Translations under genes and position numbers: made by a program
Origin: Candidatus Nomurabacteria bacterium GW2011_GWE1_32_28
GTDB lineage: Bacteria > Patescibacteriota > Minisyncoccia > Phycocordibacterales > UBA9973
Reading direction: 5' to 3'
NCBI GenBank assembly: GCA_000989515.1
Contig: LBOM01000003.1
Location: forward strand, 111,833 to 175,832
Length of the DNA: 64,000 bases
The notes under the pieces: generated by a model
Seen by the model: only the letters and a program-made list of their open reading frames with translations
Database searches by the model: none
Told to the model about the DNA's origin: nothing
In this document: in pieces, positions 1 to 64,000 of the stretch
How the letters are laid out: the number at the start of each line of letters is the position of its first letter
Numbering within the stretch: the stretch's first letter is position 1

Positions 1-1319
1 CGTATTTGCCTTACGAGAAAGTTGTAAATAATCTAGTCCAACATCAAGCATAAATTGAAGTCGTGCTTCTATCTCACGAACGACTGGTAGAGATATTTCT
101 TTTTCTTGCTCTGAAAGTTTTAATGTCTTAAAAAATTCTACTGCATCTTCTATTGAAAGAGAAGAAATCTCTAAAATATTTTTACGCTTACTTTCTGTTC
201 CAGTTGAATACAAAAAAACATTTAAGGCTTCTTTGCGTAATCGCGCACCATTACAACCATCACATGGTTCATCTCCAAGAAAATATTTTGAACCTAATCC
301 ATGACAAACTTCACAAGCACCATATGGAGAATTAAAAGAAAAAAGACGTGGCTCAATTTCTGGAAAGGAAAAACCATCATTTTTGCATGCAAATTTTGCA
401 GACATAGTAAATTCACCCATAACAGAAACATCCTCAGAGGAGTATTCGCTATAACCAGATAAATCTTGCCCTTCCAAGATAGTGTGCGAACGACGGCGAG
501 AATGTTTCTGTTCTGGGGAATCAAAAGATACAGTAACCAATCCATCAGATTCAACAAGAGCTCGTTCTAATGCTTCTGCTAGTCTCATTCGACTTTCATC
601 TTTATTATTAGAAAATTCATGTACAGCAAAACAATCAACCAAAATATCAATATTGTGTGCTTTGTTTTTTGATAAAACTATTTGTTCACGTAGTTTCTTT
701 GTCTTTCCATCTAAGCGGATTTCTGAAAAACCCTTACCAAGTAGATCATAAAGCAATTGATAATATTCTCCCTTGCGCCCACGAACAACTGGAGAAAAAA
801 TGCTAATCTTTGTTTCATCCCATTTTACCCCCATGACTGATTTTTTATTCTTTTTACTTTTTTCAAAAGTCTTAACTTTTTCTAAAACAAAATTTAAAAT
901 TTCTTCATTGGAAAGTTTTTTAATTTCTTCACCACACAATGGACAGTGTGGATGACCAATACGTGCATACATTACTCTTAAATAATCATATATTTCTGTT
1001 ATTGTCGCTACAGTAGAACGAGGATTATTAGAACGAGATTTTTGATCTATAGAAATAGCTGGTGAAAGTCCAGTGATTTCGTCCACATCTGGCTTTGGCA
1101 TTTGATTTAAAAATTGCCTTGCATAAGAAGACAATGATTCAATATATCTTCTCTGCCCTTCGGCAAAGATGGTATCAAAAGCAAGAGAAGATTTTCCAGA
1201 ACCAGACACACCAGTAATTGCTACCATACTATTACGTGGTATCTCAATACTTATATTCTTTAGGTTGTGGGTTCTAGCCCCCTTAATTATTATTTTATCT
1301 ATATTTTTATCTGATTTCA
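1..1319 (-). CDS. uvrA: Excinuclease ABC subunit A, N-terminal part (runs off window start)
   Basis: Minus-strand translation from the ATG at 1317-1319 reads [30 protein letters not shown]...[34 protein letters not shown]...[10 protein letters not shown], which are classic UvrA N-terminal motifs. It is absent from the ORF track because there is no stop inside the window. It carries an in-frame GC-rich insertion at ~435-500. Confidence 0.85.
435..500 (-). repeat. Family-A GC-rich inserted element, in-frame in uvrA (encodes ...[23 protein letters not shown]...)
   Basis: ~66 nt GC-rich patch in an AT-rich gene. It is near-identical to 6705-6775 (polA) and 50836-50900 (cca). It contains the small hairpin ATCTTG-N6-CAAGAT. 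Confidence 0.7.
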
Positions 1320-1407
1320 TATAAATTTACTTTATACTTCTATACATAACAAAACTAACCCCGCCATCGTCCATAGGGGGTGTCTATCAATACAATTTAA
1401 CATATTG

Positions 1408-3660
1408 TTATTTTTTCTCCAATCGTGTTTTTAATACAACTATCTCATCGCGAAGTATTGCGGCTGTCTCGAAATCTAGTTCTTTAACTGCTTTATTCAT
1501 TTCTTTCTCTTTCATTTTTATTATTTTTTCATAGACAATTTTATTTCTTTCTTCATCTGAAAGCATTGTATTTTTTATAGAATCTGACTCATTTTTCCCC
1601 TTATTACTTTTATCTTTTATGAATGCTTTTTTAAACAATTCAATATCTAATTGAAGTTCTGTATTTACAGCTTTTCCATGTTCGCTTTCCATTTCTTGTG
1701 TGATATCTTTTATTTTTTTTATTATCGTTTTTGGAGTGATTCCATGTTTTTTATTATAAGCAAGTTGAATATTACGACGTCGAACAGTCTCTTCTATCGC
1801 CCTCTCCATAGAACCAGTAACTATATCTGCATAAAGAATAACTTTACCTTCACTATTACGAGCTGCACGTCCAATGGTTTGTATCAATGCTGTGTCTGAA
1901 CGCAGAAATCCTTCTTTGTCAGCATCCAATATTCCTATCAATGCTACTTCAGGTAAATCAAGTCCTTCGCGAAGAAGATTTACCCCCACCAAAACATCAA
2001 ACTCTCCTTTTCTAAATTGTGTTAATATTTTTATTCTATCTATTGTTTTTACATCACTATGTAAATATTCTGCTTTAATTTTTTTTTCTTTTAGATAAAG
2101 AGACAAATCTTCTGCCATTTTTTTTGTAAGCGTAGTCGCCAAAACTCGAAAACCTTTTTTAATTGTTTTTTCTGCTTCTTTTATAAAATCCTGAATCTGA
2201 CCAGGAAAAGGCAAAGACTTTTCTTTTTGGGGTGTCTCGCAGACTGACGAGTCGAGAGGCAGCGCTGAGCGAGCACGCTCAGACAGCGACCCCAAAAAGG
2301 AAGATTCTTTGCCTTTTCCTAAAATCATTTTTTCTGAAATTGGACGAACTAAAATCTCAGGATCTATAAGCCCTGTCGGACGAATAATTTGTTCTACCAT
2401 TTGTTCACTTAATGTGCGCTCTTGTTCGCTTGGTGTAGCGCTAGTATAGATAACTGGCCCTATCTTTTTACTAAATTCTTCATATTTTAAAGGTCTATTA
2501 TCTTTAGCAGAAGGTAAACGAAAACCATATTCTACAAGAGTATTCTTGCGAGAAGCATCTCCTGCATACATTCCCTGAAGTTGCGGTAATGTCACATGTG
2601 ATTCATCTATGATAGTTAAAAAATCAGGTTCCCCTTCACCTGGTGACGGGGAAAAGTGTGGAAAATAAGATAATAATGTCTCTGGTGGCTCACCTTCTTT
2701 TTTGTCAGACAAATGACGAGAATAATTTTCTATACCATTACAATAACCAACTTCTTTTATCATCGCCAGGTCATAATTTGTTCTTCTTTTTATTCTCTCA
2801 GCTTCTAAGAGCTTTCCTTCTTTCTCAAATTTTTTTAATTGTTTTGTTAATTCTTTTTTTATTTCTATTAAAGCCTTTTTCTTTTTAACATCCTCAGTAA
2901 TAAAATGTTTTGTTGGAAAAATAAAAATTTCTTCTTCTTCTTTTATTATCTGCGAAGAAATAGGGTCAATTTTTTTTATTTCTGATATTTTATTATTTAA
3001 TATTTCTATCTGATACATTATAGTATCTGAAACTGGCATAAATTCAACACGAGAGCCAATAGATCGAAATTGTCCAGGACTTAGGTCTGCATTTGTACGC
3101 TCAAAATGAATTTCAATCAATTTTTTCATTAAAGTCATTCTATCTATCTTCCTTTTAATCTTTAATTTTAAATTAACCTTTTTATATTCTTCAGGGGAAC
3201 CCAAACCATAAATACAAGAAACAGACGCAACTATTATTACATCACGTCTTGTAAGTAGTGCAGCTGTAGTAGCATGACGTAGGCGATCTATCTCTTTATT
3301 TATTTGTGCATCTTTTTCAATATAAGTATCAGAAGCCGGCATGTAAGCTTCTGGTTGATAATAATCATAATAAGACACAAAATAATGTACAGCAGCACTT
3401 GGAAAAAATTCTCTAAATTCAGAAGCAAGCTGTGCTGCAAGAGTTTTATTATGTGCTATTACAAGAGTCGGTTTATTATATTTTGCTATTACATTAGCAA
3501 TAGTAAAAGTCTTACCGGTCCCTGTGGCACCTATCAATGTCTGTTTGCTCATCCCTTTTTTAAGTCCATCTAAAAGCTCTAAAATAGCCCTAGGTTGATC
3601 ACCTGCGGGCTGAAATGGATTGTGTAATTTAAAAATATTTTTTTCTTTTTTTTGAATCAT
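1408..3660 (-). CDS. uvrB: Excinuclease ABC subunit B
   Basis: 750 aa. N-terminus HNPFQPAGDQPRAILELLDGL...LIGATGTGKTFTIANVI plus helicase motifs and a C-terminal UvrB/UvrC interaction helix (ILRDEIVVLK). It contains a GC-rich in-frame insertion at 2224-2298. Confidence 0.95.
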   Translation of the reverse strand: MIQKKEKNIFKLHNPFQPAGDQPRAILELLDGLKKGMSKQTLIGATGTGKTFTIANVIAKYNKPTLVIAHNKTLAAQLASEFREFFPSAAVHYFVSYYDYYQPEAYMPASDTYIEKDAQINKEIDRLRHATTAALLTRRDVIIVASVSCIYGLGSPEEYKKVNLKLKIKRKIDRMTLMKKLIEIHFERTNADLSPGQFRSIGSRVEFMPVSDTIMYQIEILNNKISEIKKIDPISSQIIKEEEEIFIFPTKHFITEDVKKKKALIEIKKELTKQLKKFEKEGKLLEAERIKRRTNYDLAMIKEVGYCNGIENYSRHLSDKKEGEPPETLLSYFPHFSPSPGEGEPDFLTIIDESHVTLPQLQGMYAGDASRKNTLVEYGFRLPSAKDNRPLKYEEFSKKIGPVIYTSATPSEQERTLSEQMVEQIIRPTGLIDPEILVRPISEKMILGKGKESSFLGSLSERARSALPLDSSVCETPQKEKSLPFPGQIQDFIKEAEKTIKKGFRVLATTLTKKMAEDLSLYLKEKKIKAEYLHSDVKTIDRIKILTQFRKGEFDVLVGVNLLREGLDLPEVALIGILDADKEGFLRSDTALIQTIGRAARNSEGKVILYADIVTGSMERAIEETVRRRNIQLAYNKKHGITPKTIIKKIKDITQEMESEHGKAVNTELQLDIELFKKAFIKDKSNKGKNESDSIKNTMLSDEERNKIVYEKIIKMKEKEMNKAVKELDFETAAILRDEIVVLKTRLEKK
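2224..2298 (-). repeat. Family-B GC-rich palindromic element, in-frame in uvrB
   Basis: tttttggggtgtctcgcagactgacgagtcgagaggcagcgctgagcgagcacgctcagacagcgaccccaaaaa has 10-bp terminal inverted repeats TTTTTGGGGT/ACCCCAAAAA. The core matches the reverse complement of 43124-43188 inside uvrD. Confidence 0.7.
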
Positions 3661-3684
3661 ATCCGTAAAAAATATTTTAATTAT

Positions 3685-3810
3685 TTATTGAAGATAGAGA
3701 CCTTCATCGGGAAAACTATCATATGCTCTTACTACAATCATATAAGCAAAAAGGGAGGCTATTATTGTAAGAATAAGCATATACATTAATGATTTGTTAA
3801 GTAATGACAT
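3685..3810 (-). CDS. Possible 41-aa small hydrophobic protein upstream of uvrB
   Basis: ATG..TAA ORF translating to MSLLNKSLMYMLILTIIASLFAYMIVVRAYDSFPDEGLYLQ, which is TM-like. It is below the ORF-track size cutoff and has no homology support. Confidence 0.2.
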   Translation of the reverse strand: MSLLNKSLMYMLILTIIASLFAYMIVVRAYDSFPDEGLYLQ

Positions 3811-3929
3811 TGCTATTTTAGTCTATCATTTATTTGTTACATTGTTAATATTTTTTAAATTACCTTGATTTTTGGTACTTTTTATTATATATTTGAATTA
3901 TTCTGTTTTTTGTGTGAAAATAAAAAAAT

Positions 3930-3958
3930 GCGCCCGTAGTTCAGTTGTAGCGGATTCA
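3930..3958 (+). pseudogene. tRNA 5' fragment (acceptor + D-arm copy of tRNA-Lys) 45 nt upstream of the intact tRNA-Lys
   Basis: gcgcccgtagttcagttgtagcgg matches gcgcccgtagctcagctggtagagca at the 5' end, then diverges with no anticodon or T arm. Confidence 0.4.
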
Positions 3959-4002
3959 ACTAACTACTCACAAAATGTTATTATTGTGTATAAGTAAGAA
4001 AT

Positions 4003-4075
4003 GCGCCCGTAGCTCAGCTGGTAGAGCAGATCCCTTTTAAGGATAAGGTCCTCGGTTCGATCCCGAGCGGGCGCA
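4003..4075 (+). tRNA. tRNA-Lys (anticodon UUU)
   Basis: Cloverleaf: acceptor GCGCCCG/CGGGCGC, D-arm AGCTCAGCTGGTAGAGC, anticodon loop CTTTTAA, T-arm CTCGGTTCGATCCCGAG, discriminator A. No CCA is encoded. Confidence 0.85.
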
Positions 4076-4106
4076 CAGAATTAAGAGAGACCTACTATAT
4101 AAATTT

Positions 4107-4754
4107 TTAAAAAGCCTCAAGTAAAAACTGTTCAAAAACAGACTCAGCATCTTTTGCTTCTTTTCTTGCTTCAGGTAATAAATAAGAAATTTTTGATATA
4201 AATTCTACAAGCTCTCTTTCAGAAAATTTTTTAAAGTCTTTTTTAAGAATCATATCTTTAGCTTTCCAAAAAAGAATACCAACAAGTTCCTCCATTCCCA
4301 CACCAACATTTATCGCTTGTCTAAAATGAATCCATAAATTTAATTTATCTCTTTTTTCAAAATCATATGCTAATAAAAAATTATTATACTTCTCTTTCTT
4401 TTCTTTTGATAATTCAAAAATATTAATTTCTGCTTTATTTTTTTTAAAAACATCTAAAATAGGTTTGCTTAATTTACTTTCTAAAAAAACAAAATCATTA
4501 TTAGATTCACTCATTAAATCTAATTTACTTAAAACAAAACTCAATATATCTTCTCTTTCAAAAATATTTGTAAAAACAACAATGCACTTGGCAAAAAAAA
4601 GTCCTGCCCCAGAATAAAAACTTTCCACAGTCATTGATTCAAAATTATTTTTACCAATAAAAAAAACCTCCATGTCACCTGAAATAGATTTTAAAAAAAT
4701 ATCATACCCGTTATGTTTATTTTTGGCGTCATCACCACAAAAAAGATAAATCAT
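4107..4754 (-). CDS. holA: DNA polymerase III delta subunit-like (short)
   Basis: 215 aa. The MIYLFCGDD start and overall helical pattern resemble HolA. Weak similarity only. Confidence 0.45.
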   Translation of the reverse strand: MIYLFCGDDAKNKHNGYDIFLKSISGDMEVFFIGKNNFESMTVESFYSGAGLFFAKCIVVFTNIFEREDILSFVLSKLDLMSESNNDFVFLESKLSKPILDVFKKNKAEINIFELSKEKKEKYNNFLLAYDFEKRDKLNLWIHFRQAINVGVGMEELVGILFWKAKDMILKKDFKKFSERELVEFISKISYLLPEARKEAKDAESVFEQFLLEAF

Positions 4755-4755
4755 C

Positions 4756-5244
4756 TTAAAATTTAACTGCTTTTTTATACTCTATATATGAATCACCATA
4801 TTTAAGAGTTAAAACTTCTTCCTCTTTTTTTATAAAAACTAATTTAGTAACAACAAAAGAAATTACTGAAATAATAATTAAAAATAAAGCATTTGCTAAA
4901 ATCCCAAAACCAAACATTAAAAAGAAAAGTCCAAAATGTGTTGGGGTCCTAGTATAACGATAAGGTCCACAAAAAAACATTTCTTTTTTAGAATTATCTA
5001 CTTTTAATTTGTGAGAAGACTTTTGTGACCAAATTATTAAAAAAGTTCCAAAAACTAAAAACACAAAACCTGTCGAGAGAATGGCAAGATTTTCAAAAAC
5101 TATAAGTGGAAAGATAAAATCTAGCAAAAGACCCACTAAAAATGAAACGAAAAAAAACAAATAGGAGTGTACTAAAATTCTATGTACTCTATTTTTATGA
5201 ATACTAATGTTATTAAATTCTTCTACTTTGTCTTCTATGTCCAT
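4756..5244 (-). CDS. Isoprenylcysteine carboxyl / phospholipid methyltransferase-family membrane protein
   Basis: 162 aa, multiple TM helices, with motif GPYRYTRTPTHFG matching the ICMT/PEMT signature (GxYxxVRHPxY). Confidence 0.55.
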   Translation of the reverse strand: MDIEDKVEEFNNISIHKNRVHRILVHSYLFFFVSFLVGLLLDFIFPLIVFENLAILSTGFVFLVFGTFLIIWSQKSSHKLKVDNSKKEMFFCGPYRYTRTPTHFGLFFLMFGFGILANALFLIIISVISFVVTKLVFIKKEEEVLTLKYGDSYIEYKKAVKF

Positions 5245-5269
5245 ATAATAATTATATCACAAAAAACAG

Positions 5270-7762
5270 CTACTTAACTTCTCCAAAATTATTTCCAAAA
5301 CCAGAATGTACTATCAATGGAATGTCTGTTTTATATTGCAAATAAGATCTCTGAAGAACAGATTCCATTGCATTTTTAATAATTATCTCGACATTTTCAA
5401 GAATATCTTCTTCTACTTCATAAACTAATTCATCGTGTATCTGAAGAACAAGATGGGCTTTCTCTAAAAATCCTTCCCTCTTTAAATCTTCTTCAGAATA
5501 TCTTATCGCGAGTTTTATTATATCAGCAGTCGCTGTACCCTGAATTGGTGCATTGATGGCTGTGCGTTCAGCCATATTTTTTAAAAATGGAATTCTAGAA
5601 TTTATATTAGGAAAGTATCTTCTTCTATTAAACAATGTCTCTGTATATAAATGTCTTGTCGCAAAAATCTTTACACTTTCTAAATAATTTTTTACACCAG
5701 AAAATTGATTAAAATAATTATCATAAAATTTCTGTGCTTCTTCACGAGTACCACCTAAGCTCTTGCGTAAAGATGAAACACCCATACCATAAATAATTCC
5801 AAAATTTATTACTTTTGCCTTACGGCGCATCTCACCATCTACTTTTTCAAGTGGAACACCAAAAACAAAAGAAGCTACTCCAGAATGAATGTCTTTACCA
5901 TCACAAAATATTTGTGTCATTTTTGGGTCTCCCGAGAGCATAGCAGCGACACGAAGCTCTATTTGACTATAATCAAAAGTCAAAAGTTTATATCCTTTTC
6001 CTGCTATAAAACCATTTCGTATCTTTTTACCTAATTCTGTTTTAATAGGTAAATTTTGCAAATTTGGATCTTGAGAAGAAAATCTCCCCGTTGTTGTGCC
6101 GTTTTGTAAAAATTTTGCATGCAAACGATCATCTTCATCTGTCATTTTAGGAATTACATCAATATAAGTAGAAAGTAATTTCTGTAATTCTCTATAAGCT
6201 AATATTTCTTTTATTATTGGATTATTTTCTTCAAGTTCTTCTAATACAGAAACTTTTGTAGAAAAAGACCCACTCGCATTTTTCTTTTTGCTTGATTTCA
6301 TTCCCATTTTATCAAACAAAACTTCTCCTAATTGTTTTGGGGAATTTATGTTAAATTCTAAACCAGACATCTTATATATCTTTTGAGTTAATTTATCTAA
6401 TTCCTTGTGATACTCTTTTGATAAATTTTCAAAATATTTCTTATCTATCAGAATTCCATGGTCCTGCATTTTTTTTACCATGGGTATTATAGGTTTTTCT
6501 ATTTCTTTATATATTTTTTCTAATCCCTTATCTTTTAATTCTTTAAACACATATTCTTTTGCTATTTCAAAAGAATCAGTATTTGCATAATGCAAAACAT
6601 CATCTAGTGTTGGATTTGTAATATCTGAATTTATAATCCAAAGTGCAATTGCTGTTTCTTGTAATTTGTTTTTATCTATAATAATTGGCTTTTGGTGGAC
6701 GTGCTCAGAGGAGTATTCGCTACTACCAGATAAATCTTGCCCTTCCAAGATAGAGTGCGAACGACGGCGAGCATCGTCGCCAGAAGCCAAATTATTATTT
6801 TCATCAAAAAAACTTTTTAATCTTGAATATAGACTTCTAAATTCAAACACTGAAAACATATTTTCAATTTTTTTCAAATCTGCATTCTCCCAAAAAGTTT
6901 TTTCTTGTAATTTAAAATCAACAGGTGCATCAGTTCTTATTTTTGCTAATGTTTTTGAAAATAAAGCTTCTTCTTCGTTATCTTTCAAAAGTTGTATTAT
7001 ACGATCTGTAAGTCCTAATTTTTTAAATTCTAATTCGTAATTCGTAATTCGTAATTGTCTATAAATTTCTTCTATTGTTCCAAAATTAACAATCAAATTC
7101 GTCGCCGTCTTCTCACCAATTCCTTTAATACCAATAATATTATCAGATGGATCTCCTCTCAATCCTTTATAGTCTGGCAACAACTTCGGTTTAAAACCAA
7201 ACCTATCAATCATTTTTTCTTCATCATATAAAATAGTGTCATTAATCCCCTTCTTTAAAGTATAAACTTGTACTTTTTTACCATCAACTAATTGCATCGT
7301 GTCCATATCTCCTGATGCAATAATTATATTTATATCTGGAATTTTTTTTCCGCCAGAGGCGGATCCGCCTCTGGCGGAAATTTTCTCTACAATCGTACCT
7401 AATACATCATCAGCCTCAAAGCCTGGCGCATCATAAATAGGAATATTAAATGCATCAAAGATTTGTCGAGAGTTTTTTAGTTGTAAAATTAAAGCATCTT
7501 CAGTTTTTGCTCTCCCTAATTTATACCCATCGTATGCTTCATGCCTAAAAGTCTTTTGCGGTAAATCATAACAAGCAACAATATAATCTGGTTTTAGATC
7601 AGTAATTATTTTCATTAACATACTAGAAAGACCATACAATGCCCCAGTAGGCTCACCCTTAGAAGACAAAAACTCAGGCAATGCATGATAAGCACGATGT
7701 ATTATCGCATGAGCATCTAATAATACTAATGTTTTTGATAAATTTTTATTATTTTTGACCAT
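5270..7762 (-). CDS. polA: DNA polymerase I (5'-3' exonuclease plus polymerase domains; 3'-5' exo domain reduced)
   Basis: 830 aa. N-terminal 5' nuclease (LVLLDAHAIIHRAYHAL...) and C-terminal pol motifs (DYSQIELR, RRKAKVINFGIIYGM, QIHDELVYEV). It carries three foreign in-frame segments: a perfect palindrome at 7347-7380, a family-A element at 6705-6775 and a heptad repeat at 7026-7057. Confidence 0.95.
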   Translation of the reverse strand: MVKNNKNLSKTLVLLDAHAIIHRAYHALPEFLSSKGEPTGALYGLSSMLMKIITDLKPDYIVACYDLPQKTFRHEAYDGYKLGRAKTEDALILQLKNSRQIFDAFNIPIYDAPGFEADDVLGTIVEKISARGGSASGGKKIPDINIIIASGDMDTMQLVDGKKVQVYTLKKGINDTILYDEEKMIDRFGFKPKLLPDYKGLRGDPSDNIIGIKGIGEKTATNLIVNFGTIEEIYRQLRITNYELEFKKLGLTDRIIQLLKDNEEEALFSKTLAKIRTDAPVDFKLQEKTFWENADLKKIENMFSVFEFRSLYSRLKSFFDENNNLASGDDARRRSHSILEGQDLSGSSEYSSEHVHQKPIIIDKNKLQETAIALWIINSDITNPTLDDVLHYANTDSFEIAKEYVFKELKDKGLEKIYKEIEKPIIPMVKKMQDHGILIDKKYFENLSKEYHKELDKLTQKIYKMSGLEFNINSPKQLGEVLFDKMGMKSSKKKNASGSFSTKVSVLEELEENNPIIKEILAYRELQKLLSTYIDVIPKMTDEDDRLHAKFLQNGTTTGRFSSQDPNLQNLPIKTELGKKIRNGFIAGKGYKLLTFDYSQIELRVAAMLSGDPKMTQIFCDGKDIHSGVASFVFGVPLEKVDGEMRRKAKVINFGIIYGMGVSSLRKSLGGTREEAQKFYDNYFNQFSGVKNYLESVKIFATRHLYTETLFNRRRYFPNINSRIPFLKNMAERTAINAPIQGTATADIIKLAIRYSEEDLKREGFLEKAHLVLQIHDELVYEVEEDILENVEIIIKNAMESVLQRSYLQYKTDIPLIVHSGFGNNFGEVK
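6705..6775 (-). repeat. Family-A GC-rich inserted element, in-frame in polA (encodes ...[25 protein letters not shown]...)
   Basis: Near-identical to 435-500 (uvrA), in the same orientation relative to the coding strand. Confidence 0.7.
7026..7057 (-). repeat. (AATTCGT)n heptad tandem repeat, in-frame in polA (encodes LRITNYELEF)
   Basis: aattctaattcgtaattcgtaattcgtaattg. It belongs to the dispersed heptad family seen in intergenic regions and other genes across the window. Confidence 0.8.
7347..7380 (-). repeat. 34-bp perfect GC-rich palindrome inside polA (encodes ISARGGSASGGKKI)
   Basis: TTTCCGCCAGAGGCGGATCCGCCTCTGGCGGAAA is a perfect inverted repeat centred on GGATCC. Confidence 0.8.
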
Positions 7763-7827
7763 TCTTTGTATTATAGCATTTTTACAGTTGGTTATTCACC
7801 ATAAAATATTGTATTATTAAAAGATAA

Positions 7828-9525
7828 ATGACGATATTTGACGAAGAAAAACAAAATAAACAATTAAATGAAATACGAAAACAAGAAGAAGAAGAACTCG
7901 TGGCCGTGTTGGCAGAATCAAAATATAAATTACCATATATTGATTTGTCTCGTTTGGGCATAGACAATGAGGCACTTAGACATATTTCTGAAAAAGATGC
8001 TCGTGAATTAAAAATTGGGCCCTTTAAACTTTTTGGTAAAAATATTTTTATAGCAATACATTCTCCTTCAGATAATCTCTTAATAAAATTAAAAGACGAA
8101 ATGGAAAGACAAAACTTAATTCCTACTTTTTATATGGTATCTACAGCTTCTTTGGAAAAAATTTGGGATAGATATAGTGAGCTTTCTTCTGCAGAAAATT
8201 CAAAGATTGGAGGTATTGATATTTCTGGAGAAGTTTTAAATAAAATTTCAAAAGATATAAAAATAATAGATGATATAGAAAAATTAATTACAGACACAAT
8301 GTCTGGGAGCTCTGTACACAAAATCTCTCATCTACTAGAAATAATATTAGCAGGAGCAATATCTATAAAAGCATCTGACATACACATAGAACCAGAAAAA
8401 GACAGAAGCAGATTGAGACTTAGACTGGATGGAATACTTCATGATGTTATATTTTTTGAAAATAATATTTATCATTTACTTAATTCACGAATTAAACTTT
8501 TATCTGGATTAAAATTAACTTCAAAAATAGCACAAGACGGACGTTTTAGTATTATGGAAGAAAAAGAAGAATTAAATATACGTACTTCTCTTATTCCCGG
8601 TGCCTATGGTGAATCAATAGTTATGAGAATTCTTGACCCAAAATCCATTCAGGTAAAGCTTGAGGAAATGGGAATAGAGCCTTTTTTGTTTTCTGTTATA
8701 GAAAAAGAAATAACAAAACCAAATGGAATGATTTTAGTTACAGGTCCTACTGGTTCAGGAAAAACGACTACACTATATGCTTTTTTAAGAAAAATATATT
8801 CACCAGAAATTAAAATAATAACAATTGAAGACCCAATAGAATATCATCTAAATGGAATAACACAGACACAAACAAACTCAGAAAAAGGATACACTTTTTT
8901 AGAAGGACTACGTTCGGCTCTACGCCAAGATCCAGATGTTGTCATGGTTGGAGAAATACGCGACATAGAAACTGCAAAAACTGCCATAGAATCAGCATTA
9001 ACTGGGCATATGGTATTCTCTACTCTTCACACCAACAATGCAGCTGGTGTCATTCCACGTTTAATTGATCTTGGTGTAAATCCTAAAATAATGGTCTCAG
9101 CATTATCATTATCAATAGCTCAACGTTTAGTGCGCAAACTTTGTTCGTCTTGTAAAATAGAAAAAATTCCAACAGAAAAAGAAACAACAACAATAAAACT
9201 AGTAATGGACAGCATAAAAGAAGAAGGAAAAAATCTTTTAAATTATAATATAAACCCAGATAATCCAATAAAATTATTTTCTCCTGTAGGTTGTGAAAAA
9301 TGCAACATGATAGGCTATAGAGGACGAGTAGGTATTTTTGAAGCTATTAAAACAGACGAGGCTATAGAAAAAATAATGCCACAAAACCCAAGTGAAAGAG
9401 AAATTAAAAAAGTTGCCAGGGCACAAGGAATACTTTCAATGCGCCAAGATGGTGTAGTAAAAATATTAAATGGTATCACATCTCTTGAGGAAGTATTAAG
9501 CGTCGTTGATCTAAATGAAGAATAA
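7828..9525 (+). CDS. pilB: Type IV pilus / type II secretion assembly ATPase (GspE/PilB family)
   Basis: 565 aa. Walker A LVTGPTGSGKTTTLYAFL, Asp/His boxes, and C-terminal tetracysteine CSSC...CEKC. Confidence 0.85.
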   Translation: MTIFDEEKQNKQLNEIRKQEEEELVAVLAESKYKLPYIDLSRLGIDNEALRHISEKDARELKIGPFKLFGKNIFIAIHSPSDNLLIKLKDEMERQNLIPTFYMVSTASLEKIWDRYSELSSAENSKIGGIDISGEVLNKISKDIKIIDDIEKLITDTMSGSSVHKISHLLEIILAGAISIKASDIHIEPEKDRSRLRLRLDGILHDVIFFENNIYHLLNSRIKLLSGLKLTSKIAQDGRFSIMEEKEELNIRTSLIPGAYGESIVMRILDPKSIQVKLEEMGIEPFLFSVIEKEITKPNGMILVTGPTGSGKTTTLYAFLRKIYSPEIKIITIEDPIEYHLNGITQTQTNSEKGYTFLEGLRSALRQDPDVVMVGEIRDIETAKTAIESALTGHMVFSTLHTNNAAGVIPRLIDLGVNPKIMVSALSLSIAQRLVRKLCSSCKIEKIPTEKETTTIKLVMDSIKEEGKNLLNYNINPDNPIKLFSPVGCEKCNMIGYRGRVGIFEAIKTDEAIEKIMPQNPSEREIKKVARAQGILSMRQDGVVKILNGITSLEEVLSVVDLNEE

Positions 9526-9526
9526 A

Positions 9527-9557
9527 AAAGTTGGTAGTATAAATACAACCAACTTTA
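9527..9557. terminator. Hairpin between convergent pilB and the 9555-9749 ORF
   Basis: AAAGTTGGT-N13-ACCAACTTT stem followed by an AT-rich tract. Modest stability. Confidence 0.4.
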
Positions 9558-9749
9558 ATAATTATTTAATTTTCTTTCTAAAATTTTGAAAAATACTCCT
9601 TCCTTCTTTAAAAAGGCCAAAATATTTCCAGTATTAACCTCTTCTATTTTTATTAAAGATATATCCTTTCCTTTCAAAATTTCAGCAAGACTTTTAAGCT
9701 TCCTGCTTAAAAGGAAATCTTCGTCAGAAGAATAGATTGAGTTACACAT
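9555..9749 (-). CDS. Hypothetical small protein
   Basis: 64-aa ORF with no recognisable motif. Confidence 0.25.
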   Translation of the reverse strand: MCNSIYSSDEDFLLSRKLKSLAEILKGKDISLIKIEEVNTGNILAFLKKEGVFFKILERKLNNY

Positions 9750-9855
9750 ATATACTCCAATTTGTTTTTATAATTTAAAAAACTATTTTTTATATCTACT
9801 TAAAGAATAAACCAATTATTCAACAAAGTTAATTTTTTTAACGTTTATCTTATAA

Positions 9856-9884
9856 TTGAGACTTTTTGTAAAATCTGTTAAAAT
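9856..9884 (+). promoter_or_regulatory. Sigma70-like promoter for the 9892 gene
   Basis: TTGAGA, 17-nt spacer, TAAAAT. The -10 ends 7 nt before the ATG, giving a leaderless-type arrangement. Confidence 0.4.
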
Positions 9885-9891
9885 ATGAAAT

Positions 9892-10551
9892 ATGATAAAA
9901 ATACAATCAATTGTACGAGATATTGTATTAGCAGAAATAGAGGCTTATTTTGCACTCACAAATGACTATATGAATATGAGTAGTTATGCATATCGTATAC
10001 GTCCAAAGGTAGAAGAACTTACAAAAAAACAAGTAACCATAACTAGTCTAGTGGTTTCACTGTCTCGTCTAAAAAAAGAATTTAAAAAGATGAAACCATT
10101 GATACATAATGTAGCTATAAAAAATATAACAACCAAGCTCCCTCTCTCAGAACTAATATATAAAAATACAAATGAGTTTATAAAAGAATTAGAGTCGCTT
10201 CATAAGAATATATCAATATCTCAAGAAGATTTTTTCACTACGACGATAAGTACAACAGAAATAGACATTCTCTGTTCTACTATACTAGAAGACAAAATAT
10301 TAAAACATTTTAAAAATAAACCAAAAACAACAAATCACAACCTTGCAGCGATAGGTATCTCTTTTGGGTCAGAAGTCTTTGATACTCCAAATGTTTTTTT
10401 CTCTCTCCTTTCTGTCACCGCCCGCGCAAGTATAAACATAGAAGAATTGGTTTCTACACCAACTGAATTTATTTTAATAGTTGCTGAAAAAGATTTCAGT
10501 AAAACCGTTGCTTTGTTTTCAAACCTATACAGAGAAGTAAATAAAATATAA
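9892..10551 (+). CDS. Hypothetical protein
   Basis: 219-aa ORF with coding-like composition and no recognisable family. Confidence 0.5.
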   Translation: MIKIQSIVRDIVLAEIEAYFALTNDYMNMSSYAYRIRPKVEELTKKQVTITSLVVSLSRLKKEFKKMKPLIHNVAIKNITTKLPLSELIYKNTNEFIKELESLHKNISISQEDFFTTTISTTEIDILCSTILEDKILKHFKNKPKTTNHNLAAIGISFGSEVFDTPNVFFSLLSVTARASINIEELVSTPTEFILIVAEKDFSKTVALFSNLYREVNKI

Positions 10552-10576
10552 AATTATTATCTACCCAATAAAAAAA

Positions 10577-10716
10577 GCATTAATCTCTAAACAATCCTTT
10601 TAAAGCTAAACCCTAAAAGTAACAAATTCTTGAAGGATAGACCCAGAAACCCAAAAGGTACCAAGACGTCCTACGCAAACCTATATAACCGATGGCTGAT
10701 TGCTTAGAGATTAATG
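10577..10716. repeat. 140-nt element with 20-bp terminal inverted repeats (candidate MITE or structured ncRNA) upstream of ruvB
   Basis: GCATTAATCTCTAAACAATC at 10577-10596 and GATTGCTTAGAGATTAATGC at 10697-10716 match 19/20 as an inverted repeat and flank a ~100-nt core. Confidence 0.4.
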
Positions 10717-10859
10717 CCCTCTTAAAACAAAAAAGGTCTTAAACCTCTGTAGATAATTATACTATATTATCAACTAATCAAATGCTATAATGTGTATAGC
10801 AATGTGGATAGCGTGTTAATAATTAGCTACATATAGAAGCATAGCATACTATAAAAAAA

Positions 10860-11894
10860 ATGTCAAGTAAAAATACTAATAAAAAAACAGAAGATAGAAA
10901 AAATAACAATGAAAACAATAATGATTCTGTTCTCGACCAAGTGCTACGTCCCTCTAGCTGGAATGAATACATAGGCCAAAAACACATAAAAGATAACATA
11001 AAAATTCTTTTAACAGCAGCAGAAGAGCGTGGTCACATACCAGAGCATATTTTATTTTATGGACCACCAGGACTAGGAAAAACAACGCTTGCACACCTTA
11101 TAGCAAAAGAAACTGGAAAACAAATGAAAATAACATCTGGTCCTGCTATTGAAAAAGTAGGAGATCTTGCCTCTATTCTTACAAATCTTTCTCCTGGTGA
11201 TATTCTTTTTATTGATGAAATTCATCGACTTAATAAAATGGTTGAGGAAATACTTTACCCAGCGATGGAATCTGGTGTTTTAGATATTATTATTGGAAAA
11301 GGTCCTTCTGCGAGAACAATCCAGCTAGATTTACCACCATTCACATTAATAGCAGCTACCACACGTGTAGCGCTCGTATCTTCCCCTCTTCGTTCACGTT
11401 TTTCTGGTGGAGTTTTTAGATTAGAATTTTATTCAAATGAAGAAATAGCAGAAATAGTGCGCAGGTCTAGCAAGTTGTTAAAAACAGAACTAGACGAAGG
11501 GGCACTAGAAGAAATAGCTAAACGAAGCAGGTTTACTCCTCGTACAGCAAATTATTTTTTAAAAAGGGCACGAGACTTTGCACAAGTGAACAAAAAAAAT
11601 CTAGATCAAAAAACAGTAAACGATGCACTCAATATGCTCGCAATTGATGATATTGGTTTAAATTCTTCTGATAGAAAATTTTTAGAAATATTAATTGAAA
11701 AATTTAATGGTGGACCAGTGGGATTAAAAACAATAGGGGCTGCAATGTCTGAAGAAGAAGCTACAGTAGAAGAAGTAATAGAACCATATTTAATACAACT
11801 TGGTCTACTAGAAAGAACAGCTCGTGGACGTGTCGCTACAGAGAAAGCTTATAATCATCTAGGTTTTGAATACAAACAAAATAAACTAATTTAA
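10860..11894 (+). CDS. ruvB: Holliday junction branch migration helicase RuvB
   Basis: LRPSSWNEYIGQ...ILFYGPPGLGKTTLAHLIA, AAA+ motifs and a C-terminal winged helix. Confidence 0.95.
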   Translation: MSSKNTNKKTEDRKNNNENNNDSVLDQVLRPSSWNEYIGQKHIKDNIKILLTAAEERGHIPEHILFYGPPGLGKTTLAHLIAKETGKQMKITSGPAIEKVGDLASILTNLSPGDILFIDEIHRLNKMVEEILYPAMESGVLDIIIGKGPSARTIQLDLPPFTLIAATTRVALVSSPLRSRFSGGVFRLEFYSNEEIAEIVRRSSKLLKTELDEGALEEIAKRSRFTPRTANYFLKRARDFAQVNKKNLDQKTVNDALNMLAIDDIGLNSSDRKFLEILIEKFNGGPVGLKTIGAAMSEEEATVEEVIEPYLIQLGLLERTARGRVATEKAYNHLGFEYKQNKLI

Positions 11895-11898
11895 TTAT

Positions 11899-12438
11899 AT
11901 GTCAGGACATAATAAATGGTCACAAATAAAACACAAAAAGGGCATCACAGATGCGAAAAAGAGTAAAATTTTTTCTAAACTTGTGCGTTTTATATCAGTA
12001 GAAGCAAAGCTTGCAAGCGGAGATGTAAATGCACCAGGACTTAGAGCTGCAATAGAAAAAGCCAAAAAAGTAAATATGCCTTCTGAAAACATAGAAAGAG
12101 CAATAAAGAAAGCCTCAGAAACAGGAGCACAAATGGAGTCTATTGTATACGAAACTTATGGGCCAGGAGGTGTTGGTATTATAATTGAAACATTAACAGA
12201 CAGTAGAAACAGAACAGCTCAAGACATAAAGCACATCCTGAGTAAAAATAATTTTATGCTCGGTGGAATAGGATCAGTAGCCTGGTCTTTTACTAAAGAA
12301 AAAACAGAAGAAGGAATATTGTGGAAACCAAATATGTTTATATCAATTTCTGATGATGATTTGGTGTTATTAGATAAACTTGTAGAAGAACTAGAAGAAA
12401 ATGATGATGTGCAAGATATCTACACAAATGCAGAATAG
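11899..12438 (+). CDS. yebC: YebC/PmpR-family transcriptional regulator (short form)
   Basis: MSGHNKWSQIKHKKG...KIFSKL at the N-terminus is diagnostic for YebC. Confidence 0.85.
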   Translation: MSGHNKWSQIKHKKGITDAKKSKIFSKLVRFISVEAKLASGDVNAPGLRAAIEKAKKVNMPSENIERAIKKASETGAQMESIVYETYGPGGVGIIIETLTDSRNRTAQDIKHILSKNNFMLGGIGSVAWSFTKEKTEEGILWKPNMFISISDDDLVLLDKLVEELEENDDVQDIYTNAE

Positions 12439-12443
12439 GAACA

Positions 12444-12476
12444 ATTACGAATTATCAATTACGAATTACGAATTTA
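12444..12476. repeat. Heptad repeat (AATTACG orientation) between yebC and ruvC
   Basis: caattacgaattatcaattacgaattacgaatt followed by TAAAATATAC and the ruvC ATG 11 nt later. Confidence 0.8.
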
Positions 12477-12486
12477 AAATATACTT

Positions 12487-12999
12487 ATGATAATTTTAGG
12501 AATAGATCCTGGTTTTGAGAGACTAGGAATCGCCATATTAGAAAAGAACAGTGGTGACAAAAAAGAAAAAGTACTATTTTCTAAATGTTTTTACACATCT
12601 GCAAAATTAGAGTTTTCTGAAAGATTGGTTTTAATAGGAAAAGAAGTAAAAAGTATAATAAAAGAATTTAAACCAGATATTTTATCTATTGAAACTTTAT
12701 TCTTAACAACTAATCATAAAACAGTAATGCATGTAGCAGAGGCACGTGGTGTTGTTATATATGAAGCATCTTGTCGCGGATTAAAAATATTTGAAGCTTC
12801 TCCTCCACAAATAAAAATAGCTACAACTGGTTATGGAAAAGCAAACAAAGAACAGATAATGAAAATGGTAAAAATATTGGTTGATATAAATCAAAACAAA
12901 ACCCATCCAAACAATAACTCCATGGTTAAAGAATCTGATGATGAGCTAGATGCTATTGCTATAGCACTAACTGCTTTTGCATACATTAAAAAAATGTGA
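12487..12999 (+). CDS. ruvC: Holliday junction resolvase RuvC
   Basis: MIILGIDPGFERLGIAILE... with the RuvC catalytic D/E pattern. Confidence 0.9.
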   Translation: MIILGIDPGFERLGIAILEKNSGDKKEKVLFSKCFYTSAKLEFSERLVLIGKEVKSIIKEFKPDILSIETLFLTTNHKTVMHVAEARGVVIYEASCRGLKIFEASPPQIKIATTGYGKANKEQIMKMVKILVDINQNKTHPNNNSMVKESDDELDAIAIALTAFAYIKKM

Positions 13000-13039
13000 T
13001 TTTTAAAAGCTTATTTTGGTTTTTTTATATTTCATTAGT

Positions 13040-13048
13040 TATCCACAT
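13040..13048 (+). promoter_or_regulatory. Perfect DnaA-box consensus TTATCCACA in the ruvC-tyrS intergenic region
   Basis: Exact 9-mer. The 15-mer ATTAGTTATCCACAT is repeated identically at 47171-47185. Confidence 0.4.
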
Positions 13049-13166
13049 ATTCTATCTTTACCTCTTGCTAAACAATTATATTTTTGATAAAAATAAAGAA
13101 AATAATTTTTATTATTAAAAAAATTGGTCGATTAATGTTTTTTTTAAAAAAAATATAAAATAATAT

Positions 13167-13295
13167 ATGAGTTACGATGATGAAGAAGAATTAACAATGG
13201 ATGATGAAATACTAGATGACGAAGAATCTTTGGATTTACCAAAGGAACCTTTGGAAGACGAAGAAGATTATGATCCAGAAAACAGATATCATTAA
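13167..13295 (+). CDS. Possible 42-aa highly acidic small protein
   Basis: ATG..TAA ORF translating to MSYDDEEELTMDDEILDDEESLDLPKEPLEDEEDYDPENRYH. It is followed directly by a strong terminator hairpin. Confidence 0.3.
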   Translation: MSYDDEEELTMDDEILDDEESLDLPKEPLEDEEDYDPENRYH

Positions 13296-13296
13296 A

Positions 13297-13331
13297 TAAA
13301 AAACCGCTCCAATTAAGGGGCGGTTTTTTAT
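13297..13331. terminator. Bidirectional rho-independent terminator (small ORF / tyrS)
   Basis: AAAAACCGCTCC-AATTA-AGGGGCGGTTTTTTAT hairpin flanked by A-run and T-run. It overlaps the tyrS stop codon. Confidence 0.7.
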
Positions 13332-14704
13332 TTAATCTTTATAAATTTTTTTTTACCTATTTTAAATTTCATTTTATTCTCTGGAACAAGATTAACATCT
13401 TCTATTTTTTTATTAGTATCAAGATCTGTAATAGCACCTTCTTCTACTAATCTTCTAAAATCACTTTTAGAAGATAAAATATTTGCCCTTACTAAAATAT
13501 CCATTAATGTTTCTTTGCTGTTTTTTTTAAGTTCTATCATTTCTTCAGGGACTTCCCTTTTTTGAAAAACATTAACAAAACTTTCTTCAGCTTTTTTGGC
13601 TTTATCTTCTCCGTGGTAAATAGCAACAATTTGACGAGCAAGATCCATTTTTAAATCCTTAGGATTAACTGATGCCTTTTCAAGTTTCTTTTTTATTTCT
13701 TCAACCTCATCTGTTGAAGTAAAGGTACATAATTCAAAATAATTTCCAATAGAAGAATCTGAAATAGACATTACTTTTCCATACATATCATTTGGTTCAT
13801 CAGTAATACCAATATAATTATCAAGGCTCTTAGACATTTTCTCTTTTCCGTCCGTTCCTTCGAGAAGCCTAAAAGAAAGAACTGACTGTGGTATTTTTTT
13901 ATTCATATCCATAACATCACGTCCAACAAGCATATTAAAAAGTTGATCAGTACCCCCAACCTCAAGATCACATGAACCATATATATTAGAAATAGCGTTT
14001 GAATCTATGCCTTGAATAACAGGATACATCATTTCATGCATAAAAACAGGCAAACCTTCCTTTATTCTATCTTGGAACATGTCTCTTTCAATTAGTCTAT
14101 TAAATGTAATTTTTCTTAAAATAGCTAATACACTTATTAAAGTATAACTATTAATATTATTCTTTTGCATTCTTGTAGCTTCCCAGTGGTGTGCCTTAGC
14201 TAAAATATGATTCCCTGGTAATACTGGTGTAGTAGCTACTGTTTTGTTTCCTATATTTATATTTATAATTTGATTATCTGGTGCAATAATATCATTAATA
14301 GAAACAAGCCAATCAGAATTCATTGTCCATGAAAAAACTTTCGGATCTTTAAGTAAAATTTTATCAACCTGATCTAAATAAGTTTTCATATTTTTTTGTA
14401 TTTCTATGTGTTCAATTTCTGGACGAATCTTACTTTTTCCTGTTGGATCTCCAATCATTGCTGTAATATCACCAACAAGAAAAACAACCCGACACCCCAA
14501 ATCTTGAAATTGTCGAAGTCTGTGCAAAACGACAGCATGACCTAAATGAATATCTGGACGATTTGGGTCAACACCAAATTTAATAACTATTTTTTCTGGA
14601 CTAGTCTCTAGTTTTTTACGAAAAATACCATTAGGATCAATGAATTCCCCTACCCCCCTACTAAATAACTCATCTATTTTTTCTTTATTTAAAGTTTTCC
14701 CCAT
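13328..14704 (-). CDS. tyrS: Tyrosyl-tRNA synthetase
   Basis: HLGH (DIHLGHAV) and KMSKS motifs, plus a C-terminal S4-like domain. Confidence 0.9.
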   Translation of the reverse strand: MGKTLNKEKIDELFSRGVGEFIDPNGIFRKKLETSPEKIVIKFGVDPNRPDIHLGHAVVLHRLRQFQDLGCRVVFLVGDITAMIGDPTGKSKIRPEIEHIEIQKNMKTYLDQVDKILLKDPKVFSWTMNSDWLVSINDIIAPDNQIININIGNKTVATTPVLPGNHILAKAHHWEATRMQKNNINSYTLISVLAILRKITFNRLIERDMFQDRIKEGLPVFMHEMMYPVIQGIDSNAISNIYGSCDLEVGGTDQLFNMLVGRDVMDMNKKIPQSVLSFRLLEGTDGKEKMSKSLDNYIGITDEPNDMYGKVMSISDSSIGNYFELCTFTSTDEVEEIKKKLEKASVNPKDLKMDLARQIVAIYHGEDKAKKAEESFVNVFQKREVPEEMIELKKNSKETLMDILVRANILSSKSDFRRLVEEGAITDLDTNKKIEDVNLVPENKMKFKIGKKKFIKIK

Positions 14705-14786
14705 AGAAAAGTATTATAACACAGATAAACAAATATATTAAAAAACAGATTACAAAATATTCATTTTTCTGATATGATTAAAGATA

Positions 14787-17303
14787 ATGAAAAAAAGATT
14801 TAATGGTACTAAAATTATTAAAAATACGCTATTTCTCGTGTTTGGTGTTTCTGTTTTAACAGCTGGAATAATAGTCTTTTGGCTTTCTACTTTAAAAATT
14901 CCAGATTTTCATTCTTTTGAAGACAGAAAAATTATAAATTCTACAAAAATTTATGATCGCACTGGAGAAATATTGCTATACGATATACACCAAGACATAA
15001 AAAGAACAAACATACCATTTGAAAAAATGGGTACAAATATTAAAAATACGACTATTGCCATAGAAGATTCTGAATTTTATAACCATGGAGGAATAAGAAT
15101 AACATCTATTATAAGAGCAGTTTTTTCTAATTTATTTAATATTGGAATAGGGGGTGGTGGTTCAACCATAACCCAACAGTTAGTTAAAAATACCCTTTTA
15201 ACACAAAAAGTGAGCTATATAAGAAAAATAAAAGAATGGTTTTTGGCAATCAAAATAGAAAAATCAATGTCTAAAGAAAAAATATTAGAAGCTTATCTAA
15301 ATGAAAATCCTTATGGAGGTAATATTTATGGAATAGCAGAAGCGTCTAAAACATATTTTAATAAAATTCCAGAAAATTTAACACTCGCAGAGGCTGCATA
15401 TTTAGCAGCAATACCACAGTCACCAACAGTACTTTCACCTTATGGTAAAAATAAAGACAAACTAGATACTAGAAAAAATCTAGTCCTTTCTAGGATGAAA
15501 ACACTTAACTTCATTTCTGAAGAAGAATATAATACTGCAAAAAATGAAGTTGTTGTCTTTACAACACAAGCAACTACTGGAATAAAAGCACCTCATTTTG
15601 TTTTTTTTATAAAAGACTATCTTGAACAAAAATATGGAAGTGATCTAATAGAAAAAGGAGGATTAAAAGTAATAACAACACTAGACTACACCCTACAAGA
15701 AAAAGGAGAAGCCATAGTAAAAGAAGGTGCTATTAAAAATGAAAAAGATTGGAATGGTAAAAATGCAGGACTTGTTGCAATAGACCCAAAAACAGGACAA
15801 ATATTAACAATGATCGGTTCAAGAGATTATTTTGATAAAACAATAGATGGTAACTATAACATAGCAACAGCATTGAGACAGCCAGGTTCTTCTTTTAAGC
15901 CATTTATATACGCCACAGCCTTCAATAAGGGGTTTACTCCGAATACAGTACTATTTGATTTACCTACTGAATTTCAAACGACCTGTAATGCTTATGGAAA
16001 TGCACTACCTGGACACAACCAAGGAGATTGTTATATGCCAGAAAATTATGATGGAAAAACAGTCGGACCAATAAGTCTTCGAAATGCATTAGCACAATCA
16101 AGAAATATTCCTGCTGTAAAACTTTTTTATCTATCAGGACTATCTGATTCACTAAAAACAGCAGAAGATATGGGAATCACTAGTTTAAAAGATATAAGTA
16201 GATATGGACTTACTCTTGTAATAGGAGGAGGTGAAGTATCCCTGCTTGATATAACATCAGCCTATGGGGTTTTTGCAAATGACGGTATAAGAAATAAACA
16301 TACAGGAATATTAAAAATTGAAGATATAAATGGAAATATTTTAGAAGAATATAATCCAAATGCAAAAGAAATATTACCAAAAAATACAGCGCTAACTATT
16401 TCCAATATACTTTCAGACAATATAGCACGTGCACCAACATTTGGATCATCTTCTGTGCTTTATATTCCTGGAAAAGATATTGCTGTAAAAACAGGAACAA
16501 CAAACAACAACAAGGATGCTTGGACAATAGGATATACACCATCAATATCTGTAGGTGTTTGGGCTGGCAATAATGACAATAATCCAATGAAAAAAGGTGG
16601 TTCTGCAGTAGCTGGACCAATTTGGAATGAATTTATTAATGAAGCACTAAAAATACTGCCAAATGAAAAATTTGAAAAACCAAATTTAGAAATAGATACA
16701 GCAACAACAAAACCAGTTATACGTGGATTTTGGCAAGGAAACGAAAACTTTTTTATAGACACAATTTCGGGCAAACTTGCGGGATATTTAACACCAAAAG
16801 AGACAAGGCAAGAAAAAATAATAACAAATGTTCATTCTATTCTTTATTGGATAGATAAAGACAATATCTTGGGCACAGCGCCATCAAACCCAGAAAACAA
16901 CCCACAGTTTAAACATTGGGAAATTCCAATCCAAAACTGGTGGTCAAAAAATGCATCAAAATACAAAATAACAACATGGTCAGAAAAGCCAACAGAAACA
17001 GACAATGTACATACAGAGTTATCAAAACCCATTATTTCAATAATCCAACCAGACACAACATCAGAATATTTTATAGACCAAAAAATACAACTTAAAATTT
17101 TAAGCTCTGGTTATTATCCACTACAAAAAATGGATATATTTATAAATAATACTTTTATAGATACAATAAAAGAACCCTTTAGTTTTTCTTTCATTCCAGG
17201 AGAGATAGAAAATATAAAAGAAAAAAATGAATTAAAAATAGTTTCTTATGATTCTATTTATAATAATTCAGAGAATGTAACTATATTCAAAATAAAACAA
17301 TAG
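14787..17303 (+). CDS. Class A penicillin-binding protein (glycosyltransferase + transpeptidase)
   Basis: N-terminal TM, GT51 motifs (EDSEFYNHGGI, TITQQLVKN) and transpeptidase SxxK (SSFKPFIYATAF), then a C-terminal extension. Confidence 0.9.
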   Translation: MKKRFNGTKIIKNTLFLVFGVSVLTAGIIVFWLSTLKIPDFHSFEDRKIINSTKIYDRTGEILLYDIHQDIKRTNIPFEKMGTNIKNTTIAIEDSEFYNHGGIRITSIIRAVFSNLFNIGIGGGGSTITQQLVKNTLLTQKVSYIRKIKEWFLAIKIEKSMSKEKILEAYLNENPYGGNIYGIAEASKTYFNKIPENLTLAEAAYLAAIPQSPTVLSPYGKNKDKLDTRKNLVLSRMKTLNFISEEEYNTAKNEVVVFTTQATTGIKAPHFVFFIKDYLEQKYGSDLIEKGGLKVITTLDYTLQEKGEAIVKEGAIKNEKDWNGKNAGLVAIDPKTGQILTMIGSRDYFDKTIDGNYNIATALRQPGSSFKPFIYATAFNKGFTPNTVLFDLPTEFQTTCNAYGNALPGHNQGDCYMPENYDGKTVGPISLRNALAQSRNIPAVKLFYLSGLSDSLKTAEDMGITSLKDISRYGLTLVIGGGEVSLLDITSAYGVFANDGIRNKHTGILKIEDINGNILEEYNPNAKEILPKNTALTISNILSDNIARAPTFGSSSVLYIPGKDIAVKTGTTNNNKDAWTIGYTPSISVGVWAGNNDNNPMKKGGSAVAGPIWNEFINEALKILPNEKFEKPNLEIDTATTKPVIRGFWQGNENFFIDTISGKLAGYLTPKETRQEKIITNVHSILYWIDKDNILGTAPSNPENNPQFKHWEIPIQNWWSKNASKYKITTWSEKPTETDNVHTELSKPIISIIQPDTTSEYFIDQKIQLKILSSGYYPLQKMDIFINNTFIDTIKEPFSFSFIPGEIENIKEKNELKIVSYDSIYNNSENVTIFKIKQ

Positions 17304-17308
17304 TATTT

Positions 17309-17566
17309 TTATACTATATTTTGTGGTGTTTTCTTGCCCAGATTTTCCCTTAATTTTAAAAAAATCTCGTCTTTCTTTAATAGAATTTCATTTTTATAAA
17401 TTGGTTTTATATTTAAATAAATTATATTATTTTTTATTTTTATGTCTTCTATTTTTATAGTTAGATTTAATACATCAAATAGTACACTTCTCAGTGTATC
17501 TATTTTTAAATTTTCAGAAATTAATAAATTATTAAATTTTAAAAGTAAATCTTTAATCTCTATCAT
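17309..17566 (-). CDS. Hypothetical small protein downstream of dnaN (possibly DUF721-like)
   Basis: 85-aa ORF. A DUF721 assignment rests only on its position after dnaN. Confidence 0.35.
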   Translation of the reverse strand: MIEIKDLLLKFNNLLISENLKIDTLRSVLFDVLNLTIKIEDIKIKNNIIYLNIKPIYKNEILLKKDEIFLKLRENLGKKTPQNIV

Positions 17567-17608
17567 TATTACTTTATACTTTATGAATTTTATAACCTTT
17601 TACTATAC

Positions 17609-18706
17609 TTATCTATTCATTGGCATTATAAGATAAGTAAATGAATTGTCAGAATTACCAGAGATTACCATTGGTTTAGAAGATTGATTTAATTTTATAG
17701 AAACACTATCTGTGTTTATGGACTGAAAACAATCAAGAAAATATTTATAATTAAAACCAAGAGTAGTATCACCACCCTTAACTGCAGCATCTAAATAAGT
17801 TTTATTTTCTCCAACGTCGTTATTTTGAGAAGATAATTCAAATACTTTTTCTTTTGTTTTAATTAAAAGATCTATTTGATTAAATTTGTCTGAAAAAATA
17901 TTTGAAAGCTTTAAAGCACTTAACAAGTCTTGCTTTAATACAATAGCCTCAACACCAAATTCTTTTGGGACTATTTGTCTATAGTCAGGAAATACACCAT
18001 CTATAATTCTAGATGTTAAATAAATATAATTAGAAGAAAAAGAAATTTGATTTTTGTTAAAACAAATTTTTATAGTATCCTGTACATCTCCAAAAATTCT
18101 TAATATTTCAGATATATTTTTAAAAGGTATAAGTATGCCCTTTATTTCTTCTATACCTTTAACCTTTATCTTCTTTTCAGCCAATCTAAAAGAATCAGTA
18201 GAAACAAATACTAAATTATCATCGTTTGTATAAATAAAAACACTAGAAATTTCTGGTTTTATATCTGATAAAGAAGAACTATAATATACAGATTTTATAC
18301 CTTCTATTAATTTTTTTGATTCTATTTCAAAAGTTGTTCCATCTACTATTGGTATTGTTGGAAAATCATCTGGAATTTGTCCTTTTAGTTTTATTCTACT
18401 TTTTTTTGATTTAATCATTAAATTACCATTTTCACTTTCAAGACTTACATTTTCATTTTGAAAAATATTAGAAAAAATTCCAGCCAATATTGTTCCAGAA
18501 ATAGCAACAATACCTTCTTTTTCAATTTTTGCAGGAATCTCTATTTCAATACCAAGACTTAAATTGGTTGCTCTAAGTTTTAATGATTTCCCTGATGCAA
18601 TTAATAATATTGAACTCAGAATGGGTAATGTTAAATTTTTACCCGTTATTTTTTCTACTTGCATAATTCCATTTTTAATTTTTTCTACTTCACAATCTAA
18701 TTTCAT
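17609..18706 (-). CDS. dnaN: DNA polymerase III beta sliding clamp
   Basis: 365 aa with a three-domain clamp pattern. N-terminus MKLDCEVEKIKNGIMQVEKI...LPILSSILL. Confidence 0.9.
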   Translation of the reverse strand: MKLDCEVEKIKNGIMQVEKITGKNLTLPILSSILLIASGKSLKLRATNLSLGIEIEIPAKIEKEGIVAISGTILAGIFSNIFQNENVSLESENGNLMIKSKKSRIKLKGQIPDDFPTIPIVDGTTFEIESKKLIEGIKSVYYSSSLSDIKPEISSVFIYTNDDNLVFVSTDSFRLAEKKIKVKGIEEIKGILIPFKNISEILRIFGDVQDTIKICFNKNQISFSSNYIYLTSRIIDGVFPDYRQIVPKEFGVEAIVLKQDLLSALKLSNIFSDKFNQIDLLIKTKEKVFELSSQNNDVGENKTYLDAAVKGGDTTLGFNYKYFLDCFQSINTDSVSIKLNQSSKPMVISGNSDNSFTYLIMPMNR

Positions 18707-18963
18707 ATGTTTATATATTATATATTTAATTTATTACTACTATTAGTGCTGTTGATAAGTGTATAAACTAAATATATCTTATTTTAAATGACTATTTTTA
18801 TAATTTATTTGTTAATTTTAATTATAATAACTATTTGTATTTTTTTATTTATTTTTTAAAATATATTTTTTTATATTTTATTTGTTTTTTATTAACAGTT
18901 TTTATTTAAATTATTCATTGTTTATTGTTGAGTTTTACTTAACTTTTACACACTTATAAACAG
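18707..18963. other. Candidate oriC: AT-rich dnaA-dnaN intergenic region with DnaA-box-like 9-mers
   Basis: 257-bp extremely AT-rich spacer between dnaA and dnaN. It has TGTTGATAA at 18750-18758 (one mismatch to TGTGGATAA) and TTTTACACA-like sites. Synteny is rpmH-rnpA-yidD-yidC-jag then dnaA-dnaN. Confidence 0.45.
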
Positions 18964-20307
18964 CTATTTAAACATAATTCTTATTTGCTCTATCTCTTGT
19001 AATAATTGTGGATCATTTTTTAGGTCTGTTTTTATTTTTAAATAGGAATGAATTACTGTTGTGTGGTCTTTTCCACCAAGTTTTTGTCCTATTAGTGGAT
19101 AGGACACATTAAAATCTTCTCTAAGAATATACATTACTATTTGTCTTGCTTTTACTATTTCTTTTCTTCTTGTCTTTTCATATATTGATGACTCCTCAAG
19201 AGAATAATAATCACTTATTGTTTTTACCACTTCTTTTATGGATACATTTTTCTTTTGTTTTATGTTATTTTTGAGTAAGTTTTTTACTTCTGGTATTGTA
19301 AGAGGTTTATTTTTGAGTCTATAGTGACAAACTATTGTATTTAAACTCCCCTCTAGCTCCCTTATGTTTCCTTGTATTGACTGTGCAACATATTCTATTA
19401 TTTCTTGACCCAAATCAATATTTTGTTCTTTTAATTTTACTTTTAATATTGCAAGACGTGATTCATATTCTGGTTCTGAAACATCAACTATCATTCCAGC
19501 TGCAAAACGGGATTTGAGACGATCTGCTAGTTCGGGAATATAGTTTGGATGTTTATCTGAAGAAAAAATAATTTGTTTATTGTTTTCGTAAAATGTATTA
19601 AATGTATGAAAAAGTTCTTCTTGTATTTTTTCCATTTTACCAATAAATTGTATGTCATCTATAATTAAAAGATCATATTTTCTATATTTTTCCTTAAAAG
19701 AGTTTGCTTTGTTATTTTGTAGTGAATTTACAAAATCAGTAGCAAATTTTTCTAGGGTTATATAGTGTACTTTTTTGTTTGGATATTTATCTTTTATTGA
19801 ATTCCCCACTGCTTGAATTAGATGTGTTTTTCCGAGCCCAGTTCCACCATAAACAAAGAAAGGGTTATACTTGGTACCAGGATTTTCTATTATTGCTTGA
19901 GATGCAGCGTGTGCGAGTTCATTAAAAGTTCCAACTATAAAAGAATTAAAATGATATCTAGGGTTTAGATTATCATCTGGATTTATATATAGATCTCTTA
20001 GTGGTAGTTCTTTGTTTACATAAGATTCGCTTACTTTTATTGGCTCTTGTTTATTTGTTTCTATCTTTGTAATAACATATTCTACCGCTCTCATGTTTTC
20101 ATATGAATCTGCTATGGTTTTTGTTATTAGTTTGTGATATTTATTTTTTAACCAATCACGTACAAACTCATTTGGTACTCCAACATAAACGATACCAATT
20201 TCCTCTTTTATAATACATGTATTTTTAAACCATGTGCTAAAGTTTGCCTTAGAAACACCACCTTCTATTTCTACTAGACAATTTTTCCAGAGTTGTTTTA
20301 TATCCAT
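18964..20307 (-). CDS. dnaA: Chromosomal replication initiator DnaA
   Basis: AAA+ Walker A GGTGLGKTHLIQAVGN, and a C-terminal DNA-binding domain with the DnaA signature (IGQKLGGKDHTTVIHS). Confidence 0.95.
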   Translation of the reverse strand: MDIKQLWKNCLVEIEGGVSKANFSTWFKNTCIIKEEIGIVYVGVPNEFVRDWLKNKYHKLITKTIADSYENMRAVEYVITKIETNKQEPIKVSESYVNKELPLRDLYINPDDNLNPRYHFNSFIVGTFNELAHAASQAIIENPGTKYNPFFVYGGTGLGKTHLIQAVGNSIKDKYPNKKVHYITLEKFATDFVNSLQNNKANSFKEKYRKYDLLIIDDIQFIGKMEKIQEELFHTFNTFYENNKQIIFSSDKHPNYIPELADRLKSRFAAGMIVDVSEPEYESRLAILKVKLKEQNIDLGQEIIEYVAQSIQGNIRELEGSLNTIVCHYRLKNKPLTIPEVKNLLKNNIKQKKNVSIKEVVKTISDYYSLEESSIYEKTRRKEIVKARQIVMYILREDFNVSYPLIGQKLGGKDHTTVIHSYLKIKTDLKNDPQLLQEIEQIRIMFK

Positions 20308-20480
20308 ATAGGTAAGATTATACTATAATATTTTTTAATACAAATTTATAAAAGGTATTAACTATGTTGATAAGCTGTGAATAAAAAGTCTTTTTATTAA
20401 TTTTATTTATGTATTAATAATGTTCTTTTAAAAGACATTAAGGGGTTGTATTATTTTCTTTGTTGTTATAGACTAATAGA

Positions 20481-20615
20481 ATGTCACAAACATATCAACC
20501 AAAAAAGAGAAAAAGAGCCAAAACTCATGGTTTTTTAGTTAGATCTAAAACCAAAACAGGTAAAAATGTACTCTTAAGAAGAAGGAGAAAGGGACGTGCC
20601 AAGCTTTCTGTTTAG
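20481..20615 (+). CDS. rpmH: 50S ribosomal protein L34
   Basis: [44 protein letters not shown], 44 aa, below the ORF-track cutoff. It sits at the canonical position before rnpA. Confidence 0.85.
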
Positions 20616-20684
20616 TTTTATCTGATGCTGAACTTTTAATTATTGGAAACATAAAAAGATTATTAATAAAGTTTTGTTTTTCAG

Positions 20685-21014
20685 ATGCTTTTAAAAAAAA
20701 ATAGAGTTGATAAAAGAGATATAGACCTTATTTTTAAAAAAGGAAATTTTATTAGTTTACCTAGTTTTACTTTTAAATTTATATTAAATAATAATAATTC
20801 TATCAAACCGCGTGTTTCTTTTATTGTATCTAAAAAAATAGTGAGACTCGCTGTTAGAAGAAACTCTTTAAGAAGAAGAGGTTATTCTGTTTTAAAAAAG
20901 TATATTAATCAATTCCCTCTTGGAATATTGGGTGTTTTTATTTTTAAAAAACCCCAGGAGAATATTTTAATAATCGAAAATGAAATTAAAGATACACTCA
21001 ATAAAATTAATTAA
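20685..21014 (+). CDS. rnpA: RNase P protein component
   Basis: 109 aa, basic. The FKF...RVSFIVSKKIVRLAVRRNSLRRR pattern (RNR motif region) is typical of RnpA. Confidence 0.8.
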   Translation: MLLKKNRVDKRDIDLIFKKGNFISLPSFTFKFILNNNNSIKPRVSFIVSKKIVRLAVRRNSLRRRGYSVLKKYINQFPLGILGVFIFKKPQENILIIENEIKDTLNKIN

Positions 21015-21228
21015 TTTTTATCAAAAGTTTTTATCACCTGTAATTACTGGGTTTTTGGATTATTTTGGATTATTAAAGAACAATTCATGTGTTTTTTATC
21101 CAACTTGCTCAGAATATACAAAAGAGGCTATAAAAAAGTATGGTATTTTGAAGGGCTCATGTCTTGGTTTTTTAAGAATTCTTCGTTGTCACCCATGGCA
21201 AAAGAACCACATAGATCAACTGAAATAA
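20980..21228 (+). CDS. yidD: Membrane protein insertion efficiency factor YidD
   Basis: FYQKFLSP...CVFYPTCSEYTKEAIKKYG...RILRCHPW is the YidD signature. The true start is probably an internal Met. Confidence 0.75.
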   Translation: MKLKIHSIKLINFYQKFLSPVITGFLDYFGLLKNNSCVFYPTCSEYTKEAIKKYGILKGSCLGFLRILRCHPWQKNHIDQLK

Positions 21229-21277
21229 TTAACAATTTCAAATTATGAATTATAAATTTAGAAATGTATTTGTATTT

Positions 21278-21312
21278 TAATTCGTAATTGATAATTCGTA
21301 ATTTGTAATTGA
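21278..21312. repeat. Heptad repeat between yidD and yidC (opposite orientation to the 12444 copy)
   Basis: tgtattttaattcgtaattgataattcgtaatttgtaattg, including the recurrent TGTATTTTAA flank. Confidence 0.8.
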
Positions 21313-21334
21313 ATCAATTTTCGTATAGAATAAG

Positions 21335-22066
21335 ATGATGTTAACTAATATTTGGGATACCATATTATATGGACCACTTTTAAATGCCTTGGCCTTTTTG
21401 GTTTCAATTATTCCTGGTGGTGATGTCGGTGTAGCTATTGTCATACTTACTCTTTTTGTTAAAACTATACTCTTTCCACTATCCCAGCGTTCTATTGAAA
21501 GCCAAATGAAGATGAATTTACTTGCCCCAGAACTTAAAAAAATAAAAGATAGTGGTAAAAGTAAAGAAGAACAAGCAAAACAAACTTTTGAATTATATAA
21601 GAATAATAAGACAAATCCTTTTTCTGGATGTCTTCTAGTTTTAATTCAAATTCCTATAATTTTTGCTCTTTATTATGTTTTTTTAAAAGGAATAAATCTT
21701 GAAAGTGGATTACTTTATTCGTTTATTAATCCACCAGAACATATAAATATGCTTTTTTTTGGTATTCTTGATATTGGTCAAAAAAGTATTGTTTTGGCTG
21801 TGCTTGCTGGTGTTTCTCAATATTTCCAGGCACGACTTATGCCTAAACCTGTCATTTCAGATGATAAAAATAGTTCTTTCCAAAATAATTTTGCCAAGAG
21901 TATGAGCACCCAAATGAAATATGTCTTTCCTTTTGTTATTGCATTTATTGCATACAGCATTTCTGGTGCGGTTGCATTATATTGGATTACGAGTAATATA
22001 TTTGCTGTAGGGCAACAGATGTATGCAAACAGAAAAAAGGAAATGGCACTTGAGGTTGTTAAATAA
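21335..22066 (+). CDS. yidC: Membrane protein insertase YidC (short form)
   Basis: 243 aa, multi-TM. The conserved hydrophilic-groove region is KQTFELYKNNKTNPFSGCLLVLIQIPIIFALY. Confidence 0.85.
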   Translation: MMLTNIWDTILYGPLLNALAFLVSIIPGGDVGVAIVILTLFVKTILFPLSQRSIESQMKMNLLAPELKKIKDSGKSKEEQAKQTFELYKNNKTNPFSGCLLVLIQIPIIFALYYVFLKGINLESGLLYSFINPPEHINMLFFGILDIGQKSIVLAVLAGVSQYFQARLMPKPVISDDKNSSFQNNFAKSMSTQMKYVFPFVIAFIAYSISGAVALYWITSNIFAVGQQMYANRKKEMALEVVK

Positions 22067-22070
22067 TATT

Positions 22071-22580
22071 ATGAATAAAAATGAAATTCAAAATTTAATA
22101 AAAGAACTTATAGAAAGGACCACAATATCTGTAAATAAAATTACCACAGATGAAGATAAGCCAGCCACTCTTCGTTCTGATCAAGACAATACTACGTGGT
22201 TTTCTGTGGAAGTAAATCAACCACATTATTTTTGGGATCGTGGAGGAGAAGCACTTTTTGCTATAAATCATTTAGTTCGCAGAATAATTGAAAACAAAAC
22301 TTCTCACAATGAAGAGTTAAACGAAAAACAACGTGGTCTTGGTATTCTGGTTGATGTTAATGGTTTTCAAAAGAAACGCATAGAGAATATTCATGCCACA
22401 GCACACATGATGGCAGAAAGAGCTAGATATTTTAAATCAAACATAGAGATTGATCCAATGCCAGCTTTTGAACGCAGGATAGTTCATGAATTTTTATCTG
22501 ACGCGACTGATTTGAAAACTGAATCACAAGGTGAGGGTTTTTCTCGTAGGGTAGTTATAAAGTACACGGGCTCAATTTAA
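22071..22580 (+). CDS. jag: Jag-like KH/R3H RNA-binding protein
   Basis: C-terminal R3H motif (RRIVHEFLSD...GEGFSRRVVIKY) in the canonical position after yidC. The start is taken at the ATG after the yidC stop. Confidence 0.75.
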   Translation: MNKNEIQNLIKELIERTTISVNKITTDEDKPATLRSDQDNTTWFSVEVNQPHYFWDRGGEALFAINHLVRRIIENKTSHNEELNEKQRGLGILVDVNGFQKKRIENIHATAHMMAERARYFKSNIEIDPMPAFERRIVHEFLSDATDLKTESQGEGFSRRVVIKYTGSI

Positions 22581-22650
22581 AATTACGAATTACGAATGAT
22601 CAATTGGGAATTCAAATTTAGGCATCTTTTTCAATTCGTAATTCGTAATT
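22581..22650. repeat. Inverted pair of heptad repeats forming a 17-bp-stem hairpin between convergent jag and the island's last gene
   Basis: AATTACGAATTACGAAT at 22581-22597 and ATTCGTAATTCGTAATT at 22634-22650 are perfect reverse complements, separated by 36 nt. Confidence 0.7.
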
Positions 22651-22682
22651 TGAAATTCTTAATTAATTAAAATAGATCTTAT

Positions 22683-24029
22683 TTATTTTGATTGTAGTTC
22701 CCAGAGATAAGAATCTTTTTTATTTATAAAAAATAGAAAATTTTCATCTTTATCTAATCCTAATTTTATACCATCTATCTCTTCCCCGTCCTCAACTGAA
22801 AGAGGGTCTATTATTTTTGTGGTAACTCCACTTTGAATATTTATTTTCCAGATTTCATCTGAGAAAGAAACTTCACCTTGATACCAAGAATCTGGATAAG
22901 TTAGATTATCTATATATTTAGGTACAGCACAATAAATAGTATCACTTTTGGATCCCCATGTACACTTTTCTGGTAGTGTCTTTAATCCGATCATATTATA
23001 ATCTCCTGTGCTTATATTAAAGACACTTAACGATAGGTTGTTGTCACCATAGAGAACTATTTCTCCGTTTGGGCTTGTTAAGGTAGTTAATCCATTTATT
23101 CCGCCCAATATTTTATCGAAGTCTTTTTTTTCTGTGTCTATTTTATACATATATCCAGGAACGTTGTATGAAGGTTTTGTTGTGACTGTAATTATTTTTT
23201 CATTAGGCCAGAAAGATAACCATTCTGTGAAAGATGAGTCAAATGCTTGAATTTTTGTATCTGATTGTAAAGATTGAATTATTCCAATTATATTATTTTC
23301 TACATTAAATAAATAAAATATTTTTTCTGTATTAGGAGAGATGCTTATATCAGAAACATTCTCTGGTAAAAATGAACCGTTTATTTCGTTCATTCCTATT
23401 GAATCTGCCCCTAAATATTCTTTTGGAAGAGTACCCATAAAAGTTTCTACTGTTTTATTATCTTTTTTAAAATATCTCATCATTATTGATTCTCCATTGT
23501 TTCCAAAAAAAGCATCATATACCTTAGGTATCATAGTAGAAGAGAATTTACGTTCATCTATTCTGTCTGCAAAAGTTTGATAAATATTTCCTGTAAATTT
23601 GTTTACATACCTTAATGCTGGTAAAAATTCTGTTGGTGGAGATATTGGTGTTGTTTCTACTTTTTCGATATTTGTTTTCTCTTCACCTGTATCGGTTGGT
23701 GTTGGGTTTGGATCTACTATGTTTTTAAATCTTTCTTTCGTAAATATTCCATAACCGGCTATTGGGAAGCTAGAAACCTTTTTTAATATTGAATTTTGAA
23801 TGTCTCCTTCTGATGTAGGTATATAACCAGAAACATCGACTGGTTGTGTTGTGTCTCCAGTGTTTGTATTTTTATTATTACCAAATGGTAAAAAATCTGA
23901 AAGGAAATTTATACTTTCTGTTACAACGCCACCTTGATTTGTTGGTTTATAAAAATAAAGAAATACAAAAGCACCGATTGTGATTATTAATAAAACTATT
24001 GTGAATAATATAATGTTTCTTTTTGACAT
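22683..24029 (-). CDS. Membrane-anchored secreted protein (N-terminal TM, Pro/Thr linker, beta-rich domain)
   Basis: 448 aa. Single N-terminal TM (ILFTIVLLIITIGAFVFLYFY), then a PTPTDTGEE linker. This is the first gene of the minus-strand island. Confidence 0.55.
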   Translation of the reverse strand: MSKRNIILFTIVLLIITIGAFVFLYFYKPTNQGGVVTESINFLSDFLPFGNNKNTNTGDTTQPVDVSGYIPTSEGDIQNSILKKVSSFPIAGYGIFTKERFKNIVDPNPTPTDTGEEKTNIEKVETTPISPPTEFLPALRYVNKFTGNIYQTFADRIDERKFSSTMIPKVYDAFFGNNGESIMMRYFKKDNKTVETFMGTLPKEYLGADSIGMNEINGSFLPENVSDISISPNTEKIFYLFNVENNIIGIIQSLQSDTKIQAFDSSFTEWLSFWPNEKIITVTTKPSYNVPGYMYKIDTEKKDFDKILGGINGLTTLTSPNGEIVLYGDNNLSLSVFNISTGDYNMIGLKTLPEKCTWGSKSDTIYCAVPKYIDNLTYPDSWYQGEVSFSDEIWKINIQSGVTTKIIDPLSVEDGEEIDGIKLGLDKDENFLFFINKKDSYLWELQSK

Positions 24030-24040
24030 AAAAATTAATT

Positions 24041-25417
24041 TTATTTAAAAGCCGAAGCACAAGCTGCTTTATCTCCAACCCAATCACCCTTGTTTGGATT
24101 TGCAGTAAGTAATTTTTTTGCTATGTTTAAGTTTGTCGCAGGATCTAATAATCTAGCCTTACAAGTATTATAAAGAGCTTCTTTTCCTGATAATAGACTA
24201 CACGTAAAACCACTAGTATATTTTGGTGCTATTGCGTCTTTTGATGATACTGGTCTATCAAACAAACCAACACAATCTGCTCCTGCAAGACTACCATTTG
24301 CTGCTAAATTAACCTGAAACAAACCAAAAGAAAAAGGTAGACTTTTTCCTGGTGGTTTACAATAGTCAGTACCACTACTAATAGGCCTACCCCCGCTTTC
24401 CATATTACAGATTTTTGACATAGCTGTTGCTGTTGCTGTATCGACTCCAAGAGCAGTGGTTAGATTTGTAACAGAACAAGGGCCTGATGTTAGTGGGGTA
24501 CAATTAATACTTTCACCACTTGCTTGTTTTGGATCATTTATACCTCTGTCATATAGAGGTTGTATTGTTATCTCTGCCTTAGGTAGATTATCCAAACAGG
24601 CGCTGAGCAATTGTGGATTTATTGTGTTTAAAATAAGGTAAGCACCCAATGCTATTAAAAGGCCGAATATCGCATTTTTTACTGTTTCTTTTCCAGCTTC
24701 TTTTCCTGATATTAATTCACTAGACATATACTCTACTCCCCCCATTGTGATCATTACCATGGCGAGTACTGCAGCCATACCAATGATTATTTTGATCATT
24801 ATGTTTAAATAGTTTCCAAACGGGCATGCATTTTTACTTGAATCTGTTTCAAATTCAGTTGGAAGTCCAGGTAAAGAAACCAGTGGAGTATATACTGTGT
24901 TTGTATCTATTCCTTTTCCATTATCTTTTATTGTTTCAGGTGCTGTACATACATTATTAATTATTTTTTCTGATGGGTCACAAACCTTTAGTGAAGTGGA
25001 GGCTGTATAAAAACCCTCGGATCCCTCTGTTGTTAAGGCTGTTGCTTCTATTTTTATGTCTCCAGAAAGTCCATCTGTGTTAAAACTAACATAGCAAGAT
25101 CTAACCCTTGGCGCTGTTGTTAATCCACTTGTGTTGGCTGAAATTGTGCATTTTGCATCTTCAGGTGTGAATCTAAGGTTGGTAAGCACCCCGGAGACAA
25201 TACCAAAAGAAATTGTTTCTCCACCAACAGGTGTAAAGATTTTAGCTGTTATTCTAGAACTCCCACCATTTATTACTGGTTGTTCTGCTTCTATTATAAA
25301 AGGAGTACTTTCATTTGGTTCTCCTGCATAAGTTTTATTAAAAGGAGTAAATAAACTAAATATAAATATTAGTAAATATGTAGAGGCTATTATTTTTTTA
25401 AATGTATTTAATTGCAT
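24041..25417 (-). CDS. Secreted protein with a TrbC/VirB2-pilin-like double-TM hairpin and a C-terminal SLT lytic transglycosylase-like (VirB1-like) domain
   Basis: Signal peptide. Central segment IIIGMAAVLAMVMITMGGVEYMSSELISGKEAGKETVKNAIFGLLIALGAYLIL has two hydrophobic helices with a short charged loop, as in conjugative pilins. The C-terminus has ICNMESGG...FSFGLFQVN, resembling the SLT E-S...GLMQ motif. Many Cys residues. Confidence 0.5.
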   Translation of the reverse strand: MQLNTFKKIIASTYLLIFIFSLFTPFNKTYAGEPNESTPFIIEAEQPVINGGSSRITAKIFTPVGGETISFGIVSGVLTNLRFTPEDAKCTISANTSGLTTAPRVRSCYVSFNTDGLSGDIKIEATALTTEGSEGFYTASTSLKVCDPSEKIINNVCTAPETIKDNGKGIDTNTVYTPLVSLPGLPTEFETDSSKNACPFGNYLNIMIKIIIGMAAVLAMVMITMGGVEYMSSELISGKEAGKETVKNAIFGLLIALGAYLILNTINPQLLSACLDNLPKAEITIQPLYDRGINDPKQASGESINCTPLTSGPCSVTNLTTALGVDTATATAMSKICNMESGGRPISSGTDYCKPPGKSLPFSFGLFQVNLAANGSLAGADCVGLFDRPVSSKDAIAPKYTSGFTCSLLSGKEALYNTCKARLLDPATNLNIAKKLLTANPNKGDWVGDKAACASAFK

Positions 25418-25422
25418 TATTT

Positions 25423-25484
25423 ATTCGTAATTAATTTTTTTGTATTTTAAATTCGTAATTCGTAATTGATAATTCGTAATTGAT
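25423..25484. repeat. Heptad repeat element upstream of the 24041-25417 gene
   Basis: ttttgtattttaaattcgtaattcgtaattgataattcgtaattgattt. In gene sense it reads ...AATTACGAATTACGAATTTAAAATACAAAA, resembling TTACGA-17nt-TAAAAT. Confidence 0.8.
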
Positions 25485-26474
25485 TTAAAAACTAACCTCT
25501 ATTTGTTTACTCATGCTTTGGAAAAGTGTATTTATATTGTTAATATCAATTTTAATTGTAGCATTTCCAGATTGTCCGGCTTCTGGTTTTATAGATAATA
25601 TATTTTTAGGATTTGGTGTTTCTATTTGTTCTTTATTTAAAAACCAATCAAACTTAAGACTTGAAGAATTTAAGTTTTTAGGAGAAAAAAAGTATGGTTC
25701 TATGGTAAGTATCTCTCCATTTGGGTTTATTCTGAATCCATTACTTAAAGCTGTTTCCCATCTTGTACCAGATTCTGGATCATTTTTATAAAAAATGATT
25801 TTAGGATTTGTTGTTTTTAGGGTTATTTTTCCAGAGGCATTTGTATATCCAGATATATCAGATACTTGTACTTCTATGACATTATCTTTATCTAGGTAGC
25901 TATTTATGAAAGTAAAAGAATTCTTACCCCACCCAGAAGATTTTGTCTGTATCTTGCCATCCTTTTTCCATGTGTAAGACAAATTGTTTATGTTTACTTT
26001 TCCATCTTGGTTTATCAAATTTGGTATTGCTGTTACTTTAAATGTTCCTTGACTTGGCGCTAATGCTTTTCCTTTATAAAATGGCGGGACATAAGAATCA
26101 GAGGCCTCCCATAGCATATCTACGTTTGCTGGGTTTATTGTTGTTGTTTTTAATATATTTTGTCCATCAATCGTATCTATTGATACAGACAAGATAGTAG
26201 AATATCCCATATCTTCCATCTTGAAATAAAAAGATTTTTTTCCAATGCCACTATTTTTTTCTTGACCATTTATTGACCAGACTATGTTTGCTTTATCAAG
26301 ATCGGTAGAGTAGCTGTTTAGTGTGGCAGTCACATCTTCTTTTGATTCTGGGTGTTCTGGTGAAATAGTTAAAACAAGATCTGTGCTACGTATTTGTGCA
26401 TTAGCAAAAAATCCTGCAAAAGCTATCATTAGTATGAGTGTAATTATTAAATTTTTATAATTTTTCTTCTGCAT
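25485..26474 (-). CDS. Secreted beta-rich protein
   Basis: 329 aa with an N-terminal signal peptide MQKKNYKNLIITLILMIAFAGFFANA. Confidence 0.5.
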   Translation of the reverse strand: MQKKNYKNLIITLILMIAFAGFFANAQIRSTDLVLTISPEHPESKEDVTATLNSYSTDLDKANIVWSINGQEKNSGIGKKSFYFKMEDMGYSTILSVSIDTIDGQNILKTTTINPANVDMLWEASDSYVPPFYKGKALAPSQGTFKVTAIPNLINQDGKVNINNLSYTWKKDGKIQTKSSGWGKNSFTFINSYLDKDNVIEVQVSDISGYTNASGKITLKTTNPKIIFYKNDPESGTRWETALSNGFRINPNGEILTIEPYFFSPKNLNSSSLKFDWFLNKEQIETPNPKNILSIKPEAGQSGNATIKIDINNINTLFQSMSKQIEVSF

Positions 26475-26493
26475 TTTTACTTTGTATCTTAAA

Positions 26494-26596
26494 CTCGTAA
26501 TTAATTTAATTATATCATTCGTAATTAATAATTCGTAATTGACCTCCCCTTTTTCTTTTTTAAATTCGTAATTCGTAATTGTTAATTCGTAATTGA
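26494..26596. repeat. Extended heptad repeat tract (~100 nt)
   Basis: aaactcgtaattaatttaattatatcattcgtaattaataattcgtaattgacc...taaattcgtaattcgtaattgttaattcgtaattgatt. Confidence 0.8.
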
Positions 26597-26606
26597 TTAT
26601 ATATTA

Positions 26607-28445
26607 TTATTTTCCGTCTGCTTCTTCTAGGTCTTGTTTTGCTTTTTTTATGGACAAAATTTGAGAAGGATCAGATGTTATTATTTGGTCTTCTGTGTAG
26701 GAGGATATTATTTTTATAGCAACATGTTTTAATCCTGCAAAAAATATTCCTTCCCCTACCCCAGACTCTAAAAGAAGATATTTTTCTTCGTCGGTAAGAT
26801 TGAATGTCTTTTGAAGAATATCTATGGTTGTTGGAGACTGTTTTAAAAGAATCTGTATGGAAGAGTTTGTTATTATAGGAATACCATAAGGAGATTTCAT
26901 AAAGTCTGCTGCATCTTGTGTAATAGTAGAAAGACCTAAATAATATTTTCTACCTCTTTTTGCCATAGAGTATAAGAAAGAAGCTGTATCTTCTGATTTC
27001 ATCATCCACCATGCTTCATCTACAACCAACAGGCGTTTTTTTAGATTTTTTCGTATTGTTATCCATATATAGTGCATGACTATATACATTGCAACTGGTT
27101 TTAATTCGTCTTCCATGTCTCTCACAGAAAATACTACAAATTTCTTATTTATGTCTACATTTGATGGTCTATTTAAAAAAGTAGACCAAGTGCCTTTTGT
27201 ATATTTTACCAATCTTTGCATAATAGAATCACTTCCCTCCATACCAGCTAGCACCATCTCAAAATCTGAAAGGAGCGGTGGTTCTATATTTGAAAAATTT
27301 GAATCAGGGGTTATGTCTTTCATTGCATAGGTCTCTGAAATAGCACGGTCAACCATTGAGTCTTCTTCTGGTGAGAGTCCTCCAAGCATTAGTCTAAAGA
27401 GCCCTACTAAGTTTATAATGTTTGACCTTAGTACATCTTCATTTGATTCGTCTTCACGTGGTATTGGTAAATCAAAAGGATTAATGTGGTGGTCTGAAGA
27501 AAGAGAAATATTGAAATACCTTCCACCGACAGCTTCAGCCAAATATTCATATTCCCTTTCAGGGTCTATTACTATTACATCTACGTCAAACATTAAAGAT
27601 CTTAATATTTCTAATTTTGTTGCATAACTTTTTCCTGAACCAGATTTTGCAAATGTTACAGAGTTGTAGTTTTCTAATGAAAATCTATCGAAAATAACTA
27701 AACTTGAATTGTGTCTATTTACACCATACAGTATTCCATTATCAGAAGTTAGATCAAAGGAAACAAATGGAAATACACTAGAAAGAGGCTCTGAATTTAA
27801 TTTCTGGTGAATATTTAGTAGATCATTACCGAGAGGCATTACACTTTTAAAACCTTCTTCTTGTTGGAAAATTGCTGGTTTAATATATATTAATTTTGAT
27901 TCTAGTATTGATTTTATTTCATTTTCAATTTTAAAAAGTTCGAGTTCATTGTCAGCATAGACTGTTATATAAATACTAACGTCAAACATTTTTTGTTGTG
28001 CTTGAATCAGGTTATCTCTCAAGCCTTCTAGGTCTTGGTATGCAGTATCAAGCATTGGGTCACGAACCATACCTTTCTTTTCACGTACATTTATTTGACT
28101 TTGTACCTCAGCTACCTTTTTTTGAAATTGTCGTAGTGCTAAAGATGTATCTATTGGGTGAATAAATATTGAAACATCAAAAACTTTATCTAGATTAATT
28201 ATTGGAGAAAACCAATTGTCACTTAAGAATCTAGGATAAGAAATAATAAAAAAAGTACGAGCTATCTTATCACCCAGATTAATAGATTTTGACTCTATTT
28301 TTAATGCCGAAGGGGCGACTATGTCTTGGAGCTCTAATTTTGCTGATTCATAGATTTCTTCTGGTAGTACTGCTAAAACTGAAGCATTTGCTCCTTTGTT
28401 TGTATCTGTATTCTTTTTTCCTAATAAGTTATCTAAAAATGACAT
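26607..28445 (-). CDS. VirB4/TrbE-family type IV secretion ATPase (C-terminal ATPase part)
   Basis: 612 aa. Walker A VTFAKSGSGKSYATKL and VirB4-type Walker B RLLVVDEAWWMM. Overall VirB4/CagE architecture. Confidence 0.8.
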   Translation of the reverse strand: MSFLDNLLGKKNTDTNKGANASVLAVLPEEIYESAKLELQDIVAPSALKIESKSINLGDKIARTFFIISYPRFLSDNWFSPIINLDKVFDVSIFIHPIDTSLALRQFQKKVAEVQSQINVREKKGMVRDPMLDTAYQDLEGLRDNLIQAQQKMFDVSIYITVYADNELELFKIENEIKSILESKLIYIKPAIFQQEEGFKSVMPLGNDLLNIHQKLNSEPLSSVFPFVSFDLTSDNGILYGVNRHNSSLVIFDRFSLENYNSVTFAKSGSGKSYATKLEILRSLMFDVDVIVIDPEREYEYLAEAVGGRYFNISLSSDHHINPFDLPIPREDESNEDVLRSNIINLVGLFRLMLGGLSPEEDSMVDRAISETYAMKDITPDSNFSNIEPPLLSDFEMVLAGMEGSDSIMQRLVKYTKGTWSTFLNRPSNVDINKKFVVFSVRDMEDELKPVAMYIVMHYIWITIRKNLKKRLLVVDEAWWMMKSEDTASFLYSMAKRGRKYYLGLSTITQDAADFMKSPYGIPIITNSSIQILLKQSPTTIDILQKTFNLTDEEKYLLLESGVGEGIFFAGLKHVAIKIISSYTEDQIITSDPSQILSIKKAKQDLEEADGK

Positions 28446-28448
28446 CTT

Positions 28449-28476
28449 CTTAATTCATAGTTCCTAATTGTTAATT
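28449..28476. repeat. Heptad-family repeat separating the two VirB4 parts
   Basis: ttaattcatagttcctaattgttaattcttaattga occupies the 32-nt gap between the stop of the N-terminal part (28478) and the ATG of the ATPase part (28445). The two parts are in different frames. Confidence 0.7.
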
Positions 28477-28477
28477 C

Positions 28478-29143
28478 TTAATTGATTTCAATTTTTCCCT
28501 CTAATTCTCCAGGGTTAAAAACTTTGTAGAATACTTCTACTACTTCTTCTGTTCCCAGCTGTGCTGATTTTATACCACAACGTGAAAGACCTTGTTGTAT
28601 TACACTCACTCTTTGTTCTAGTTGTGATCTTTTTTCTTCAAAATCAAGTTGGTTTTTCATTTCTTCTTCCTTTTTATTTCTTTTTGAAAACAAATTTGTA
28701 AACATTCCAGATTTTGGACCGAGGTTTGTGTGAGTATAAGGAATCACAACAAAGAAATTCTTTGTCATTATACTTACAGACTCCGTAAAGTTTTTTATAA
28801 ACTCCATATATTCTTTTGTTTGTAATTTGAGTAATGGTTCACTTTGTACTTTCATCCTATTTTCTAAAAGCAAGAGATATCTTCTGATGTCTAATTTTCT
28901 TGATTGTATGGATATTTGTACAGAAAAATCTAATGTGTTTAAAAAGTTTTGAAATTGAAGTATCGTTGCTCTTTGTTCATCGTCTGATTTTAAAGACAAA
29001 TTTACTGAATTTGCAAGTATAATTGCCCTGATTCCTCCATCTTTTAAAACGACAATACCATCACGGACTTCCTTGATTGGTACAAATTCTTGAGTTGGTT
29101 TTGCATTTATCATTTTTTTAAGTCTAGGACATCTAAGCTCCAA
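28478..29143 (-). CDS. VirB4 N-terminal domain-like protein (split from the ATPase part, or a genuine two-gene arrangement)
   Basis: 221 aa. PIKEVRDGIVVLKDGGIRAIILANSVNLSLKSDDEQRA matches the conserved VirB4 N-terminal region. Together with the next ORF it totals 833 aa, a typical VirB4 length. Confidence 0.55.
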   Translation of the reverse strand: MELRCPRLKKMINAKPTQEFVPIKEVRDGIVVLKDGGIRAIILANSVNLSLKSDDEQRATILQFQNFLNTLDFSVQISIQSRKLDIRRYLLLLENRMKVQSEPLLKLQTKEYMEFIKNFTESVSIMTKNFFVVIPYTHTNLGPKSGMFTNLFSKRNKKEEEMKNQLDFEEKRSQLEQRVSVIQQGLSRCGIKSAQLGTEEVVEVFYKVFNPGELEGKIEIN

Positions 29144-29520
29144 GCTAAATCTCTTAATTTGCTTCCACTTAATTGTCTTCTATCATTCGTAATTATCTTC
29201 TCTTTATTCGTAATTCGTAATTGTTCATTCGTAATTTTATTCATATGTCTTTTCCAGATATAAAGTTTGTCTTGCATTGCGAATTTCAATCCAGATTCAA
29301 TCATATCAATGAAAGGTTTACCATTTGGATGATAAAATGTGAGCAAGGCTGATAATCCTGCAATTATTAGTATTGGTATGGCACCGAGCCATATTCCTAA
29401 TGATTTAAATAATATATAACATATTCCAGCACCACCTGCTAAATAGGCAAATTCTTTAAAAGTGAATGGGCCAAAAATTTTGTCTTCTATTTCTAAAAAT
29501 TGTGGAACCTTGAATTGCAT
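29110..29520 (-). CDS. VirB3-like small membrane protein, with C-terminus extended by translated heptad repeat
   Basis: 136 aa. Two TM helices (EFAYLAGGAGICYILFKSLGIWLGAIPILIIAGLSALLTF) lie directly upstream of VirB4. The C-terminal ...ITNEQLRITNKEKIITND is encoded by AATTCGT repeats and overlaps the next gene. Confidence 0.4.
   Translation of the reverse strand: MQFKVPQFLEIEDKIFGPFTFKEFAYLAGGAGICYILFKSLGIWLGAIPILIIAGLSALLTFYHPNGKPFIDMIESGLKFAMQDKLYIWKRHMNKITNEQLRITNKEKIITNDRRQLSGSKLRDLAWSLDVLDLKK
29184..29237. repeat. Heptad repeat inside the 3' end of the VirB3-like ORF
   Basis: cattcgtaattatcttctctttattcgtaattcgtaattgttcattcgtaatttt. Confidence 0.8.
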
Positions 29521-29581
29521 ACTGGGTAGTTAAAAGTTTATAAAGTTTGTAAAGTCATAAAGTTAACTGATGAAGTTTAAA
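29521..29581. repeat. Second repeat family: (AAAGTTTAT / CATAAAGTT)-type nonamer tandem
   Basis: aaagtttataaagtttgtaaagtcataaagttaactgatgaagtttaaaag. Related tracts lie at 29950-29990 (actttatgaactttatgaactttatgaac) and 34190-34230. Confidence 0.7.
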
Positions 29582-29601
29582 AGATAATTAAGTTAATAAT
29601 A

Positions 29602-29949
29602 TTAATCTAGAGACTTGATAAAACCTGATAATAACTTAGAAATCTCTATGCTTAAATTATACATTATTTTGAAATCTTTTTCATGGATATACTTTAATTC
29701 TAATCCCAAATCTAACATAGATCTAGTTTCTCCAGTAGATCCTTTTGCTATAAAAAGAAAGTTTCTTAATTCTTTATTTGTTCTTCTTTCAAATCCTTCT
29801 GCAATATTGTTCATTATCGAGACAGAGGCTCTTTCTATTTGATTTTTAAAACTGAAATCTTTACATGTTTTGAATACACTATAGACAAGAAGTGTTAATT
29901 CCTTTCCTTTTTTCCAAGCTATGATATCTTCAAATTTTTCTATTTTCAT
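29602..29949 (-). CDS. Four-helix-bundle protein of the 23S rRNA IVS / Avd family
   Basis: 115 aa. ASVSIMNNIAEGFERRTNKELRNFLFIAKGSTGE matches the PF05635-type signature (ASxSIxxNIAEG...F..A.GS). Confidence 0.65.
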   Translation of the reverse strand: MKIEKFEDIIAWKKGKELTLLVYSVFKTCKDFSFKNQIERASVSIMNNIAEGFERRTNKELRNFLFIAKGSTGETRSMLDLGLELKYIHEKDFKIMYNLSIEISKLLSGFIKSLD

Positions 29950-29990
29950 TTGCTTTCTACTTTATGAACTTTATGAACTTTATGAACTTT
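29950..29990. repeat. Nonamer tandem repeat (ACTTTATGA)x3-4 directly upstream of the Avd-like gene
   Basis: ctactttatgaactttatgaactttatgaacttttt. Confidence 0.75.
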
Positions 29991-30716
29991 TTACTCTATG
30001 GGCATTCTATAAGGGTCAACTCGTGTAAGTTCAGGTTTATTTCTTTCAGAAATTTTAGTAACATTTGGAATTGAATGATTCGTCTCAACTGTTGGAATAT
30101 TAAAAGATCCTGAAAGTTTTTGTGACAATAATGAAGGTGTATCTTTCTTTTTTTCTTCTAAATTTGTAATTGGTAATTGACCATTCGTAATTGATTTATC
30201 TTTTCCATCTGTTATTTCTAATTCGAAATTTGTAATTCCTAATTGTTTTTTATCTTTATCTTCATTCGTAATTCGTAATTCGTAATTGTTAATTGATTGT
30301 GTGTTTTCAATATGTTTTAACATTTCCTCCCTGCTTTCTATTAAATTTTCATTTATGTTTTCTGTGTTTTTGTTAGTTTTTTTATTTTTTTCAACACGCA
30401 TTACAAGTTCTTCGCGGATTTTTCTAAAAACTTTTTCGTTTATTTCATTTACTAGTTCATCTATTTGAGCTTTTGGTAGATTCATTCTAGTCTCCAATTC
30501 TTTTGGATAGTTTTCTGTATTAGTGAGCCCACAAAGCAATAATTCTGTTTCAATTTCAAGATTTTCTAGTTGTTCAAAGCTATATCCTTTTTCTTCTCGC
30601 ATTTTTATTATTATTGATTTCCAATCAACTGCATCAATAGCTTCTATCGTTTCTTTTGGCAATTCTTCTCTAGCTTTATTTATTTTTATTTGTAGCAAAT
30701 CTATTGTTGTATTCAT
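29991..30716 (-). CDS. Hypothetical acidic protein with a C-terminal segment encoded by heptad repeats
   Basis: 241 aa. C-terminal NNYELRITNEDKDKKQLGITNFELEITDGKDKSITNGQLPITNLEEK is translated from AATTCGT-family repeats at 30161-30296. Confidence 0.5.
   Translation of the reverse strand: MNTTIDLLQIKINKAREELPKETIEAIDAVDWKSIIIKMREEKGYSFEQLENLEIETELLLCGLTNTENYPKELETRMNLPKAQIDELVNEINEKVFRKIREELVMRVEKNKKTNKNTENINENLIESREEMLKHIENTQSINNYELRITNEDKDKKQLGITNFELEITDGKDKSITNGQLPITNLEEKKKDTPSLLSQKLSGSFNIPTVETNHSIPNVTKISERNKPELTRVDPYRMPIE
30161..30296. repeat. Three patches of heptad-family repeats (AATTNNT units) inside the 29991-30716 ORF
   Basis: aaatttgtaattggtaattgaccattcgtaattga ... tctaattcgaaatttgtaattcctaattg ... 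cattcgtaattcgtaattcgtaattgttaattgattg. Confidence 0.8.
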
Positions 30717-30740
30717 AATGTTTATTATATATTAATTATT

Positions 30741-33272
30741 TTATTTTTTTTCTTCTTTTATCCCTGAAAGAATTTTATTAGATGCTTCTCTTTCACCAGC
30801 AAATGAATGTTGCCCACCGGACATTATGAAACTAATAGTTTGTGCCACAGGAGTTAGGTTTGACTTAGCAAAATTTTCTCTTCTTGTTCTGTTTTCTGAA
30901 ATAATTAAGTTTTCAGCTATTTTTAGTGCTTTTTCAGCATCCTTTATAGGTCTTTCAGCAGTCTTGAGATTAGTTTTTGCTTCATCTAAACCTCCTACAC
31001 CAGAAGTAAGGTTGTCTCTTATATTAACTTTAGCAGTTCTATTGGCTCTAGCGGTATCTGCTTCGGTGCTTGCAGCACCAAACTTGTCTATTGTATCTTT
31101 TAATTCTCTTTCAGCTTTTATAACTTCTCTATCTGCTAAAGCAACATCTTTTTCTCTGTCTGCTATATCTTTTGTATATTGTGTTATATTAGCTTGGGTT
31201 GTTAAATCAGATTTTGCTTTATCAAGATCATTTTGTTTAGCGTGTACATCTTGTTTTAGTGTTTCATCTTCACCAACTTCTAATTCTTTTGCTCTCTTTT
31301 GTCTCTTTTCTACTTGGTCTGCTCGTCTCTTTACAAAACCACCCTCATTTTGTTTACCAAAAGTATTTACCTTAAGTCCTGTTGAAGCTAAATCTTTACC
31401 AGCAATTTTAATTCCACGAGCATCAAAACTTCCACTGCCAGTAAATTTACTAAAGCTTCTAAGTTGTTTAGCACCAAAAACTCCTCTAGCTTCTGCTGAT
31501 TTTAGTGTAGCTGAGTTTGCCATTGCAGCACCAGCTCTACCAAGTGTTGCTCTTCCTGCCATTGCCATTCCACCCGTAGCAGCACCGAGAGCTACGCCAC
31601 CTATCATTTTTGCTCCAGTCATTACAGCCTTCCCCATTTCACCAGAATATTTTACTACTAGTGACTTTGACTTTGTTAGGAGCATCATAAGTATAATAAA
31701 AGGTATTGTTATGCTCATCACATGCTGCATTGCATTCTGCCAAGAACTCATATCTGGATTATCTGCATATTTTACGACACTAGTAAGAAAACCAGTAAAC
31801 ATTACTATTATATAAAGCATAAAAGTGAATAGTGGTGCGAGGAATGCATTTTTTAGTAGATCATCCCACCATTCTTTGTGTCCAAAACCAGGAATATCAA
31901 AAGGTACTGTATATGAAACAAAAGCAAGTGGAGAGAATATCATAGAAATCCAAAGTGAAACAACTCTAGCCACAAAAAGAATAGCAATAGAGAAAAATAT
32001 ATATGCAGCATAGAGAGTGATGGCAATAAGTAAAAGTACTATAAAAATAGCATAACCCAATCCAAGGCCAGCGTTGTATGCATCTGAGACAATAGACTGA
32101 GGATTAAATTTACTAATTAGCCCTACTGAGATGGACTTTTGTCCACCAGCTTCAGCTTCAGATGTGTTTCCTTTTGTATCTTTTGAAACTATATTATTAT
32201 AAAATATTTTTGCCAGGATGTTTGATCCATCTATGACGATTTTTGTAGTGAATAAACTGAAATTTATAATTAGAGCTATTATAACAACGTATCCAATTAA
32301 TTTTTTATTATCTGTGACATTTAGATTAAGTATTGTCTTTATAGCCACGTAAAGAAGAGCAACTATGAAGAATATATTTGCTACATCTCTCACAGCACTC
32401 CATGCTTTTTCAATAAATATATTGCTATAAGAGGAGCTATTTGTTGCATAATAAACAAAAAAATCTAAAAAAGATCCTGCTAACATACCAACAAAAAAAG
32501 ATGCTTTCCAAATATAGTTAAATCCTTCTAAAATACAACCTCCAACGTTAACTGGATAAACAAAACTACAATTAAAACTTTCTGTTACATCTGTTCCAGT
32601 ATTACTGTATGAGTTTGATGTATCTGTAAAATTATTTTTTTCATCAGTAGGATTATATGCAGTTGTTGTGAATTCTTGTGATTTTATTATATCCTCATTA
32701 GTAAAATCAACCCAGTTCCAAATACTTTGTTTGGTTCCTGTCCCTTCATAAACCTCGAGTGATAATATATATGTAGTATTTGGTTTAAATGGAAATTTAT
32801 CTGTTCCAGTTTGTAAGTTTATGATTTCATTACTTGATGTACCCAACAAAAAAGGCAAAGCTAGTTCTCTCCAAGATAGACATTTTGGATCGTTTGGGTC
32901 ACTTTTTTCTTTATAACATATAAAGACTCCTTCTTGAGATATATTTTCTATTGCACCCTCTATTAAAAGGTAAGCATCATATATTGGTACTTTATTAGTA
33001 TCAATTTCACGTTGTGTATTAAATTCTTTATCATTAGTATCTTCGCTAATAATAACGCCTGCACTAAAGTTTACTGAGTTAGAACTTATAGAATTAATTT
33101 TTATATAAGAATTTTTATCTAAATATTCTGCTATATTTATTGCTTCAGCTTTTTTTATTTCTATTCCGAGGGTTAAATATTTATCACTTATTTTAATGTT
33201 TAAAGAAATAGGCACTATAAAAATAGCTACCATGACTATCGATATTAGAATTTTTGATAAATATTTTTGCAT
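30741..33272 (-). CDS. Large polytopic membrane protein, VirB6/TrbL-like candidate (signal/TM, extracellular domain, >=6 TM, C-terminal Gly-rich coiled-coil)
   Basis: 843 aa. TM cluster FFVGMLAGSFLDFFVYYA...IALIINFSLFTTKIVIDG...AIFIVLLLIAITLYAAYIFFSIAILFVARVV...PLFTFMLYIIVMFTGFL, then Gly/Ala-rich GAKMIGGVALGAATGGMAMAG and a coiled-coil tail. The VirB6 assignment is by topology only. Confidence 0.4.
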   Translation of the reverse strand: MQKYLSKILISIVMVAIFIVPISLNIKISDKYLTLGIEIKKAEAINIAEYLDKNSYIKINSISSNSVNFSAGVIISEDTNDKEFNTQREIDTNKVPIYDAYLLIEGAIENISQEGVFICYKEKSDPNDPKCLSWRELALPFLLGTSSNEIINLQTGTDKFPFKPNTTYILSLEVYEGTGTKQSIWNWVDFTNEDIIKSQEFTTTAYNPTDEKNNFTDTSNSYSNTGTDVTESFNCSFVYPVNVGGCILEGFNYIWKASFFVGMLAGSFLDFFVYYATNSSSYSNIFIEKAWSAVRDVANIFFIVALLYVAIKTILNLNVTDNKKLIGYVVIIALIINFSLFTTKIVIDGSNILAKIFYNNIVSKDTKGNTSEAEAGGQKSISVGLISKFNPQSIVSDAYNAGLGLGYAIFIVLLLIAITLYAAYIFFSIAILFVARVVSLWISMIFSPLAFVSYTVPFDIPGFGHKEWWDDLLKNAFLAPLFTFMLYIIVMFTGFLTSVVKYADNPDMSSWQNAMQHVMSITIPFIILMMLLTKSKSLVVKYSGEMGKAVMTGAKMIGGVALGAATGGMAMAGRATLGRAGAAMANSATLKSAEARGVFGAKQLRSFSKFTGSGSFDARGIKIAGKDLASTGLKVNTFGKQNEGGFVKRRADQVEKRQKRAKELEVGEDETLKQDVHAKQNDLDKAKSDLTTQANITQYTKDIADREKDVALADREVIKAERELKDTIDKFGAASTEADTARANRTAKVNIRDNLTSGVGGLDEAKTNLKTAERPIKDAEKALKIAENLIISENRTRRENFAKSNLTPVAQTISFIMSGGQHSFAGEREASNKILSGIKEEKK

Positions 33273-33310
33273 TTTGTTTCTAACTTTTTTCCTTCTCTAT
33301 TTATTTACTT

Positions 33311-33356
33311 TCTGTATTTTAAATTCGTAATTCGTAATTGTTAATTCGTAATTGAC
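33311..33356. repeat. Heptad element with conserved flank TTCTGTATTTTAAATTCGTAATTCGTAATTGTTAATTCGTAATTGAC
   Basis: The 50-nt string is identical to 34236-34282 and closely related to 40769-40800, 26556-26596 and 25441-25470. It lies ~45 nt upstream (gene sense) of the 30741-33272 start. Confidence 0.85.
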
Positions 33357-34183
33357 TTACCTTTTTTCTTCTCCAAGAAGTTATCTTTTGTAACCACTGA
33401 ATGTCCTAACCTTTTTTCTAATTTTTTACGTGCTCCACCAGCTATATTTCCTCCTGCTTTTGCATCAGATTTTAATTTTGAAATTCCTTTGGAATGCTCT
33501 TTCTTGTGTATTTCTGTCGTTGCTGTTTCAGCAAGCATATTTAACACAAGTTCAAGATTCGTCATATTATCTCTCAGACTTTGTTTTTTTAATTCTTTAA
33601 GATTTTTATATTCTTTTGTCGTGAGTCCTGCCCAAGCCTTCGTGATCTCATCTGTTAGTATAGCAAATTCTTTGCCTTCCTTTACTCCACGGTTTTCCCA
33701 TTCATCAGTTAATGATTTTCGGATTTCAATACTTTTTAATCTTTGATTTATCCAGTTTTGACTATATCCTTTTTGTAGATATGTTTTTAACGCACGATTT
33801 ATAGAAAGCTCTGGGTCTGCTGTTTCTTCTAATCTCTCATAGCCTACACGAGCAAGCCAGAGTTTAAATGGTTCAGCTTTTGGTGATGGAATAGATTGAA
33901 TTAAACGGAACATTACTTCTGTGTCAGCTACATCAGTAATATAATATTTACCATCTGATGCTTGCATTTTCAGATGGTGACATTTTGTCACCATCTCACT
34001 ACCTTCGTCACGAAGTCTTTGAGCTAGCTTGTTCCAGTATTTTCTTGCATCAATACTTTCTGTTAAAACTTTAACTACATCAACAACCGAAAAATACCAT
34101 AATTCTTTTTCAGCATCCCAGTGTCTGCGAATTTCTTTGTTGTCAAAAATTGCTATTTTATTTTTTGTATTTTTCTTTTGCAT
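33341..34183 (-). CDS. Bro-N / DinD-family protein (phage antirepressor-like, DNA-damage-inducible protein D family)
   Basis: 280 aa. N-terminal Bro-N pattern KIAIFDNKEIRRHWDAEKELWYFSVVDVVKVLTES. The C-terminal half parallels E. coli DinD. Paralog of 62223-63065. Confidence 0.65.
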   Translation of the reverse strand: MQKKNTKNKIAIFDNKEIRRHWDAEKELWYFSVVDVVKVLTESIDARKYWNKLAQRLRDEGSEMVTKCHHLKMQASDGKYYITDVADTEVMFRLIQSIPSPKAEPFKLWLARVGYERLEETADPELSINRALKTYLQKGYSQNWINQRLKSIEIRKSLTDEWENRGVKEGKEFAILTDEITKAWAGLTTKEYKNLKELKKQSLRDNMTNLELVLNMLAETATTEIHKKEHSKGISKLKSDAKAGGNIAGGARKKLEKRLGHSVVTKDNFLEKKKGKSITN

Positions 34184-34235
34184 TTTACTTTCTAACTTTA
34201 TAAACTTTATGACTTTCTACTCTCTCCTGTTCTTT

Positions 34236-34282
34236 TTCTGTATTTTAAATTCGTAATTCGTAATTGTTAATTCGTAATTGAC
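34236..34282. repeat. Heptad element (identical copy of 33311-33356)
   Basis: ttctgtattttaaattcgtaattcgtaattgttaattcgtaattgactta. Confidence 0.85.
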
Positions 34283-36712
34283 TTATCGTTTTTTGAAGTA
34301 GTATTCGTAATCAGAAGCATCTTTGAGTATCGTAGATGTGTTTCTTATGTCTATAATCTTATCATAATAATATTCATACACTGTTAATTTATTTCCAATG
34401 AGCTGGAGCTGATATGCTGCCACGTCTGGTTCACTTACACGTATTTCTCTACCGTCTTCAGTGACATAACCAAACATCCTTGCAATTTGATCTGATAGAT
34501 ACCATGCAAAATTTTGTAAATCTGTGCCTTCTTCATAGCCATATAATTTAGCGAATTCTTTGTCTGCCATTATTTGTCTTGTAAAAACTGTTTCTATTCC
34601 TTCATGATATCGCACAACATCACCTTCTCGTGGAGTCACTTTTTGTCCCAATGTAAGAGGTGTTGTATTTATTATACCAGTATTGTTTGTATTATTATTT
34701 CCAGTATTGTTTGTATTGTTGCCGGTTACTCCAGGGATCCAAACACCAGCTACCCATGTTCCAGGAGTCCAAGCATCGTCTACCCAAGATACTGGAGTCC
34801 AAGCACCATCCATCCAAGCTGTAGGAATCCATGTATTGTTTTCCCAAATCTCAGCAATCCATGTACCATTTTCCCAAGATCCATTAGTCCATCCATCGTC
34901 TCCAGTCCAGTCTGTGTCTCCGTTGGTATCAACATAAATATATGCATTGCCACTTGCTGTTCCCTTGTCTCCATTACAAGATACAGAAAAAGATGTTGAA
35001 GATGCAGGACGAACTCTTTGTTGTCCATTTAGACCAACAGAGATTCCATCAAATTTACAAGAAGTAGTGTTTTCAGATGACCAAGTTATCGTTGCTGGGC
35101 CATCTTTTTCTGATAGATAATAAGAGTCTGCTGTTACTCTGACCTTGGGTAATGATTTATAATAATCATCTTCGCCATCTCCACCCTCTCCTTCTCCGCT
35201 AGTATTAACATAAACATATGCATTAGCACTTGCTGTTCCGTTAGGGCCACTACATGTTATTGAATAAGAAGTAGATGATGTAGGTTGAACAATCGCTGGT
35301 TTTCCTGCGCTATTTGTTGCTACTGTATTTTTTACTTCTTTATCTCCAAAAGAACAGGAAGTGGTGTTTGTTGATGTCCAATTTATTGTTGAAGAATCAC
35401 CAGGAGAAATTGTATAAGGATTTGCTGAAAGGATTACTGTAGGGAAAATATTATTATAGATACAAAAAGTTTTTGATTCATTTAAAATATATGGAGGAGT
35501 ACATGTAGGAGTATATCCATAACTATCACACGTAGGATAATTAATAGCACCATTTGTACAATAATCCCAACCAGTACCATTATCACTTCCATCACCCCAA
35601 TTAGAGCCATCGTCTCCTCCATAAGGAGTATTCTTCGGTGCAGCTTTTGTTGTGAAACTAAAAGTAGAACCAGTAATTTTTACAGTATCTTCTCCTGTCG
35701 CCATAAAAATATATTTTGTAGATGGTCTTAATCCTGATAATGAAAAACTTATATTTCCATAAATATTACTACGGTTACCTATGGTGTAAGATTTTTCTCC
35801 GACATCCTTCCAAGAGGGAGCTACTTCTTTAAATGCATATATTTCAGTATATGGTCTATCTTCTTTATATCGGAAATAAGTTTTTAGGTCCTTAACGGAA
35901 TTATAAGAACCATTTAATTTTGCGGACGTTGAAGTTATTTGTGTCGCATCTTTTGTTTCAATTATTGTTTTTAATGGGGCTGTGCGGAAGTCTTTTACTA
36001 TACTGTCTCCACCATAGGCTATATTATTCTTATTAGAAATAATTGCACAATAATAATAAGTAGTATCTGGTATTAAGTTTTCAATTTCTTGAGAAAAAGT
36101 CTGTTCTCCTGTAATTAATTTTAAAAATAAATCTTTTGTTGATTTCATTTTTGTTCCATAGATATCATTACAAAAAATAGGGGCTATTTTTTCTTTTGAA
36201 TATCTAAAATATGCAGTAATTGGGAGTGTTGGATTTGTAGTAGTATAGCCACCCTTTCCCCATAATCTTGCGGTAGTTTGTGTTACCTCATCTGCACCTA
36301 TTGTTTGTATGGAGAGCTTAGAAGTATCTGAAGGAGAAGATACTGGTATATTTTTTACATTTATTGTTATTGTTCTTGGTCCTACTTCTACTTCTGTATT
36401 TCTTTCTTCGTCATACCCATAACAATTAAGTGTGTATACACTTTCTTTTTCATTTGGGGTAACTACTAAATTTCCACTTCCACTTAATGACGACGTATCA
36501 TTTATTTTACAAGATGTTGAATAGTCAGATGAAGACGAAGACCAAGAAAGAGTGACTGACTCTCCATTGTTTATTGAGTAAGAAGAAGCTACAAAGTTAT
36601 TTATATAAAGAAAAAAGGTGTTGTATTCTTGTTGTGCAGAAACATTGTTTATATAAAATGCACTTAAAATAAATATGAATATTATTAGAATTTTTAGTAT
36701 GTTTTTTTTCAT
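34283..36712 (-). CDS. Large secreted repeat protein (Ig/FN-like modules, Trp-rich tandem repeats)
   Basis: 809 aa with a signal peptide. Repeated Cys-containing modules (YTLNCYGYDEE / YSITCSGPNGTASANAYVYV / FSVSCNGDKGTASGNAYIYV) and a W-rich tract WIAEIWENNTWIPTAWMDGAWTPVSWVDDAWTPGTWVAGVWIPG. Confidence 0.55.
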   Translation of the reverse strand: MKKNILKILIIFIFILSAFYINNVSAQQEYNTFFLYINNFVASSYSINNGESVTLSWSSSSSDYSTSCKINDTSSLSGSGNLVVTPNEKESVYTLNCYGYDEERNTEVEVGPRTITINVKNIPVSSPSDTSKLSIQTIGADEVTQTTARLWGKGGYTTTNPTLPITAYFRYSKEKIAPIFCNDIYGTKMKSTKDLFLKLITGEQTFSQEIENLIPDTTYYYCAIISNKNNIAYGGDSIVKDFRTAPLKTIIETKDATQITSTSAKLNGSYNSVKDLKTYFRYKEDRPYTEIYAFKEVAPSWKDVGEKSYTIGNRSNIYGNISFSLSGLRPSTKYIFMATGEDTVKITGSTFSFTTKAAPKNTPYGGDDGSNWGDGSDNGTGWDYCTNGAINYPTCDSYGYTPTCTPPYILNESKTFCIYNNIFPTVILSANPYTISPGDSSTINWTSTNTTSCSFGDKEVKNTVATNSAGKPAIVQPTSSTSYSITCSGPNGTASANAYVYVNTSGEGEGGDGEDDYYKSLPKVRVTADSYYLSEKDGPATITWSSENTTSCKFDGISVGLNGQQRVRPASSTSFSVSCNGDKGTASGNAYIYVDTNGDTDWTGDDGWTNGSWENGTWIAEIWENNTWIPTAWMDGAWTPVSWVDDAWTPGTWVAGVWIPGVTGNNTNNTGNNNTNNTGIINTTPLTLGQKVTPREGDVVRYHEGIETVFTRQIMADKEFAKLYGYEEGTDLQNFAWYLSDQIARMFGYVTEDGREIRVSEPDVAAYQLQLIGNKLTVYEYYYDKIIDIRNTSTILKDASDYEYYFKKR

Positions 36713-36735
36713 TTTTTGTTTGAGATTCTTTCTGT

Positions 36736-39639
36736 TTAATAAATTCCTATAATACTTTCAAATTGACCACTTTGGTATTTGCCATATATATTTGTTCCTA
36801 AGGCTCTTTTTATATTACCCCTAAATGCTTCTTCTTCATCATTTCCAGTAGACCCTTTTCCATCGTGTATTTTTAATGGTATCAAATCACCAATTAGTAG
36901 TCTGTCAGGGAAATCAGAAAAATTACTACCTTGGAACAATACAAAGCTTAAGAATCCTGGGCCCAGTTTATCATTTGTTTCAACCTCAGTCGTTTCTGGC
37001 ATTTTATTTTTAAAACCTACTTCTCCTTCTTTTGTCCAAGGATCTGGTATATCACTTCCATTTTCATAAAGATTATAATCGTAGAGTATAGGGAAAGGAT
37101 ATGTCATTCTCTTTACAGATAGGACGTTGTATCCAATCCATGGAGTTTTGCTTACTATTTCTTTCGTTTCTTCTCTTGATGGGGTGGCGTATCTGTCTGC
37201 GCTATAGGTGTAGGTTTTGTAGTCTTTTGAGATTGTAAATCCTTTTTGTTCTGATTCCGCAAGAGATTTTTCACAACCGTAAGGTCCTTTTAGTAGGTTT
37301 TTATATATATCATCTTTTTTATCTTTGATTTGTTGTAATAGATCGTCTGCACTCGCTATGTCATTTCCATTTACCATATTCATAGACAGTCTACCAAAAG
37401 TATCTATTTGTAGTTTTAATTCATTTTCATAATTTTCTCCACCATCTGGATATTTCTTGTTTAAGTTGTTTACTTCTTCTTTTATTTGACCTAATATATT
37501 TACGATACTTTTTATTTGAACTATTTTATCTTCATTGTTTTTTACCATCTGCCCATAGCCAGTTAATCGATTGAAATTTAATGCTGCTGCTTTTGCAGCT
37601 TCAGGTAATAATTCTGATTTATTTGAAAAATATGTATCATTCATAATTTCAATATATCTGTCTAAAATTCGATTTAACACATTTACGACACCTCCCTTGC
37701 TTGAGATGTTGAGTGCAGCTGAACGGTTTGGTGACCCGTAGTCAGCCAGGATACCAGTAAAGGCTTTAATAATTGATGAATAATAAATTCTGACTTTTCT
37801 TGCATCTGCATCTGAATCATCAGAAAATAAGCTTGTGATGTAACCTATTACTACCCCAAGCGCTGCACCTATTATTGTACCTACGATTGGGACTGCTGAT
37901 CCAAGTGTTGCACCGAGAGCCGCACCACCCAACCATCCTGCTATTACTGTCGCACCGACAGCTGCACCAGCCATTGGTAATAGAGATTGTACTAATCCGC
38001 CAACCTTATCTTCACTTATGTTTTTAAGGCTATTTTCTGTTTCTGGTAAAATGGTATCTGTCACAGCGGCCAATACTTTTCTAGAATCATTCTCCCATCC
38101 TGGATGAGGACCTGGTATACAATAATCTAATTGAGATATTAACGGTATGAGTCCATATGCATTAGATTGTCCATACGTGGCCGAGTTTTTATCAGTATTA
38201 ATTGCGTAGTTTTTCCCGTCCGTTGTAGAAAAGAGTTCTTTGTTTTGTTCTTCAAGTTTATCAGAATATGTTCGCTGTTCATCTATTAAGGCTTGTGTGA
38301 GGTCTGTACGAATATCAAAATTTGGATTGGCTTTTAGCCAAGAACTTGAAAGCTGAGATGGCATAAAATCTTTTTCTGTTTTACTTCTATATTTTTCAGT
38401 TGAACCACTTGTATCAAAGACGAGATTTCCATTAGATCCATCATTTCCTATATTTGCAAATCCTTTTTCCATAATATTAGAAGAGAATTGAGCCAAAAGA
38501 GCATCTAATACAGCAGCAACTGAATCATTTAAATCTTCTACATTTAAATAAGAATTATTTGGATAGTCTATGACATTTGTGGCTGCATCGGAAATCATTT
38601 TTCCTGGAGTTACATATTCCCAATTTCCTCCTCTTGCCTTACATGGATCTTCTTCTCCTGCTTCTAGCGCGGCGTCTACATCAGTTTGTGTCATTTTAGA
38701 ATCGACACTGCAACGCATGTCACCCAAGAACCCATTTGCCTGAGACAGTGCTTCGTGTACATTTTCTGCAGTAGATTGTACTGTTCCTTGTAGTCTACTT
38801 TGTATTTCATTATCAGCCATTATTTTAAAACCAATAGGGTTATTTGCTGGAGATTGTGTCATAGCTGTCCATGCGTCCCACCCACCCTGGCTGAAATCTA
38901 GTTGAAAAGTTTTAGCAGAGTATTCTGGATTAGTGTTTTGAATAAGTTCATTAAGGGAATATCGTGCATTGTCTTGGAATTTATTATTGAAAGCTGTAGC
39001 TGTATTTTGCATCCAAGCTTTTCCAAATGGAAATAATTCTGGATTATTTATTTCTGCACCAAATTGTAGTATTTCATTTTTTGCTATGTCATTAAAAAAT
39101 TTTCCAGGATTTTGTATAAATGCAGGACTGCCATCAAAACCACTATTAATCCAATTGACAGTACTCACTGTTAATTTTTGTAAAAGCATTTTGATGATTA
39201 ATCTTCCAATGCTTTGAATACAAGTAGAGTTTGCATTTAATGAAGCAGTACTTGTTTCAATCTTATCTATTTTTGCTTTGATTTCGTTAAGTTTTTCTGT
39301 ATTAGTAGGATCATTGACTTGAATAGATTCAAAATCTGTTGTTAAGGTTTCTGCTTCTTGTTCCAAGAGTCTTTTTTCTATATCAGCATTATGTTCAGCA
39401 TAAAAATCACCAAGTCCGTCTGTAAGTCCACTTCCGATTCCACTAAATAGATCATTTATTCCACTATTTATTATTTCTTGGCATTGTGGCAAGGCGGCGA
39501 TAGCAGGAGCAAGACCACTCGTGTAAGCTCCAAAACTTTGTGCTTCTACTTTCTTAGGCAAAAAACCTAAAGGCATCAAGGTTATACTTAAGACAAGAAT
39601 AAAAGAAATTATTGAATTTTTAAAATTTTTCTGTTGCAT
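36736..39639 (-). CDS. Large secreted/membrane protein with central glycine-zipper TM segment
   Basis: 967 aa with a signal peptide. Central LLPMAGAAVGATVIAGWLGGAALGATLGSAVPIVGTIIGAALGVVIGYITSLF. No enzymatic motif recognised. Confidence 0.55.
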   Translation of the reverse strand: MQQKNFKNSIISFILVLSITLMPLGFLPKKVEAQSFGAYTSGLAPAIAALPQCQEIINSGINDLFSGIGSGLTDGLGDFYAEHNADIEKRLLEQEAETLTTDFESIQVNDPTNTEKLNEIKAKIDKIETSTASLNANSTCIQSIGRLIIKMLLQKLTVSTVNWINSGFDGSPAFIQNPGKFFNDIAKNEILQFGAEINNPELFPFGKAWMQNTATAFNNKFQDNARYSLNELIQNTNPEYSAKTFQLDFSQGGWDAWTAMTQSPANNPIGFKIMADNEIQSRLQGTVQSTAENVHEALSQANGFLGDMRCSVDSKMTQTDVDAALEAGEEDPCKARGGNWEYVTPGKMISDAATNVIDYPNNSYLNVEDLNDSVAAVLDALLAQFSSNIMEKGFANIGNDGSNGNLVFDTSGSTEKYRSKTEKDFMPSQLSSSWLKANPNFDIRTDLTQALIDEQRTYSDKLEEQNKELFSTTDGKNYAINTDKNSATYGQSNAYGLIPLISQLDYCIPGPHPGWENDSRKVLAAVTDTILPETENSLKNISEDKVGGLVQSLLPMAGAAVGATVIAGWLGGAALGATLGSAVPIVGTIIGAALGVVIGYITSLFSDDSDADARKVRIYYSSIIKAFTGILADYGSPNRSAALNISSKGGVVNVLNRILDRYIEIMNDTYFSNKSELLPEAAKAAALNFNRLTGYGQMVKNNEDKIVQIKSIVNILGQIKEEVNNLNKKYPDGGENYENELKLQIDTFGRLSMNMVNGNDIASADDLLQQIKDKKDDIYKNLLKGPYGCEKSLAESEQKGFTISKDYKTYTYSADRYATPSREETKEIVSKTPWIGYNVLSVKRMTYPFPILYDYNLYENGSDIPDPWTKEGEVGFKNKMPETTEVETNDKLGPGFLSFVLFQGSNFSDFPDRLLIGDLIPLKIHDGKGSTGNDEEEAFRGNIKRALGTNIYGKYQSGQFESIIGIY

Positions 39640-39647
39640 TTTAGTTT

Positions 39648-39778
39648 ACAATTCGTAATTGATTTTATTATATCATTCCTAATTACTAATTTGTAATTAG
39701 TTTCCCACTTTTTTGTATTTTCAATTCGTAATTTGTAATTGACTTCCACTCTTCTTTTTTTTCTAATTCGTAATTGAC
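39648..39778. repeat. Extended heptad repeat tract (~130 nt) between island genes
   Basis: caattcgtaattgatttt...cattcctaattactaatttgtaattag...tgtattttcaattcgtaatttgtaattgacttcc...ttctaattcgtaattgacc. Confidence 0.8.
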
Positions 39779-39781
39779 CTC

Positions 39782-40711
39782 CTATTGTTTTAATAAATAT
39801 TTTTCTAAATCTATTACAGCTTTTATTAGATCTTCACTGTATTTTTGATATTGAGAAAGTCCAGAAAGACCTATGATCGTATCATCTGCAATTTTTTCCA
39901 TATTAGAGACGCTTATTCCAGTATTATTGGAGCTATTTGCTATTTGTAGATGATAGTATTTTAAACTTTTTGGTACATTTGTTTTTATAACTTCTTTCGC
40001 AAAATTCTGATAAGAAATTGCTATTGTTGATAATTCGTTATATTTATCACCGTCATTTGATGTTTTACTTGAAGCAAGTCCGTTGCTTACAATGCTTAGC
40101 TCTCTTCCTATTCCTTCTGTTTGATATTTTTTAAATATTTTTTTTATATTTATGTAATATTCCTCTCTTGAGGTAGTGTCGTCTTTTTCATTTATTTTTA
40201 TATCTATTTCTGAATAACGATCAATCAAATTAGGGTCTATTATTTTTTGTCCCAAAGCATTGGAAAAGCTATCTATCGTATCTTTATCAACTTCCCCCGA
40301 TGATCTCATTGCATTATAACTAGTAAAGAATTGTCTAGCGAATTTTTCAGTTTCTGTTAATTTTGTTTCATTGATGCTTGTTTTTTGTTCTATATTTAAT
40401 TCTTTCTTTTTGTTTTCTATGTATGTTGCATCTGTCATGTCACCGAAAGTTATTTTTGTATTTTTATCTGTACCCCACAAAGCTTCTTCCCAATCAGCTA
40501 TGCCATCACCATCGGTATCATTTTGTATTAATTCTGAAATAGTCTGATTCTCTACTTTAAGTTTGGCTGAACTTTTTTTATTTTCAGTAAGAAAATTCTC
40601 ACCTGAAGATGACATAAAGAAAACTATAAAAACAATTATTCCTAAAATAACAATACCCACTGTTATTAATATAAATTTTTTACTTGGTAGATATTTAAAA
40701 TATTTTTGCAT
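39782..40711 (-). CDS. Membrane-anchored protein with a DxDGDG calcium-binding-like motif
   Basis: 309 aa. N-terminal TM. NDTDGDGIADWEEALWGTD is a thrombospondin-type-3/dockerin-like motif. Confidence 0.5.
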   Translation of the reverse strand: MQKYFKYLPSKKFILITVGIVILGIIVFIVFFMSSSGENFLTENKKSSAKLKVENQTISELIQNDTDGDGIADWEEALWGTDKNTKITFGDMTDATYIENKKKELNIEQKTSINETKLTETEKFARQFFTSYNAMRSSGEVDKDTIDSFSNALGQKIIDPNLIDRYSEIDIKINEKDDTTSREEYYINIKKIFKKYQTEGIGRELSIVSNGLASSKTSNDGDKYNELSTIAISYQNFAKEVIKTNVPKSLKYYHLQIANSSNNTGISVSNMEKIADDTIIGLSGLSQYQKYSEDLIKAVIDLEKYLLKQ

Positions 40712-40768
40712 TTTGATTAGTAATTAATTTATTTTTTATTCTCTTCTTTAAATTCCTGATTGATTTTT

Positions 40769-40800
40769 TTCTGTATTTTAAATTCGTAATTCGTAATTGA
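40769..40800. repeat. Heptad element with TTCTGTATTTTAAATTCG flank
   Basis: ttctgtattttaaattcgtaattcgtaattga. Confidence 0.85.
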
Positions 40801-40801
40801 C

Positions 40802-41194
40802 CTACCTGCTTGTTCCAAAAAGGTCTATTCTCTCTAGTGAGACCATTTTTGATGGCCCTGATTCATGAAAACAAGTTATTAATTCTATTCCCCCGTACCT
40901 ACCTAGTATGAGTTGCCCTGTTCTTAATGCATTTCCAGTTTTTGATATTGTGCTATATGGAATGAAGTAATTCATTGGTGTTCCAGGGGGTGAACCGATC
41001 GTTGAAATCGAGATCGAAGTACCAGGCACATAACAGAGATAGCCAGCACCTTCTAGTGTTTCTATCTCAATGGCTTTTGTGCTTAGTATCTTTCCTCCAA
41101 AAAATCCACCAAAAGAAGAATAAGCAAGAACTATTTTTGTTCCAATAAATAAAAATGAAATAGTTAGCAAAAATAAAATGATGCCTTTTTTCAT
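40802..41194 (-). CDS. Small secreted protein
   Basis: 130 aa with signal peptide MKKGIILFLLTISFLFIGTKIVLA. This is the start-proximal gene of the island. Confidence 0.45.
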   Translation of the reverse strand: MKKGIILFLLTISFLFIGTKIVLAYSSFGGFFGGKILSTKAIEIETLEGAGYLCYVPGTSISISTIGSPPGTPMNYFIPYSTISKTGNALRTGQLILGRYGGIELITCFHESGPSKMVSLERIDLFGTSR

Positions 41195-41226
41195 GTATAT
41201 ATTATAACAATATTAAAAGAACAGTG

Positions 41227-42174
41227 CTACTCTTTTTTGTTGATATCTATGATTTTTGTGAGATTGATCCAATCTGAGAGAGTTAAATTTTCTGCTCTTT
41301 TGTTTCCAAGAGATTCTAACTTAATCATCGAGTCAAGGGCGGAGGCAATTCCTCCGCCCTTGAGAAATGTTTTTAAATTTGAGGAGAGTTTTTTTCTTTT
41401 ATGGGCAAAGCCAGTATGTATTATTTCCCAAAATTTCTCTTCATTTAGTTTATTTTTGATAAAAATTTTTCTTGAGATGTTTTTTATAGCGATTATTGCG
41501 GAATCTACCTTTGGGGCAGGAGAAAAATACCTTGAAGGCACCTTCATAATTATTTTAGGGCTCCCATATGCCTTTACTGATATGGATAAAATACTTTCCT
41601 TGCCGTCGCGTGCGACTATTCTCTTTGCTACTTCGTTTTGTACCATCAAGATCATCATCTCTGGTTGTTCTTTTTCTGAAAGAAACTTTTTCAATATGGC
41701 ACCAGTTATATTATAGGGAATATTAGCGATAATTTTATAAGAAAAATAATGAGGAATATTATTTTTAAAACCACACATATTTCCCTGCTGGGAAATTGCT
41801 ATGCTCGGCTCGACAGCCTGCGCAATGCTTTTAAAAACAACATTCCTCATTATTTTTCTAATTTGTAATTTGTAATTTGTAATTTGTAATTTTAGTATGT
41901 CATCATTTATTAAAATTAATTTCTGGTTTTTTATTTCTTCAGAGAATTTAATTTTTAGAAGTTCATAAAGTTCGTAGTCTTTTTCTATGGCTACAACACA
42001 GCCTGCTTTTTCTAAAAGTTTTTCTGTTAAGGCACCCTTTCCGGGTCCTATTTCTAGTATAATATCTCGAGAAGAAACTTCTCCAGCCTCTACTATTTTT
42101 TTTAATGCGATAGTAGATTTTAAGAAATTTTGACCTAATGATTTTTTTGCTTTGTGTATTTTCTGCATTTTCAA
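41227..42174 (-). CDS. rsmA: 16S rRNA (adenine1518/1519-N6)-dimethyltransferase
   Basis: SLGQNFL...ILEIGPGKGALTEKL... is the KsgA family signature. It has two foreign in-frame segments: a palindrome at 41333-41363 (encodes LKGGGIASAL) and an (AATTTGT)n repeat at 41858-41892 (encodes LKLQITNYKLQI). Confidence 0.9.
   Translation of the reverse strand: MKMQKIHKAKKSLGQNFLKSTIALKKIVEAGEVSSRDIILEIGPGKGALTEKLLEKAGCVVAIEKDYELYELLKIKFSEEIKNQKLILINDDILKLQITNYKLQIRKIMRNVVFKSIAQAVEPSIAISQQGNMCGFKNNIPHYFSYKIIANIPYNITGAILKKFLSEKEQPEMMILMVQNEVAKRIVARDGKESILSISVKAYGSPKIIMKVPSRYFSPAPKVDSAIIAIKNISRKIFIKNKLNEEKFWEIIHTGFAHKRKKLSSNLKTFLKGGGIASALDSMIKLESLGNKRAENLTLSDWINLTKIIDINKKE
41333..41363 (-). repeat. 31-bp GC-rich palindrome inside ksgA
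   Basis: TCAAGGGCGGAGG-CAATT-CCTCCGCCCTTGA is a perfect 13-bp inverted repeat. Confidence 0.8.
41858..41892 (-). repeat. (AATTTGT)5 heptad tandem repeat, in-frame in ksgA
   Basis: ctaatttgtaatttgtaatttgtaatttgtaatttt. Confidence 0.8.
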
Positions 42175-42206
42175 TTCGTAATTCGTAATTCGTAATTGTT
42201 AATTTG
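42173..42206. repeat. Heptad repeat between uvrD end and ksgA start
   Basis: caattcgtaattcgtaattcgtaattgttaatttg begins immediately after the ksgA start codon. Confidence 0.8.
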
Positions 42207-42210
42207 TAGT

Positions 42211-44244
42211 TTATATATAAATTGTTTTTATTCCTCCTTCCTCACCTTCTTTCTCTAGTATATCACTTGGAATATCTGAAATAAATTCAGATGGAGCATT
42301 TATTTGTCTAGAGCCAAATATTGTACGGAAATTTGCAAATGATAAAAATAATTTTTCACGAGCTCTTGTGATTGCTACGTAAAAAAGTCTACGTTCTTCT
42401 TCTTTGTCTTCTCCATTTTTACTCTCATTATTTCTTCTGTGTGGAAAAAGTCCATCTTCTAATCCTGTAGTAAAAATATATTTAAATTCAAGACCTTTTG
42501 ATGCATGCACTGTCATTAATTTGACAGCATTTGTTTCTGTTTTTTTATTTTCAGCAATCATCATTGAGTCTTGATCTGAGGCTAATGACGCATCTTCTAA
42601 AAGTTTCTCTATTCCCAATCCGTCCTTTGAATTATCATATTTTAGAGCCAATGTTACTAATTCTTTTATGTTTTCTAATCTTTCCATGTCTTCTTCTGTG
42701 CCGGTTGAAAGCTCCGTCTCTATTCCAGATTTTTTTACTGCGAACCTAATGACTTCAGATGCTTTTGAACTTTTAATTTTTTCTTTTATTTCTTCTAATA
42801 TTTTATAAAAATTATCTATCTTTATTTTTACTTTTATTGGTAGATTTTCCTTTTCTCCAGAAAAAAGTTTTATCAATGTTACTTTCCCTATTCCCCTAAC
42901 AGGGAAATTTATTATTCTTTTTATTTCAGAAAGACTTTCAGGATTTAGTGCGCAACGTAAATAAGCGAGAGTATCTTTTATTTCTTTTCTTTCAAAAAAT
43001 TTAACACCCAAAACTTGGTATGGAATATTGTATCGTAGCAATGCTTCTTCTAGAGCGCGGGATTGAAAATTTGCACGATAGAGGATGGCAACGTCAGACA
43101 AAATTATGGATGCTACCTTAGAAGGGTCGCTGTCTAGGTCTGTTGACCTAGCGCTGCCTCTCGGCTCGTCAGCCTGCGAGACACCCTTCAAAGGTACATC
43201 CGTAATTTTGTCTAAAAGTTCTAAAATTTTTGTTGCGACGAAATCAGCTTCATCATTTTCATCTAATGCTTCATATAGTCCTATCTTCTCTCCAGTTTTA
43301 TTTTTGGTAAATAAATTTTTATCAGGCCTGTATACATTCTTTTTTATTACCTCATTTGCTGCCTCTAATATGTTTTGAGTTGATCTATAATTCTCTTCAA
43401 GTAATATTATTTTTGTTTCTTTTCCATAATCTTTTTCAAAACTTAAAATATTTTTTAAATTTGCTCCACGCCAAGAATAAATATTTTGATCGGCATCTCC
43501 AACTACACAAATATTTTTATTTTTTTCAGAAAGCAAACGTGACATCAAATATTGTACTTCATTTGTGTCTTGATATTCATCTATGTGTATGTATTCCCAT
43601 TTTTCTTGATAGATTTTTCTTATTTCTTCTTTTTCTTTTAATAGTTTTGTTGCTTTTAAAAGTAGATCATCAAAATCTAAAGAATTCTCTTTAGCTTTTT
43701 TCTTTTCATATAGGGCCCAGACTTGAGCTACTAGTTTACTTAAATAGTCATACACTTTTTCCTCATAATCTTTTAAATGTGTGAATTTACCTTTTTCTCT
43801 ACTTATTATATTTTTTATTTTTCTAGGATCATATTGTTTTGGATCTATTCCTAATTCTTTTAGTGATTCTTTGATCAATGTAGTGGAATCAGAATCATCT
43901 AATATTGTAAAATGTCTAGTAAGACCCAAAATATGGGCATTTTCTTTGATTATATAGACTCCTAGTGAGTGAAAAGTAGACACAAAAGGAACAGAATCTT
44001 GACCTTTTATATGTTTTTTTATTTCTGAAATTATTCGTTCACGCATTTCTTTTGCTGCCTTGTTTGTGAATGTCACAGCTAAGATTTTATCTGGAGATAT
44101 TCCATTTTTAATTAAATTCAATATTCTATGTGTTATTGTCTTCGTTTTTCCTGCACCAGCTCCAGCGACAATCAAAATAGGACCATTCATATGAATGGCA
44201 GCTTCTCTTTGCATAGCATTTAGTCCTTTTAAGTGTTCTTCCAT
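42211..44244 (-). CDS. uvrD: UvrD/PcrA-family ATP-dependent DNA helicase
   Basis: LNAMQREAAIHMNGPILIVAGAGAGKTKTITHRI... with helicase motifs I-VI. The start is taken at MEEHLKG (ATG 44242-44244) immediately after TATAAT. The ORF-track start is at 44268. It has a family-B GC-rich insertion at 43124-43188. Confidence 0.9.
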   Translation of the reverse strand: MEEHLKGLNAMQREAAIHMNGPILIVAGAGAGKTKTITHRILNLIKNGISPDKILAVTFTNKAAKEMRERIISEIKKHIKGQDSVPFVSTFHSLGVYIIKENAHILGLTRHFTILDDSDSTTLIKESLKELGIDPKQYDPRKIKNIISREKGKFTHLKDYEEKVYDYLSKLVAQVWALYEKKKAKENSLDFDDLLLKATKLLKEKEEIRKIYQEKWEYIHIDEYQDTNEVQYLMSRLLSEKNKNICVVGDADQNIYSWRGANLKNILSFEKDYGKETKIILLEENYRSTQNILEAANEVIKKNVYRPDKNLFTKNKTGEKIGLYEALDENDEADFVATKILELLDKITDVPLKGVSQADEPRGSARSTDLDSDPSKVASIILSDVAILYRANFQSRALEEALLRYNIPYQVLGVKFFERKEIKDTLAYLRCALNPESLSEIKRIINFPVRGIGKVTLIKLFSGEKENLPIKVKIKIDNFYKILEEIKEKIKSSKASEVIRFAVKKSGIETELSTGTEEDMERLENIKELVTLALKYDNSKDGLGIEKLLEDASLASDQDSMMIAENKKTETNAVKLMTVHASKGLEFKYIFTTGLEDGLFPHRRNNESKNGEDKEEERRLFYVAITRAREKLFLSFANFRTIFGSRQINAPSEFISDIPSDILEKEGEEGGIKTIYI
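43124..43188 (-). repeat. Family-B GC-rich element, in-frame in uvrD (encodes ...ADEPRGSARSTDLDSDPSK...)
   Basis: gggtcgctgtctaggtctgttgacctagcgctgcctctcggctcgtcagcctgcgagacaccc matches the reverse complement of the uvrB insertion at 2224-2298, apart from the internal mini-hairpin. Confidence 0.7.
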
Positions 44245-44319
44245 AATTATAATATTAGCACATAACAAAAATAGCCCACCATTTTTTATTATGAGTTATT
44301 TTTGAGTAAGTTTTTTAGA

Positions 44320-46704
44320 TTATTTTAATCTAAGGTCTTCTAATTTACCCATTTCTCCAGCTTTATGTAGTGCACGATTTACGTATTTGTGTACTGTTTC
44401 TGATGATTGAAAGAATGAGCCTTCTTTAGGTTTAAGTCCAGTTACTTCTTGTAGTTTATGTAAATAAGTATTTAATCCAGTAAGTTGTCCAGGATTTTCT
44501 GCTTTCAATACATCTCTTGCTGAAAGTCCTCCTTTTTCTAACCAATCACCTGATGGAAAAAGATGTTTAATATTTTTTATATATACATCTTGTCCGTGTT
44601 CTTCTACATTTTCAAAATTTGGTTTTACCTTATTGTTTTCAATTAAGGTTTTTTCTCCTGTATCAATAGAATTATTTTCTATATCTGGACCTGTTCCTGT
44701 GTTGTCTCCATATTCAATTATATTTGTATGATCTCCACTTACAGCTTCTTGTGTTTTATCTATCTGATTTAATATTTCTTGACCACTTCCAGTTTCAACA
44801 CTATTGTCTGTTGTTACACCACCATATTCCTCGGGTATGCTATCTAATGCTGAAGTATATCTTGTGGTGGTTGAAGTATTATGTGAATATTCATAAGGAC
44901 TATTTACTCCACCAGTCCCCGATGGTTTGCCTTCAAAATATTCTTGTATTGAGGGTTTTCCAGAAGCATCTATATCAAGCACATAAGCAGGGTTTCCTTT
45001 TGGTCCAGTTTCACCCATATCCTGCACCCATGATTCTGTTCCTCCCTTTATATATCCTTGATCTATCGCTATAAGATGTGCTTTTCCTCCAGACCATTCG
45101 TGAATTGCTGTTTTGTCTCCTATATCCCCATCGAATCCAAATTTTTCTGGACTCATTTCAAGTTGACGTCTAAGTACATGTTCTACCCCTTCTCCATTAC
45201 CTATTGTGGCTATTTTTAGGTCGTTTGGGTTTAGTTCTGGTCTAGATGTTTTTGGTAGTACTTCTGTTTCAGGTGGTATAACACCTCCTTCTTTATGTGG
45301 AGTATTTTCTGGTGTATCTGTTGTCATTCCTCCATGTGCGGGGAAAATACCAAGCATTCCTGGACCAGCAAGCCAATCTGCTGTCATCTGTGCACCCTTT
45401 CCTCCCGCCACACCAGCGACTACTGTACCAAGGACATTGTTTGCAATGAAATATTTTTTATCTCTACGTATTCTTTCTGAATATTTAGCACATAATTCAA
45501 TATTAAAGTCAGCTATTTTGCCTAGTATTTTTTCTCTTTCTGTTGGGTCTGTTTCGCCCCTTGAAAGTTCTTCAAAGTGGGTCATTTCTTTTGATGTAGT
45601 TGCTTCTTCTTGTTGAGCTTTTAATGTTTTAGCAGAATCATGCTCGTATGCTTTTCTTGCTATTGGTTGAAAAACTTTTTTTGAAAGAAAATAACCAAAT
45701 GTACCACCCATAAGACTACGTGCCATTTTATATCCTACAAAAGCTGCCGCACTAGCACCAGCTGCGACAGAAGCAGGAAGCCATAATGCAGTACCTGCTC
45801 CGATGATTGCAGCATTTAGTGCCATTCTTTTTCCTCTTCCCATTCCCATATATCCTTTTGACAATTTATTTTCAGATATTCCACCTATTCCTCTTTTGAA
45901 GAAATTCTTTACATGGTCCCACCCAGTTGGATTAAGTGCACTGTTTGAAGAAATTTTTGCATCTTGATATCGGATTGTTTCTGTTTGTATCATAGAAAGT
46001 GCAAAAAGTTCAGCATCTTCTGTCTTTTCTTTAAAATCCGCATGATCACGGTATTTTTCTAAGTTTATTAGTTGGCTATCTAGGTTTGCTATTTTGAGTT
46101 CACGAAGAAGCGGATTATAGTCATTATCTATAAGTCGTATTTCTCTTTTTATATTTTGAATTTGTTGATCATATTTAGCTTTTACTGTAGATATTTCTGC
46201 ATTTGGATTATCTCTCGCTGTTTTATATTCTTCCTTTATTCTTTTTAGGCGATCTTCAAGACCAAACATTTCATTTCTTTTTCCAGAAACATTAACAGCT
46301 GCTGTTATCTCTCTTTCAGAATGTTTTTCTTTCAGTTCAAGGAGAGCTCTTTCTTGTGCTATTTGTTGTTCTTCTGGTGTTTTATTAAAAAATGCAGCTG
46401 GGTTGTATTTACAGAAAATTTCTGCAGCATTTAAGAGCTCTTCACGAGAATATTGTTCTTTGTTTTCTTTTGTTTCTTTTTTGTCAGTATTATTTTCTTC
46501 TTTTGTAACTGTTTTGGTTTCTTCTGTTTCAGTTTCAATTACCTCTTTTATTTCTTTACCCTCAATATTGTTTTCTTTTTTCCATGCAATGTTTCCATCT
46601 ACTGCCAATGGCTGTTTTGATTTTTTATCATCTTGTACTAATTTTTCATTTTTAGGATTTGGTGTTATTCTATTTTTTGATTCTGGTATTTGTTCTTTTG
46701 GCAT
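44320..46704 (-). CDS. Hypothetical large protein (Lys/Glu-rich coiled-coil N-terminus, one central TM, Gly-rich C-terminal domain)
   Basis: 794-aa ORF with TM NAAIIGAGTALWLPASVAAGASAAAFVGY. Confidence 0.5.
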   Translation of the reverse strand: MPKEQIPESKNRITPNPKNEKLVQDDKKSKQPLAVDGNIAWKKENNIEGKEIKEVIETETEETKTVTKEENNTDKKETKENKEQYSREELLNAAEIFCKYNPAAFFNKTPEEQQIAQERALLELKEKHSEREITAAVNVSGKRNEMFGLEDRLKRIKEEYKTARDNPNAEISTVKAKYDQQIQNIKREIRLIDNDYNPLLRELKIANLDSQLINLEKYRDHADFKEKTEDAELFALSMIQTETIRYQDAKISSNSALNPTGWDHVKNFFKRGIGGISENKLSKGYMGMGRGKRMALNAAIIGAGTALWLPASVAAGASAAAFVGYKMARSLMGGTFGYFLSKKVFQPIARKAYEHDSAKTLKAQQEEATTSKEMTHFEELSRGETDPTEREKILGKIADFNIELCAKYSERIRRDKKYFIANNVLGTVVAGVAGGKGAQMTADWLAGPGMLGIFPAHGGMTTDTPENTPHKEGGVIPPETEVLPKTSRPELNPNDLKIATIGNGEGVEHVLRRQLEMSPEKFGFDGDIGDKTAIHEWSGGKAHLIAIDQGYIKGGTESWVQDMGETGPKGNPAYVLDIDASGKPSIQEYFEGKPSGTGGVNSPYEYSHNTSTTTRYTSALDSIPEEYGGVTTDNSVETGSGQEILNQIDKTQEAVSGDHTNIIEYGDNTGTGPDIENNSIDTGEKTLIENNKVKPNFENVEEHGQDVYIKNIKHLFPSGDWLEKGGLSARDVLKAENPGQLTGLNTYLHKLQEVTGLKPKEGSFFQSSETVHKYVNRALHKAGEMGKLEDLRLK

Positions 46705-46719
46705 ATTTTTATTTTAAAA

Positions 46720-47034
46720 TTATTTAACTTTTGCCAATAACATGGATTTATAATTTGCGACTTCTTCTTTCGCTAGATCTTCATAATTTGGTATCTCTTT
46801 TTTAATAAAATTTGCAATAGCTTCAGCATTTTCAGAGTCATTTTTTAATATATTTGCGAGTTCGTTTTGTTTTTCTTCACTTAGGCTTTCTATTATTTTG
46901 ATCCAAATACCTCGAGTGATTACATACCCGGCATCATCTAAAATAGTTTGTTTAATTTCTGGTTCAATATCTTCAAGATTAAGTTCTTTGAATAGGTCTG
47001 TGCTTAAAAGTTTTTCTATTTCTTTTTTATCCAT
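46720..47034 (-). CDS. Hypothetical small acidic protein
   Basis: 104-aa ORF, tightly linked downstream of 44320-46704. Confidence 0.4.
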   Translation of the reverse strand: MDKKEIEKLLSTDLFKELNLEDIEPEIKQTILDDAGYVITRGIWIKIIESLSEEKQNELANILKNDSENAEAIANFIKKEIPNYEDLAKEEVANYKSMLLAKVK

Positions 47035-47177
47035 ATATTTATATTTTTTATCTTAATTTTTAATAACTTTATTATAACACTACCCAAAAAAATGCCAAGC
47101 TTCTTTGAGATAAGAAGAAAAAGGGACTTTTTTAGGTCTAATTAGTACACATTGTTTAGTTTAATCTGTCAAATTAG

Positions 47178-47186
47178 TTATCCACA
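47178..47186 (+). promoter_or_regulatory. Perfect DnaA-box consensus TTATCCACA in the ~400-bp untranslated region upstream of the M23 peptidase gene
   Basis: Exact 9-mer. Same 15-mer context as 13034-13048. Confidence 0.4.
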
Positions 47187-47432
47187 TTTGAGTTGACTTG
47201 TGGCTCTCCTTGAGCTACCCTAATAGTATCCCTGGGCAAGAAGTATGGTACAAGTTAGCAGAATAAACAGAAATGACAGTAACCATCGTAAGAACCTTAT
47301 TCTACAGTACAATTCGGTCGTCCTGTAATTCTATCCTTATTTTAAAAGGCTAGAAAAGAAATCTTACGGTAATTAGTTTGTTTTATAAAACCTAAATTTA
47401 ACATATTCAGCTCTATTCTATCCTCTTTCATA

Positions 47433-48497
47433 TTGTTTGGAATGCTTTTTACGCCTATTGGCGCGAAGGCAAGTTTCTTATCTTCAATTTTAGGGAATGA
47501 GGTTTCTGCTGACACTGTTGAATCTATAAGTAGTGCTGAAATTGTAAATAATTCTCAAACCATAGCTCTTCTTCAGGCTGATGTTTCGTCTGCTTCATTT
47601 TTAGAAGAGAAAACAGCTGAAATAAAAGAAAGCATTAGTACAAATATTGTTTCTGAGAATGCTCTTTTGGCAACAGCCAGTCCGATGAGTCTATCAAGTG
47701 GACTTATGGAAGATAGTATTCCCTTTTCTGATCAGATGAGTGTATATGTGGTAAGAAAAGGAGATTCTATTTCTCAAATAGCTGAAATGTTTGGTGTTTC
47801 TGTAAATACTATACTTTGGGCTAACGATATGAAGAAAAACGACAAGCTGTCTCCTGATGATTTACTTTTTATCTTACCAATTTCTGGACTAGAGCATACT
47901 ATTACAAAAGGACAGACCTTAAATAGCATCGCCAAGCTCTACAAGGCAGATATTTCAGATATAGCTCGATTTAATGGTATTACAGAAGAAACGAAGCTTA
48001 ATATTGGAGATAAGATCATTGTTCCAGGTGGAGAAATATATGTTGATGGTCCTACTACTACACAAAAGACTACTTCAGTTAATAAAACATATCCAAAAAC
48101 ATCAGTTAAAAACCTAGCTGGATACTTTATTAATCCAGTCCCTGGTTATGTCAAAACTCAAGGACTTCATGGTAAAAACGCTGTAGATCTAGCTGCTCCA
48201 ATAGGCACACCTATATATGCTGCTGCTTCAGGAACAGTTTTGCTTGCACGTACTGGTTGGAATGGTGCTTATGGAAATATGGTAATCATTCAACATCCAA
48301 ATGGTACAAAAACCCTATATTCTCACCTTTCAAAATTAGGAAGTAAAACTGGCCAAGCTGTAAAACAAGGTGAAATAATAGGCTATGTTGGTAATACAGG
48401 ACGAGTAAGGCCATCTAAGGGTGGAAATGGAGCACATTTACACTTTGAAGTTTATAATGCAAAGAATCCTGGTGTTGATGGATCTTGGAAGTATTAA
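47433..48497 (+). CDS. LysM-domain M23 family peptidase
   Basis: Two LysM motifs (VYVVRKGDSISQIAEMFGVS..., HTITKGQTLNSIAKLYKADISDIARFNGI) and a C-terminal M23 domain (GLHGKNAVDLAAPIGTPIYAAASG...HLHFEV). Confidence 0.85.
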   Translation: MFGMLFTPIGAKASFLSSILGNEVSADTVESISSAEIVNNSQTIALLQADVSSASFLEEKTAEIKESISTNIVSENALLATASPMSLSSGLMEDSIPFSDQMSVYVVRKGDSISQIAEMFGVSVNTILWANDMKKNDKLSPDDLLFILPISGLEHTITKGQTLNSIAKLYKADISDIARFNGITEETKLNIGDKIIVPGGEIYVDGPTTTQKTTSVNKTYPKTSVKNLAGYFINPVPGYVKTQGLHGKNAVDLAAPIGTPIYAAASGTVLLARTGWNGAYGNMVIIQHPNGTKTLYSHLSKLGSKTGQAVKQGEIIGYVGNTGRVRPSKGGNGAHLHFEVYNAKNPGVDGSWKY

Positions 48498-48525
48498 ATA
48501 TCTAAATAAAAAATATAAAATAAAA

Positions 48526-48560
48526 AATACCCCCGACTACTACTGTCGGGGGTATTTTTT
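48526..48560 (+). terminator. Rho-independent terminator after the M23 peptidase gene
   Basis: TACCCCCGAC-TACTACT-GTCGGGGGTA followed by TTTTTT. Confidence 0.8.
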
Positions 48561-48648
48561 AAGTTGTTTATTTTAAAAACTAGAGCTTAATAATATCATT
48601 TAACTAATACGTGAACATAATTATACATATAATATTATTATTGTATTG

Positions 48649-48719
48649 TGCGGGATGGGAGAATCGAACTCCCAACCTCAGTTTGGAAAACTGACGTTTT
48701 ACCATTAAACTAATCCCGC
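48649..48719 (-). tRNA. tRNA-Gly (anticodon UCC)
   Basis: Minus-strand cloverleaf GCGGGAT..GTTTAATGGTAAAAC..TCAGTTTTCCAAACTGA..GGGAGTTCGATTCTCCC..ATCCCGC-A. No CCA. Confidence 0.85.
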
Positions 48720-48765
48720 TTTCGCTAAAGCTTCAGCGAGGCAGACCCGCAACGGCTTTAACTGG

Positions 48766-48836
48766 TCGGGCTGCTGGGAATCGAACCCAGTCTAAACGCT
48801 CCCAAAGCGCTTGTACTACCGGTATACTACAGCCCG
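48766..48836 (-). tRNA. tRNA-Pro (anticodon UGG)
   Basis: Minus-strand cloverleaf CGGGCTG..anticodon stem AGCGC/GCGTT with loop TTTGGGA..CTGGGTTCGATTCCCAG..CAGCCCG-A. Confidence 0.8.
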
Positions 48837-48870
48837 AAAATTAATTATTATATTCTAGTTTTTGATTATA

Positions 48871-49329
48871 TCATAAAATAATATCACTTACCACTTTTAT
48901 TCTTACTTTTTTTTCTTTTGGACACAAATATACAACAAGTAAATCAACTTGCCATTCTTTTTCTTCGTCAACATTCTTATTTAGGAGATAAGTTTGAATT
49001 GTCCTTGATAAACGTTTCATTTTCCATGGGTGCATATTGTCTTCAGCTCGATAAGAATCTTTTTCTTCACTTCTATCAATATTTTCTATATTTTTTTTAT
49101 TAAGTAGCGGTTCACGTGTAACATCAACAGTTAAAGTTTCACAAGAAACACTTTTTACTTCAACAAAATAGAGTTTCCCTTCTTTTTCTGCGACTATATC
49201 TATTTCGCCCCATTTTTTGGTGTAGTTACGATCTAAAATTGAAAAATTGTGTTTCATGAGGAACCTTGTAGCAATGCTTTCACCTATTTCCCCAGTTTTT
49301 TGTGTTTCTGATGTAAAAACTTTAGGCAT
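48871..49329 (-). CDS. yraN: YraN/UPF0102-family endonuclease
   Basis: GEIGESIATRFLMKHNFSILDRNYTKKWGEIDIVAEKEGKLYFVEVKS is the UPF0102 signature (GE.AE..A..YL...G..IL.RN.R...GEIDII...VFVEVK). Confidence 0.7.
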   Translation of the reverse strand: MPKVFTSETQKTGEIGESIATRFLMKHNFSILDRNYTKKWGEIDIVAEKEGKLYFVEVKSVSCETLTVDVTREPLLNKKNIENIDRSEEKDSYRAEDNMHPWKMKRLSRTIQTYLLNKNVDEEKEWQVDLLVVYLCPKEKKVRIKVVSDIIL

Positions 49330-49339
49330 AATAGTAATC

Positions 49340-49363
49340 GATTACGAATTAATAATTACGAAT
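49340..49363. repeat. Short heptad repeat (AATTACG orientation) upstream of yraN
   Basis: gattacgaattaataattacgaat. Confidence 0.7.
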
Positions 49364-49428
49364 AAAAAAGATAGATATTTGGTTCCTTTTTGTCTTTCAG
49401 GAAGTAGTTTCATAAGAAACATCTTTAA

Positions 49429-49450
49429 TTTCGTTTCACGTGAAACGAAA
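49429..49450. promoter_or_regulatory. 22-bp perfect palindrome TTTCGTTTCACGTGAAACGAAA (candidate operator)
   Basis: Perfect dyad centred on CACGTG, ~100 bp upstream of the yraN start. Confidence 0.35.
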
Positions 49451-49562
49451 GGCTTAATTTTATGTCTTTTATTAAAATATCCTTATTTTGTAAGGTATTC
49501 TTATCAAAAAGGTCTTTACAGACAAGAATTTTTAGTGTCCTTTATAAACAGTACCAACATGG

Positions 49563-49571
49563 TTATCCACA
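49563..49571 (+). promoter_or_regulatory. Perfect DnaA-box consensus TTATCCACA
   Basis: Exact 9-mer (GGTTATCCACAG) in the intergenic region next to tRNA-Gly(GCC). Confidence 0.35.
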
Positions 49572-49636
49572 GTTTTTGATAAAATCCTTATAAACTAAGA
49601 TTAAAATAAAAGGACAGACCTTTAAGATATTTTTTG

Positions 49637-49707
49637 TGCGGCTAGGGAGAATCGAACTCCCGTCTCATCCTTGGCAAGGACGTGTTCTACCACTAAACCA
49701 TAACCGC
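49637..49707 (-). tRNA. tRNA-Gly (anticodon GCC)
   Basis: Minus-strand cloverleaf GCGGTTA..GTTTAGTGGTAGAAC..CGTCCTTGCCAAGGATG..GGGAGTTCGATTCTCCC..TAGCCGC-A. Confidence 0.85.
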
Positions 49708-49840
49708 TTTTTTAAAAAAAATAAATATAATTTATATTTTTAGATTATATTCTATTATAATATTTTAATTAAACTATTGCAATTTTTTTGTGGAATTTTA
49801 ATAAAAGTGTATAATTATATTATTATTAAATAATAAAAAA

Positions 49841-49912
49841 GCACCCGTGGTGAAATGGATATCATAACTGCCTTCGAAGCAGTCGTTCCAGGTTCGACCC
49901 CTGGCGGGTGCA
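49841..49912 (+). tRNA. tRNA-Arg (anticodon UCG)
   Basis: GCACCCG..GTGAAATGGATATCAT..ACTGCCTTCGAAGCAGT..CCAGGTTCGACCCCTGG..CGGGTGC-A. No CCA. It ends 10 nt before the cca start codon. Confidence 0.85.
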
Positions 49913-49922
49913 CAAAATATAG

Positions 49923-51512
49923 ATGAGCCCTTTAGAACTCAAAAACTTAATATCTAAAATTCCCAAAAAAGTTTTATTTGTAACGGACACGCTTGAAGAA
50001 GCAGGTTTTGAAGCGTACCTTGTTGGTGGGTGTATAAGGGATATTCTTATAGGTAGAGAACCAAAGGATTGGGACATAACGACAAATGCTAAACCAGAAC
50101 AAATTATTGGGCTTTTTGAAAAAACGGTATATGAGAATGAATTTGGTACTGTAATGGTTATTCAAGAAGATGTTTCACAAGAAACATTACGTCAAATAGA
50201 GGTTACACCATATAGAATTGAGGCAAAATATACTGATTTTAGGCACCCAGACGGGGTTTTATTTAGTAATGACATAGAAGATGATCTTAAGAGACGTGAT
50301 TTTACAGTAAATGCAATGGCTTTTAGACCTAAAGGACATGATAAAAACTTTGTAGATATATTTGGTGGTCTAAAGGACATAAAAGATAAAATATTAAAAG
50401 CGGTAGGCGAGCCTGATGATCGTTTTGTCGAAGATCCGCTTCGGATGCTTCGAGCCATTCGTATTGCTTTACAGCTTGGTTTTTCTATATCCTATGAAAG
50501 CAGTGAAAGTATTTTAAAAAATGCAGACTTAATAAAAAAAATATCACCAGAAAGAATTCGTGATGAATTTATAAAAATAATTATTTCACCAAATCCATCT
50601 GTTGGAATAGTGATGTTGCAAAAATTTGGATTATTAAAAAACATTATTCCAGAACTAGAAGAGGGAATAGGTTGTGAACAATCTGGGGAACATATCTATG
50701 ATGTGTGGAACCATTTACTTCATGCATTACAACATGCGGCAGATAAAGATTGGCCTTTAGAAGTAAGGCTCGCAGCCCTTTTTCATGATATTGGAAAACC
50801 AAAATCTAGGAGATCTATAGAAATAGAAGGAAATGCTCTCCGTCGTTCGCACACTATCTTGGAAGGGCAAGATCAAAAACTTTCGCAGCGAATACTCCTG
50901 CAAGCACATCCTTCTATTTCTAAGAAAAAATATACTTTTTATGGTCATGAAGTGATAGGGTACAGAATGGCAAAGAAAATATTAGAACGATTAAAATTTT
51001 CAAAAAAAGAAATTGAATTAATTGAAAAACTTGTTCGCAATCATATGTTTTTTTCTGATACAGAATTGATTACGCTTTCTGCTGTACGTAGAATTATTTC
51101 AAAAGTAGGAAAAGAAAATATTTGGCTTCTTATGGATGTCCGTGAGTGTGATAGAGTAGGCATGAAAAAAAAGGAAGCACCCTATCGTCTACGTAAATAT
51201 TTTGCAATGATAGAGGAAGCTCTACATGATCCTATATCTGTAGGACAGCTAAAAATAGATGGAGAATTCATGATTAAGGAACTTAAAATTAAGCCAGGCC
51301 CTAGAATGGGATGGATTTTACACGCTCTTTTGGAAGAAGTCTTAGATGACCCAACGAAGAATGATAAAGGACATCTTAGCCTTTTAGTTGAATCATTAAA
51401 TATGCTCGGTGATAATGAATTAAGGACATTGGGTGAAAGGGGAAAAGAAAAAAAGGATGAGCTAGAGATAGAAGAGATCGATAAATTAAAAAAGAGACAT
51501 GGAGTGAAGTAA
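49923..51512 (+). CDS. cca: CCA-adding tRNA nucleotidyltransferase with HD domain
   Basis: Pol-beta NTase head LVGGCIRDILIGREPKDWDITT, HD motif LFHDIGKP. It has a family-A GC-rich in-frame insertion at 50836-50900 (encodes ...[26 protein letters not shown]...). Confidence 0.9.
   Translation: MSPLELKNLISKIPKKVLFVTDTLEEAGFEAYLVGGCIRDILIGREPKDWDITTNAKPEQIIGLFEKTVYENEFGTVMVIQEDVSQETLRQIEVTPYRIEAKYTDFRHPDGVLFSNDIEDDLKRRDFTVNAMAFRPKGHDKNFVDIFGGLKDIKDKILKAVGEPDDRFVEDPLRMLRAIRIALQLGFSISYESSESILKNADLIKKISPERIRDEFIKIIISPNPSVGIVMLQKFGLLKNIIPELEEGIGCEQSGEHIYDVWNHLLHALQHAADKDWPLEVRLAALFHDIGKPKSRRSIEIEGNALRRSHTILEGQDQKLSQRILLQAHPSISKKKYTFYGHEVIGYRMAKKILERLKFSKKEIELIEKLVRNHMFFSDTELITLSAVRRIISKVGKENIWLLMDVRECDRVGMKKKEAPYRLRKYFAMIEEALHDPISVGQLKIDGEFMIKELKIKPGPRMGWILHALLEEVLDDPTKNDKGHLSLLVESLNMLGDNELRTLGERGKEKKDELEIEEIDKLKKRHGVK
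50836..50900 (+). repeat. Family-A GC-rich inserted element, in-frame in cca
   Basis: ctccgtcgttcgcacactatcttggaagggcaagatc...cgcagcgaatactcctgcaag is the reverse complement of the uvrA/polA copies. Orientation relative to the coding strand is the same in all three genes. Confidence 0.7.
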
Positions 51513-51581
51513 AAACAGAATAAAAAATAAATTAGTAATGACTATACGAGTGTCTAGTATTTTTATTGTTTTTATAATATG

Positions 51582-51610
51582 TTGACAAATAGAGCAACAT
51601 GTGCTAATGT
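51582..51610 (+). promoter_or_regulatory. Sigma70-like promoter TTGACA-17-TAATGT for the 51683 gene
   Basis: Consensus -35 TTGACA at 51582-51587, 17-nt spacer, TAATGT at 51605-51610. GGAG lies 8 nt before the ATG. Confidence 0.5.
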
Positions 51611-51682
51611 TTTGTTTAGAATTGTGAGCATAGCTCGTCCAAGGTGGATTAGGTGTTCATTGTTAAAAGAATGGAGTAAAGA

Positions 51683-52225
51683 ATGAAAAGAATGTTTGTA
51701 TTTGTTGTTGCTGTTCTTTTTTTGGTAGTTATGCCATTAAAAGCTCAGTATGTAAAAACTGGTGAAATACTTTCACTTGATTATTTATGGGCGTTGTTAA
51801 ATATTGTGTTTTTTTCTATTTTTATGGTTGGATATATATATTATAAAAAAAATCCAACTGAGTGGAGACCTGTTGTTATTGGTGGTCTAAAAAACAAGGA
51901 AGATACATTAATTATCTTTTCCCAACAATCTAAGGACAAGGAATTCTCTCTCGTTCTTGGTAGTCAAAGAAGAGTTCGTATTTCTGGTTTTTGGAATACA
52001 CAGCATCCTGGAATTTTAGTGTCAATTCTTCATCATTATGATCAAGAAAAAGCTTGGGTTGCAAGATTTCGTGGTAGTGATGGCCTTGAAGAAGAAAGAT
52101 ATATACTTCAGTCATGTGGCAATAGTGTTCTGAGGGCTTGGCATATTCTTTCAATTGGTGCTTCTGTATTAGAAGGTTGGAATGAGAAGACAGATTATGT
52201 TAATTTTAAAGTATGTTACAACTAA
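51683..52225 (+). CDS. Secreted hypothetical protein
   Basis: 180 aa. Signal peptide MKRMFVFVVAVLFLVVMPLKAQ plus a further TM. Confidence 0.5.
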   Translation: MKRMFVFVVAVLFLVVMPLKAQYVKTGEILSLDYLWALLNIVFFSIFMVGYIYYKKNPTEWRPVVIGGLKNKEDTLIIFSQQSKDKEFSLVLGSQRRVRISGFWNTQHPGILVSILHHYDQEKAWVARFRGSDGLEEERYILQSCGNSVLRAWHILSIGASVLEGWNEKTDYVNFKVCYN

Positions 52226-52231
52226 TATTTT

Positions 52232-52273
52232 GAACCAGAAATTTCTAAAGAAATTTCTGGTTCTTTTTTTTTT
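52232..52273 (+). terminator. Rho-independent terminator
   Basis: GAACCAGAAATTTCT-AA-AGAAATTTCTGGTTC is a perfect 15-bp stem followed by T10. Confidence 0.85.
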
Positions 52274-52378
52274 ATATAAATTAAATTTACATAAACCCTG
52301 ATAATTTTTTTATATATTTTAGAATTTTTTTTGAATATAACAATATTACTAATTTTAAAATATGCTATTATTTATAAT

Positions 52379-53338
52379 ATGAAAATTGGGATTTTTGATT
52401 CGGGGTTAGGAGGATTAATTATTGCGAAGGCAATAAGAAAAGTGATGCCAGAATATGACTATGTATATTTGGGAGACACAAAAAGAGTGCCTTATGGTAA
52501 TAGGTCGCATGAAGCTATTTATGAATTTACTCGTGAGGCGGTAGATTATTTATTTAAAAAAGAAGATTGCGCGATTATTATTATTGCTTGCAACACTGCA
52601 TCTGCAAGAGCACTAAGAAGAATTCAACAAGAATATTTAGTTGAATACAATGCGACACGTAGATTGATGGGGGATTATGAAAGAAAAATATTAGGTGTAC
52701 TTATTCCAGCTGCAGAAGAAGCTGCAAGATATAAGAGAGTAGGAATATTAGGAACTTTGGGAACAGTAAATTCAAATTCTTTTCCTAATGAAATTCAAAA
52801 AATAAATTTAGAAAAGAAAAAAAAATTAGAAAAAAATAATTATTTGTCCTTTTTTCAGCATACGCAACATTGTATTAGTAAACCATATTCAGGTTCGAGT
52901 GCGGGCTGTGAAAAAGGAGCAAATACTTATTTTTTAGATGAGATTGAAAATGATACAAAAGTATTTCAAAATTCTGCACCATTGCTCGTGCCTTTAATAG
53001 AAGAAGGGGAGAAAGTTTTAGCAGTACAATTTATTAAAAAATATTTGAAAACACTTCAAGTTAAAAAACTTGATGCATTAGTTCTCGGCTGTACACATTA
53101 TCCTTTTTATAAAAAAGAGATTAAAAAGATACTTGGTTCTAAAATTAAAGTAATCTCTCAAGATGAAATTGTTCCTAAAAAATTGAAAGATTATTTTGTT
53201 AACTATCCTGAAATTGAGAAAAAACTTTCTAAAAATAAAAAAGCAAAAATATTAGTGACAGATATAACTCCTAATATAAAAAAGTTATCTCAAAAATGGT
53301 TTGGGAAAAATACAGAATTGGAATTAATTGAATTTTAA
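52379..53338 (+). CDS. murI: Glutamate racemase, with a ~45-aa internal insertion
   Basis: MKIGIFDSGLGGLIIAK...ACNTASA...GCTHYP. The start is taken at the ATG right after TTTATAAT. The insertion SKPYSGSSAGCEKGAN is encoded by GC-rich element family E at 52883-52916. Confidence 0.85.
   Translation: MKIGIFDSGLGGLIIAKAIRKVMPEYDYVYLGDTKRVPYGNRSHEAIYEFTREAVDYLFKKEDCAIIIIACNTASARALRRIQQEYLVEYNATRRLMGDYERKILGVLIPAAEEAARYKRVGILGTLGTVNSNSFPNEIQKINLEKKKKLEKNNYLSFFQHTQHCISKPYSGSSAGCEKGANTYFLDEIENDTKVFQNSAPLLVPLIEEGEKVLAVQFIKKYLKTLQVKKLDALVLGCTHYPFYKKEIKKILGSKIKVISQDEIVPKKLKDYFVNYPEIEKKLSKNKKAKILVTDITPNIKKLSQKWFGKNTELELIEF
52883..52916. repeat. Family-E GC-rich element, in-frame in murI
   Basis: ccatattcaggttcgagtgcgggctgtgaaaaag matches the reverse complement of 55121-55155 (the intergenic hairpin arm) at 30/34 positions. 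Confidence 0.65.
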
Positions 53339-54123
53339 ATCTCTATCCAAATAGGGCAGTGGTCTGAGCCATGATAATCGGAAAGTATTCCTGTTTTTTT
53401 TATTCCTGTTTTTTTATTAAGAAAGTATTTGTCTGCAAAAAAGTAGTCTAGACGCCAGCCAACATTTCTGTCTCTTGCTCGAGTTTTTTGATCCCAGTAA
53501 GTATAAGAATCTTTTTTCTCTGGATAAAAATATCTAAAAACATCTATAAAATTATTTTTTATTACTTTACTAATCCATGCACGTTCTATGGGCAAGAATC
53601 CAGTATTCTCTTCATTTGCTTTTGGACGTGCGAGGTCTATCGCTTCGTGTGCTGTGTTTATATCTCCACAAAAAATAACGTGCTCGCCATTTTTGCGAAG
53701 TTTTAAAATAAATTTTAAGAAAGCATCATAAAATTCTAATTTGTATTTTAATCTATGTGGACCACTTCCACCGTTTGGAAAATACCCAGTGATGATTGTT
53801 GTTTTTTTATTTTTGTTTTCATATTTGGCAATTAATAATCTGCCTTCATCGTCGAATTTTTTTATTCCCATTCCATATAAAACTTCCTTTGGTTTTTCTT
53901 TTGAATAAATTCCCACACCACTATATCCTTTTCTTAATTTAGAATATGCAAAGTAAGAATGATATGGAGGAATGTTTCTCACATCTTCGTGTAACTGGTC
54001 TGGTTCTACTTTTGTTTCTTGTAAGCATAAAATATCTACTTTCCCTTTATCAAATAAGGGTATAAGAAAGCCTTGTTTTGCCGTTGCCCTTAATCCATTT
54101 GTGTTCCACGAAACTATTTTCAT
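53335..54123 (-). CDS. xth: Exodeoxyribonuclease III
   Basis: MKIVSWNTNGLRA...DILCLQETK...GDINTAH...SDHCP are the ExoIII/APE1 catalytic motifs. Confidence 0.9.
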   Translation of the reverse strand: MKIVSWNTNGLRATAKQGFLIPLFDKGKVDILCLQETKVEPDQLHEDVRNIPPYHSYFAYSKLRKGYSGVGIYSKEKPKEVLYGMGIKKFDDEGRLLIAKYENKNKKTTIITGYFPNGGSGPHRLKYKLEFYDAFLKFILKLRKNGEHVIFCGDINTAHEAIDLARPKANEENTGFLPIERAWISKVIKNNFIDVFRYFYPEKKDSYTYWDQKTRARDRNVGWRLDYFFADKYFLNKKTGIKKTGILSDYHGSDHCPIWIEI

Positions 54124-54124
54124 A

Positions 54125-55042
54125 TTATTTTTTAGAATGAAACTTTCTGTGAACTTCTTGCAATTGTTTGTCGGTCACGTGTGTGTAGATTTGTGTCGTT
54201 GCTATATTAGAATGTCCCAACATTATTTGCACACTTCTTATGTCTGCACCATTTTGTAAAAGATCAGTAGCAAAACAATGTCTTATAATATGAGGAGTAA
54301 CTTTTTTTGAGATACCAGCTTTTATAGCATAATGTTTTACTATCCTCTCTATCGATCTTCTTGCTAGTCCTTCTTTTTCATTTATACTTTTTTCTTTTGA
54401 TACTTTTACAAACAGAGCATCATCCATATCTTTTCTATTTTTTAAATATTCATTTATACATTTATTTGCTTCTTCTGAAACAAAAACTACTCTGACCTTG
54501 CTTCCTTTTCCTCGTATTGAAAATTCCCCAGCAGAGAAAGCCATATCTCTGGTGAGTGAACATAATTCAGAGACACGAAGACCAGTAGAAAAAAGTAATT
54601 GTAGTATCGCTCTGTCACGAAGTGATTTGATATCGTTTCCTTCTGGCGCAGAGAGTAGACGTTCGAGTTCTGTATGGGTTATCAAGTCAAGTTGTCTCTC
54701 AGGTACTTTTGCTAATTCTATTCTTTCAGCAGGAAGGGACTCTATCTTTTTCTTTGCTAAATATTTGAGAAATCCTCGTATACCTATCAGATAATAATTT
54801 TGAGTTTTCTTTTTTAATGTTTCACCATTTTGTCTGTTATTCCCGGCGCATTGTCTGTTTAGAAAAAGTCTAAATTCTCTCACGTTTTCATCGGTTATAT
54901 CTTTTACATCTTTTACTTTTATAAATTCTAAAAAACGAGTTATGTATCTGTCGTAATTTTCTACAGTTTTTAAACTTGAGCCTTTTTCAATTTCTAAATA
55001 TTCTAAAAATTCTCTTTTTAATTTATACACATCAGAGATCAT
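54125..55042 (-). CDS. xerD: Tyrosine site-specific recombinase XerC/XerD family
   Basis: C-terminal catalytic region PHIIRHCFATDLLQNGADIRSVQIMLGHSNIATTQIYTH (R..H..R...Y) and an N-terminal core-binding domain. Confidence 0.85.
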   Translation of the reverse strand: MISDVYKLKREFLEYLEIEKGSSLKTVENYDRYITRFLEFIKVKDVKDITDENVREFRLFLNRQCAGNNRQNGETLKKKTQNYYLIGIRGFLKYLAKKKIESLPAERIELAKVPERQLDLITHTELERLLSAPEGNDIKSLRDRAILQLLFSTGLRVSELCSLTRDMAFSAGEFSIRGKGSKVRVVFVSEEANKCINEYLKNRKDMDDALFVKVSKEKSINEKEGLARRSIERIVKHYAIKAGISKKVTPHIIRHCFATDLLQNGADIRSVQIMLGHSNIATTQIYTHVTDKQLQEVHRKFHSKK

Positions 55043-55109
55043 TTATTGATTATATCATGCCTGCCTGCCTTCTAGTGGGTTGCACAATATTTAAAGAATT
55101 TATTAAAAA

Positions 55110-55201
55110 TTGCAAGGTAGTATTTTTCACGGCCCGCACTCGAACTTGAACATGGTTTATCATCTTTATGAAGCGTATGCCGAAAAAACACTACCTTGCA
55201 A
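55110..55201. repeat. ~92-nt hairpin element (19-bp terminal inverted repeats) in the xerD-rpsO divergent intergenic region, containing family-E sequence
   Basis: TTGCAAGGTAGTATTTTTC ... GAAAAAACACTACCTTGCAA. The internal cacggcccgcactcgaacttgaacatgg is shared with the murI insertion. Confidence 0.6.
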
Positions 55202-55230
55202 TTTCTTCAGCTTTATGCTAAGATAATCCA

Positions 55231-55494
55231 ATGTTAACTACAAAGAAAAAGCAGTTAGTTATAAAGAAAAATCAAGTTCACGAAAAAGACACAGGATCTT
55301 CTGTTGTTCAAGTTGCTATATTGTCTACTCAAATAGACGAACTAGCAAAGCATTTAAAGAAGCACAAAAAAGATAATAATTCTCGTCGTGGTCTTATCAA
55401 AATGGTAGCAGATAGACGAATTCATTTAAAATATTTAGAACGAAAAAATAAACCTCAATACAATGCAGTTGTTAAAAAAATGAAACTTGCTTAA
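55231..55494 (+). CDS. rpsO: 30S ribosomal protein S15
   Basis: 87 aa. ...GSSVVQVAILSTQIDELAKHLKKHKKDNNSRRGLIKMVADRRIHLKYL is the S15 signature. Confidence 0.9.
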   Translation: MLTTKKKQLVIKKNQVHEKDTGSSVVQVAILSTQIDELAKHLKKHKKDNNSRRGLIKMVADRRIHLKYLERKNKPQYNAVVKKMKLA

Positions 55495-55500
55495 TTGATC

Positions 55501-55532
55501 GAGCCCCCTGTCGGGGGCTTTTGTTTCTTTTG
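55501..55532 (+). terminator. rpsO terminator / attenuator hairpin
   Basis: GAGCCCCC-TGTC-GGGGGCTT followed by TTGTTTCTTTT. Confidence 0.7.
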
Positions 55533-55573
55533 CAAGATAGAGTTGAGACAGACTTCTGTGTTATAATAAATAT

Positions 55574-56083
55574 ATGACAGTTATAAAAAATAAAGAACAG
55601 AGAGTGGGTGTTTTTATTGATACTCAAAATTTATATCATTCAGCTCGCAACTTGTATAAGGCGAGAGTAAATTTTGGTGCTGTTTTGAAAGAAGCAGTAG
55701 CTGGCAGAAAGCTTGTTCGTGCGGTAGCTTATGTTATCACTTCTGAGGCAGGAGATGAAAAGAATTTTTTTGAAGCACTTGAAAAGTTGGGAATTGAAAC
55801 TAAGACAAAAGACTTACAGGTGTATTATGGTGGTTTTAAAAAAGGTGATTGGGACGTCGGTCTTGCTGTCGATGCTATTAAATTTGCACCGAAGCTCGAT
55901 GCTGTCGTATTAGTCGCTGGTGATGGGGATTATGTGCCTATGGTAGAATATATTCAGAGTATGGGAGTACAAGTAGAGGCAATTTCATTTGGTAAATCAA
56001 CTTCTGGTAAGCTTCGTGAAGCAGTTGATGATTTTATAGATCTTTCTTTGAATCCAAAGAAATATTTAATAGGAATGAGGTAG
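55574..56083 (+). CDS. NYN-domain (LabA-like / DUF88) protein inserted between rpsO and pnp
   Basis: 169 aa. GVFIDTQNLYHS...GDWDVGLAVDAI...VLVAGDGDYVPMVEYIQSMGVQVEAI is the NYN/LabA PIN-like pattern. Confidence 0.7.
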   Translation: MTVIKNKEQRVGVFIDTQNLYHSARNLYKARVNFGAVLKEAVAGRKLVRAVAYVITSEAGDEKNFFEALEKLGIETKTKDLQVYYGGFKKGDWDVGLAVDAIKFAPKLDAVVLVAGDGDYVPMVEYIQSMGVQVEAISFGKSTSGKLREAVDDFIDLSLNPKKYLIGMR

Positions 56084-56199
56084 TAATTATAAATTAATCG
56101 GTTCGCGTTTAGACAGAAAGTAGTGTTCTCAATATTGAGGAACAATACTGTAGTCTCAACACGAACCAAAACCTTGAATTTTTTTGAGGTAAAAATAAT

Positions 56200-58344
56200 A
56201 TGCAAAAAAAAGAGTATTCGGTAGAGATAGGTGGTAAGATATTAACCGCTATTTTCTCAAATTTAGCAGAACAAGCACATGGTTCAGTAATTTTAAAATA
56301 TGGTGAGACTATTGTGCTCGCTACGGCTTGTATGTCTAAAGACAGACAAGATGGTTTAGGGTTTTTTAATTTAACAGTAGATTATTTAGAAAAATATTAT
56401 GCTGTTGGAAAAATTTTAGGTTCTAGGTTTATGCACAGAGAAGGTAAACCATCAGAGGATGCAGTGCTCGCTTGTCGAGTAATAGACAGGACACTACGTC
56501 CACTTTTTGATCAGTCCATGCGTCATGCAGTGCAGATAATAGTTTCTGTCCTATCCTTAGACCAGGAAGATCCTACTATTTTGGCTGTGAATGCAGCTTC
56601 TCTTGCTCTTGCTGTCTCTGATATTCCTTGGGCAGGTCCTGTAGGAGCTGTACGTATTGGTAAATATGATAGTGATATTTTAACAGTGAGTCCCGCACAG
56701 AGTCTGAGAGAAGATGATTCTAAATATAAATTTGATCTTACTATTTGTGGAAAGGGTGGCAATATAAACATGATTGAAGCTGCTTCTCATCAGGTAAGAG
56801 AAGAAGAATTAGAAGAAGCATTTAAAAAAGCAAGTGAAGAAATAACAAAATTAGAAGATTTTCAAAAAAAGATAGTTGCAGAAATAGGTATCCCTAAAAG
56901 AGTAATAGAAAAAGAAAAGATAAGTGAAGAATCTATAAAATTATTTAATGAAAATATTTTGCCTAAAATGGAAGGAGCTTTGTTTTATGGTGTTGGTAAA
57001 AAGAAAATAGACGAATTACATAGTATTTGGAATAAAATGGTAAAGGATAATTATCCAGATAGGAAAGATTTTTCTCCTGAAGATGATCTTTTTGATAATA
57101 CAGAAAACGAAATGTTGCATAAAAAAGCTATTGATGAAGATAAGCGTGCTGATGGTAGAAAAATGGATGAACTTCGTGATCTATATGCTCAAGCTGGAGG
57201 ACTTTCTTCTATATTGCATGGTAGTGGGATTTTTTATCGTGGTGGAACACATGTACTTTCTGTTCTTACTCTTGGTGGTCCAGAGGATAAACTTTTGATA
57301 GATGGAATGGAAGCAAAAGAAGAAAAAAGATTTATGCATCATTATAATTTTCCTCCTTACTCAGGTGGTGAAGTCGGACGTACCGGTAATACTAATCGTA
57401 GAGAAGTAGGACATGGTGCTCTTGCTGAAAAAGCCTTGGCGATGGTACTGCCCTCTGTGGAAGAATTTCCTTATACTATGCGTTTAGTTTCTGAATCTAT
57501 GGCTTCCAATGGTTCTACCTCTCAAGCTTCTATTTGTGCTTCTGTTCTTGCACTTATGGATGGTGGAGTACCAATAAAAGCACCAGTTGGTGGTATTGCT
57601 ATGGGACTTATGATGGAATCAATTACGAATGAGCAATTACGAATTACGAAAGAACCTAGATACAAAATACTTACAGACATACAAGGACCAGAAGACCATC
57701 ATGGTGATATGGATTTTAAAGTTGCTGGTACAAGAGAAGGAGTGACAGCTATTCAACTTGATGTAAAAGTGGAAGGAGTACCAATAAAAATATTAGCTGA
57801 AGCTATGATTCAAGCTAAAATTGCAAGACTTGCTATTATAGATAGAATTGAAAAAGAAATTCCAAAAGCTAGAACTGAAATTTCTAAAAATGCCCCAAAG
57901 ATTTTAATTATAAAAATTAAGCCAGACCAAATAGGTATGGTTATAGGTGGAGGTGGAAAAACTATTAAAGATATAAAAGAAAGAACTGGTGCTGAAATAA
58001 CTATTGAAGATGATGGAACGGTATATCTAACAGGAAAAGATGATAAGGCAGAAATGGCAAAGAAAATAATTGAAGAAATGACACATGAATTTAATATTGG
58101 AGAAATTCTAAAAGGTGAAGTTGTAAGAATTGCAGATTTTGGAGCTTTCGTGAGACTTAATCCTTTTACTGATGGTATGGTTCATATTTCTGAAATGGCA
58201 CCATTTCGCGTAGAAAGAGTTAGTGATATTATAAAGGAAGGTATGATAGTGCCTGTGAAGATTTTGAAAGTTGATAGAGAGCAAGGCAAAATAAGTTTGT
58301 CTATCAAAGAAGCAGATAAAGATTTCTTCGCACCTAAAAAGTAA
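56200..58344 (+). CDS. pnp: Polynucleotide phosphorylase
   Basis: 714 aa. Two RNase PH domains, KH (IGMVIGGGGKTIK) and S1 (GEVVRIADFGAFVRL). It carries an in-frame heptad repeat at 57619-57650 encoding ESITNEQLRITKE. Confidence 0.95.
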   Translation: MQKKEYSVEIGGKILTAIFSNLAEQAHGSVILKYGETIVLATACMSKDRQDGLGFFNLTVDYLEKYYAVGKILGSRFMHREGKPSEDAVLACRVIDRTLRPLFDQSMRHAVQIIVSVLSLDQEDPTILAVNAASLALAVSDIPWAGPVGAVRIGKYDSDILTVSPAQSLREDDSKYKFDLTICGKGGNINMIEAASHQVREEELEEAFKKASEEITKLEDFQKKIVAEIGIPKRVIEKEKISEESIKLFNENILPKMEGALFYGVGKKKIDELHSIWNKMVKDNYPDRKDFSPEDDLFDNTENEMLHKKAIDEDKRADGRKMDELRDLYAQAGGLSSILHGSGIFYRGGTHVLSVLTLGGPEDKLLIDGMEAKEEKRFMHHYNFPPYSGGEVGRTGNTNRREVGHGALAEKALAMVLPSVEEFPYTMRLVSESMASNGSTSQASICASVLALMDGGVPIKAPVGGIAMGLMMESITNEQLRITKEPRYKILTDIQGPEDHHGDMDFKVAGTREGVTAIQLDVKVEGVPIKILAEAMIQAKIARLAIIDRIEKEIPKARTEISKNAPKILIIKIKPDQIGMVIGGGGKTIKDIKERTGAEITIEDDGTVYLTGKDDKAEMAKKIIEEMTHEFNIGEILKGEVVRIADFGAFVRLNPFTDGMVHISEMAPFRVERVSDIIKEGMIVPVKILKVDREQGKISLSIKEADKDFFAPKK
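57619..57650 (+). repeat. Heptad repeat (AATTACG orientation), in-frame in pnp
   Basis: tcaattacgaatgagcaattacgaattacgaa. Confidence 0.8.
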
Positions 58345-58387
58345 TTATATTTACTAAATATATTCACAAGTTGAACTTGCCTGAGTT

Positions 58388-59305
58388 TTGGGTTTTTTGA
58401 GTAAATTTTCTATAAATGTTAAAATAAACAAAATGGAAAGTGATAACAAATTAAAAAATAAAAATGTAGAAACTTTTGCTGGAGATATGGTGAAAGCTAT
58501 AGAAAGCGATAGGGGTGGATTAATTAAAAAAATAATTCAGGAAGAAGAAAAAAAAGAAGCTCAAAAGAAAAATTTATCTCCAAAATCAGCTCAGAATAAA
58601 ACTTTCTTGATTGTAGGTTTTTTACTTTTAATAATAACCTTTTTAATTTTGATATTTTTGTTTGTTTTTAATAAAAATGTTGGTACAGCATTAATCCCAT
58701 TACAACATACTTCAGTTATTTTTACTGATCAAACAATTTTTAAGGAGATTGATAGTTTGTCAAAAGACAAGATAGCGAATGTCGTTCTGAATGAAAAAAA
58801 TAATACTAAAACAAAGATTGGAGGTATTGAAAGTATTTATCTTACAGAAAATAAAAAAGTTATAGATTTTAGTAGATTTATCTTGCTTATAAAAGGTAGT
58901 TTAAATTCTGACCAACTTCGTCTTTTTTATGATAATTTTTTGCTTGGTATATTTAAAAGTGGTTTAAACTCTTCTTCTCCTGATGCAGGAGATTTATTTA
59001 TTTTATTAAAGGTCAAATCTTTTACTGATATATTTCCCATAATGCAGGTCTGGGAAAATAAAATGTTGTATGATTTCTATGAGTTTTTTGAAATAAAAAT
59101 TTCTCCAGAAACTAATTATTTGTTTACCAAAGATTGGGAAGAAGATATTGTTAGTAATAAAAATGCACGAATTCTTAGAGATAATACTGGAAAAATTATT
59201 TTGATGTATGTATATGCTGATGATAATTCTATTATTGTAACTGATTCAGAAAATGCAATAAACGAAGTAGTTTTAAGGCTTAATTCTAGTAAGATAAAGA
59301 AATAA
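58388..59305 (+). CDS. Hypothetical single-TM membrane protein
   Basis: 305 aa with TM FLIVGFLLLIITFLILIFLFVF. The start may be the internal Met at 58433. Confidence 0.45.
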   Translation: MGFLSKFSINVKINKMESDNKLKNKNVETFAGDMVKAIESDRGGLIKKIIQEEEKKEAQKKNLSPKSAQNKTFLIVGFLLLIITFLILIFLFVFNKNVGTALIPLQHTSVIFTDQTIFKEIDSLSKDKIANVVLNEKNNTKTKIGGIESIYLTENKKVIDFSRFILLIKGSLNSDQLRLFYDNFLLGIFKSGLNSSSPDAGDLFILLKVKSFTDIFPIMQVWENKMLYDFYEFFEIKISPETNYLFTKDWEEDIVSNKNARILRDNTGKIILMYVYADDNSIIVTDSENAINEVVLRLNSSKIKK

Positions 59306-59375
59306 AAATAATGGAAAAAGGTCTTTTCTTGAAGAGTATCCGCCAGCTGGTGGAGATGGGAAAAAGAAAGACCTT

Positions 59376-62156
59376 GTGGAGTTTGTGTGGTATTATTTAT
59401 TTATGGATAAAGAGCTTGTAAAACAGAATGTTCAAAAACTTGTAGAAAAATATGAAATTGTAAAGAGAGATGGAAAATTAAGAACTTATTCCGAAGAGGA
59501 TACGATTCAAGGATTTGTTTTACCTCTTCTTGAAATACTTGGTTGGAATATTAGAGATAAAAACGAAGTTTCTTCTCAAGATCATATAAAAGGTTCTGGT
59601 AGACCTGATCACACACTTAAAATAAATGGAATAACTCAATTTTACTTAGAATCAAAAAAACTCAGTGTTGATTTAGATGACGAAATATTTTCAAAACAAG
59701 TAATAAATTATTCTTGGAATACTGGTGTAACCTATGCTATTTTAACTGATTTTGAAAGTATTAAGGTTTTTAATGCACAAAGAATAGATAAGACTGATTT
59801 AATGGACAAACTTGTTTTTGAACTTTCTTATAATAAATACGTTTCAGATTTTGAAATTTTATGGCTTCTATCAAAAGAATCTTTTCAAAAGAAAACTTTA
59901 GATGAATATGCTGAAAAAATTGGGAAAAAAGAAAAATCTGTGCAAGTTTCCACTGTTATAAAAAAAATTAATGAGGATATTCAAGATTGTAGAGAATGGC
60001 TCACTAACGAATTTAAAACTTGGAATGAAAAGCTAAATCTTTCAAAAGATATGATTGATGAAGGAGTACAAAAACTCTTAGATAGGTTAATTTTTCTTCG
60101 TGTTGCCGAAGATAGAGAGGTAGAACCAAATATTTTAAAAAATTTATTGAGAGAAGCTGAAAAAAGTAAAAGTTATAAGCCATTTCAGGCGATGTCTATA
60201 ATTTTTAGAGAGTTAGATAAAATTTATAACTCTAATCTTTTTTCACCTCATCCTTTCGAAAGTTGGGAAATAGTAGATGACAAAGGATTTGAAAAAATGA
60301 TAGAAAAACTTTATGGCAAGAAAGGTCAATATGAATATAATTTTAAAGAAATGCCCGCTGATGTACTAGGGACTGTTTATGAAAATTATTTAAATTATAA
60401 ACTTACTCAATCAAAAAAAGGTGTAAATGTTGAAAAAGATGTTAAAAAAAGAAAAGAGCAGGGAATTTTTTATACTCCCACTTTTGTGGTGGATTATATT
60501 GTTAGAAATGCGTTAAAACCAGTTTTAGATAATTGCAAAAGTGTGGCTGACCTGAAAAAGATAAAGGTATTAGATCCTGCTTGTGGTTCTGGGTCTTTTC
60601 TTATTAGAGCACTTGAAGCTATCACAGAAAAGTATAAAGAATTTGGAATTGATGGATCTGTAAAAAGACAAATAATTTTAGAAAATCTTTTTGGTGTTGA
60701 TTTAGATATGCAAGCAGTAGAGATTGCTCGTCTTAATTTACTTATCAATTCTCTTGATTTAAAAGAAATTTTACCAAAATTAAATAATAATATAAAAAAT
60801 GGAAATTCTCTAATTTCTGGAACTGATGAAGAAATGGAAAAACAATTTGGCAAAAATTGGAAAGATAAAAAACCATTCAATTGGCAAGAAGAATTTCCTG
60901 ATGTGTTCAAACAGGGTGGTTTTGATGTAATTATCGGTAATCCTCCTTATGTTAGGCAAGAAGAAATAAAAGAAGACAAAGAAATATTTTCACAACTTTT
61001 TCCAAATGTGGCGAATGGTACCGCTGATTTGTATGTTTATTTTTTTGAAAGAGCGATACAACTATTAAAAAATAGTGGATATCTAGGTTTTATCATTTCA
61101 AATAAATTTATAAAAGCTGGATATGGGAAGAATTTAAGGAAATATTTAAAAGAAAGTTTGAGTATTAAACAACTAATTGATCAATTTAATAAAAAGGTTT
61201 TTGAAGATGCAGTTGTTGATCCTTGTACGATTATAATTAAGAAAGAAAAACCACTAAAAAATAGCCATATTTTATACAATTATGAAACAAATATTCTACA
61301 AGCTAATCTTAATGAAAGTGGATGGACTTTTGCAAATGAAGAATCTTTAGATTTAAAAAGTAAAATTGAAGAAAAAGGTAAAAAAATAAAAGATTGGGAG
61401 GGGGTCAATATAAGAAGAGGAATTGTTACAGGATTAAATGAAGCTTTTATATTAAATTTAGACAACAAAGAGAGGTTTATTGAAGAAGATAAAAATTGTG
61501 ATGTTTTAATAAAACCTTTATTAGCTGGAAGAAACATAAAAAGGTATCTTGCTGGTTTTGATAATAAATTTTTGTTAAAAATTATTCAAGGGAGCAATAT
61601 TGATGATTGTGAACCTATAAAAAATCACTTATTAAAGTTTAAAGATGAATTGTCTGAACGATGGGAACCAAAAAATGGAAAAATAAAATGGTTTGAGTTA
61701 AGGTCATGTGTTTACTATGAAGAATTTGAAAAACCAAAAATAATTTATCCTGATATATCTGATACTGGTGGTTTTTATTGGGACGATGAAGGATATTTTT
61801 TAAATAATACTATATATATGATTACTGGTAATATTAAAAAATCATGGGTTGGTTTATTAAATTCTAGATTAATTAGTTGGTATTATAAAAAGATAGCTTC
61901 TGGCCTTGGTGAAGGAGGAGTGAGATATTTCACTCAATTTGTTAAAGAATTACCAATTCCAGAAAATACTGAATCATTAGATAATTTGACTCAAAAAATG
62001 CTTGATTTAAATAAAGAATTAAAAAAAATATTAGAAAACTCAAATGAATGGGAAAATATAAAATCTGAAATTGAAAAAACTGATAAAAAGATTAATGAAG
62101 AAGTTTATGGTCTTTATGGATTAAATGAAAAAGAAATAAAAATTATAGAGAAATAA
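59376..62156 (+). CDS. Type IIG/IIL restriction-modification fusion enzyme (MmeI-like: N-terminal PD-(D/E)xK nuclease, gamma-class N6-adenine methyltransferase, C-terminal target-recognition domain)
   Basis: 926 aa. N-terminal ...GRPDHTL...FYLESKKL (D...ExK). MTase motif I VLDPACGSGSFL and motif IV IIGNPPYV. Size and architecture match single-chain MmeI-family enzymes. Confidence 0.7.
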   Translation: MEFVWYYLFMDKELVKQNVQKLVEKYEIVKRDGKLRTYSEEDTIQGFVLPLLEILGWNIRDKNEVSSQDHIKGSGRPDHTLKINGITQFYLESKKLSVDLDDEIFSKQVINYSWNTGVTYAILTDFESIKVFNAQRIDKTDLMDKLVFELSYNKYVSDFEILWLLSKESFQKKTLDEYAEKIGKKEKSVQVSTVIKKINEDIQDCREWLTNEFKTWNEKLNLSKDMIDEGVQKLLDRLIFLRVAEDREVEPNILKNLLREAEKSKSYKPFQAMSIIFRELDKIYNSNLFSPHPFESWEIVDDKGFEKMIEKLYGKKGQYEYNFKEMPADVLGTVYENYLNYKLTQSKKGVNVEKDVKKRKEQGIFYTPTFVVDYIVRNALKPVLDNCKSVADLKKIKVLDPACGSGSFLIRALEAITEKYKEFGIDGSVKRQIILENLFGVDLDMQAVEIARLNLLINSLDLKEILPKLNNNIKNGNSLISGTDEEMEKQFGKNWKDKKPFNWQEEFPDVFKQGGFDVIIGNPPYVRQEEIKEDKEIFSQLFPNVANGTADLYVYFFERAIQLLKNSGYLGFIISNKFIKAGYGKNLRKYLKESLSIKQLIDQFNKKVFEDAVVDPCTIIIKKEKPLKNSHILYNYETNILQANLNESGWTFANEESLDLKSKIEEKGKKIKDWEGVNIRRGIVTGLNEAFILNLDNKERFIEEDKNCDVLIKPLLAGRNIKRYLAGFDNKFLLKIIQGSNIDDCEPIKNHLLKFKDELSERWEPKNGKIKWFELRSCVYYEEFEKPKIIYPDISDTGGFYWDDEGYFLNNTIYMITGNIKKSWVGLLNSRLISWYYKKIASGLGEGGVRYFTQFVKELPIPENTESLDNLTQKMLDLNKELKKILENSNEWENIKSEIEKTDKKINEEVYGLYGLNEKEIKIIEK

Positions 62157-62222
62157 TTAAAGTATTATTTGAGACAGATAAATTAATGAAAAAAATTGAT
62201 GAAATTGAGGTATAATAGATTT

Positions 62223-63065
62223 ATGAAAACTGAAATAATAAAATCACTTTTAAATAAATTTGAATCTTGTGCCCACAAAACGGATCAAGGGATAGAATTT
62301 TGGTTGGCAAGAGACTTGCAACAACTTTTAGGTTATACAAAATGGGATAATTTTTTAGCTGTTATTTCAAAGGCTAAAATATCTTGTGAAGTAATGGAAC
62401 ATAAGGTATTAGACCATTTTGCTGATGTCGGGAAAATGGTCAAAATAGGATCTGAAAGTGAAAGAGAAATAGACGATATAATGCTTACAAGACTTGCTTG
62501 TTATTTTGTTGCTCAGAACGGAGATTCTAGAAAAGAAGAAATTGTTTTTGCAAAAAATTATTTTGCTGTTCAAGCTAGGAAGTTTGAAATAATTGAAAAA
62601 AGAATACAAGAGTTTGAAAGAGTTAGAGCTAGACATAAATTAATTGAAACAGAAAAAGAATTATCTAGTGTTATTTATCAACAAACAAAAAATGATAAAA
62701 ACTTCGGATTAATTCGTAGTAAAGGAGATAAGGCTTTGTTTGGATATACAACTCAAGAAATGAAAAGTCGGTTAAAAATTCCCGATAATCGTGCTTTGGC
62801 AGATTTTCAACCAACTATTTTATTGAAAGCTAAAGACTTTGCAACAGAAATAACAATTTTTAATACAAAAAATAAAGAATTAAAAACTGAACAAGCAATC
62901 TCGGAAGAACACATTATAAATAATAGAAGTGTCAGAAAAACTTTGATTAGTCGTGGTATCCGTCCAGAAAATTTACCAATAGAAGAAGATATTAAAAAAA
63001 TTGAAAGAAAAATTGAATCTGAAAATAAAAAAAGTTTAAAAAAGCCGGATAAATTAGAAAAGTGA
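62223..63065 (+). CDS. dinD: DNA-damage-inducible protein D (DinD, Bro-N family)
   Basis: EFWLARDLQQLLGYTKWDNFLAVISKA and LTRLACYFVAQNGDSRKEEIVFAKNYFAVQARKFEI align with the E. coli DinD blocks (EFWSARELAPLLDYRDWRNFQKVLARA; LSRYACYLVVQNGDPAKP...TYFAIQTRRQEL). The start is taken at the ATG 7 nt after TATAAT. The ORF-track start is at 62196. Confidence 0.8.
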   Translation: MKTEIIKSLLNKFESCAHKTDQGIEFWLARDLQQLLGYTKWDNFLAVISKAKISCEVMEHKVLDHFADVGKMVKIGSESEREIDDIMLTRLACYFVAQNGDSRKEEIVFAKNYFAVQARKFEIIEKRIQEFERVRARHKLIETEKELSSVIYQQTKNDKNFGLIRSKGDKALFGYTTQEMKSRLKIPDNRALADFQPTILLKAKDFATEITIFNTKNKELKTEQAISEEHIINNRSVRKTLISRGIRPENLPIEEDIKKIERKIESENKKSLKKPDKLEK

Positions 63066-63102
63066 TAGTTTCAGTTGCCTTTTTAATTGAAAGTGTTAGT
63101 AT

Positions 63103-63465
63103 TTGTGTATGTTAGATAAGAAAAAAATTAAAGAAAAGTTGGAGAAAGAGAGAGATATGCTTCTTGGGCAGATTCGTGATATTGGAAAATTAAATCCTGA
63201 GACAAATGAATGGGAAGCAATTCCAGAAGAAAGAGATTGTAGAGAATCAGATCAAAATGATATGGCTGATAGATTTGAAGATTTTGAAGCTAGAAGTACT
63301 ATGATAAAAGTTTTAGAAACTAGATTAAATAACATTTTGGGTTCGCTTGATGGATTAAATAAAGTATCTTTTGGTAAATGTGAGGTATGTAAAAAAGATA
63401 TTGAGATGGCTCGCATGGAAGTTAACCCTGCTGCAAAAACATGCAAAAAGCATTTGAATAATTAG
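63103..63465 (+). CDS. DksA/TraR-family C4 zinc-finger protein
   Basis: 120 aa. N-terminal coiled-coil, acidic tip (EERDCRESDQND) and C-terminal CEVCKKDIEMARMEVNPAAKTCKKH. Confidence 0.65.
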   Translation: MCMLDKKKIKEKLEKERDMLLGQIRDIGKLNPETNEWEAIPEERDCRESDQNDMADRFEDFEARSTMIKVLETRLNNILGSLDGLNKVSFGKCEVCKKDIEMARMEVNPAAKTCKKHLNN

Positions 63466-63587
63466 TATAAGAATATCTAAAACAAACTACAAAATTCAAA
63501 AAATTTTTAAGCCTTCATCCCTAGAGCAAGAAGGACAGGGGACCCGTGACTTTAAAAATTTTTTAATCTTATGGTTTCTATAAAATT

Positions 63588-64000
63588 ATGAGTTTTGCAA
63601 AAGTTTATTCAGCACAAGTAAATCTTCTATATGGACAAATTGTAACGGTTGAAGTTGATTTGTCGAAGGGTATGCATACATTTAATGTGGTGGGTCTTCC
63701 TGATAAGGCAGTAGATGAATCTAAAGACAGGGTAAGTTCAGCTATTAAAAATTCTGGTTTTAAATCACCTAAAGCTAAGAATCAAAAGATAATAGTTTCA
63801 CTTTCACCTGCTGATCTTAAAAAAGAAGGGCCATTTTTTGATCTTGCTATTGCTCTTGCCTATATGCTTGCATCTAATTATTTAAAATTTAATCCAGAGA
63901 AAAAGATTTTTTTAGGTGAGCTTGGACTTGATGGAACATTACGATGTATTAGGGGTGCATTGCCTCTTGTAATGGAAGCTAAACGTGCTGGATATGAAGA
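63588..64000 (+). CDS. comM: YifB/ComM-family Mg-chelatase-like ATPase (N-terminal part, runs off window end)
   Basis: MSFAKVYSAQVNLLYGQIVTVEVDLSKGMHTFNVVGLPDKAVDESKDRV...LSPADLKKEGPFFDLAIALA is the ComM/YifB N-terminal Lon-like domain. Confidence 0.8.
   Translation, partial: MSFAKVYSAQVNLLYGQIVTVEVDLSKGMHTFNVVGLPDKAVDESKDRVSSAIKNSGFKSPKAKNQKIIVSLSPADLKKEGPFFDLAIALAYMLASNYLKFNPEKKIFLGELGLDGTLRCIRGALPLVMEAKRAGYE

What the first reader, a model, noticed from the sequence alone, without database searches (positions are those of the whole stretch)
7347..41363. Perfect GC-rich palindromes embedded in polA and ksgA coding sequence
polA contains the 34-bp perfect palindrome TTTCCGCCAGAGGCGGATCCGCCTCTGGCGGAAA, which encodes ISARGGSASGGKKI. 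ksgA contains TCAAGGGCGGAGG-CAATT-CCTCCGCCCTTGA, which encodes LKGGGIASAL. Both add Gly-rich loops and are extremely GC-rich against a very AT-rich background. They look like REP/RPE-type palindromic insertions, which could act as hairpin-forming recombination or regulatory sites inside mRNAs.
Basis: seen in the sequence. Interest (0 to 1): 0.6.

Follow-up and report, generated by a model that had tools for sequence, protein, structure and literature searches.

The report
Translated GC-rich palindromic repeats in genes
Two essential genes of an AT-rich, uncultured groundwater bacterium (Candidatus Nomurabacteria) carry short GC-rich DNA palindromes; at least one belongs to a widespread family of small repeats that sit in frame inside many housekeeping genes and are read as short flexible loops, a bacterial habit already known from Rickettsia and a few other groups.

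Summary
The window comes from Candidatus Nomurabacteria GW2011_GWE1_32_28 (31% GC).

**polA palindrome.** It is one copy of a dispersed 30-34 bp repeat, T-N-TCCGCC-NNN-GGCGGA-TCCGCC-NNN-GGCGGA-N-A.
- I found 9 more copies in related Patescibacteria genomes and at least 125 in metagenome contigs.
- The 20 host ORFs I annotated cover about 15 kinds of gene, most of them housekeeping (DnaE, DnaG, GyrB, MutL, RecG, UvrC, FtsK, aaRS, KsgA).
- In ORFs of 250 aa or more, 58 of 66 copies lie in the one phase that reads SAxGGSAxGG.
- In DNA not selected with the pattern, that peptide is always encoded by the palindrome's own GC-rich codons.
- About 60 of 79 orthologous polA loci have only the short loop at this site. 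At least six other GC-rich palindromes occupy the same loop in other lineages.

**ksgA palindrome.** I saw it only at its own loop: near full length in one distant ortholog and shortened or decayed in three.

**Other repeats.** The window holds three more in-frame repeat families, in uvrA, uvrB, uvrD, polA, the CCA enzyme gene and ksgA.

**Verdict.** Intragenic REPs in repair genes are already published, so this is a new variant of a known kind, found in a CPR bacterium.

The parts
7347..7380 (.). 34-bp perfect palindrome. The 30-bp core TCCGCC-AGA-GGCGGA-TCCGCC-TCT-GGCGGA is one copy of the dispersed 'SAxGGSAxGG' repeat family. It is translated on the minus strand as (I)SARGGSASGG(KK).
5270..7762 (-). 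Host gene polA (5'-nuclease plus polymerase domains). The palindrome peptide is residues about 129-142, in a low-confidence loop between helix 117-129 and strand 144-150.
41333..41363 (.). 31-bp hairpin element (13-bp stems, 5-nt loop CAATT/AATTG), translated on the minus strand as LKGGGIASAL.
41227..42174 (-). Host gene ksgA/rsmA. The annotated protein P0121 starts at the ATG at 42168. The palindrome peptide falls where the model's pLDDT drops to 56 (the 271-280 block).
41740..41862 (-). Family Z: a 123-bp long-hairpin element of RPE-like size (-57.7 kcal/mol), in frame in ksgA. It is 99% identical in two orthologous ksgA genes, and other copies occur elsewhere.
6718..6777 (-). Family X repeat in the polA inter-domain linker (...[21 protein letters not shown]...).
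447..506 (-). Family X repeat in the gene that runs off the left end of the window. By synteny with L203 this gene is uvrA.
50830..50889 (+). Family X repeat inside the CCA-adding enzyme gene (49923-51512).
2230..2293 (.). Family Y repeat (about 63 bp) in frame in uvrB (1408-3660, -).
43123..43186 (.). Family Y repeat in frame in uvrD/pcrA (42211-44268, -). Relative to its host gene it is in the opposite orientation to the uvrB copy. Its internal hairpin stem differs but stays paired.

Best explanation
Both palindromes are best read as short, non-autonomous palindromic repeat elements of the REP kind that sit in frame inside essential genes.

**Shown.**
- The polA element is one copy of a repeat family dispersed across many genes and genomes.
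- The window copy adds exactly 30 nt (10 codons) and has no target-site duplication.
- Copies inside long genes lie almost only in the reading phase that gives Ser/Ala/Gly.
- The encoded peptide sits in a low-confidence loop of the protein model.

**Inferred.**
- The element spreads as a single-stranded DNA hairpin, moved in trans by an HUH Y1 (RAYT-like) transposase of the type found in sister genomes.
- Insertions land more or less at random. Selection then keeps those in permissive surface loops and in the benign phase.
- A perfect palindrome reads the same in either orientation. Its codons pair as TCC/GGA, GCC/GGC and AGA/TCT, that is Ser/Gly, Ala/Gly and Arg/Ser. Any in-phase insertion therefore yields the same small flexible loop.
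- The elements are selfish or neutral passengers with no function required at these sites. As a side effect, each puts a hairpin of about -30 kcal/mol in the mRNA.
- The ksgA hairpin is an element of the same kind at a loop that has been hit repeatedly. Related lineages carry decayed remnants.
For: **The polA element is a dispersed family.**
- Near-identical copies occur in L075 at the same polA site, although that PolA is only 56% identical.
- Copies occur at two other polA sites (L034, L038 twice, L062, L003) and in other genes (L026 twice).
- The 20 host ORFs annotated include DnaG, FtsK, RecG, DnaE, AlaRS, MutL, GyrB, UvrC, PolX, the CCA enzyme, GatB and others; 18 of the 20 had Pfam matches. 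KsgA is a host in L129 and L170.
- No gene family recurs next to the copies.

**It is an insertion, not a conserved motif.**
- About 60 of 79 orthologous loci have the short 5-aa loop (KKDKN or a variant) with no GC-rich palindrome.
- The motif's distribution on a PolA tree is patchy.

**Phase and codons.**
- In ORFs of 250 aa or more the phase counts are 58:0:8. In ORFs under 120 aa they are 8:12:7.
- The peptide is never encoded by other codons in 1.45 Mb of DNA that was not selected with the pattern.

**The same loops are reused.**
- At least six other GC-rich palindromes sit at the polA loop in other lineages.
- At least three or four hairpin types sit at the ksgA loop.

**Structure models.** pLDDT is below 50 at PolA residues 131-142 and averages 56 over KsgA residues 271-280.

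**Candidate transposase.**
- Y1_Tnp genes that best match NCBIfam REP_Tyr_transpos are flanked by cognate hairpins in L203, L017, L043, L061, L020, L032, L185 and L213.
- The ksgA hairpin shares the stem-AGG/CAAnn/CCT-stem layout of some of those hairpins.

**Other families and published precedent.**
- Three further in-frame repeat families lie in uvrA, uvrB, uvrD, polA, the CCA enzyme gene and ksgA.
- Intragenic REPs in replication and repair genes are described in PMC3733652. In-frame RPEs are described in PMC10969869.
Against: - No transposase is linked to either palindrome. The window has no Y1_Tnp gene. None of the 120 best RAYT homologs lies on the window's 410,552-bp contig. Every RAYT gene examined is flanked by a different hairpin.
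- The window holds one copy of each palindrome, so copy number in this genome is unknown.
- The exact ksgA sequence was found only at the orthologous ksgA site.
- The palindrome nucleotides are more conserved than synonymous sites of the host gene. It is 34/34 and 33/34 identical, against third-base identity of 0.71 and 0.60. This could mean selection on the hairpin itself.
- Transposition has not been observed. A minority of copies have flanking direct repeats of 5-14 nt that the model does not explain.
- Translation of the inserts is inferred from open frames and phase bias, not from protein data.
Confidence: 0.78

Rival explanations
1. The hairpins are functional structures selected at these particular sites. 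They could be translational pause or mRNA-stability elements, or DNA cruciform or recombination sites. On this view, the different hairpins at the same loop are convergent solutions.
For: - Nucleotides, including GC-rich third positions, are kept between lineages whose synonymous sites have diverged. The ksgA palindrome is 29/31 identical to the L208 copy, although third-base identity of the two genes is only 0.56.
- Unrelated hairpins occupy the same loops in polA and ksgA.
- In family Y the stems differ between copies but stay paired.
- The predicted hairpins are strong.
Against: - About 60 of 79 polA orthologs and many ksgA orthologs have no GC-rich hairpin at the site.
- The same 30-mer lies in many unrelated genes at unrelated positions, and also between genes.
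- The NNN triplets inside the arms do not covary.
- No Rfam family matches.
Confidence: 0.1
2. The ksgA palindrome, and possibly others, arose locally by hairpin-templated (quasi-palindrome) mutation. It then moved between lineages only by homologous recombination of the gene segment, not by transposition.
For: - The ksgA sequence is seen only at the orthologous site, with stems of 6 to 14 bp in different orthologs and a loop of the same length as hairpin-free orthologs.
- P0030 shares the flanking KKNPEI as well as the polA palindrome with P0002. Its sister lineages lack both, which looks like transfer of a patch of the gene.
Against: - A GC-rich 13-bp stem in a 31% GC genome is hard to obtain by local mutation.
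- Compared with L207, both arms differ, not just one.
- The polA-type element does occur at many non-homologous sites.
Confidence: 0.09
3. The Gly/Ser/Ala peptide is a selected protein feature (a flexible linker), and the palindrome is incidental.
For: There is a strong phase bias towards SAxGGSAxGG in long ORFs, and the peptide lies in loops.
Against: - The peptide is never encoded by AT-rich synonymous codons, although the hosts are AT-rich.
- Copies exist outside genes and in other phases.
- Only 3 of 120 orthologs carry it.
Confidence: 0.02
4. The palindromes are assembly or amplification artefacts (inverted chimeras).
For: Perfect palindromes can arise from MDA or assembly errors. The source is a metagenome-assembled genome.
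Against: - The same insert is at the same site in independent assemblies from other samples (L203, L204, L205, L075).
- The inserts keep the frame open, and variant copies differ by point changes.
Confidence: 0.01

Closest known systems
Intragenic REPs: GTAG- and CGTC-tagged palindromic repeats (Di Nocera et al. 2013, PMC3733652)
   Same: - They are 20-40 bp palindromic repeats.
- Some copies lie inside genes and encode extra amino acids.
- The reported hosts are replication and repair genes (UvrABC, UvrD, Pol I, DnaE) and tRNA synthetases. This is the same set seen here.
- A RAYT-type Y1 transposase is the suspected mobiliser.
   Different: - Neither palindrome has a GTAG or CGTC tag.
- In the sample taken here the polA-type family is mostly intragenic, whereas known REPs are mainly extragenic.
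- Its core is a fully symmetric double hairpin.
- The host is a CPR bacterium.
- No cognate RAYT was identified.
Rickettsia palindromic elements (RPE)
   Same: - They are palindromic repeats inserted in frame in unrelated housekeeping genes of an AT-rich reduced genome.
- The inserted peptides are thought to be compatible with the protein fold.
- Family Z in ksgA (123 bp) is of RPE size.
   Different: - RPEs are about 100-150 bp and belong to Rickettsia.
- The two palindromes here are 31-34 bp.
- The polA-type family occurs in contigs of 28-72% GC.
REPIN/RAYT systems (Bertels and Rainey 2011)
   Same: - The polA element is two inverted copies of a short hairpin unit that can fold into one long hairpin, like a REPIN doublet.
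- RAYT-like genes flanked by REP hairpins exist in sister genomes.
   Different: - REPINs are about 100 bp, extragenic, lineage-specific and tied to a single-copy RAYT.
- None of these features could be shown here.
GC clusters and byp elements of yeast mitochondrial genomes (from my own knowledge, plus the title of PMC8811140 listed)
   Same: They are GC-rich palindromic mobile inserts in very AT-rich genomes, and some lie inside coding sequence.
   Different: - Byp elements are skipped by the ribosome and need not keep the frame.
- Here the frames stay open and the phase is strongly biased, which indicates translation.

Membership tests
REP (repetitive extragenic palindrome, GTAG/CGTC superfamilies) | Short (20-40 bp) palindromic unit able to form a stem-loop | tested here: met
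   The units are 34 bp and 31 bp with stems of 17 and 13 bp.
REP (repetitive extragenic palindrome, GTAG/CGTC superfamilies) | GTAG or CGTC tetranucleotide tag at one end | tested here: not met
   The flanks of the polA type are T-N / N-A: T at -2 in 106 of 125 copies and A at +2 in 105 of 125. The ksgA flanks are GAG / AGA. In contrast, the hairpins flanking the RAYT gene in L203 do end in GTAG.
REP (repetitive extragenic palindrome, GTAG/CGTC superfamilies) | Many copies within one genome | tested here: inconclusive
   There is one copy of each in the 64-kb window, and the rest of the 410-kb contig could not be read. Other genomes have up to 2 copies of the polA type in 4.5-13 kb.
REP (repetitive extragenic palindrome, GTAG/CGTC superfamilies) | Predominantly extragenic location | tested here: not met
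   Of 125 polA-type copies, 66 lie in ORFs of 250 aa or more and 32 in ORFs of 120-249 aa. Both window copies are intragenic.
REP (repetitive extragenic palindrome, GTAG/CGTC superfamilies) | A cognate RAYT gene flanked by the same repeat | tested here: not met
   RAYT-like genes occur in related genomes but are flanked by other hairpins. There is none in the window. None lies next to the 125 copies, apart from an unlinked one in L185.
Rickettsia palindromic elements (RPE) | In-frame insertion in unrelated, conserved protein genes | tested here: met
Rickettsia palindromic elements (RPE) | Size about 100-150 bp and sequence similarity to RPE families 1-10 | tested here: not met
   The two palindromes are 31-34 bp. 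Only family Z (123 bp) is of RPE size. Similarity to RPE sequences was not tested, and the organism is a CPR bacterium.
Rickettsia palindromic elements (RPE) | Insert lies at the protein surface or in a loop, leaving the fold intact | tested here: met
   In the AlphaFold models pLDDT is below 50 at PolA residues 131-142, between a helix and a strand, and averages 56 over KsgA residues 271-280. The PolA model is only moderate overall (mean pLDDT 65).
MITE | Terminal inverted repeats plus a target-site duplication of fixed length | tested here: not met
   There is no consistent duplication. The window copy adds exactly 30 nt. Only 8 of 125 copies have a 5-nt direct repeat, and 3 have repeats of 7-14 nt.
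Translational bypass (byp) or intron-like inserts | The insert is not translated, so frame and phase are unconstrained | tested here: not met
   All 79 polA loci that include this region keep one frame across the site. The phase counts in long ORFs are 58:0:8.

The most novel reading that the evidence does not exclude
The 30-bp double hairpin TCCGCC-NNN-GGCGGA-TCCGCC-NNN-GGCGGA is a mobile element spread across Patescibacteria, and possibly across phyla, that lives mainly inside essential genes. Its codon-symmetric palindrome (Ser/Gly, Ala/Gly and Arg/Ser codon pairs) would be an adaptation. It makes every in-phase insertion, in either orientation, translate into the same harmless loop. This would give the element refuges in genomes that have almost no intergenic DNA. 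Its mobilising enzyme is not a canonical GTAG-REP RAYT.
Probability: 0.3. Interest if true: 0.7.

Novelty: new variant of a known kind. Interest (0 to 1): 0.5.

Why it matters
- CPR/Patescibacteria genomes are tiny and gene-dense, and their proteins are known for unexplained lineage-specific insertions. This result traces some of those insertions to short palindromic repeats that are translated.
- It extends the Rickettsia RPE and intragenic-REP phenomenon to a very different branch of bacteria, again mostly in DNA repair and replication genes.
- It has practical consequences. These inserts inflate apparent protein divergence, can mislead alignments and phylogenies, and offer presence/absence markers for strain tracking.
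- If the family really moves between distant hosts and is adapted to being translated, it would be an unusual life strategy for a selfish element.

Tried and rejected
- **Rfam.** Neither the gathering nor the permissive E-value scan gave a match at any insert.
- **Covariation of the two NNN triplets in 125 copies.** There is none. Complementarity is 1.43 against 1.60 in shuffles. The common AAA/TCT and AGA/TTT forms are one variant read on either strand. The data therefore cannot tell the long hairpin from two short hairpins.
- **A shared neighbouring gene (transposase) near the 125 copies.** No recurrent family was found.
- **A RAYT in the window's own genome.** I searched with the L203 RAYT. 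There were 7,916 hits, but none of the best 120 lies on the 410,552-bp contig. This is inconclusive.
- **PDB sequence search with that RAYT.** No hit.
- **ksgA-type pattern in viral contigs.** The 15 hits are unrelated GC-rich hairpins in contigs that are mostly 50-69% GC. I discarded them.
- **Opposite orientation of the L208 ksgA hairpin.** I first read it as inverted. The difference is only 1 versus 2 loop bases, so I dropped the claim.
- **Fixed target-site duplication.** Rejected. Only a minority of copies show one, and that signal is unexplained.
- **DNA-uptake-sequence idea.** Rejected by inference from density: one copy in 64 kb.
- **Missing DNA.** DNA for P0003 (the empty-site relative) and P0130 was not available.
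- **Literature.** Searches for this motif or for palindromic inserts in CPR found nothing specific.


Full report
**1. The observation**

Both sequences are present exactly as described. The 34-bp perfect palindrome is at 7347-7380 and the 13+5+13 hairpin at 41333-41363. No shuffle of the window produces either one.

The host ORFs are polA (5270-7762, minus strand) and ksgA/rsmA (41227-42174, minus strand). The polA ORF is 100% identical to a PolA with the 5'-nuclease and family-A polymerase domains. The source is Candidatus Nomurabacteria bacterium GW2011_GWE1_32_28, a CPR/Patescibacteria genome.

The window is 30.9% GC. A scan for perfect GC-rich hairpins (stem of 7 bp or more) finds only four in 64 kb, and these two are far the longest. 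As RNA they fold at -30.6 and -31.8 kcal/mol, with z-scores of -6.6 and -7.7.

**2. The polA site in orthologs**

I compared 120 PolA orthologs (73-85% identity) and 79 orthologous loci from related genomes.
- Most have a 5-residue loop (KKDKN or similar) between the conserved GTIVEK and NIIIASGDMD motifs.
- The window adds 10 residues, which is exactly 30 nt.
- Only P0002 and P0030 share SARGGSASGG. L075 carries almost the same 32 nt at the same site, although its PolA is only 56% identical.
- On a tree built from the polymerase domain these carriers do not form one clade. The window's sister, P0005, carries a different insert.
- Other lineages carry other GC-rich palindromes at this same loop. 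Examples are CCTCCCCCTTA-T-TAAGGGGGAGG, CCCTCTCCTT-GAT-AAGGAGAGGG, CCCCTCTC-TTGACAG-GAGAGGGG and TCCGCCAG-CTGGCGGA.

The site is therefore a hot spot. The palindrome is not a conserved protein motif.

**3. The polA palindrome is a dispersed repeat**

In the 1.3 Mb of related genomes there are further copies, 90-97% identical.
- They lie at two other positions in polA (L034, L038 twice, L062, L003) and in other genes (L026 twice).
- All coding copies read as SA[KR]GG[SP]A[SP]GG.

These hold 125 copies, in contigs of 28-72% GC. With 24 specified bases, my estimate is that chance matches are negligible.

The flanking bases extend the palindrome: T at -2 in 106 of 125 copies and A at +2 in 105 of 125.

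The 20 host ORFs I annotated cover about 15 kinds of gene, most of them housekeeping. They include DnaG, FtsK, RecG, DnaE, AlaRS, MutL, GyrB, UvrC, PolX, the CCA enzyme, GatB and ComM. KsgA is a host in L129 and L170. No gene family recurs next to the copies.

**4. Translation and selection**

| ORF length containing the copy | Phase 0 | Phase 1 | Phase 2 |
|---|---|---|---|
| 250 aa or more | 58 | 0 | 8 |
| Under 120 aa (probably intergenic) | 8 | 12 | 7 |

- Phase 0 gives SAxGGSAxGG, phase 1 gives RxRRIRLWRK and phase 2 gives PPxADPPxAE.
- In 1.45 Mb of DNA that was not selected with the pattern, the peptide SAxGG[SP]AxGG is always encoded by the GC-rich palindrome and never by AT-rich synonymous codons. 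The conserved entity is therefore the DNA, not the peptide.
- The phase bias indicates that the inserts are translated and filtered by selection.
- The AlphaFold model puts the peptide in a low-confidence loop (pLDDT below 50 at residues 131-142) between a helix and a strand.

The window copy is identical to the L203 copy (34/34) and 33/34 identical to the L205 copy. Third-base identity in conserved codons of the same genes is 0.71 and 0.60. This modest excess conservation could reflect recent acquisition, gene conversion, or selection on the hairpin.

**5. The ksgA palindrome**

No copy of this sequence was found away from the ksgA loop. Hits in viral contigs are unrelated GC-rich hairpins.

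At the orthologous loop:
- L208 (71% aa identity) has a nearly identical 14-bp-stem version.
- L207 and L210 have the inner 7-bp-stem core, ACGGAGG-AATTG-CCTCCGT.
- L206, the closest relative sequenced, has a decayed version.
- L211 has a different hairpin, TGTCAAAG-AGACA-CTTTGACA.
- L209 has AT-rich sequence of the same length and no hairpin.
- Protein alignments indicate further insert types at this loop (CQRDTLT, VRQDLTQ, DPLLISPLAGGEK...).

The hairpin's layout is a stem ending in AGG, a 5-nt loop CAAnn, then CCT. Hairpins that flank RAYT-like genes in L020, L043, L061 and L185 have the same layout. This similarity is a lead, not proof. The KsgA model has reduced confidence here (pLDDT 56 for the 271-280 block).

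**6. Candidate mobilising enzyme**

The closest sequenced relative (L203/L204, PolA 85% identical, with the same polA palindrome) has a 218-aa Y1_Tnp gene between ruvC and yebC.
- Its best NCBIfam match is REP-associated tyrosine transposase, at 46.8 bits, which is below the 80-bit cut-off.
- It has an HUH motif.
- It is flanked by 1+3 copies of the REP TACCAAGGG-TTC-CCCTTGGTA, and three of those four copies are followed by G, giving a GTAG tag.

In the window, yebC and ruvC are adjacent with no such gene. Homologs are very common in CPR, with 7,916 hits, and each has its own flanking hairpin. None could be tied to either palindrome.

**7. Other in-frame repeat families in the window**

- **Family X (about 60 bp).** It lies in polA, in the left-end gene (uvrA by synteny) and in the CCA enzyme gene. 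In relatives it also lies in uvrB and uvrA. It is always in the same orientation and frame.
- **Family Y (about 63 bp).** It lies in uvrB and uvrD, in opposite orientations relative to the host genes. Its internal stem differs in each of three copies but stays paired.
- **Family Z (123 bp).** This hairpin (-57.7 kcal/mol) lies in ksgA. It is 99% identical in two orthologs whose genes are about 80% identical, and it has copies elsewhere.

These families make the general picture robust: this lineage accumulates palindromic repeats inside housekeeping genes.

**8. Comparison with what is known**

- Di Nocera et al. 2013 (PMC3733652) described GTAG- and CGTC-tagged REPs. [quoted passage not shown] That is the same host set as here.
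- RPEs of Rickettsia are the classic in-frame case.
- The present elements differ in five ways. They lack the GTAG/CGTC tag. In the sample taken they are mostly intragenic. The polA type is a fully symmetric double hairpin. They occur in a CPR bacterium. They have no identified RAYT partner.
- Searches found no paper describing this motif or such inserts in CPR.

**9. Verdict**

The REP/RPE interpretation is supported strongly for polA and moderately for ksgA. The proposed regulatory or recombination role is untested, and site-specific function is unlikely. The mechanism of spread is inferred, not shown. The minority of copies with flanking direct repeats remains unexplained.

Noticed in passing
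window 447-506, 6718-6777, 50830-50889: Family X is a GC-rich repeat of about 60 bp. It is always in the same orientation and frame ([21 protein letters not shown]). It lies inside polA, the left-end gene (uvrA by synteny) and the CCA-adding enzyme gene, and in relatives also in uvrB and uvrA.
   Followed up: partly
window 2230-2293 and 43123-43186: Family Y is a repeat of about 63 bp, in frame in uvrB and uvrD in opposite orientations. Its internal 7-bp stem is entirely different in each copy but stays complementary (CTGAGCG/CGCTCAG versus CTAGGTC/GACCTAG). A third copy, in L020, has yet another stem.
   Followed up: partly
window 41740-41862: Family Z is a 123-bp long hairpin (-57.7 kcal/mol), in frame in ksgA. 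It is 99% identical in two orthologs whose genes are only about 80% identical, and it has copies at other loci (L006, L011, L203).
   Followed up: partly
window about 41863-41890: A heptamer, ATTACAA, is repeated four times in tandem inside ksgA, just upstream (in the direction the gene is read) of family Z.
   Followed up: no
L203 3122-4308 (sister genome); window 11899-12999: A RAYT-like Y1 transposase gene flanked by GTAG-tagged REP hairpins lies between ruvC and yebC in the closest relative. It is absent from the same junction in the window.
   Followed up: yes
window 3926-3939 and 3999-4012: The first bases of tRNA-Lys (AAATGCGCCCGTAG) are duplicated 73 bp upstream of the gene. This could be a remnant of an integration site.
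   Followed up: no
window 17609-21334: dnaN and dnaA lie next to the most AT-rich stretch of the window (24.6% GC at 18-20 kb). This is probably the replication origin region.
   Followed up: no
window 22683-39639: A run of minus-strand genes mostly has no Pfam match. It includes a TraG/VirB4-like P-loop ATPase (26607-28445), a PrgI-family protein, a Bro-N protein, a '23S rRNA intervening sequence protein' and several proteins of 800-970 aa. It may be a conjugation- or secretion-like island.
   Followed up: no
window 22574-22664: An inverted repeat is built from tandem ATTACGA units (AATTTAAAATTACGAATTACGAAT / ATTCGTAATTCGTAATTTGAAATT, 96% complementary). It lies across the 3' end of the R3H-domain gene and the intergenic space that follows.
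   Followed up: no
window 52893-52906 and 55132-55145: A 14-nt inverted pair, GTTCGAGTGCGGGC, brackets a 2.2-kb segment. The segment holds an exo/endonuclease-phosphatase gene and a XerC/D-like integrase gene.
   Followed up: no
L081-L200 (metagenome copies of the polA-type repeat): A minority of copies are flanked by direct repeats. Eight of 125 have a perfect 5-nt repeat one base outside the core (0.8 expected). Three have repeats of 7-14 nt (L142, L156, L161). In several high-GC contigs the core sits at the centre of a longer palindrome.
   Followed up: partly
L213 2749-2770: A CCCTCCCCT-GCGA-AGGGGAGGG palindrome lies inside a peptide chain release factor gene next to a RAYT-like gene. This is another example of an in-frame GC-rich hairpin.
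   Followed up: no

Follow-up and report, generated by a model that had tools for sequence, protein, structure and literature searches.

T4SS of the CPR bacteria have been characterised genetically in Saccharibacteria, where the system is essential for epibiotic growth (Wang et al. 2023, PMC10633639), surveyed bioinformatically by Quiñonero-Coronel et al. 2025 in 3,035 CPR genomes, Paceibacterota and Nomurabacteria among them (10.1101/2025.01.22.634366; Microb Genom 2025), and treated in a review as a T4SS group of their own (PMC12857230). The CPR clade is described as combining a split-off TrsD, PrgI, VirB6 and PF18895 VirB2-like pilins without a relaxase, in a neighbourhood near dnaA, dnaN, rnpA and ksgA (10.1101/2025.01.22.634366). 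In Ca. Southlakia epibionticum the T4SS genes are essential, and SEML1_0008-0010 encode, in this order, PrgI, a TrsD-like protein and a 1839-bp VirB4 (PMC10633639).

We analysed a window of 64,000 nucleotides, the whole stretch of DNA considered here, from a Ca. Nomurabacteria genome. Positions 22683-41194 form an 18.5-kb block bounded by jag (R3H) and ksgA, with 14 ORFs of at least 100 aa, all on the minus strand and separated by short gaps. This layout confirms the first-pass annotation; 9 of the 14 products have a signal peptide or TM segment. We consider it highly likely that the block represents the chromosomal CPR-clade T4SS in its Paceibacteria (Ca. Nomurabacteria) form, a vertically inherited system of monoderm type related to Gram-positive MPF_FATA conjugation machinery; the taxonomy of the matches and the identity of the best model point to the CPR clade. 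The first-pass annotation had likewise called a T4SS, and nearly all of its component assignments stood, but its view of the block as an island did not, nor did that of an uncharacterised variant, as the CPR-clade T4SS had already been described (PMC10633639; 10.1101/2025.01.22.634366). The genes of the block and its flanks are as follows.

21335-22066: YidC, on the jag side of the block
22023-22580: Jag/R3H, the flank opposite KsgA
22683-24029, minus: g448, 448-aa envelope protein anchored by an N-terminal TM segment (residues 1-30), the final gene of the cluster
24041-25417, minus: 458-aa decorated pilin of VirB2 type, with a signal peptide and three domains
25485-26474, minus: g329, secreted beta-rich protein, 329 aa, signal peptide
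26607-28445, minus: C-part of the VirB4 ATPase, 612 aa, with the Walker A/B ATPase domain and the distal portion of the VirB4 N-domain
28446-28477, minus: spacer between the VirB4 ORFs, 32 nt, degenerate heptad repeat, GAATTAACAATTAGGAACTATGAATTAAGAAG
28478-29143, minus: VirB4 N-part, separate TrsD/TraC-like ORF, 211-221 aa (start ATG at 29113 or TTG at 29143)
29110-29520, minus: PrgI/VirB3-like membrane protein, 136 aa, overlapping the start of the VirB4 N-part
29602-29949, minus: 23S_rRNA_IVP/four-helix-bundle (Avd family) protein (TIGR02436), accessory
29991-30716, minus: g241, 241-aa cytoplasmic protein with a helical N-domain, a disordered linker, the motif QKLSGSF..TEHS and, at the C-terminus, the motif DPYR
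30741-33272, minus: extended polytopic protein of VirB6-like type, 843 aa, with an ectodomain at the N-terminus, about 7 TM helices and a long cytoplasmic coiled coil at the C-terminus
33341-34183, minus: Bro-N/DinD-like protein, 280 aa, accessory insertion
34283-36712, minus: 809-aa secreted repeat protein, variable, occupying a cargo slot flanked by g967 and the VirB6-like gene
36736-39639, minus: g967, large envelope protein of 967 aa with a signal peptide, a conserved ectodomain rich in Cys and Trp, two TM helices in its centre and a coiled-coil C-part
39782-40711, minus: g309, TM-anchored protein, 309 aa, with a predicted TSP3-like DxDGDG..DWEE calcium-binding motif
40802-41194, minus: small secreted protein, 130 aa, sporadic
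41227-42174: KsgA, the other flank

The C-part of VirB4 matched the NCBIfam model NF045971 (VirB4-like, CD1110 family) with 378.5 bits against a cutoff of 325, over profile positions 182-733 of 752. It also matched Pfam P-loop_TraG (8e-25), the VirB4 C-terminal domain in PDB 4ag5 (4e-38) and PrgJ residues 228-772 (3e-44), and its Walker motifs are intact. The N-part matched positions 2-119 of NF045971 (2e-5), VirB4_plasma (5e-11) and the TrsD model NF041427 (6e-5; 22.9 bits, far under the model cutoff of 200), and has a precomputed PF26593 TraC-like match, so that a VirB4-family ATPase present as two ORFs, as first proposed, is upheld. For comparison we used 80 related loci, the best of at least 579 GTDB species genomes encoding a relative, all from Paceibacteria-type or unclassified Patescibacteria MAGs. 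The identity of the C-part was 76-95% across the 80 species, and median identities among related loci were 72% for the N-part and 86% for the C-part. The N-part was an ORF of its own in 78 of 78 related loci, with all three frame offsets represented, and the split point was identical in all 78, with or without repeats.

The PrgI protein, present in 75 of 80 loci, scored 33.4 bits against Pfam PrgI PF12666, above the cutoff of 27; its hydrophobic hairpin (stretch at residues 27-65) agrees with its earlier description as a VirB3-like double-TM protein; heptad copies are translated in frame in its C-terminal tail. The VirB6 fold of the large polytopic protein was likewise supported. The pilin consists of an Ig-like sandwich (residues 40-158), a T4SS_pilin helical hairpin (199-266) and a lysozyme/SLT_3-like domain (300-458); its own Pfam scores for pilin and SLT_3 are under threshold, and the proposed union of a pilin hairpin and an SLT/lysozyme-like C-terminus on one protein was judged right. 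The cell-wall-enzyme cassettes on this single pilin-like protein are swappable, differing between genomes even at a VirB4 identity of 91–95%, and no description of such cassettes was found in the literature searched.

Five further lineage-specific conserved proteins are encoded in the block, four of the envelope and one cytoplasmic. The product of g329, located immediately after virB4 in 72 of 80 loci, probably consists of Ig/PKD-like repeats, with faint PKD_3 and Ig_3 matches in 5 of 40 members and no match in PDB. For g448 (66 of 80 loci), faint PD40/WD40 matches in 3 of 41 members suggest that it is possibly a beta-propeller; it too had no PDB match. Relatives of g967 occurred in 51 loci, conserved chiefly at residues 110-520 and with no match in Pfam or PDB, and g309 adjoined ksgA in at least 35 of the 80. 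The cytoplasmic g241, in which no TM segment was found, always lies between the VirB6-like and PrgI genes; D234, Y236 and K200 were invariant in an alignment of 40 orthologues, and a heptad-repeat translation falls inside its disordered linker.

Three genes, those for the IVP, Bro-N and 809-aa proteins, are sporadic, strain-specific insertions outside the machine. The Avd-like and Bro-N identities given earlier hold (Pfam 107.8 and 33.8 bits), but not as conserved members: the IVP gene was found at differing places in 13 of 80 loci, sometimes between the two virB4 parts, and the Bro-N gene at the corresponding place in one of 80. The 809-aa repeat protein had a relative covering at least 50% in only 2 loci; among the loci listed, g967 and the VirB6-like gene are adjacent in about half, and elsewhere the slot holds an unrelated protein of 89-1180 aa or several small ORFs. 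The 130-aa protein had relatives in few loci by tblastn (L001, L049, L057), two of them confirmed via blastp on called ORFs. Arrays of the heptad AATTACG decorate the block as reported (18 occurrences versus 0.03 expected), and 9-mer repeat arrays flank the IVP gene (29533-29564 and 29959-29990).

The Southlakia locus SEML1_0006-0019 (PMC10633639) resembles the window locus in being chromosomal, in the identical order of PrgI, TrsD-like ORF and 612-aa VirB4, in its large polytopic VirB6-like proteins, in the PF18895 pilin-type protein and cell-wall hydrolase beside virB4, and in having neither relaxase nor coupling protein in the cluster. The origin-proximal position near dnaA, rnpA and ksgA is shared with Paceibacterota CPR-clade T4SS. 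Saccharibacteria, however, array about 6 small divergent pilins with separate peptidase and lysozyme genes, whereas the window has one large pilin-hairpin protein fused to Ig-like and lysozyme-like domains. Southlakia also has an NTF2-like (VirB8-like) gene, for which no counterpart was identified in the window and no VirB8-like component in the block. A further difference lies in the five partner proteins above, which are unannotated and conserved among Paceibacteria.

Enterococcus pCF10 (Prg/Pcf, MPF_FATA) shares with the window a PrgI family protein, the order VirB6-like, VirB3, VirB4, hydrolase (prgH, prgI, prgJ, prgK) and a monoderm architecture without outer-membrane core proteins; PrgJ is 25% identical to the VirB4 C-part over 545 residues. 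In contrast to the immobile window locus with its split VirB4 and pilin-type protein, pCF10 is mobile, has a single-chain 796-aa VirB4, a VirB8-like PrgL and an LPXTG adhesin, and has no pilin. Among the MPF_FATA subclasses, the Trs system of Staphylococcus pGO1/pSK41 (TrsD + TrsE) alone has TrsD, homologous to the VirB4 N-terminus, as a separate protein. The window locus resembles it in the sub-cutoff TrsD match given above; unlike the window locus, Trs is carried on plasmids and serves conjugation, with relaxase and coupling protein.

As first noted, no relaxase, VirD4 coupling protein or VirB11 was found in a scan that took in nearly all ORFs of the window from 100 aa upwards and all those from 190 aa upwards; pCF10 has both a VirD4 (PcfC) and a relaxase (PcfG). 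Many distant T4CP homologues are reported (10.1101/2025.01.22.634366), and the gene for a coupling protein could lie in another part of this genome. The PilB/GspE protein at 7828 (565 aa), with its MshEN N-domain, reads as a type IV pilus ATPase and not as a VirB11.

The archaeal Ced system imports DNA between conspecifics. It combines an ATPase of the VirB4 family with a VirB2-like pilus protein and a polytopic membrane protein, and lacks both relaxase and T4CP. The window locus resembles it in composition, and Ced is cited by the 2025 CPR T4SS study (10.1101/2025.01.22.634366). Possibly, then, the machine is a Ced-like importer of host nucleic acids or cytoplasmic material via a VirB2-type pilus and not an effector exporter, a reading we hold to be somewhat unlikely. 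It is consistent with the general lack of de novo nucleotide synthesis in Patescibacteria (PMC10633639; 10.64898/2026.06.21.733656) and with an obligate ectoparasite of the same lineage (Minisyncoccota) that shows tubular structures to its host and host RNA uptake, in a 2026 preprint that ties VirB4 to macromolecule transfer (10.64898/2026.06.21.733656). However, none of the sequence features examined indicates a direction, no product of the cluster was identified as nucleic-acid-binding, and the viable Southlakia comEC deletion shows only competence to be non-essential (PMC12857230).

Far less probable is a horizontally acquired integrative/conjugative island, a minimal Gram-positive-type T4SS inserted among origin-region core genes. 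The component set does resemble MPF_FATA conjugation modules, with the pCF10-like gene order, and the block contains the sporadic Bro-N and IVP genes. Yet the order ksgA–g309–g967–VirB6–g241–PrgI–VirB4N–VirB4C–g329–pilin–g448–jag/yidC/rnpA–dnaA was shared by 80 of 80 loci, always beside jag, yidC, rnpA and dnaA, and this synteny largely refutes the island; jag and ksgA were never adjacent in relatives. The GC content of the block equals that of its flanks, no adjacent integrase was found, nor any relaxase or T4CP among the window ORFs scanned, and 99.3% of proteins in the CPR VirB4 tree are closest to a same-phylum homologue (10.1101/2025.01.22.634366), hence inter-phylum transfer is rare. Median identities were 86% for the VirB4 C-part, 80% for DnaA and 62% for YidC, the comparison with DnaA being biased since the loci were picked by VirB4 similarity. 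Synteny and sequence comparison indicate that the block is a conserved, vertically inherited chromosomal core locus, neither a newly acquired island nor a machine of a new kind; a single ancient acquisition by a CPR ancestor is possible and would not make it an island in this genome.

A decaying, non-functional remnant whose VirB4 was broken by heptad-repeat insertion, as the repeat-derived spacer and the two out-of-frame ORFs might suggest, is the least credible reading of all and is refuted because the split and both parts are conserved, with intact Walker motifs and a separate TrsD ORF reported in 2,221 CPR assemblies and listed as essential in Southlakia (10.1101/2025.01.22.634366).

For the CPR-clade T4SS that we favour, the two VirB4 parts would form a hexameric ATPase on PrgI and the VirB6-like protein at the cytoplasmic membrane. 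The cell-wall enzyme borne on the pilin would open the peptidoglycan, and the hairpin protein, by itself or together with further, unseen proteins, may form or cap a conduit toward the host cell. The cargo would be macromolecules other than relaxase-piloted DNA, either effectors outward or host material inward, function and direction being judged by analogy with the Saccharibacteria experiments. The link to an epibiotic lifestyle drawn in the first-pass annotation accords with those experiments (PMC10633639), and by the same analogy the system may support obligate epibiotic growth.

Between jag and ksgA lies a block of 14 tightly packed minus-strand ORFs (22683-41194), which confirms the block of type IV secretion system (T4SS)-like genes that the first-pass annotation had placed there. 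Handles beginning with g name ORFs by their length in amino acids.

Features of the block and its surroundings
17609-18706, dnaN
18964-20307, dnaA
20685-21014, rnpA
One flank of the block, plus strand, YidC and Jag (R3H)
22683-24029, minus, g448, conserved partner
24041-25417, minus, pilin-like protein of 458 aa
25485-26474, minus, g329, conserved partner
26607-28445, minus, VirB4C
28478-29143, minus, VirB4N
29110-29520, minus, PrgI/VirB3
29602-29949, minus, IVP gene (23S_rRNA_IVP/Avd family)
29991-30716, minus, g241, conserved partner
30741-33272, minus, g843, VirB6-like protein
33341-34183, minus, Bro-N protein
34283-36712, minus, g809, variable slot
36736-39639, minus, g967, conserved partner
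39782-40711, minus, g309, conserved partner
40802-41194, minus, g130
Opposite flank of the block, KsgA and a UvrD/PcrA helicase

Since rnpA, yidD, dnaA and dnaN lie further to the left, the block is located in the replication-origin region. Its GC content (0.29-0.36) was no different from that of the flanks. Contigs of a Candidatus Nomurabacteria genome (GCA_003542535.1; Rifle aquifer scaffold of 410 kb; UR25_C0003G0155) were found to be identical to the window. Relatives of VirB4C were collected across one genome per GTDB species, and the best 80 of at least 579, with VirB4C identities of 76-95%, were taken for synteny; these came from MAGs of Paceibacteria, Nomurabacteria, Parcubacteria or unclassified Patescibacteria, a few being labelled only "bacterium". 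By tblastn, one order was common to all 80 loci: ksgA, (g130), g309, g967, a variable slot, the VirB6-like gene, g241, PrgI, VirB4N, VirB4C, g329, the pilin-like gene and g448, followed on the other strand by jag, yidC, yidD and rnpA, and then by dnaA. The origin-proximal context reported for CPR T4SSs in Paceibacterota (dnaA, dnaN, rnpA, ksgA) is hence present in the window and recurs in its relatives. Calling the block an island was wrong, as fixed order and position in 80 loci, together with a composition equal to the flanks, rule out a mobile element.

Median identity to the window's proteins across the 80 loci
VirB4C, 86%
DnaA, 80%
VirB4N, 72%
YidC, 62%
PrgI, 56%

VirB4C was thus at least as conserved as DnaA, an unusual degree of conservation for a secretion ATPase, although the comparison is biased upward for VirB4 because the loci were chosen by VirB4 similarity. 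Just past the uvrD-like helicase, a 794-aa ORF without a Pfam or NCBIfam match (44320-46704) was observed beside a DUF5663 protein (46720-47034).

The VirB4-family ATPase is encoded in two ORFs, as had been proposed from the sequence. VirB4C (612 aa) matched NCBIfam NF045971 (VirB4-like conjugal transfer ATPase, CD1110 family) with 378.5 bits against a cutoff of 325, spanning positions 182-733 of the 752 in the profile, and also matched the solved VirB4 C-terminal domain (PDB 4ag5, 4e-38), residues 228-772 of pCF10 PrgJ (3e-44) and TrwK (1.5e-7). Its sequence carries GSGKS and DEAW motifs (Walker A/B), so that the VirB4-family ATPase characteristic of the T4SS superfamily is present. Upstream of it, VirB4N (211-221 aa) covered NF045971 positions 2-119, matched VirB4_plasma (5e-11) and the TrsD model (6e-5), and had a precomputed match to the TraC-like Pfam family PF26593; its matches to VirB4 models were collinear, at positions 2-119 and 100-235. 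Nothing significant was found for VirB4N in a PDB profile search, nor did hhalign match it to PrgJ. As the two ORFs match complementary parts of the same model, they together make up one canonical VirB4, with the separate TrsD-like ORF beside virB4 that is typical of CPR T4SSs. VirB4N and VirB4C are out of frame, and the 32-nt spacer between them is a degenerate heptad repeat. A pseudogene or damaged gene is ruled out by the conservation of the split: none of 78 related loci had a fused VirB4 gene, all three frame offsets occurred, and the halves were separated by an unrelated gene in three of the loci. These data are evidence for an ancestral split of VirB4.

Directly upstream of VirB4N, the PrgI/VirB3 ORF scored 33.4 bits against Pfam PF12666 (cutoff 27), which bears out the VirB3-like protein suggested at this position. 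The polytopic membrane protein g843 provides the VirB6-like component found near virB4 in CPR T4SSs. Comparison of the g843 family with PrgH by hhalign gave a probability of 2.4%, and the PF19590 assignments precomputed for three g843 homologues did not recur in hmmscan.

The structural model of the 458-aa pilin-like protein (pLDDT 85.8) comprises an Ig-like sandwich, a two-helix hairpin at residues 199-266 and a compact C-domain. Its own match to T4SS_pilin (PF18895) reached 19.5 bits, under the cutoff of 26.6. The slot flanked by g329 and g448 held one large hairpin-containing protein of 151-774 aa, or in five cases two, in 71 of the 80 loci. Among the resulting 77 proteins (76 from the 71 related loci plus the window's own), 64 matched PF18895 (best 5e-10) and six matched TrbC/VirB2. 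A VirB2-like pilin near virB4, as in other CPR T4SSs, is therefore present. It departs from the small canonical VirB2/TrbC form (a signal peptide and a two-helix hairpin) in its length, its Ig-like N-domain and its 160-aa C-domain; no small canonical pilin was found in the window. The C-domain has an invariant Glu-Ser and GLxQ, and 12 of the 17 members of its family matched SLT_3 and four matched SLT. Together with the lysozyme-like fold, these features identify a VirB1 analogue, and the first-pass suggestion of a pilin-like hairpin joined to an SLT/VirB1-like C-terminus was correct.

Cell-wall enzyme domains recognised on the hairpin proteins included NlpC/P60 (11), VanY (8), YkuD (5), Amidase_5 (5), M15_4 (3), SLT (2), SLT_2 (2) and Amidase_2 (1). 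Sequences after the hairpin fell into at least 24 unrelated clusters and those before it into at least 36. The cassette types (among them lysozyme/SLT, NlpC/P60, VanY/M15, YkuD, Amidase_2 and Amidase_5) were swapped even at 91-95% VirB4 identity, with each of the three closest genomes (VirB4C 95, 92 and 91% identical) having a C-terminal cassette different from that of the window. Such pilin-enzyme fusions are not mentioned in the CPR T4SS survey (10.1101/2025.01.22.634366) or in the literature searched, which, given the limited scope of that search, is absence of evidence only. The cassette-bearing pilin may be a new part of an otherwise described system.

The remaining genes of the block differ in how regularly they occur. 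The IVP gene was present in 13 of the 80 loci at shifting positions, much as a small mobile or selfish gene would be, and Bro-N occurred in one of the 80. About half of the loci listed had nothing in the g809 slot, and the others had unrelated proteins of 89-1180 aa there, sometimes as several small ORFs. All three are accessory. The Avd-like four-helix-bundle and Bro-N families reported within the apparatus are indeed there, but their sporadic occurrence speaks against membership in the system. The IVP gene does not qualify as an Avd of diversity-generating retroelements, as it belongs to the 23S_rRNA_IVP/TIGR02436 family and varies in position between relatives; the scan of the window, which took in nearly all ORFs from 100 aa upward, returned no reverse transcriptase. 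In relatives, the IVP gene was seen at L068 9592-9939, L069 9622-9957, L079 8750-9094 and L017 1371-1688 (locus coordinates); its places within the T4SS cluster differ and include the gap between virB4N and virB4C. Within g809, Trp-rich tandem repeats (34663-34808; periods of 24 and 30 nt; WTxGxW-type) occur with Asn/Thr-rich tracts. A second Bro-N protein (62196-63065) directly follows an Eco57I/MmeI-like fused restriction-modification methylase (59376-62156).

Five conserved partners are without assignment. Faint PKD/Ig matches were obtained for g329 and faint PD40 matches for g448, g241 is a cytoplasmic protein with DPYR as its terminal motif, and g967 and g309 gave no informative matches. 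PDB profile searches with g329, g448, g967 and g309 returned nothing significant. A search by sequence profiles for a VirB8-like protein (PrgL or TraM, NTF2-like) was negative in the PDB searches and in hhalign comparisons of g448 and g329 with PrgL. In an alignment of 40 orthologues (A6), g241 has a near-invariant DPYR(E)xPE at its end, preceded by QKLSGSFxxPxxxTEHS, and some species have two copies of its helical N-domain. A role in the T4SS as an adaptor or as a substrate-like factor is conceivable for g241.

Arrays of the heptad AATTACG make up a unit about 45 nt long, (G)TCAATTACGAATTA[A/T]CAATTACGAATTACGAATTTAAAATACAGAAA, that recurs just upstream of many genes on their coding strand.

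Intervals with the heptad unit
25418-25484, minus
26475-26606, minus
33273-33340, minus
34184-34282, minus
39640-39781, minus
40712-40801, minus
42175-42210, minus

The unit can be read as a sigma-70-like TTAACA-N17-TAAAAT, so a promoter may coincide with the repeat or lie within it. This is only an idea drawn from that recurrent arrangement, since a generic promoter scan showed no enrichment over shuffles (86 found vs 88 expected). In-frame copies encoding ITNYELR-like peptides were seen in the prgI tail (29206-29236), the g241 linker (30264-30287) and ksgA (41855-41892). The window's KsgA (315 aa) is longer than the median for relatives (266 aa), suggesting that an insertion derived from the repeat lies within this housekeeping enzyme. 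A 9-mer, ACTTTATGA (plus strand), lies on both sides of the IVP gene (29533-29564 and 29959-29990, the latter with 3.6 perfect copies), and a repeat of 8 nt related to it, ACTTTATA, is found ahead of Bro-N at 34187-34216. Both may be marks of accessory insertions.

The ORFs scanned against Pfam, nearly all of those in the window with 100 aa or more and every one of at least 190 aa, included no relaxase, coupling protein or VirB11, as the first-pass annotation had stated for the block. The ATPase at 7828 (565 aa) reads as a PilB-type pilus ATPase, its size and MshEN N-domain ruling it out as a stand-in for VirB11. The hallmarks of a conjugative MPF_FATA system (relaxase, VirD4/TcpA, mobility) are hence lacking from the window, whereas a cluster free of relaxase and coupling protein, as expected of a CPR T4SS, is what the window contains.

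Systems of this kind have been described. Wang et al. 2023 (PMC10633639) reported that the saccharibacterium Southlakia epibionticum has an essential T4SS cluster, in which a PrgI gene, a hypothetical gene and a 1839-bp VirB4 gene follow each other in the order seen in the window, accompanied by VirB6-like proteins and PF18895 pilins, with no recognisable relaxase or coupling protein; Southlakia is the only organism in which the need for a T4SS in epibiotic growth has been shown. A survey of 3,035 CPR genomes (Quiñonero-Coronel et al. 2025, 10.1101/2025.01.22.634366; Microb Genom 11:001409) resolved the CPR VirB4 proteins as a monophyletic clade within MPF_FATA and found TrsD homologues in 2,221 assemblies, PrgI/VirB3, VirB6, VirB2-like pilins and VirB1 (virB4-associated in Paceibacterota), almost no relaxases, and a Paceibacterota cluster close to dnaA, dnaN, rnpA, rpmH and ksgA. 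CPR systems are listed as a distinct T4SS group in a 2025 review (PMC12857230). Placement of the window's VirB4 in the CPR clade within MPF_FATA has indirect support from its best curated model (the MPF_FATA CD1110 family) and from the Patescibacteria-type MAGs among the best 80 of at least 579 relatives. Given these descriptions, the block is an instance of the described system: the original T4SS interpretation was right, the proposed uncharacterised variant was not, and the window adds no new kind of system.

From the observed component set, membrane topology and conservation, we infer how the apparatus probably works. VirB4N and VirB4C would assemble into a hexameric motor seated on PrgI and the VirB6-like protein, the lysozyme-like module, which is extracytoplasmic, would open the wall, the hairpin protein would be part of a pilus or conduit, and substrates other than relaxase-bound DNA would cross to or from the host. 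An importer akin to archaeal Ced, although rather unlikely in our estimate, is a serious rival because a 2026 preprint (10.64898/2026.06.21.733656) describes host-directed tubules and host RNA uptake in an obligate ectoparasite of this lineage. A bolder and distinctly improbable proposal is that the T4SS pilin of Paceibacteria is a tool-bearing subunit, in which a conserved VirB2-type hairpin would join a variable adhesin-like N-domain to a swappable C-terminal wall-enzyme cassette. Displayed on the conduit, the cassette would cut through the host's particular peptidoglycan and hence be a determinant of host range.

The T4SS of CPR bacteria is the first to have been reported as one that the bacterium carrying it cannot survive without. 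It is among the leading candidates for the means by which ultra-small epibionts exploit their hosts, which makes correct annotation of the Paceibacteria form useful, and the window offers a clean, well-conserved reference layout with core genes set apart from accessory ones. The five conserved partners merit structural study, and a fast-exchanged, pilin-borne wall-enzyme cassette matched to the host envelope is a testable idea.

Follow-up and report, generated by a model that had tools for sequence, protein, structure and literature searches.

Patescibacteria have a type IV secretion system (T4SS) that is the only monoderm one with VirB2-like pilins and is without DNA-transfer parts (PMC10633639, PMC12857230). 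In Southlakia epibionticum, the pilins SEML1_0014-0019 are separate, short PF18895 proteins, and separate lysozyme-like/Cys-peptidase and M15 genes adjoin virB4 (PMC10633639, PMC12102498). In this one system studied, the T4SS cluster and its pilins, with neither relaxase nor coupling protein, are reported to be essential for epibiotic growth (PMC10633639), and a 2025 survey found the peptidase and lysozyme homologues beside virB4 to be essential as well (PMC12102498). The same survey reported that most VirB2-bearing genomes have no recognisable VirB1, and it reviewed the need of monoderm T4SSs for wall hydrolases anchored in the membrane, for example PrgK and the TraG of pIP501 (PMC12102498).

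The locus studied here lies in a 64-kb window, i.e. the whole stretch of DNA that we analysed. It shares with the described Patescibacteria VirB2-like pilins the hairpin family, the operon type (VirB4, TrsD, PrgI and a VirB6-like protein, with no relaxase seen) and the oriC-proximal location. However, the described pilins are about 125-140 aa long and are often encoded in arrays of 2-11 genes, whereas here one gene of 458 aa stands alone and has two additions, an Ig-like domain behind the signal peptide and an enzyme behind helix 2 of the hairpin. The diderm TrbC/VirB2/TraA pilins (PF04956) likewise have a signal peptide and two hydrophobic helices joined by a short basic loop, but they are essentially a hairpin of about 70-120 aa when mature, without globular ectodomains. 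Some of them are cyclised head-to-tail; in the fusion, a conserved Cys pair flanks the hairpin and could form a disulfide equivalent.

The VirB1-type and monoderm hydrolases (PrgK of pCF10, TraG of pIP501, CwlT of ICEBs1, SEML1_0006/0007) are also membrane-tethered and encoded in T4SS operons, and they have enzyme classes in common with the fusion family (lysozyme/SLT-like, NlpC/P60 or CHAP-like, M15). Nevertheless, each of them is a protein in its own right, held by an ordinary TM anchor at the N-terminus and often equipped with a tandem of two enzyme domains, whereas the fusion has one enzyme, a pilin module as anchor, and an enzyme class that varies between orthologues. Finally, a conserved N-terminal delivery part, a junction motif and C-terminal exchange with sharp breakpoints are also found in CdiA-CT, Rhs-CT and T6SS/T7SS effectors, and the exchanged domains of the fusion are peptidoglycan enzymes, as in Tae/Tge-type effectors. 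Unlike polymorphic toxins, the fusion has no cognate immunity gene, and a T4SS pilin module, encoded in a core operon of the chromosome, serves as its scaffold.

No description of the fusion, or of the swapping of its enzyme end, was found in the searchable literature, outside which most subscription journals lie. The first-pass annotation had stated that no such architecture was known: this holds for the searchable literature but not for the databases, where the architecture is common (at least 409 species-representative genomes). The C-domain has 1307 cluster representatives, and some family members are already named "pilin" by NCBI.

The fusion gene and its operon

The product of the fusion gene is identical to UR25_C0003G0155, listed as hypothetical in a Candidatus Nomurabacteria MAG. 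The gene, its parts and its neighbours are the following.

24041..25417, minus strand: whole gene, pilin-module/lysozyme-like fusion, 458 aa, ATG start, stop codon at 24041-24043
25325..25417, minus strand: predicted Sec signal peptide, aa 1-31 (MQLNTFKK, hydrophobic core, TYA|G), read from sequence
24911..25324, minus strand: N-terminal Ig-like beta-sandwich ectodomain, aa 32-169, 4 Cys (model and structure matches)
24557..24910, minus strand: pilin module, aa 170-287 (profiles, conservation and model)
24722..24823, minus strand: hairpin helix 1, aa 199-232 (AlphaFold2)
24620..24712, minus strand: hairpin helix 2, aa 236-266 (AlphaFold2)
24530..24556, minus strand: linker, aa 288-296, cassette breakpoint (model and orthologue comparison)
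24044..24529, minus strand: C-terminal lysozyme-like (Pfam SLT_3-related) domain, aa 297-458, 8 Cys, exchangeable cassette
24395..24400, minus strand: invariant Glu340-Ser341, candidate catalytic acid (conservation and model)
24308..24334, minus strand: invariant FSxGLFQxN block, aa 362-370 (conservation)
22683..24029, minus strand: downstream partner of 448 aa with an N-terminal TM and without family match, found in 72/72 related loci
25485..26474, minus strand: secreted upstream partner of 329 aa without family match, found in 77/77 related loci whose flank was long enough
26607..28445, minus strand: VirB4-type ATPase (family matches to TraG P-loop, AAA_10 and DUF87)
28478..29143, minus strand: TrsD/TraC-like protein, resembling the N-terminal region of VirB4
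29110..29520, minus strand: PrgI-family (VirB3-like) protein
30741..33272, minus strand: polytopic membrane protein with 7 hydrophobic segments, probably VirB6/TrbL-like

The operon is chromosomal, lies beside oriC and has the order PrgI, TrsD-like, VirB4, 329-aa gene, fusion gene and 448-aa gene. The position of the fusion gene was kept in all the species-representative loci with enough flank (72/72), and VirB4 was upstream in 72/72 related loci. The product of 30741..33272 is 48.5% identical to that of a syntenic gene in another locus (L002), which itself has a faint TrbL_3 match. In the promoter and terminator scan of the operon, counts were equal to the shuffled expectation, and family searches identified no protease in the conserved operon. 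A PBP1A gene is located in the same oriC neighbourhood.

Besides the pilin module, the mature protein (about 427 aa) includes a 138-aa N-domain and a 162-aa C-domain. A crude hydropathy scan identified three hydrophobic segments, starting at aa 8 (the signal), 200 and 245. AlphaFold2 modelled a helix at residues 3-23 of the signal-peptide region, which had a mean identity of 53% among six syntenic orthologues. In the same comparison the N-domain was hypervariable (25%), and in the family it is optional, with 27-400 aa lying upstream of the pilin module. Its structure matches were CARDB, PapD-like domains and the conjugative-transposon lipoprotein 4lba (E about 4e-4). The whole protein, used as a single-sequence query against PDB sequences and NCBIfam, had no match.

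The first-pass annotation had read the product as a secreted protein with many Cys residues, probably disulfide-bonded. The amino acid composition is in agreement with it, and the VirB4, PrgI and TrsD-like neighbours link the protein to a T4SS. The 14 Cys are 3.06% of the fusion protein, above the 95th percentile (2.1%) of the window ORFs of at least 200 aa (median 0.52%). All of them fall in predicted extracytoplasmic parts and in even numbers: four in the N-domain, two flanking the hairpin and eight in the C-domain. As in a VirB1-like protein, a domain of putative peptidoglycan activity is encoded inside a T4SS operon, and the signal peptide and the outside topology are predicted.

The pilin module and the lysozyme-like domain

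The pilin module contains, in order, YTPLxxLPG, Cys198, helix 1, the Lys239 loop, helix 2, INPQLL, Cys274 and, as the junction motif, CLDxLPxAxIxI, and AlphaFold2 modelled the helices (aa 199-232 and 236-266) as long and antiparallel. The module HMM gave 187 bits on the fusion ORF, well above what chance would yield, and nothing else in the 64-kb window exceeded 6 bits. Against Pfam T4SS_pilin (PF18895), the query alone reached 19.5 bits (E 0.001; gathering score 26.6 bits), and its 73%-identical homologue P0002 reached 33.7 bits. The same family matched 59 of the 61 homologues (best E 7e-11), and also 50/53 and 73/77 (species representatives) relatives; the matches to TrbC/VirB2 (PF04956) were weak but recurrent (20/61). 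Furthermore, a stand-alone pilin of the same subfamily (L072, 157 aa) ends at the module boundary, within the juxtamembrane motif. The membership of the query in PF18895 thus appears convincing by transitive homology, and the hairpin proposed in the first-pass annotation as that of a conjugative pilin was borne out.

The layout is that of VirB2/TrbC pilins (signal peptide read from sequence, two hydrophobic helices, short loop), as is the context, a T4SS operon with PrgI (VirB3-like) and VirB4; the size is not, the mature protein being about 427 aa long. Across 80 species-representative loci, 77 hairpin ORFs were complete and extended C-terminally by 100 aa or more (138-308 aa), and only one was a short plain pilin.

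Within the protein, conservation is highest in the module, which has a mean identity of 68% among the six syntenic orthologues against 25% for the N-domain, and Y176, L179, Y203, G213, K239, G252 and P268 are invariant. This conservation argues for specific interactions and not for a passive anchor. Cys198 and Cys274 are nearly invariant: both were present in 99/206, and the tabulated classes without the first were also without the second. This suggests that the pair could be a disulfide clamp at the base of the hairpin rather than a cleavage site.

In the C-terminal part, the ES and GLFQ motifs were found exactly as quoted in the first-pass annotation (ICNMES and, at aa 362-370, FSFGLFQVN). 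The structured domain described there as SLT-like is about 162 aa long (297-458) and follows a disordered linker, whereas 190 aa had been stated. E340, S341, D351, F362, S363, G365, L366, F367, Q368 and N370 are invariant across 61 homologues, and the Glu-Ser pair and the GLFQxN block are also kept in 70 more distant relatives. The model of the domain is confident (pLDDT 87.6) and places Glu340 at the C-terminal end of helix 62-76 (domain numbering).

On the query C-domain, SLT_3 (PF18896, "Lysozyme like domain") scored 14.0 bits (E 0.07), below its gathering score of 27 bits. The family matched 12/61 close relatives (E<0.01) and 34/70 distant ones (E<0.001). Three of the latter, P0186, P0187 and P0219, exceeded the curated cut-off (29.9-36.4 bits), and all 70 had been retrieved by the query-subfamily profile with E below 1e-25. 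On this transitive profile evidence the C-domain probably belongs to Pfam SLT_3, in line with the lysozyme/SLT-like assignment made from the sequence alone.

The GH23-type motifs, E340-S341 at the helix end followed by G365-L-F-Q368, are invariant, and SLT (PF01464) gave no significant match, with weak ones in 2/61 and 1/70 relatives. The top five of 177,635 PDB sequences were c-type lysozymes (E 0.14-0.5; 0.04 with a longer profile), and with the longer profile the best matches included alpha-lactalbumins. With hhalign, the similarity of the C-domain was not significant either to c-type lysozymes (P 0.004, probability 8%) or to goose lysozyme (P 0.06). In the structure search for an SLT fold, named in the annotation as a check that could refute it, all the Foldseek E-values were above 0.2, and the named matches, although weak, were muramidases, SLT domains and tail lysozymes (human lysozyme E 1.8, TM 0.48 on target; MltF SLT domain E 3.3).

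The C-domain shares with SLT_3 and GH22 proteins a Glu-Ser motif of catalytic type and a GLxQ(I/V)N block. Its weak alignment with GH22 runs collinearly from one end of the domain to the other and takes in several Cys as well as the W...C block at the C-terminus. Conversely, it differs in scoring below the SLT_3 cut-off, in a 35-residue insertion that lies between the sheet and the C-terminal helices, and in the residue at the position of hen lysozyme Asp52, which is Ser363 in the HMMER and hhalign alignments. Of the GH22 catalytic pair Glu35 and Asp52, the Glu is therefore conserved and the Asp is absent. Considering the non-significant hhalign similarity, we do not claim membership in GH22 (c-type lysozyme/alpha-lactalbumin). 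Long SLT_3 proteins without the hairpin, of 700-1165 aa, also exist; considered as possible VirB6-like fusions, they had no BLAST similarity to any cluster protein.

Exchange of the C-terminal enzyme

The C-terminal enzyme is an exchangeable cassette, a point that goes beyond the sequence-only view of the first-pass annotation. The C-domains of 78 orthologues fell into 12 sequence clusters. Among the species-representative orthologues, the other recognised C-domains were NlpC/P60 (17), M15_4 (7), VanY (7), YkuD (5) and SLT_2 (4), and more rarely Amidase_5 (3), Extensin-like_C (2) and Amidase_2 (1); all the recognised alternatives act on peptidoglycan. Orthologues that carry other enzymes cease to be homologous right before the linker at aa 288-296, which identifies it as the cassette breakpoint; this linker is the distal portion of a disordered, low-confidence stretch in the AlphaFold2 model (aa 277-296).

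The swaps were recent and precise. Pilin modules 98%, 92% and 88% identical carry different cassettes, and the cassette type did not follow the relatedness of the modules (median 54.9% in either class). In one orthologue pair, the DNA is about 87% identical up to the junction motif, the C-domain is unrelated, and the downstream sequence is 95% identical. The DNA breakpoints of the swaps coincide with the junction motif on one side and the stop codon on the other; the loci L044 and L045 are homologous again from 2-5 nt beyond the stop codon, so that no further gene could fit in between.

Thus, a conserved N-terminal region and junction are combined with unrelated C-terminal domains swapped between close relatives, which is the exchange pattern of polymorphic toxins. 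An immunity gene linked to the cassette, also typical of those toxins, was not found at the compared loci. The downstream 448-aa gene was considered as the cognate immunity gene and rejected, because it does not co-vary with the cassette, its full-length identity staying at 59-63% regardless of the enzyme.

Possible roles of the fusion protein

We read the protein, with moderate confidence, as a VirB2-like pilin-module subunit that carries the VirB1-like wall enzyme of the system, effectively a VirB2-VirB1 fusion. After removal of the Sec signal peptide, the two hydrophobic helices would enter the membrane as a hairpin whose short loop, with its Lys, is cytoplasmic; the Ig-like N-domain and the disulfide-rich C-domain would then both be outside the membrane, which is the topology of VirB2/TrbC pilins at their membrane stage. 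The highly conserved hairpin could dock the protein at or in the T4SS, and the lysozyme-like C-domain, with Glu340 as general acid, could cut glycan strands locally and so make way for the apparatus through the wall. In sister species, the same slot is occupied by enzymes for the cutting or remodelling of other peptidoglycan bonds, which would have been exchanged by recombination at the junction motif. We lean towards a local target, the cell's own envelope, rather than the wall of a host.

In the Nomurabacteria/Paceibacteria subfamily sampled, with relatives in at least 409 species-representative genomes, the locus suggests that VirB2 and VirB1 are one protein, which would physically link the pilin to cell-wall cutting, and that the cassettes turn over rapidly at the enzyme end. 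More generally, it exemplifies a domain exchange in the style of polymorphic effectors, with a pilin as scaffold and no immunity genes. The cassettes are small soluble domains, expressible and assayable on defined peptidoglycans, and the comparison of cassette type with host or community is a natural experiment on whose wall is targeted.

The role at the pilus tip suggested in the first-pass annotation was not supported. Another reading, possible but rather unlikely, is that the subunits polymerise into, or are extruded as, a VirB2-type filament displaying the variable Ig-like binding domain and the exchangeable peptidoglycan enzyme, with which an epibiont would bind and open the host wall; cassette exchange would then adapt it to the chemistry of that wall or to inhibitors from the host. 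The N and C termini both point outwards in VirB2/TraA filaments, which makes fusions at either end topologically possible; a basic residue faces the lumen in VirB2-type pilins, and Lys239 in the hairpin loop is invariant. The recent and precise swaps, uncoupled from module relatedness, and the hypervariable N-domain are coherent with this reading, as is the essential role of the T4SS and pilins in the epibiotic growth of Southlakia, where relaxase and coupling protein are absent. The fusion is also the only pilin-module gene in the 64 kb, and extended hairpin ORFs outnumber plain pilins 77 to one, although more distant PF18895 pilins could be encoded elsewhere in the genome. For a protein that stays in the membrane, the linker of about 20 residues could not reach the wall of another cell, so host targeting would require extrusion. 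However, by estimate, two globular domains of about 15-18 kDa on each subunit would crowd a VirB2-type helical lattice. Moreover, no pili have been seen in this clade, a cognate immunity or inhibitor gene is absent at the loci, and the nearest substrate is the cell's own wall. If true, such a filament would be a new functional class of pilus, enzymatically armed and polymorphic, and a first mechanistic handle on the relaxase-less T4SS in the Patescibacteria lifestyle.

It is quite improbable that the product is a precursor polyprotein, in which cleavage on one or both sides of the module would free a short pilin and a soluble wall enzyme, and possibly the Ig-like domain. Trimming at both ends is known for TrbC/VirB2 pilins, and for TrbC the processing of the two termini is established. 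Here, the disordered stretch at aa 277-296 follows the conserved NPQLLSACLDxLPxAxIxI, which is kept whatever enzyme comes next, as expected of a processing site, and within which the stand-alone pilin L072 ends. This motif can equally be explained as a recombination or structural junction, the family searches retrieved no protease in the conserved operon, and the co-occurrence of Cys198 and Cys274 suggests a disulfide clamp instead.

Very improbable, in our opinion, is a non-catalytic lysozyme-fold C-domain that binds glycan or another ligand without cleavage, like alpha-lactalbumin. The Ser at the Asp52 position and the alpha-lactalbumins among the best PDB matches would fit, but SLT-type lytic transglycosylases normally work with a single catalytic Glu, the 61 sequences show no variation in Glu340-Ser341 or in the GLFQxN block, both of which are kept in the 70 distant relatives, and the alternative cassettes are bona fide enzyme families.

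Hardly credible, and already disfavoured, is a housekeeping wall enzyme for growth or division on a generic two-helix anchor, incidentally adjacent to the T4SS: the cassettes do include remodelling enzymes (YkuD, VanY) and the PBP1A gene is nearby, but for such enzymes it is not normal that nearly identical alleles differ by a swap between unrelated folds, the synteny inside the T4SS operon is absolute (72/72, 77/77 and 72/72), and the most conserved part of the protein is a hairpin homologous to T4SS pilins.

A pilin module within the fusion protein

The reading frame at 24041-25417 (-) encodes a protein of 458 aa, as the first-pass annotation had claimed, and the sequences quoted there are found within it. 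The window is AT-rich (GC about 30%). A hypothetical protein with exactly this sequence is present in a Candidatus Nomurabacteria MAG, so the window comes from the Patescibacteria/CPR. AlphaFold2 modelling of the whole protein, from an alignment of 56 sequences, gave a mean pLDDT of 80 and the following parts:

aa 3-23, signal helix
aa 40-158, beta-sandwich, then linker
aa 199-232 and 236-266, two long antiparallel helices
aa 277-296, low-confidence stretch
aa 297-458, alpha/beta domain (C-domain)

In a crude hydropathy scan, hydrophobic segments begin at aa 8, 200, and 245; the signal peptide and the topology are predicted. The protein is indeed Cys-rich: its 14 Cys make up 3.06% of the residues, compared with a median of 0.52% in the window. 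Every one falls in a part predicted to be extracytoplasmic, and each part has an even number of them (4, 2, and 8).

Homology to relatives splits into three blocks, the best conserved being aa 170-287, the pilin module that holds the hairpin. Among six syntenic orthologues, the module had a mean pairwise identity of 68%, the signal peptide 53%, the N-domain 25%, and the C-domain 18%. The query alone scored 19.5 bits on the Pfam T4SS_pilin model, under the 26.6-bit cut-off; in three sets of homologues, the model was matched by 59/61, 50/53, and 73/77 proteins (E down to 7e-11), and TrbC/VirB2 was also matched by 20 of the 61. Judged through these homologues, the hairpin is a pilin module of the T4SS type, and its earlier description as pilin-like (TrbC/VirB2-type) holds. 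Furthermore, the related locus L072 encodes a stand-alone pilin from this subfamily, 157 aa long, which terminates just past 'INPNLLNVLI'; on this basis, aa 170 to ~277 correspond to a complete pilin and the enzyme is an addition.

Two nearly invariant residues, Cys198 and Cys274, flank the hairpin and co-occur: both are present in 99/206 hairpin proteins, and the tabulated classes without the first are also without the second. A disulfide between them may clamp the base of the hairpin, in concept similar to the head-to-tail cyclisation of some VirB2/TrbC pilins. The module HMM found no second copy within the 64-kb window, which is part of the genome. In two related loci (L060:5611-6618 and L079:5287-5979), a second hairpin-containing ORF lies ~1.4 kb downstream of the first, one with a long N-domain and the other with a 92-aa Cys-rich tail; therefore, small pilin-module arrays occur in the clade.

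The enzyme end and its exchange

The C-terminal region had been described as 190 aa long and SLT-like. It is present, but the folded C-domain measures ~162 aa. Across 61 homologues, E340, S341, D351, F362, S363, G365, L366, F367, Q368, and N370 are invariant, as are several Cys and W446. In a confident model of the domain (pLDDT 87.6), a helix has Glu340 at its C-terminal end, an arrangement shared with lysozyme-type folds. On Pfam SLT_3, the query alone scored only 14 bits. A profile of the query subfamily retrieved 1307 cluster representatives at E ≤ 0.001, the domain being always C-terminal; among the 70 most distant hits listed, 34 matched SLT_3 (best E 6.8e-9), three of them exceeding Pfam's cut-off. 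When the subfamily profile was compared to 177,635 PDB sequences, five animal c-type lysozymes (GH22) ranked top, with E 0.14-0.5 (0.04 with a longer profile); their alignments were collinear in two blocks and placed the invariant Ser at the position of hen lysozyme Asp52. Hhalign comparisons of the C-domain with GH22 and with goose lysozyme did not reach significance. Foldseek gave no significant hit for the C-domain, and its named non-significant hits were almost all muramidases, SLT/LT_GEWL domains, and tail lysozymes. Because of the invariant residues, the SLT_3 matches of distant relatives, and the weak lysozyme similarity, we file the C-domain, by way of its relatives, as a putative divergent member of the lysozyme-like SLT_3 domains in which a single acid is conserved; it may be either a hydrolase or a lytic transglycosylase.

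A relaxed hhalign alignment with c-type lysozyme was collinear over the whole domain and matched Cys to hen Cys30/Cys115 and Cys64/Cys80, with weak statistics (P 0.004; profile E 0.04-0.5). A bacterial relative of c-type lysozymes is thus only a lead. Six long proteins (P0172, P0177, P0180, P0186, P0187, and P0194; 770-1165 aa) end in an SLT_3-like domain and have several hydrophobic segments, two of which immediately precede the domain in some cases; they are without a recognisable pilin module and have no BLAST similarity to the window's cluster proteins.

Homologues sharing only the N-domain and the hairpin carry NlpC/P60, VanY, YkuD, SLT_2, SLT_4, or Amidase_5 as a replacement, and the five alternative-enzyme versions located were all (5/5) in the same syntenic slot. 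Of the hairpin ORFs in 80 loci, 77 complete ones extend 138-308 aa beyond the module, and their recognised C-terminal domains are peptidoglycan-active without exception:

Recognised C-terminal domains, number of ORFs
SLT_3-like (own C-domain HMM), 17
NlpC/P60, 17
Peptidase_M15_4, 7
VanY, 7
YkuD, 5
SLT_2, 4
Amidase_5, 3
Extensin-like_C, 2
Amidase_2, 1

The C-domains form 12 sequence clusters. The median module identity was 54.9% both for same-cassette and for different-cassette pairs, so cassette type is uncoupled from pilin-module relatedness. Modules 98% identical carry unrelated cassettes (M15 and an unrecognised domain), and the same is seen at 92% (YkuD and VanY) and at 88% (SLT_3-like and NlpC/P60). 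Two related loci, L044 and L045, are 87% identical in DNA across the upstream gene and on into the fusion gene as far as the junction motif 'CLNKLPEAxVT'; they share no DNA identity over the C-domain, and identity resumes, at 95%, no more than a few bases from the stop codon. On these sequence comparisons, the enzyme end of the fusion protein is a cassette. The flanking genes track genome divergence; since full-length identity of the downstream gene stays at 59-63% with any cassette, no immunity-type gene travels with the cassette.

Patescibacteria were already known to have VirB2-like pilins, and monoderm T4SSs to have wall hydrolases; both domain models are present in Pfam, and some members are named 'pilin' by NCBI. 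The literature searched gave no description of the pilin-enzyme fusion or of the exchange of its enzyme cassette. A 2025 survey infers that VirB1 is dispensable (PMC12102498).

The T4SS gene cluster and a proposed role of the fusion

On the same strand, the gene order is VirB6-like, PrgI-family, TrsD/TraC-like, VirB4, 329-aa gene, fusion gene, and 448-aa gene, and the cluster adjoins jag, yidC, rnpA, dnaA, and dnaN. It matches the oriC-proximal, relaxase-poor T4SS described across Patescibacteria (PMC12102498). A relative is encoded in at least 409 species-representative genomes; among 80 species-representative loci, restricted to those with enough flank, the expected positions were found as follows:

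26607-28445, virB4, upstream of the fusion gene, 72/72 loci
25485-26474 (-), 329-aa gene, 77/77 loci
22683-24029 (-), 448-aa gene, 72/72 loci
jag, 62/64 loci

The separate TrsD/TraC-like gene (28478-29143), which resembles the N-terminal region of a VirB4, directly precedes virB4 and shares 34 nt with the end of the PrgI gene; L002 and the P0112 locus show this arrangement too.

We lean slightly towards a VirB2-like subunit that bears the wall-active enzyme of the T4SS (a VirB2-VirB1 fusion) and acts locally. This is supported by a fusion-based argument: in the T4SS locus of Southlakia epibionticum, the component classes fused here are encoded separately, with genes for a lysozyme-like/Cys-peptidase protein and for an M15 peptidase next to virB4, and with six PF18895 pilins, all of them short. 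The Southlakia T4SS cluster, pilins included, is essential, and the 2025 survey reports that the peptidase and lysozyme homologues are essential too (PMC12102498). The strong hairpin conservation points to specific docking or assembly and away from a passive anchor. The protein would be retained in the membrane and open the wall of the cell that makes it, the role that hydrolases play in monoderm conjugation systems. Extrusion or polymerisation of the protein, with action on a host wall, seems unlikely. The fast turnover of cassettes, together with an Ig-like N-domain that is hypervariable, speaks for interaction with something variable; the short linker and no sign of a filament speak for local action. 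That the protein is a processed precursor is quite improbable, and the remaining readings are more improbable still.

Other genes lie inside the cluster. Two encode a '23S rRNA intervening sequence protein' (four-helix-bundle) and a Bro-N protein (29602-29949 and 33341-34183), which could be regulators or mobile-element remnants; an ORF6N-domain gene occupies a comparable place in the syntenic P0112 locus. An 809-aa secreted protein (34283-36712) with a Trp-rich periodic stretch (…GSWENGTWIAEIWENNTWIPTAWMDGAWTPVSWVDDAWTPGTWVAGVWIPG…) had no family match.

The contig JAMPXW010000001.1 (276,871 bp; L002 / L035) was deposited as 'Burkholderiales bacterium'. It shows the full Nomurabacteria-type synteny (PrgI, TraC-like, VirB4, fusion gene, jag, yidC, dnaA, dnaN, PBP1A), its yidC is 77% identical to that of the window, and the label is probably a taxonomic error. 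Several TPA assemblies labelled 'Candidatus Saccharibacteria' look like similar mislabels.

A heptamer array in the window

A tandem heptamer array, (ATTACGA)n, occurs at ~23 sites of the window, typically in the 32-nt form ATTACGAATTAWCAATTACGAATTACGAATTT, which has 55 overlapping matches (with as many as 3 mismatches allowed) where 0.21 were expected. Most arrays lie 6-90 nt before a start codon, in the orientation of the gene, including most T4SS genes and the fusion gene (32 nt before its ATG). The array is nearly absent from 85 related loci (exact match in 2). It may serve as a promoter/operator specific to the lineage, or be a small repeat element.

25449-25480, 26515-26600, 28451-28482, 29204-29235, 33321-33352 (-), example sites
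34247-34278, 39680-39739, 40780-40797, 42172-42203 (-), example sites
12444-12475 (+), example site
7024-7055, inside polA
30160-30293, inside a 241-aa ORF
41859-41890, inside rsmA
57622-57653, inside a 714-aa ORF
22575-22599 (+) / 22632-22663 (-), convergent pair (inverted repeat) between the 3' ends of jag and the 448-aa gene
21235-21252 (+) / 21278-21309 (-), convergent pair (inverted repeat) upstream of yidC

The arrays inside ORFs are short inserts in otherwise ordinary proteins, translated in frame as (L)RITNYEL-type 7-residue repeats (3 x 7 nt = 21 nt). The convergent pairs could form hairpin or terminator-like structures.
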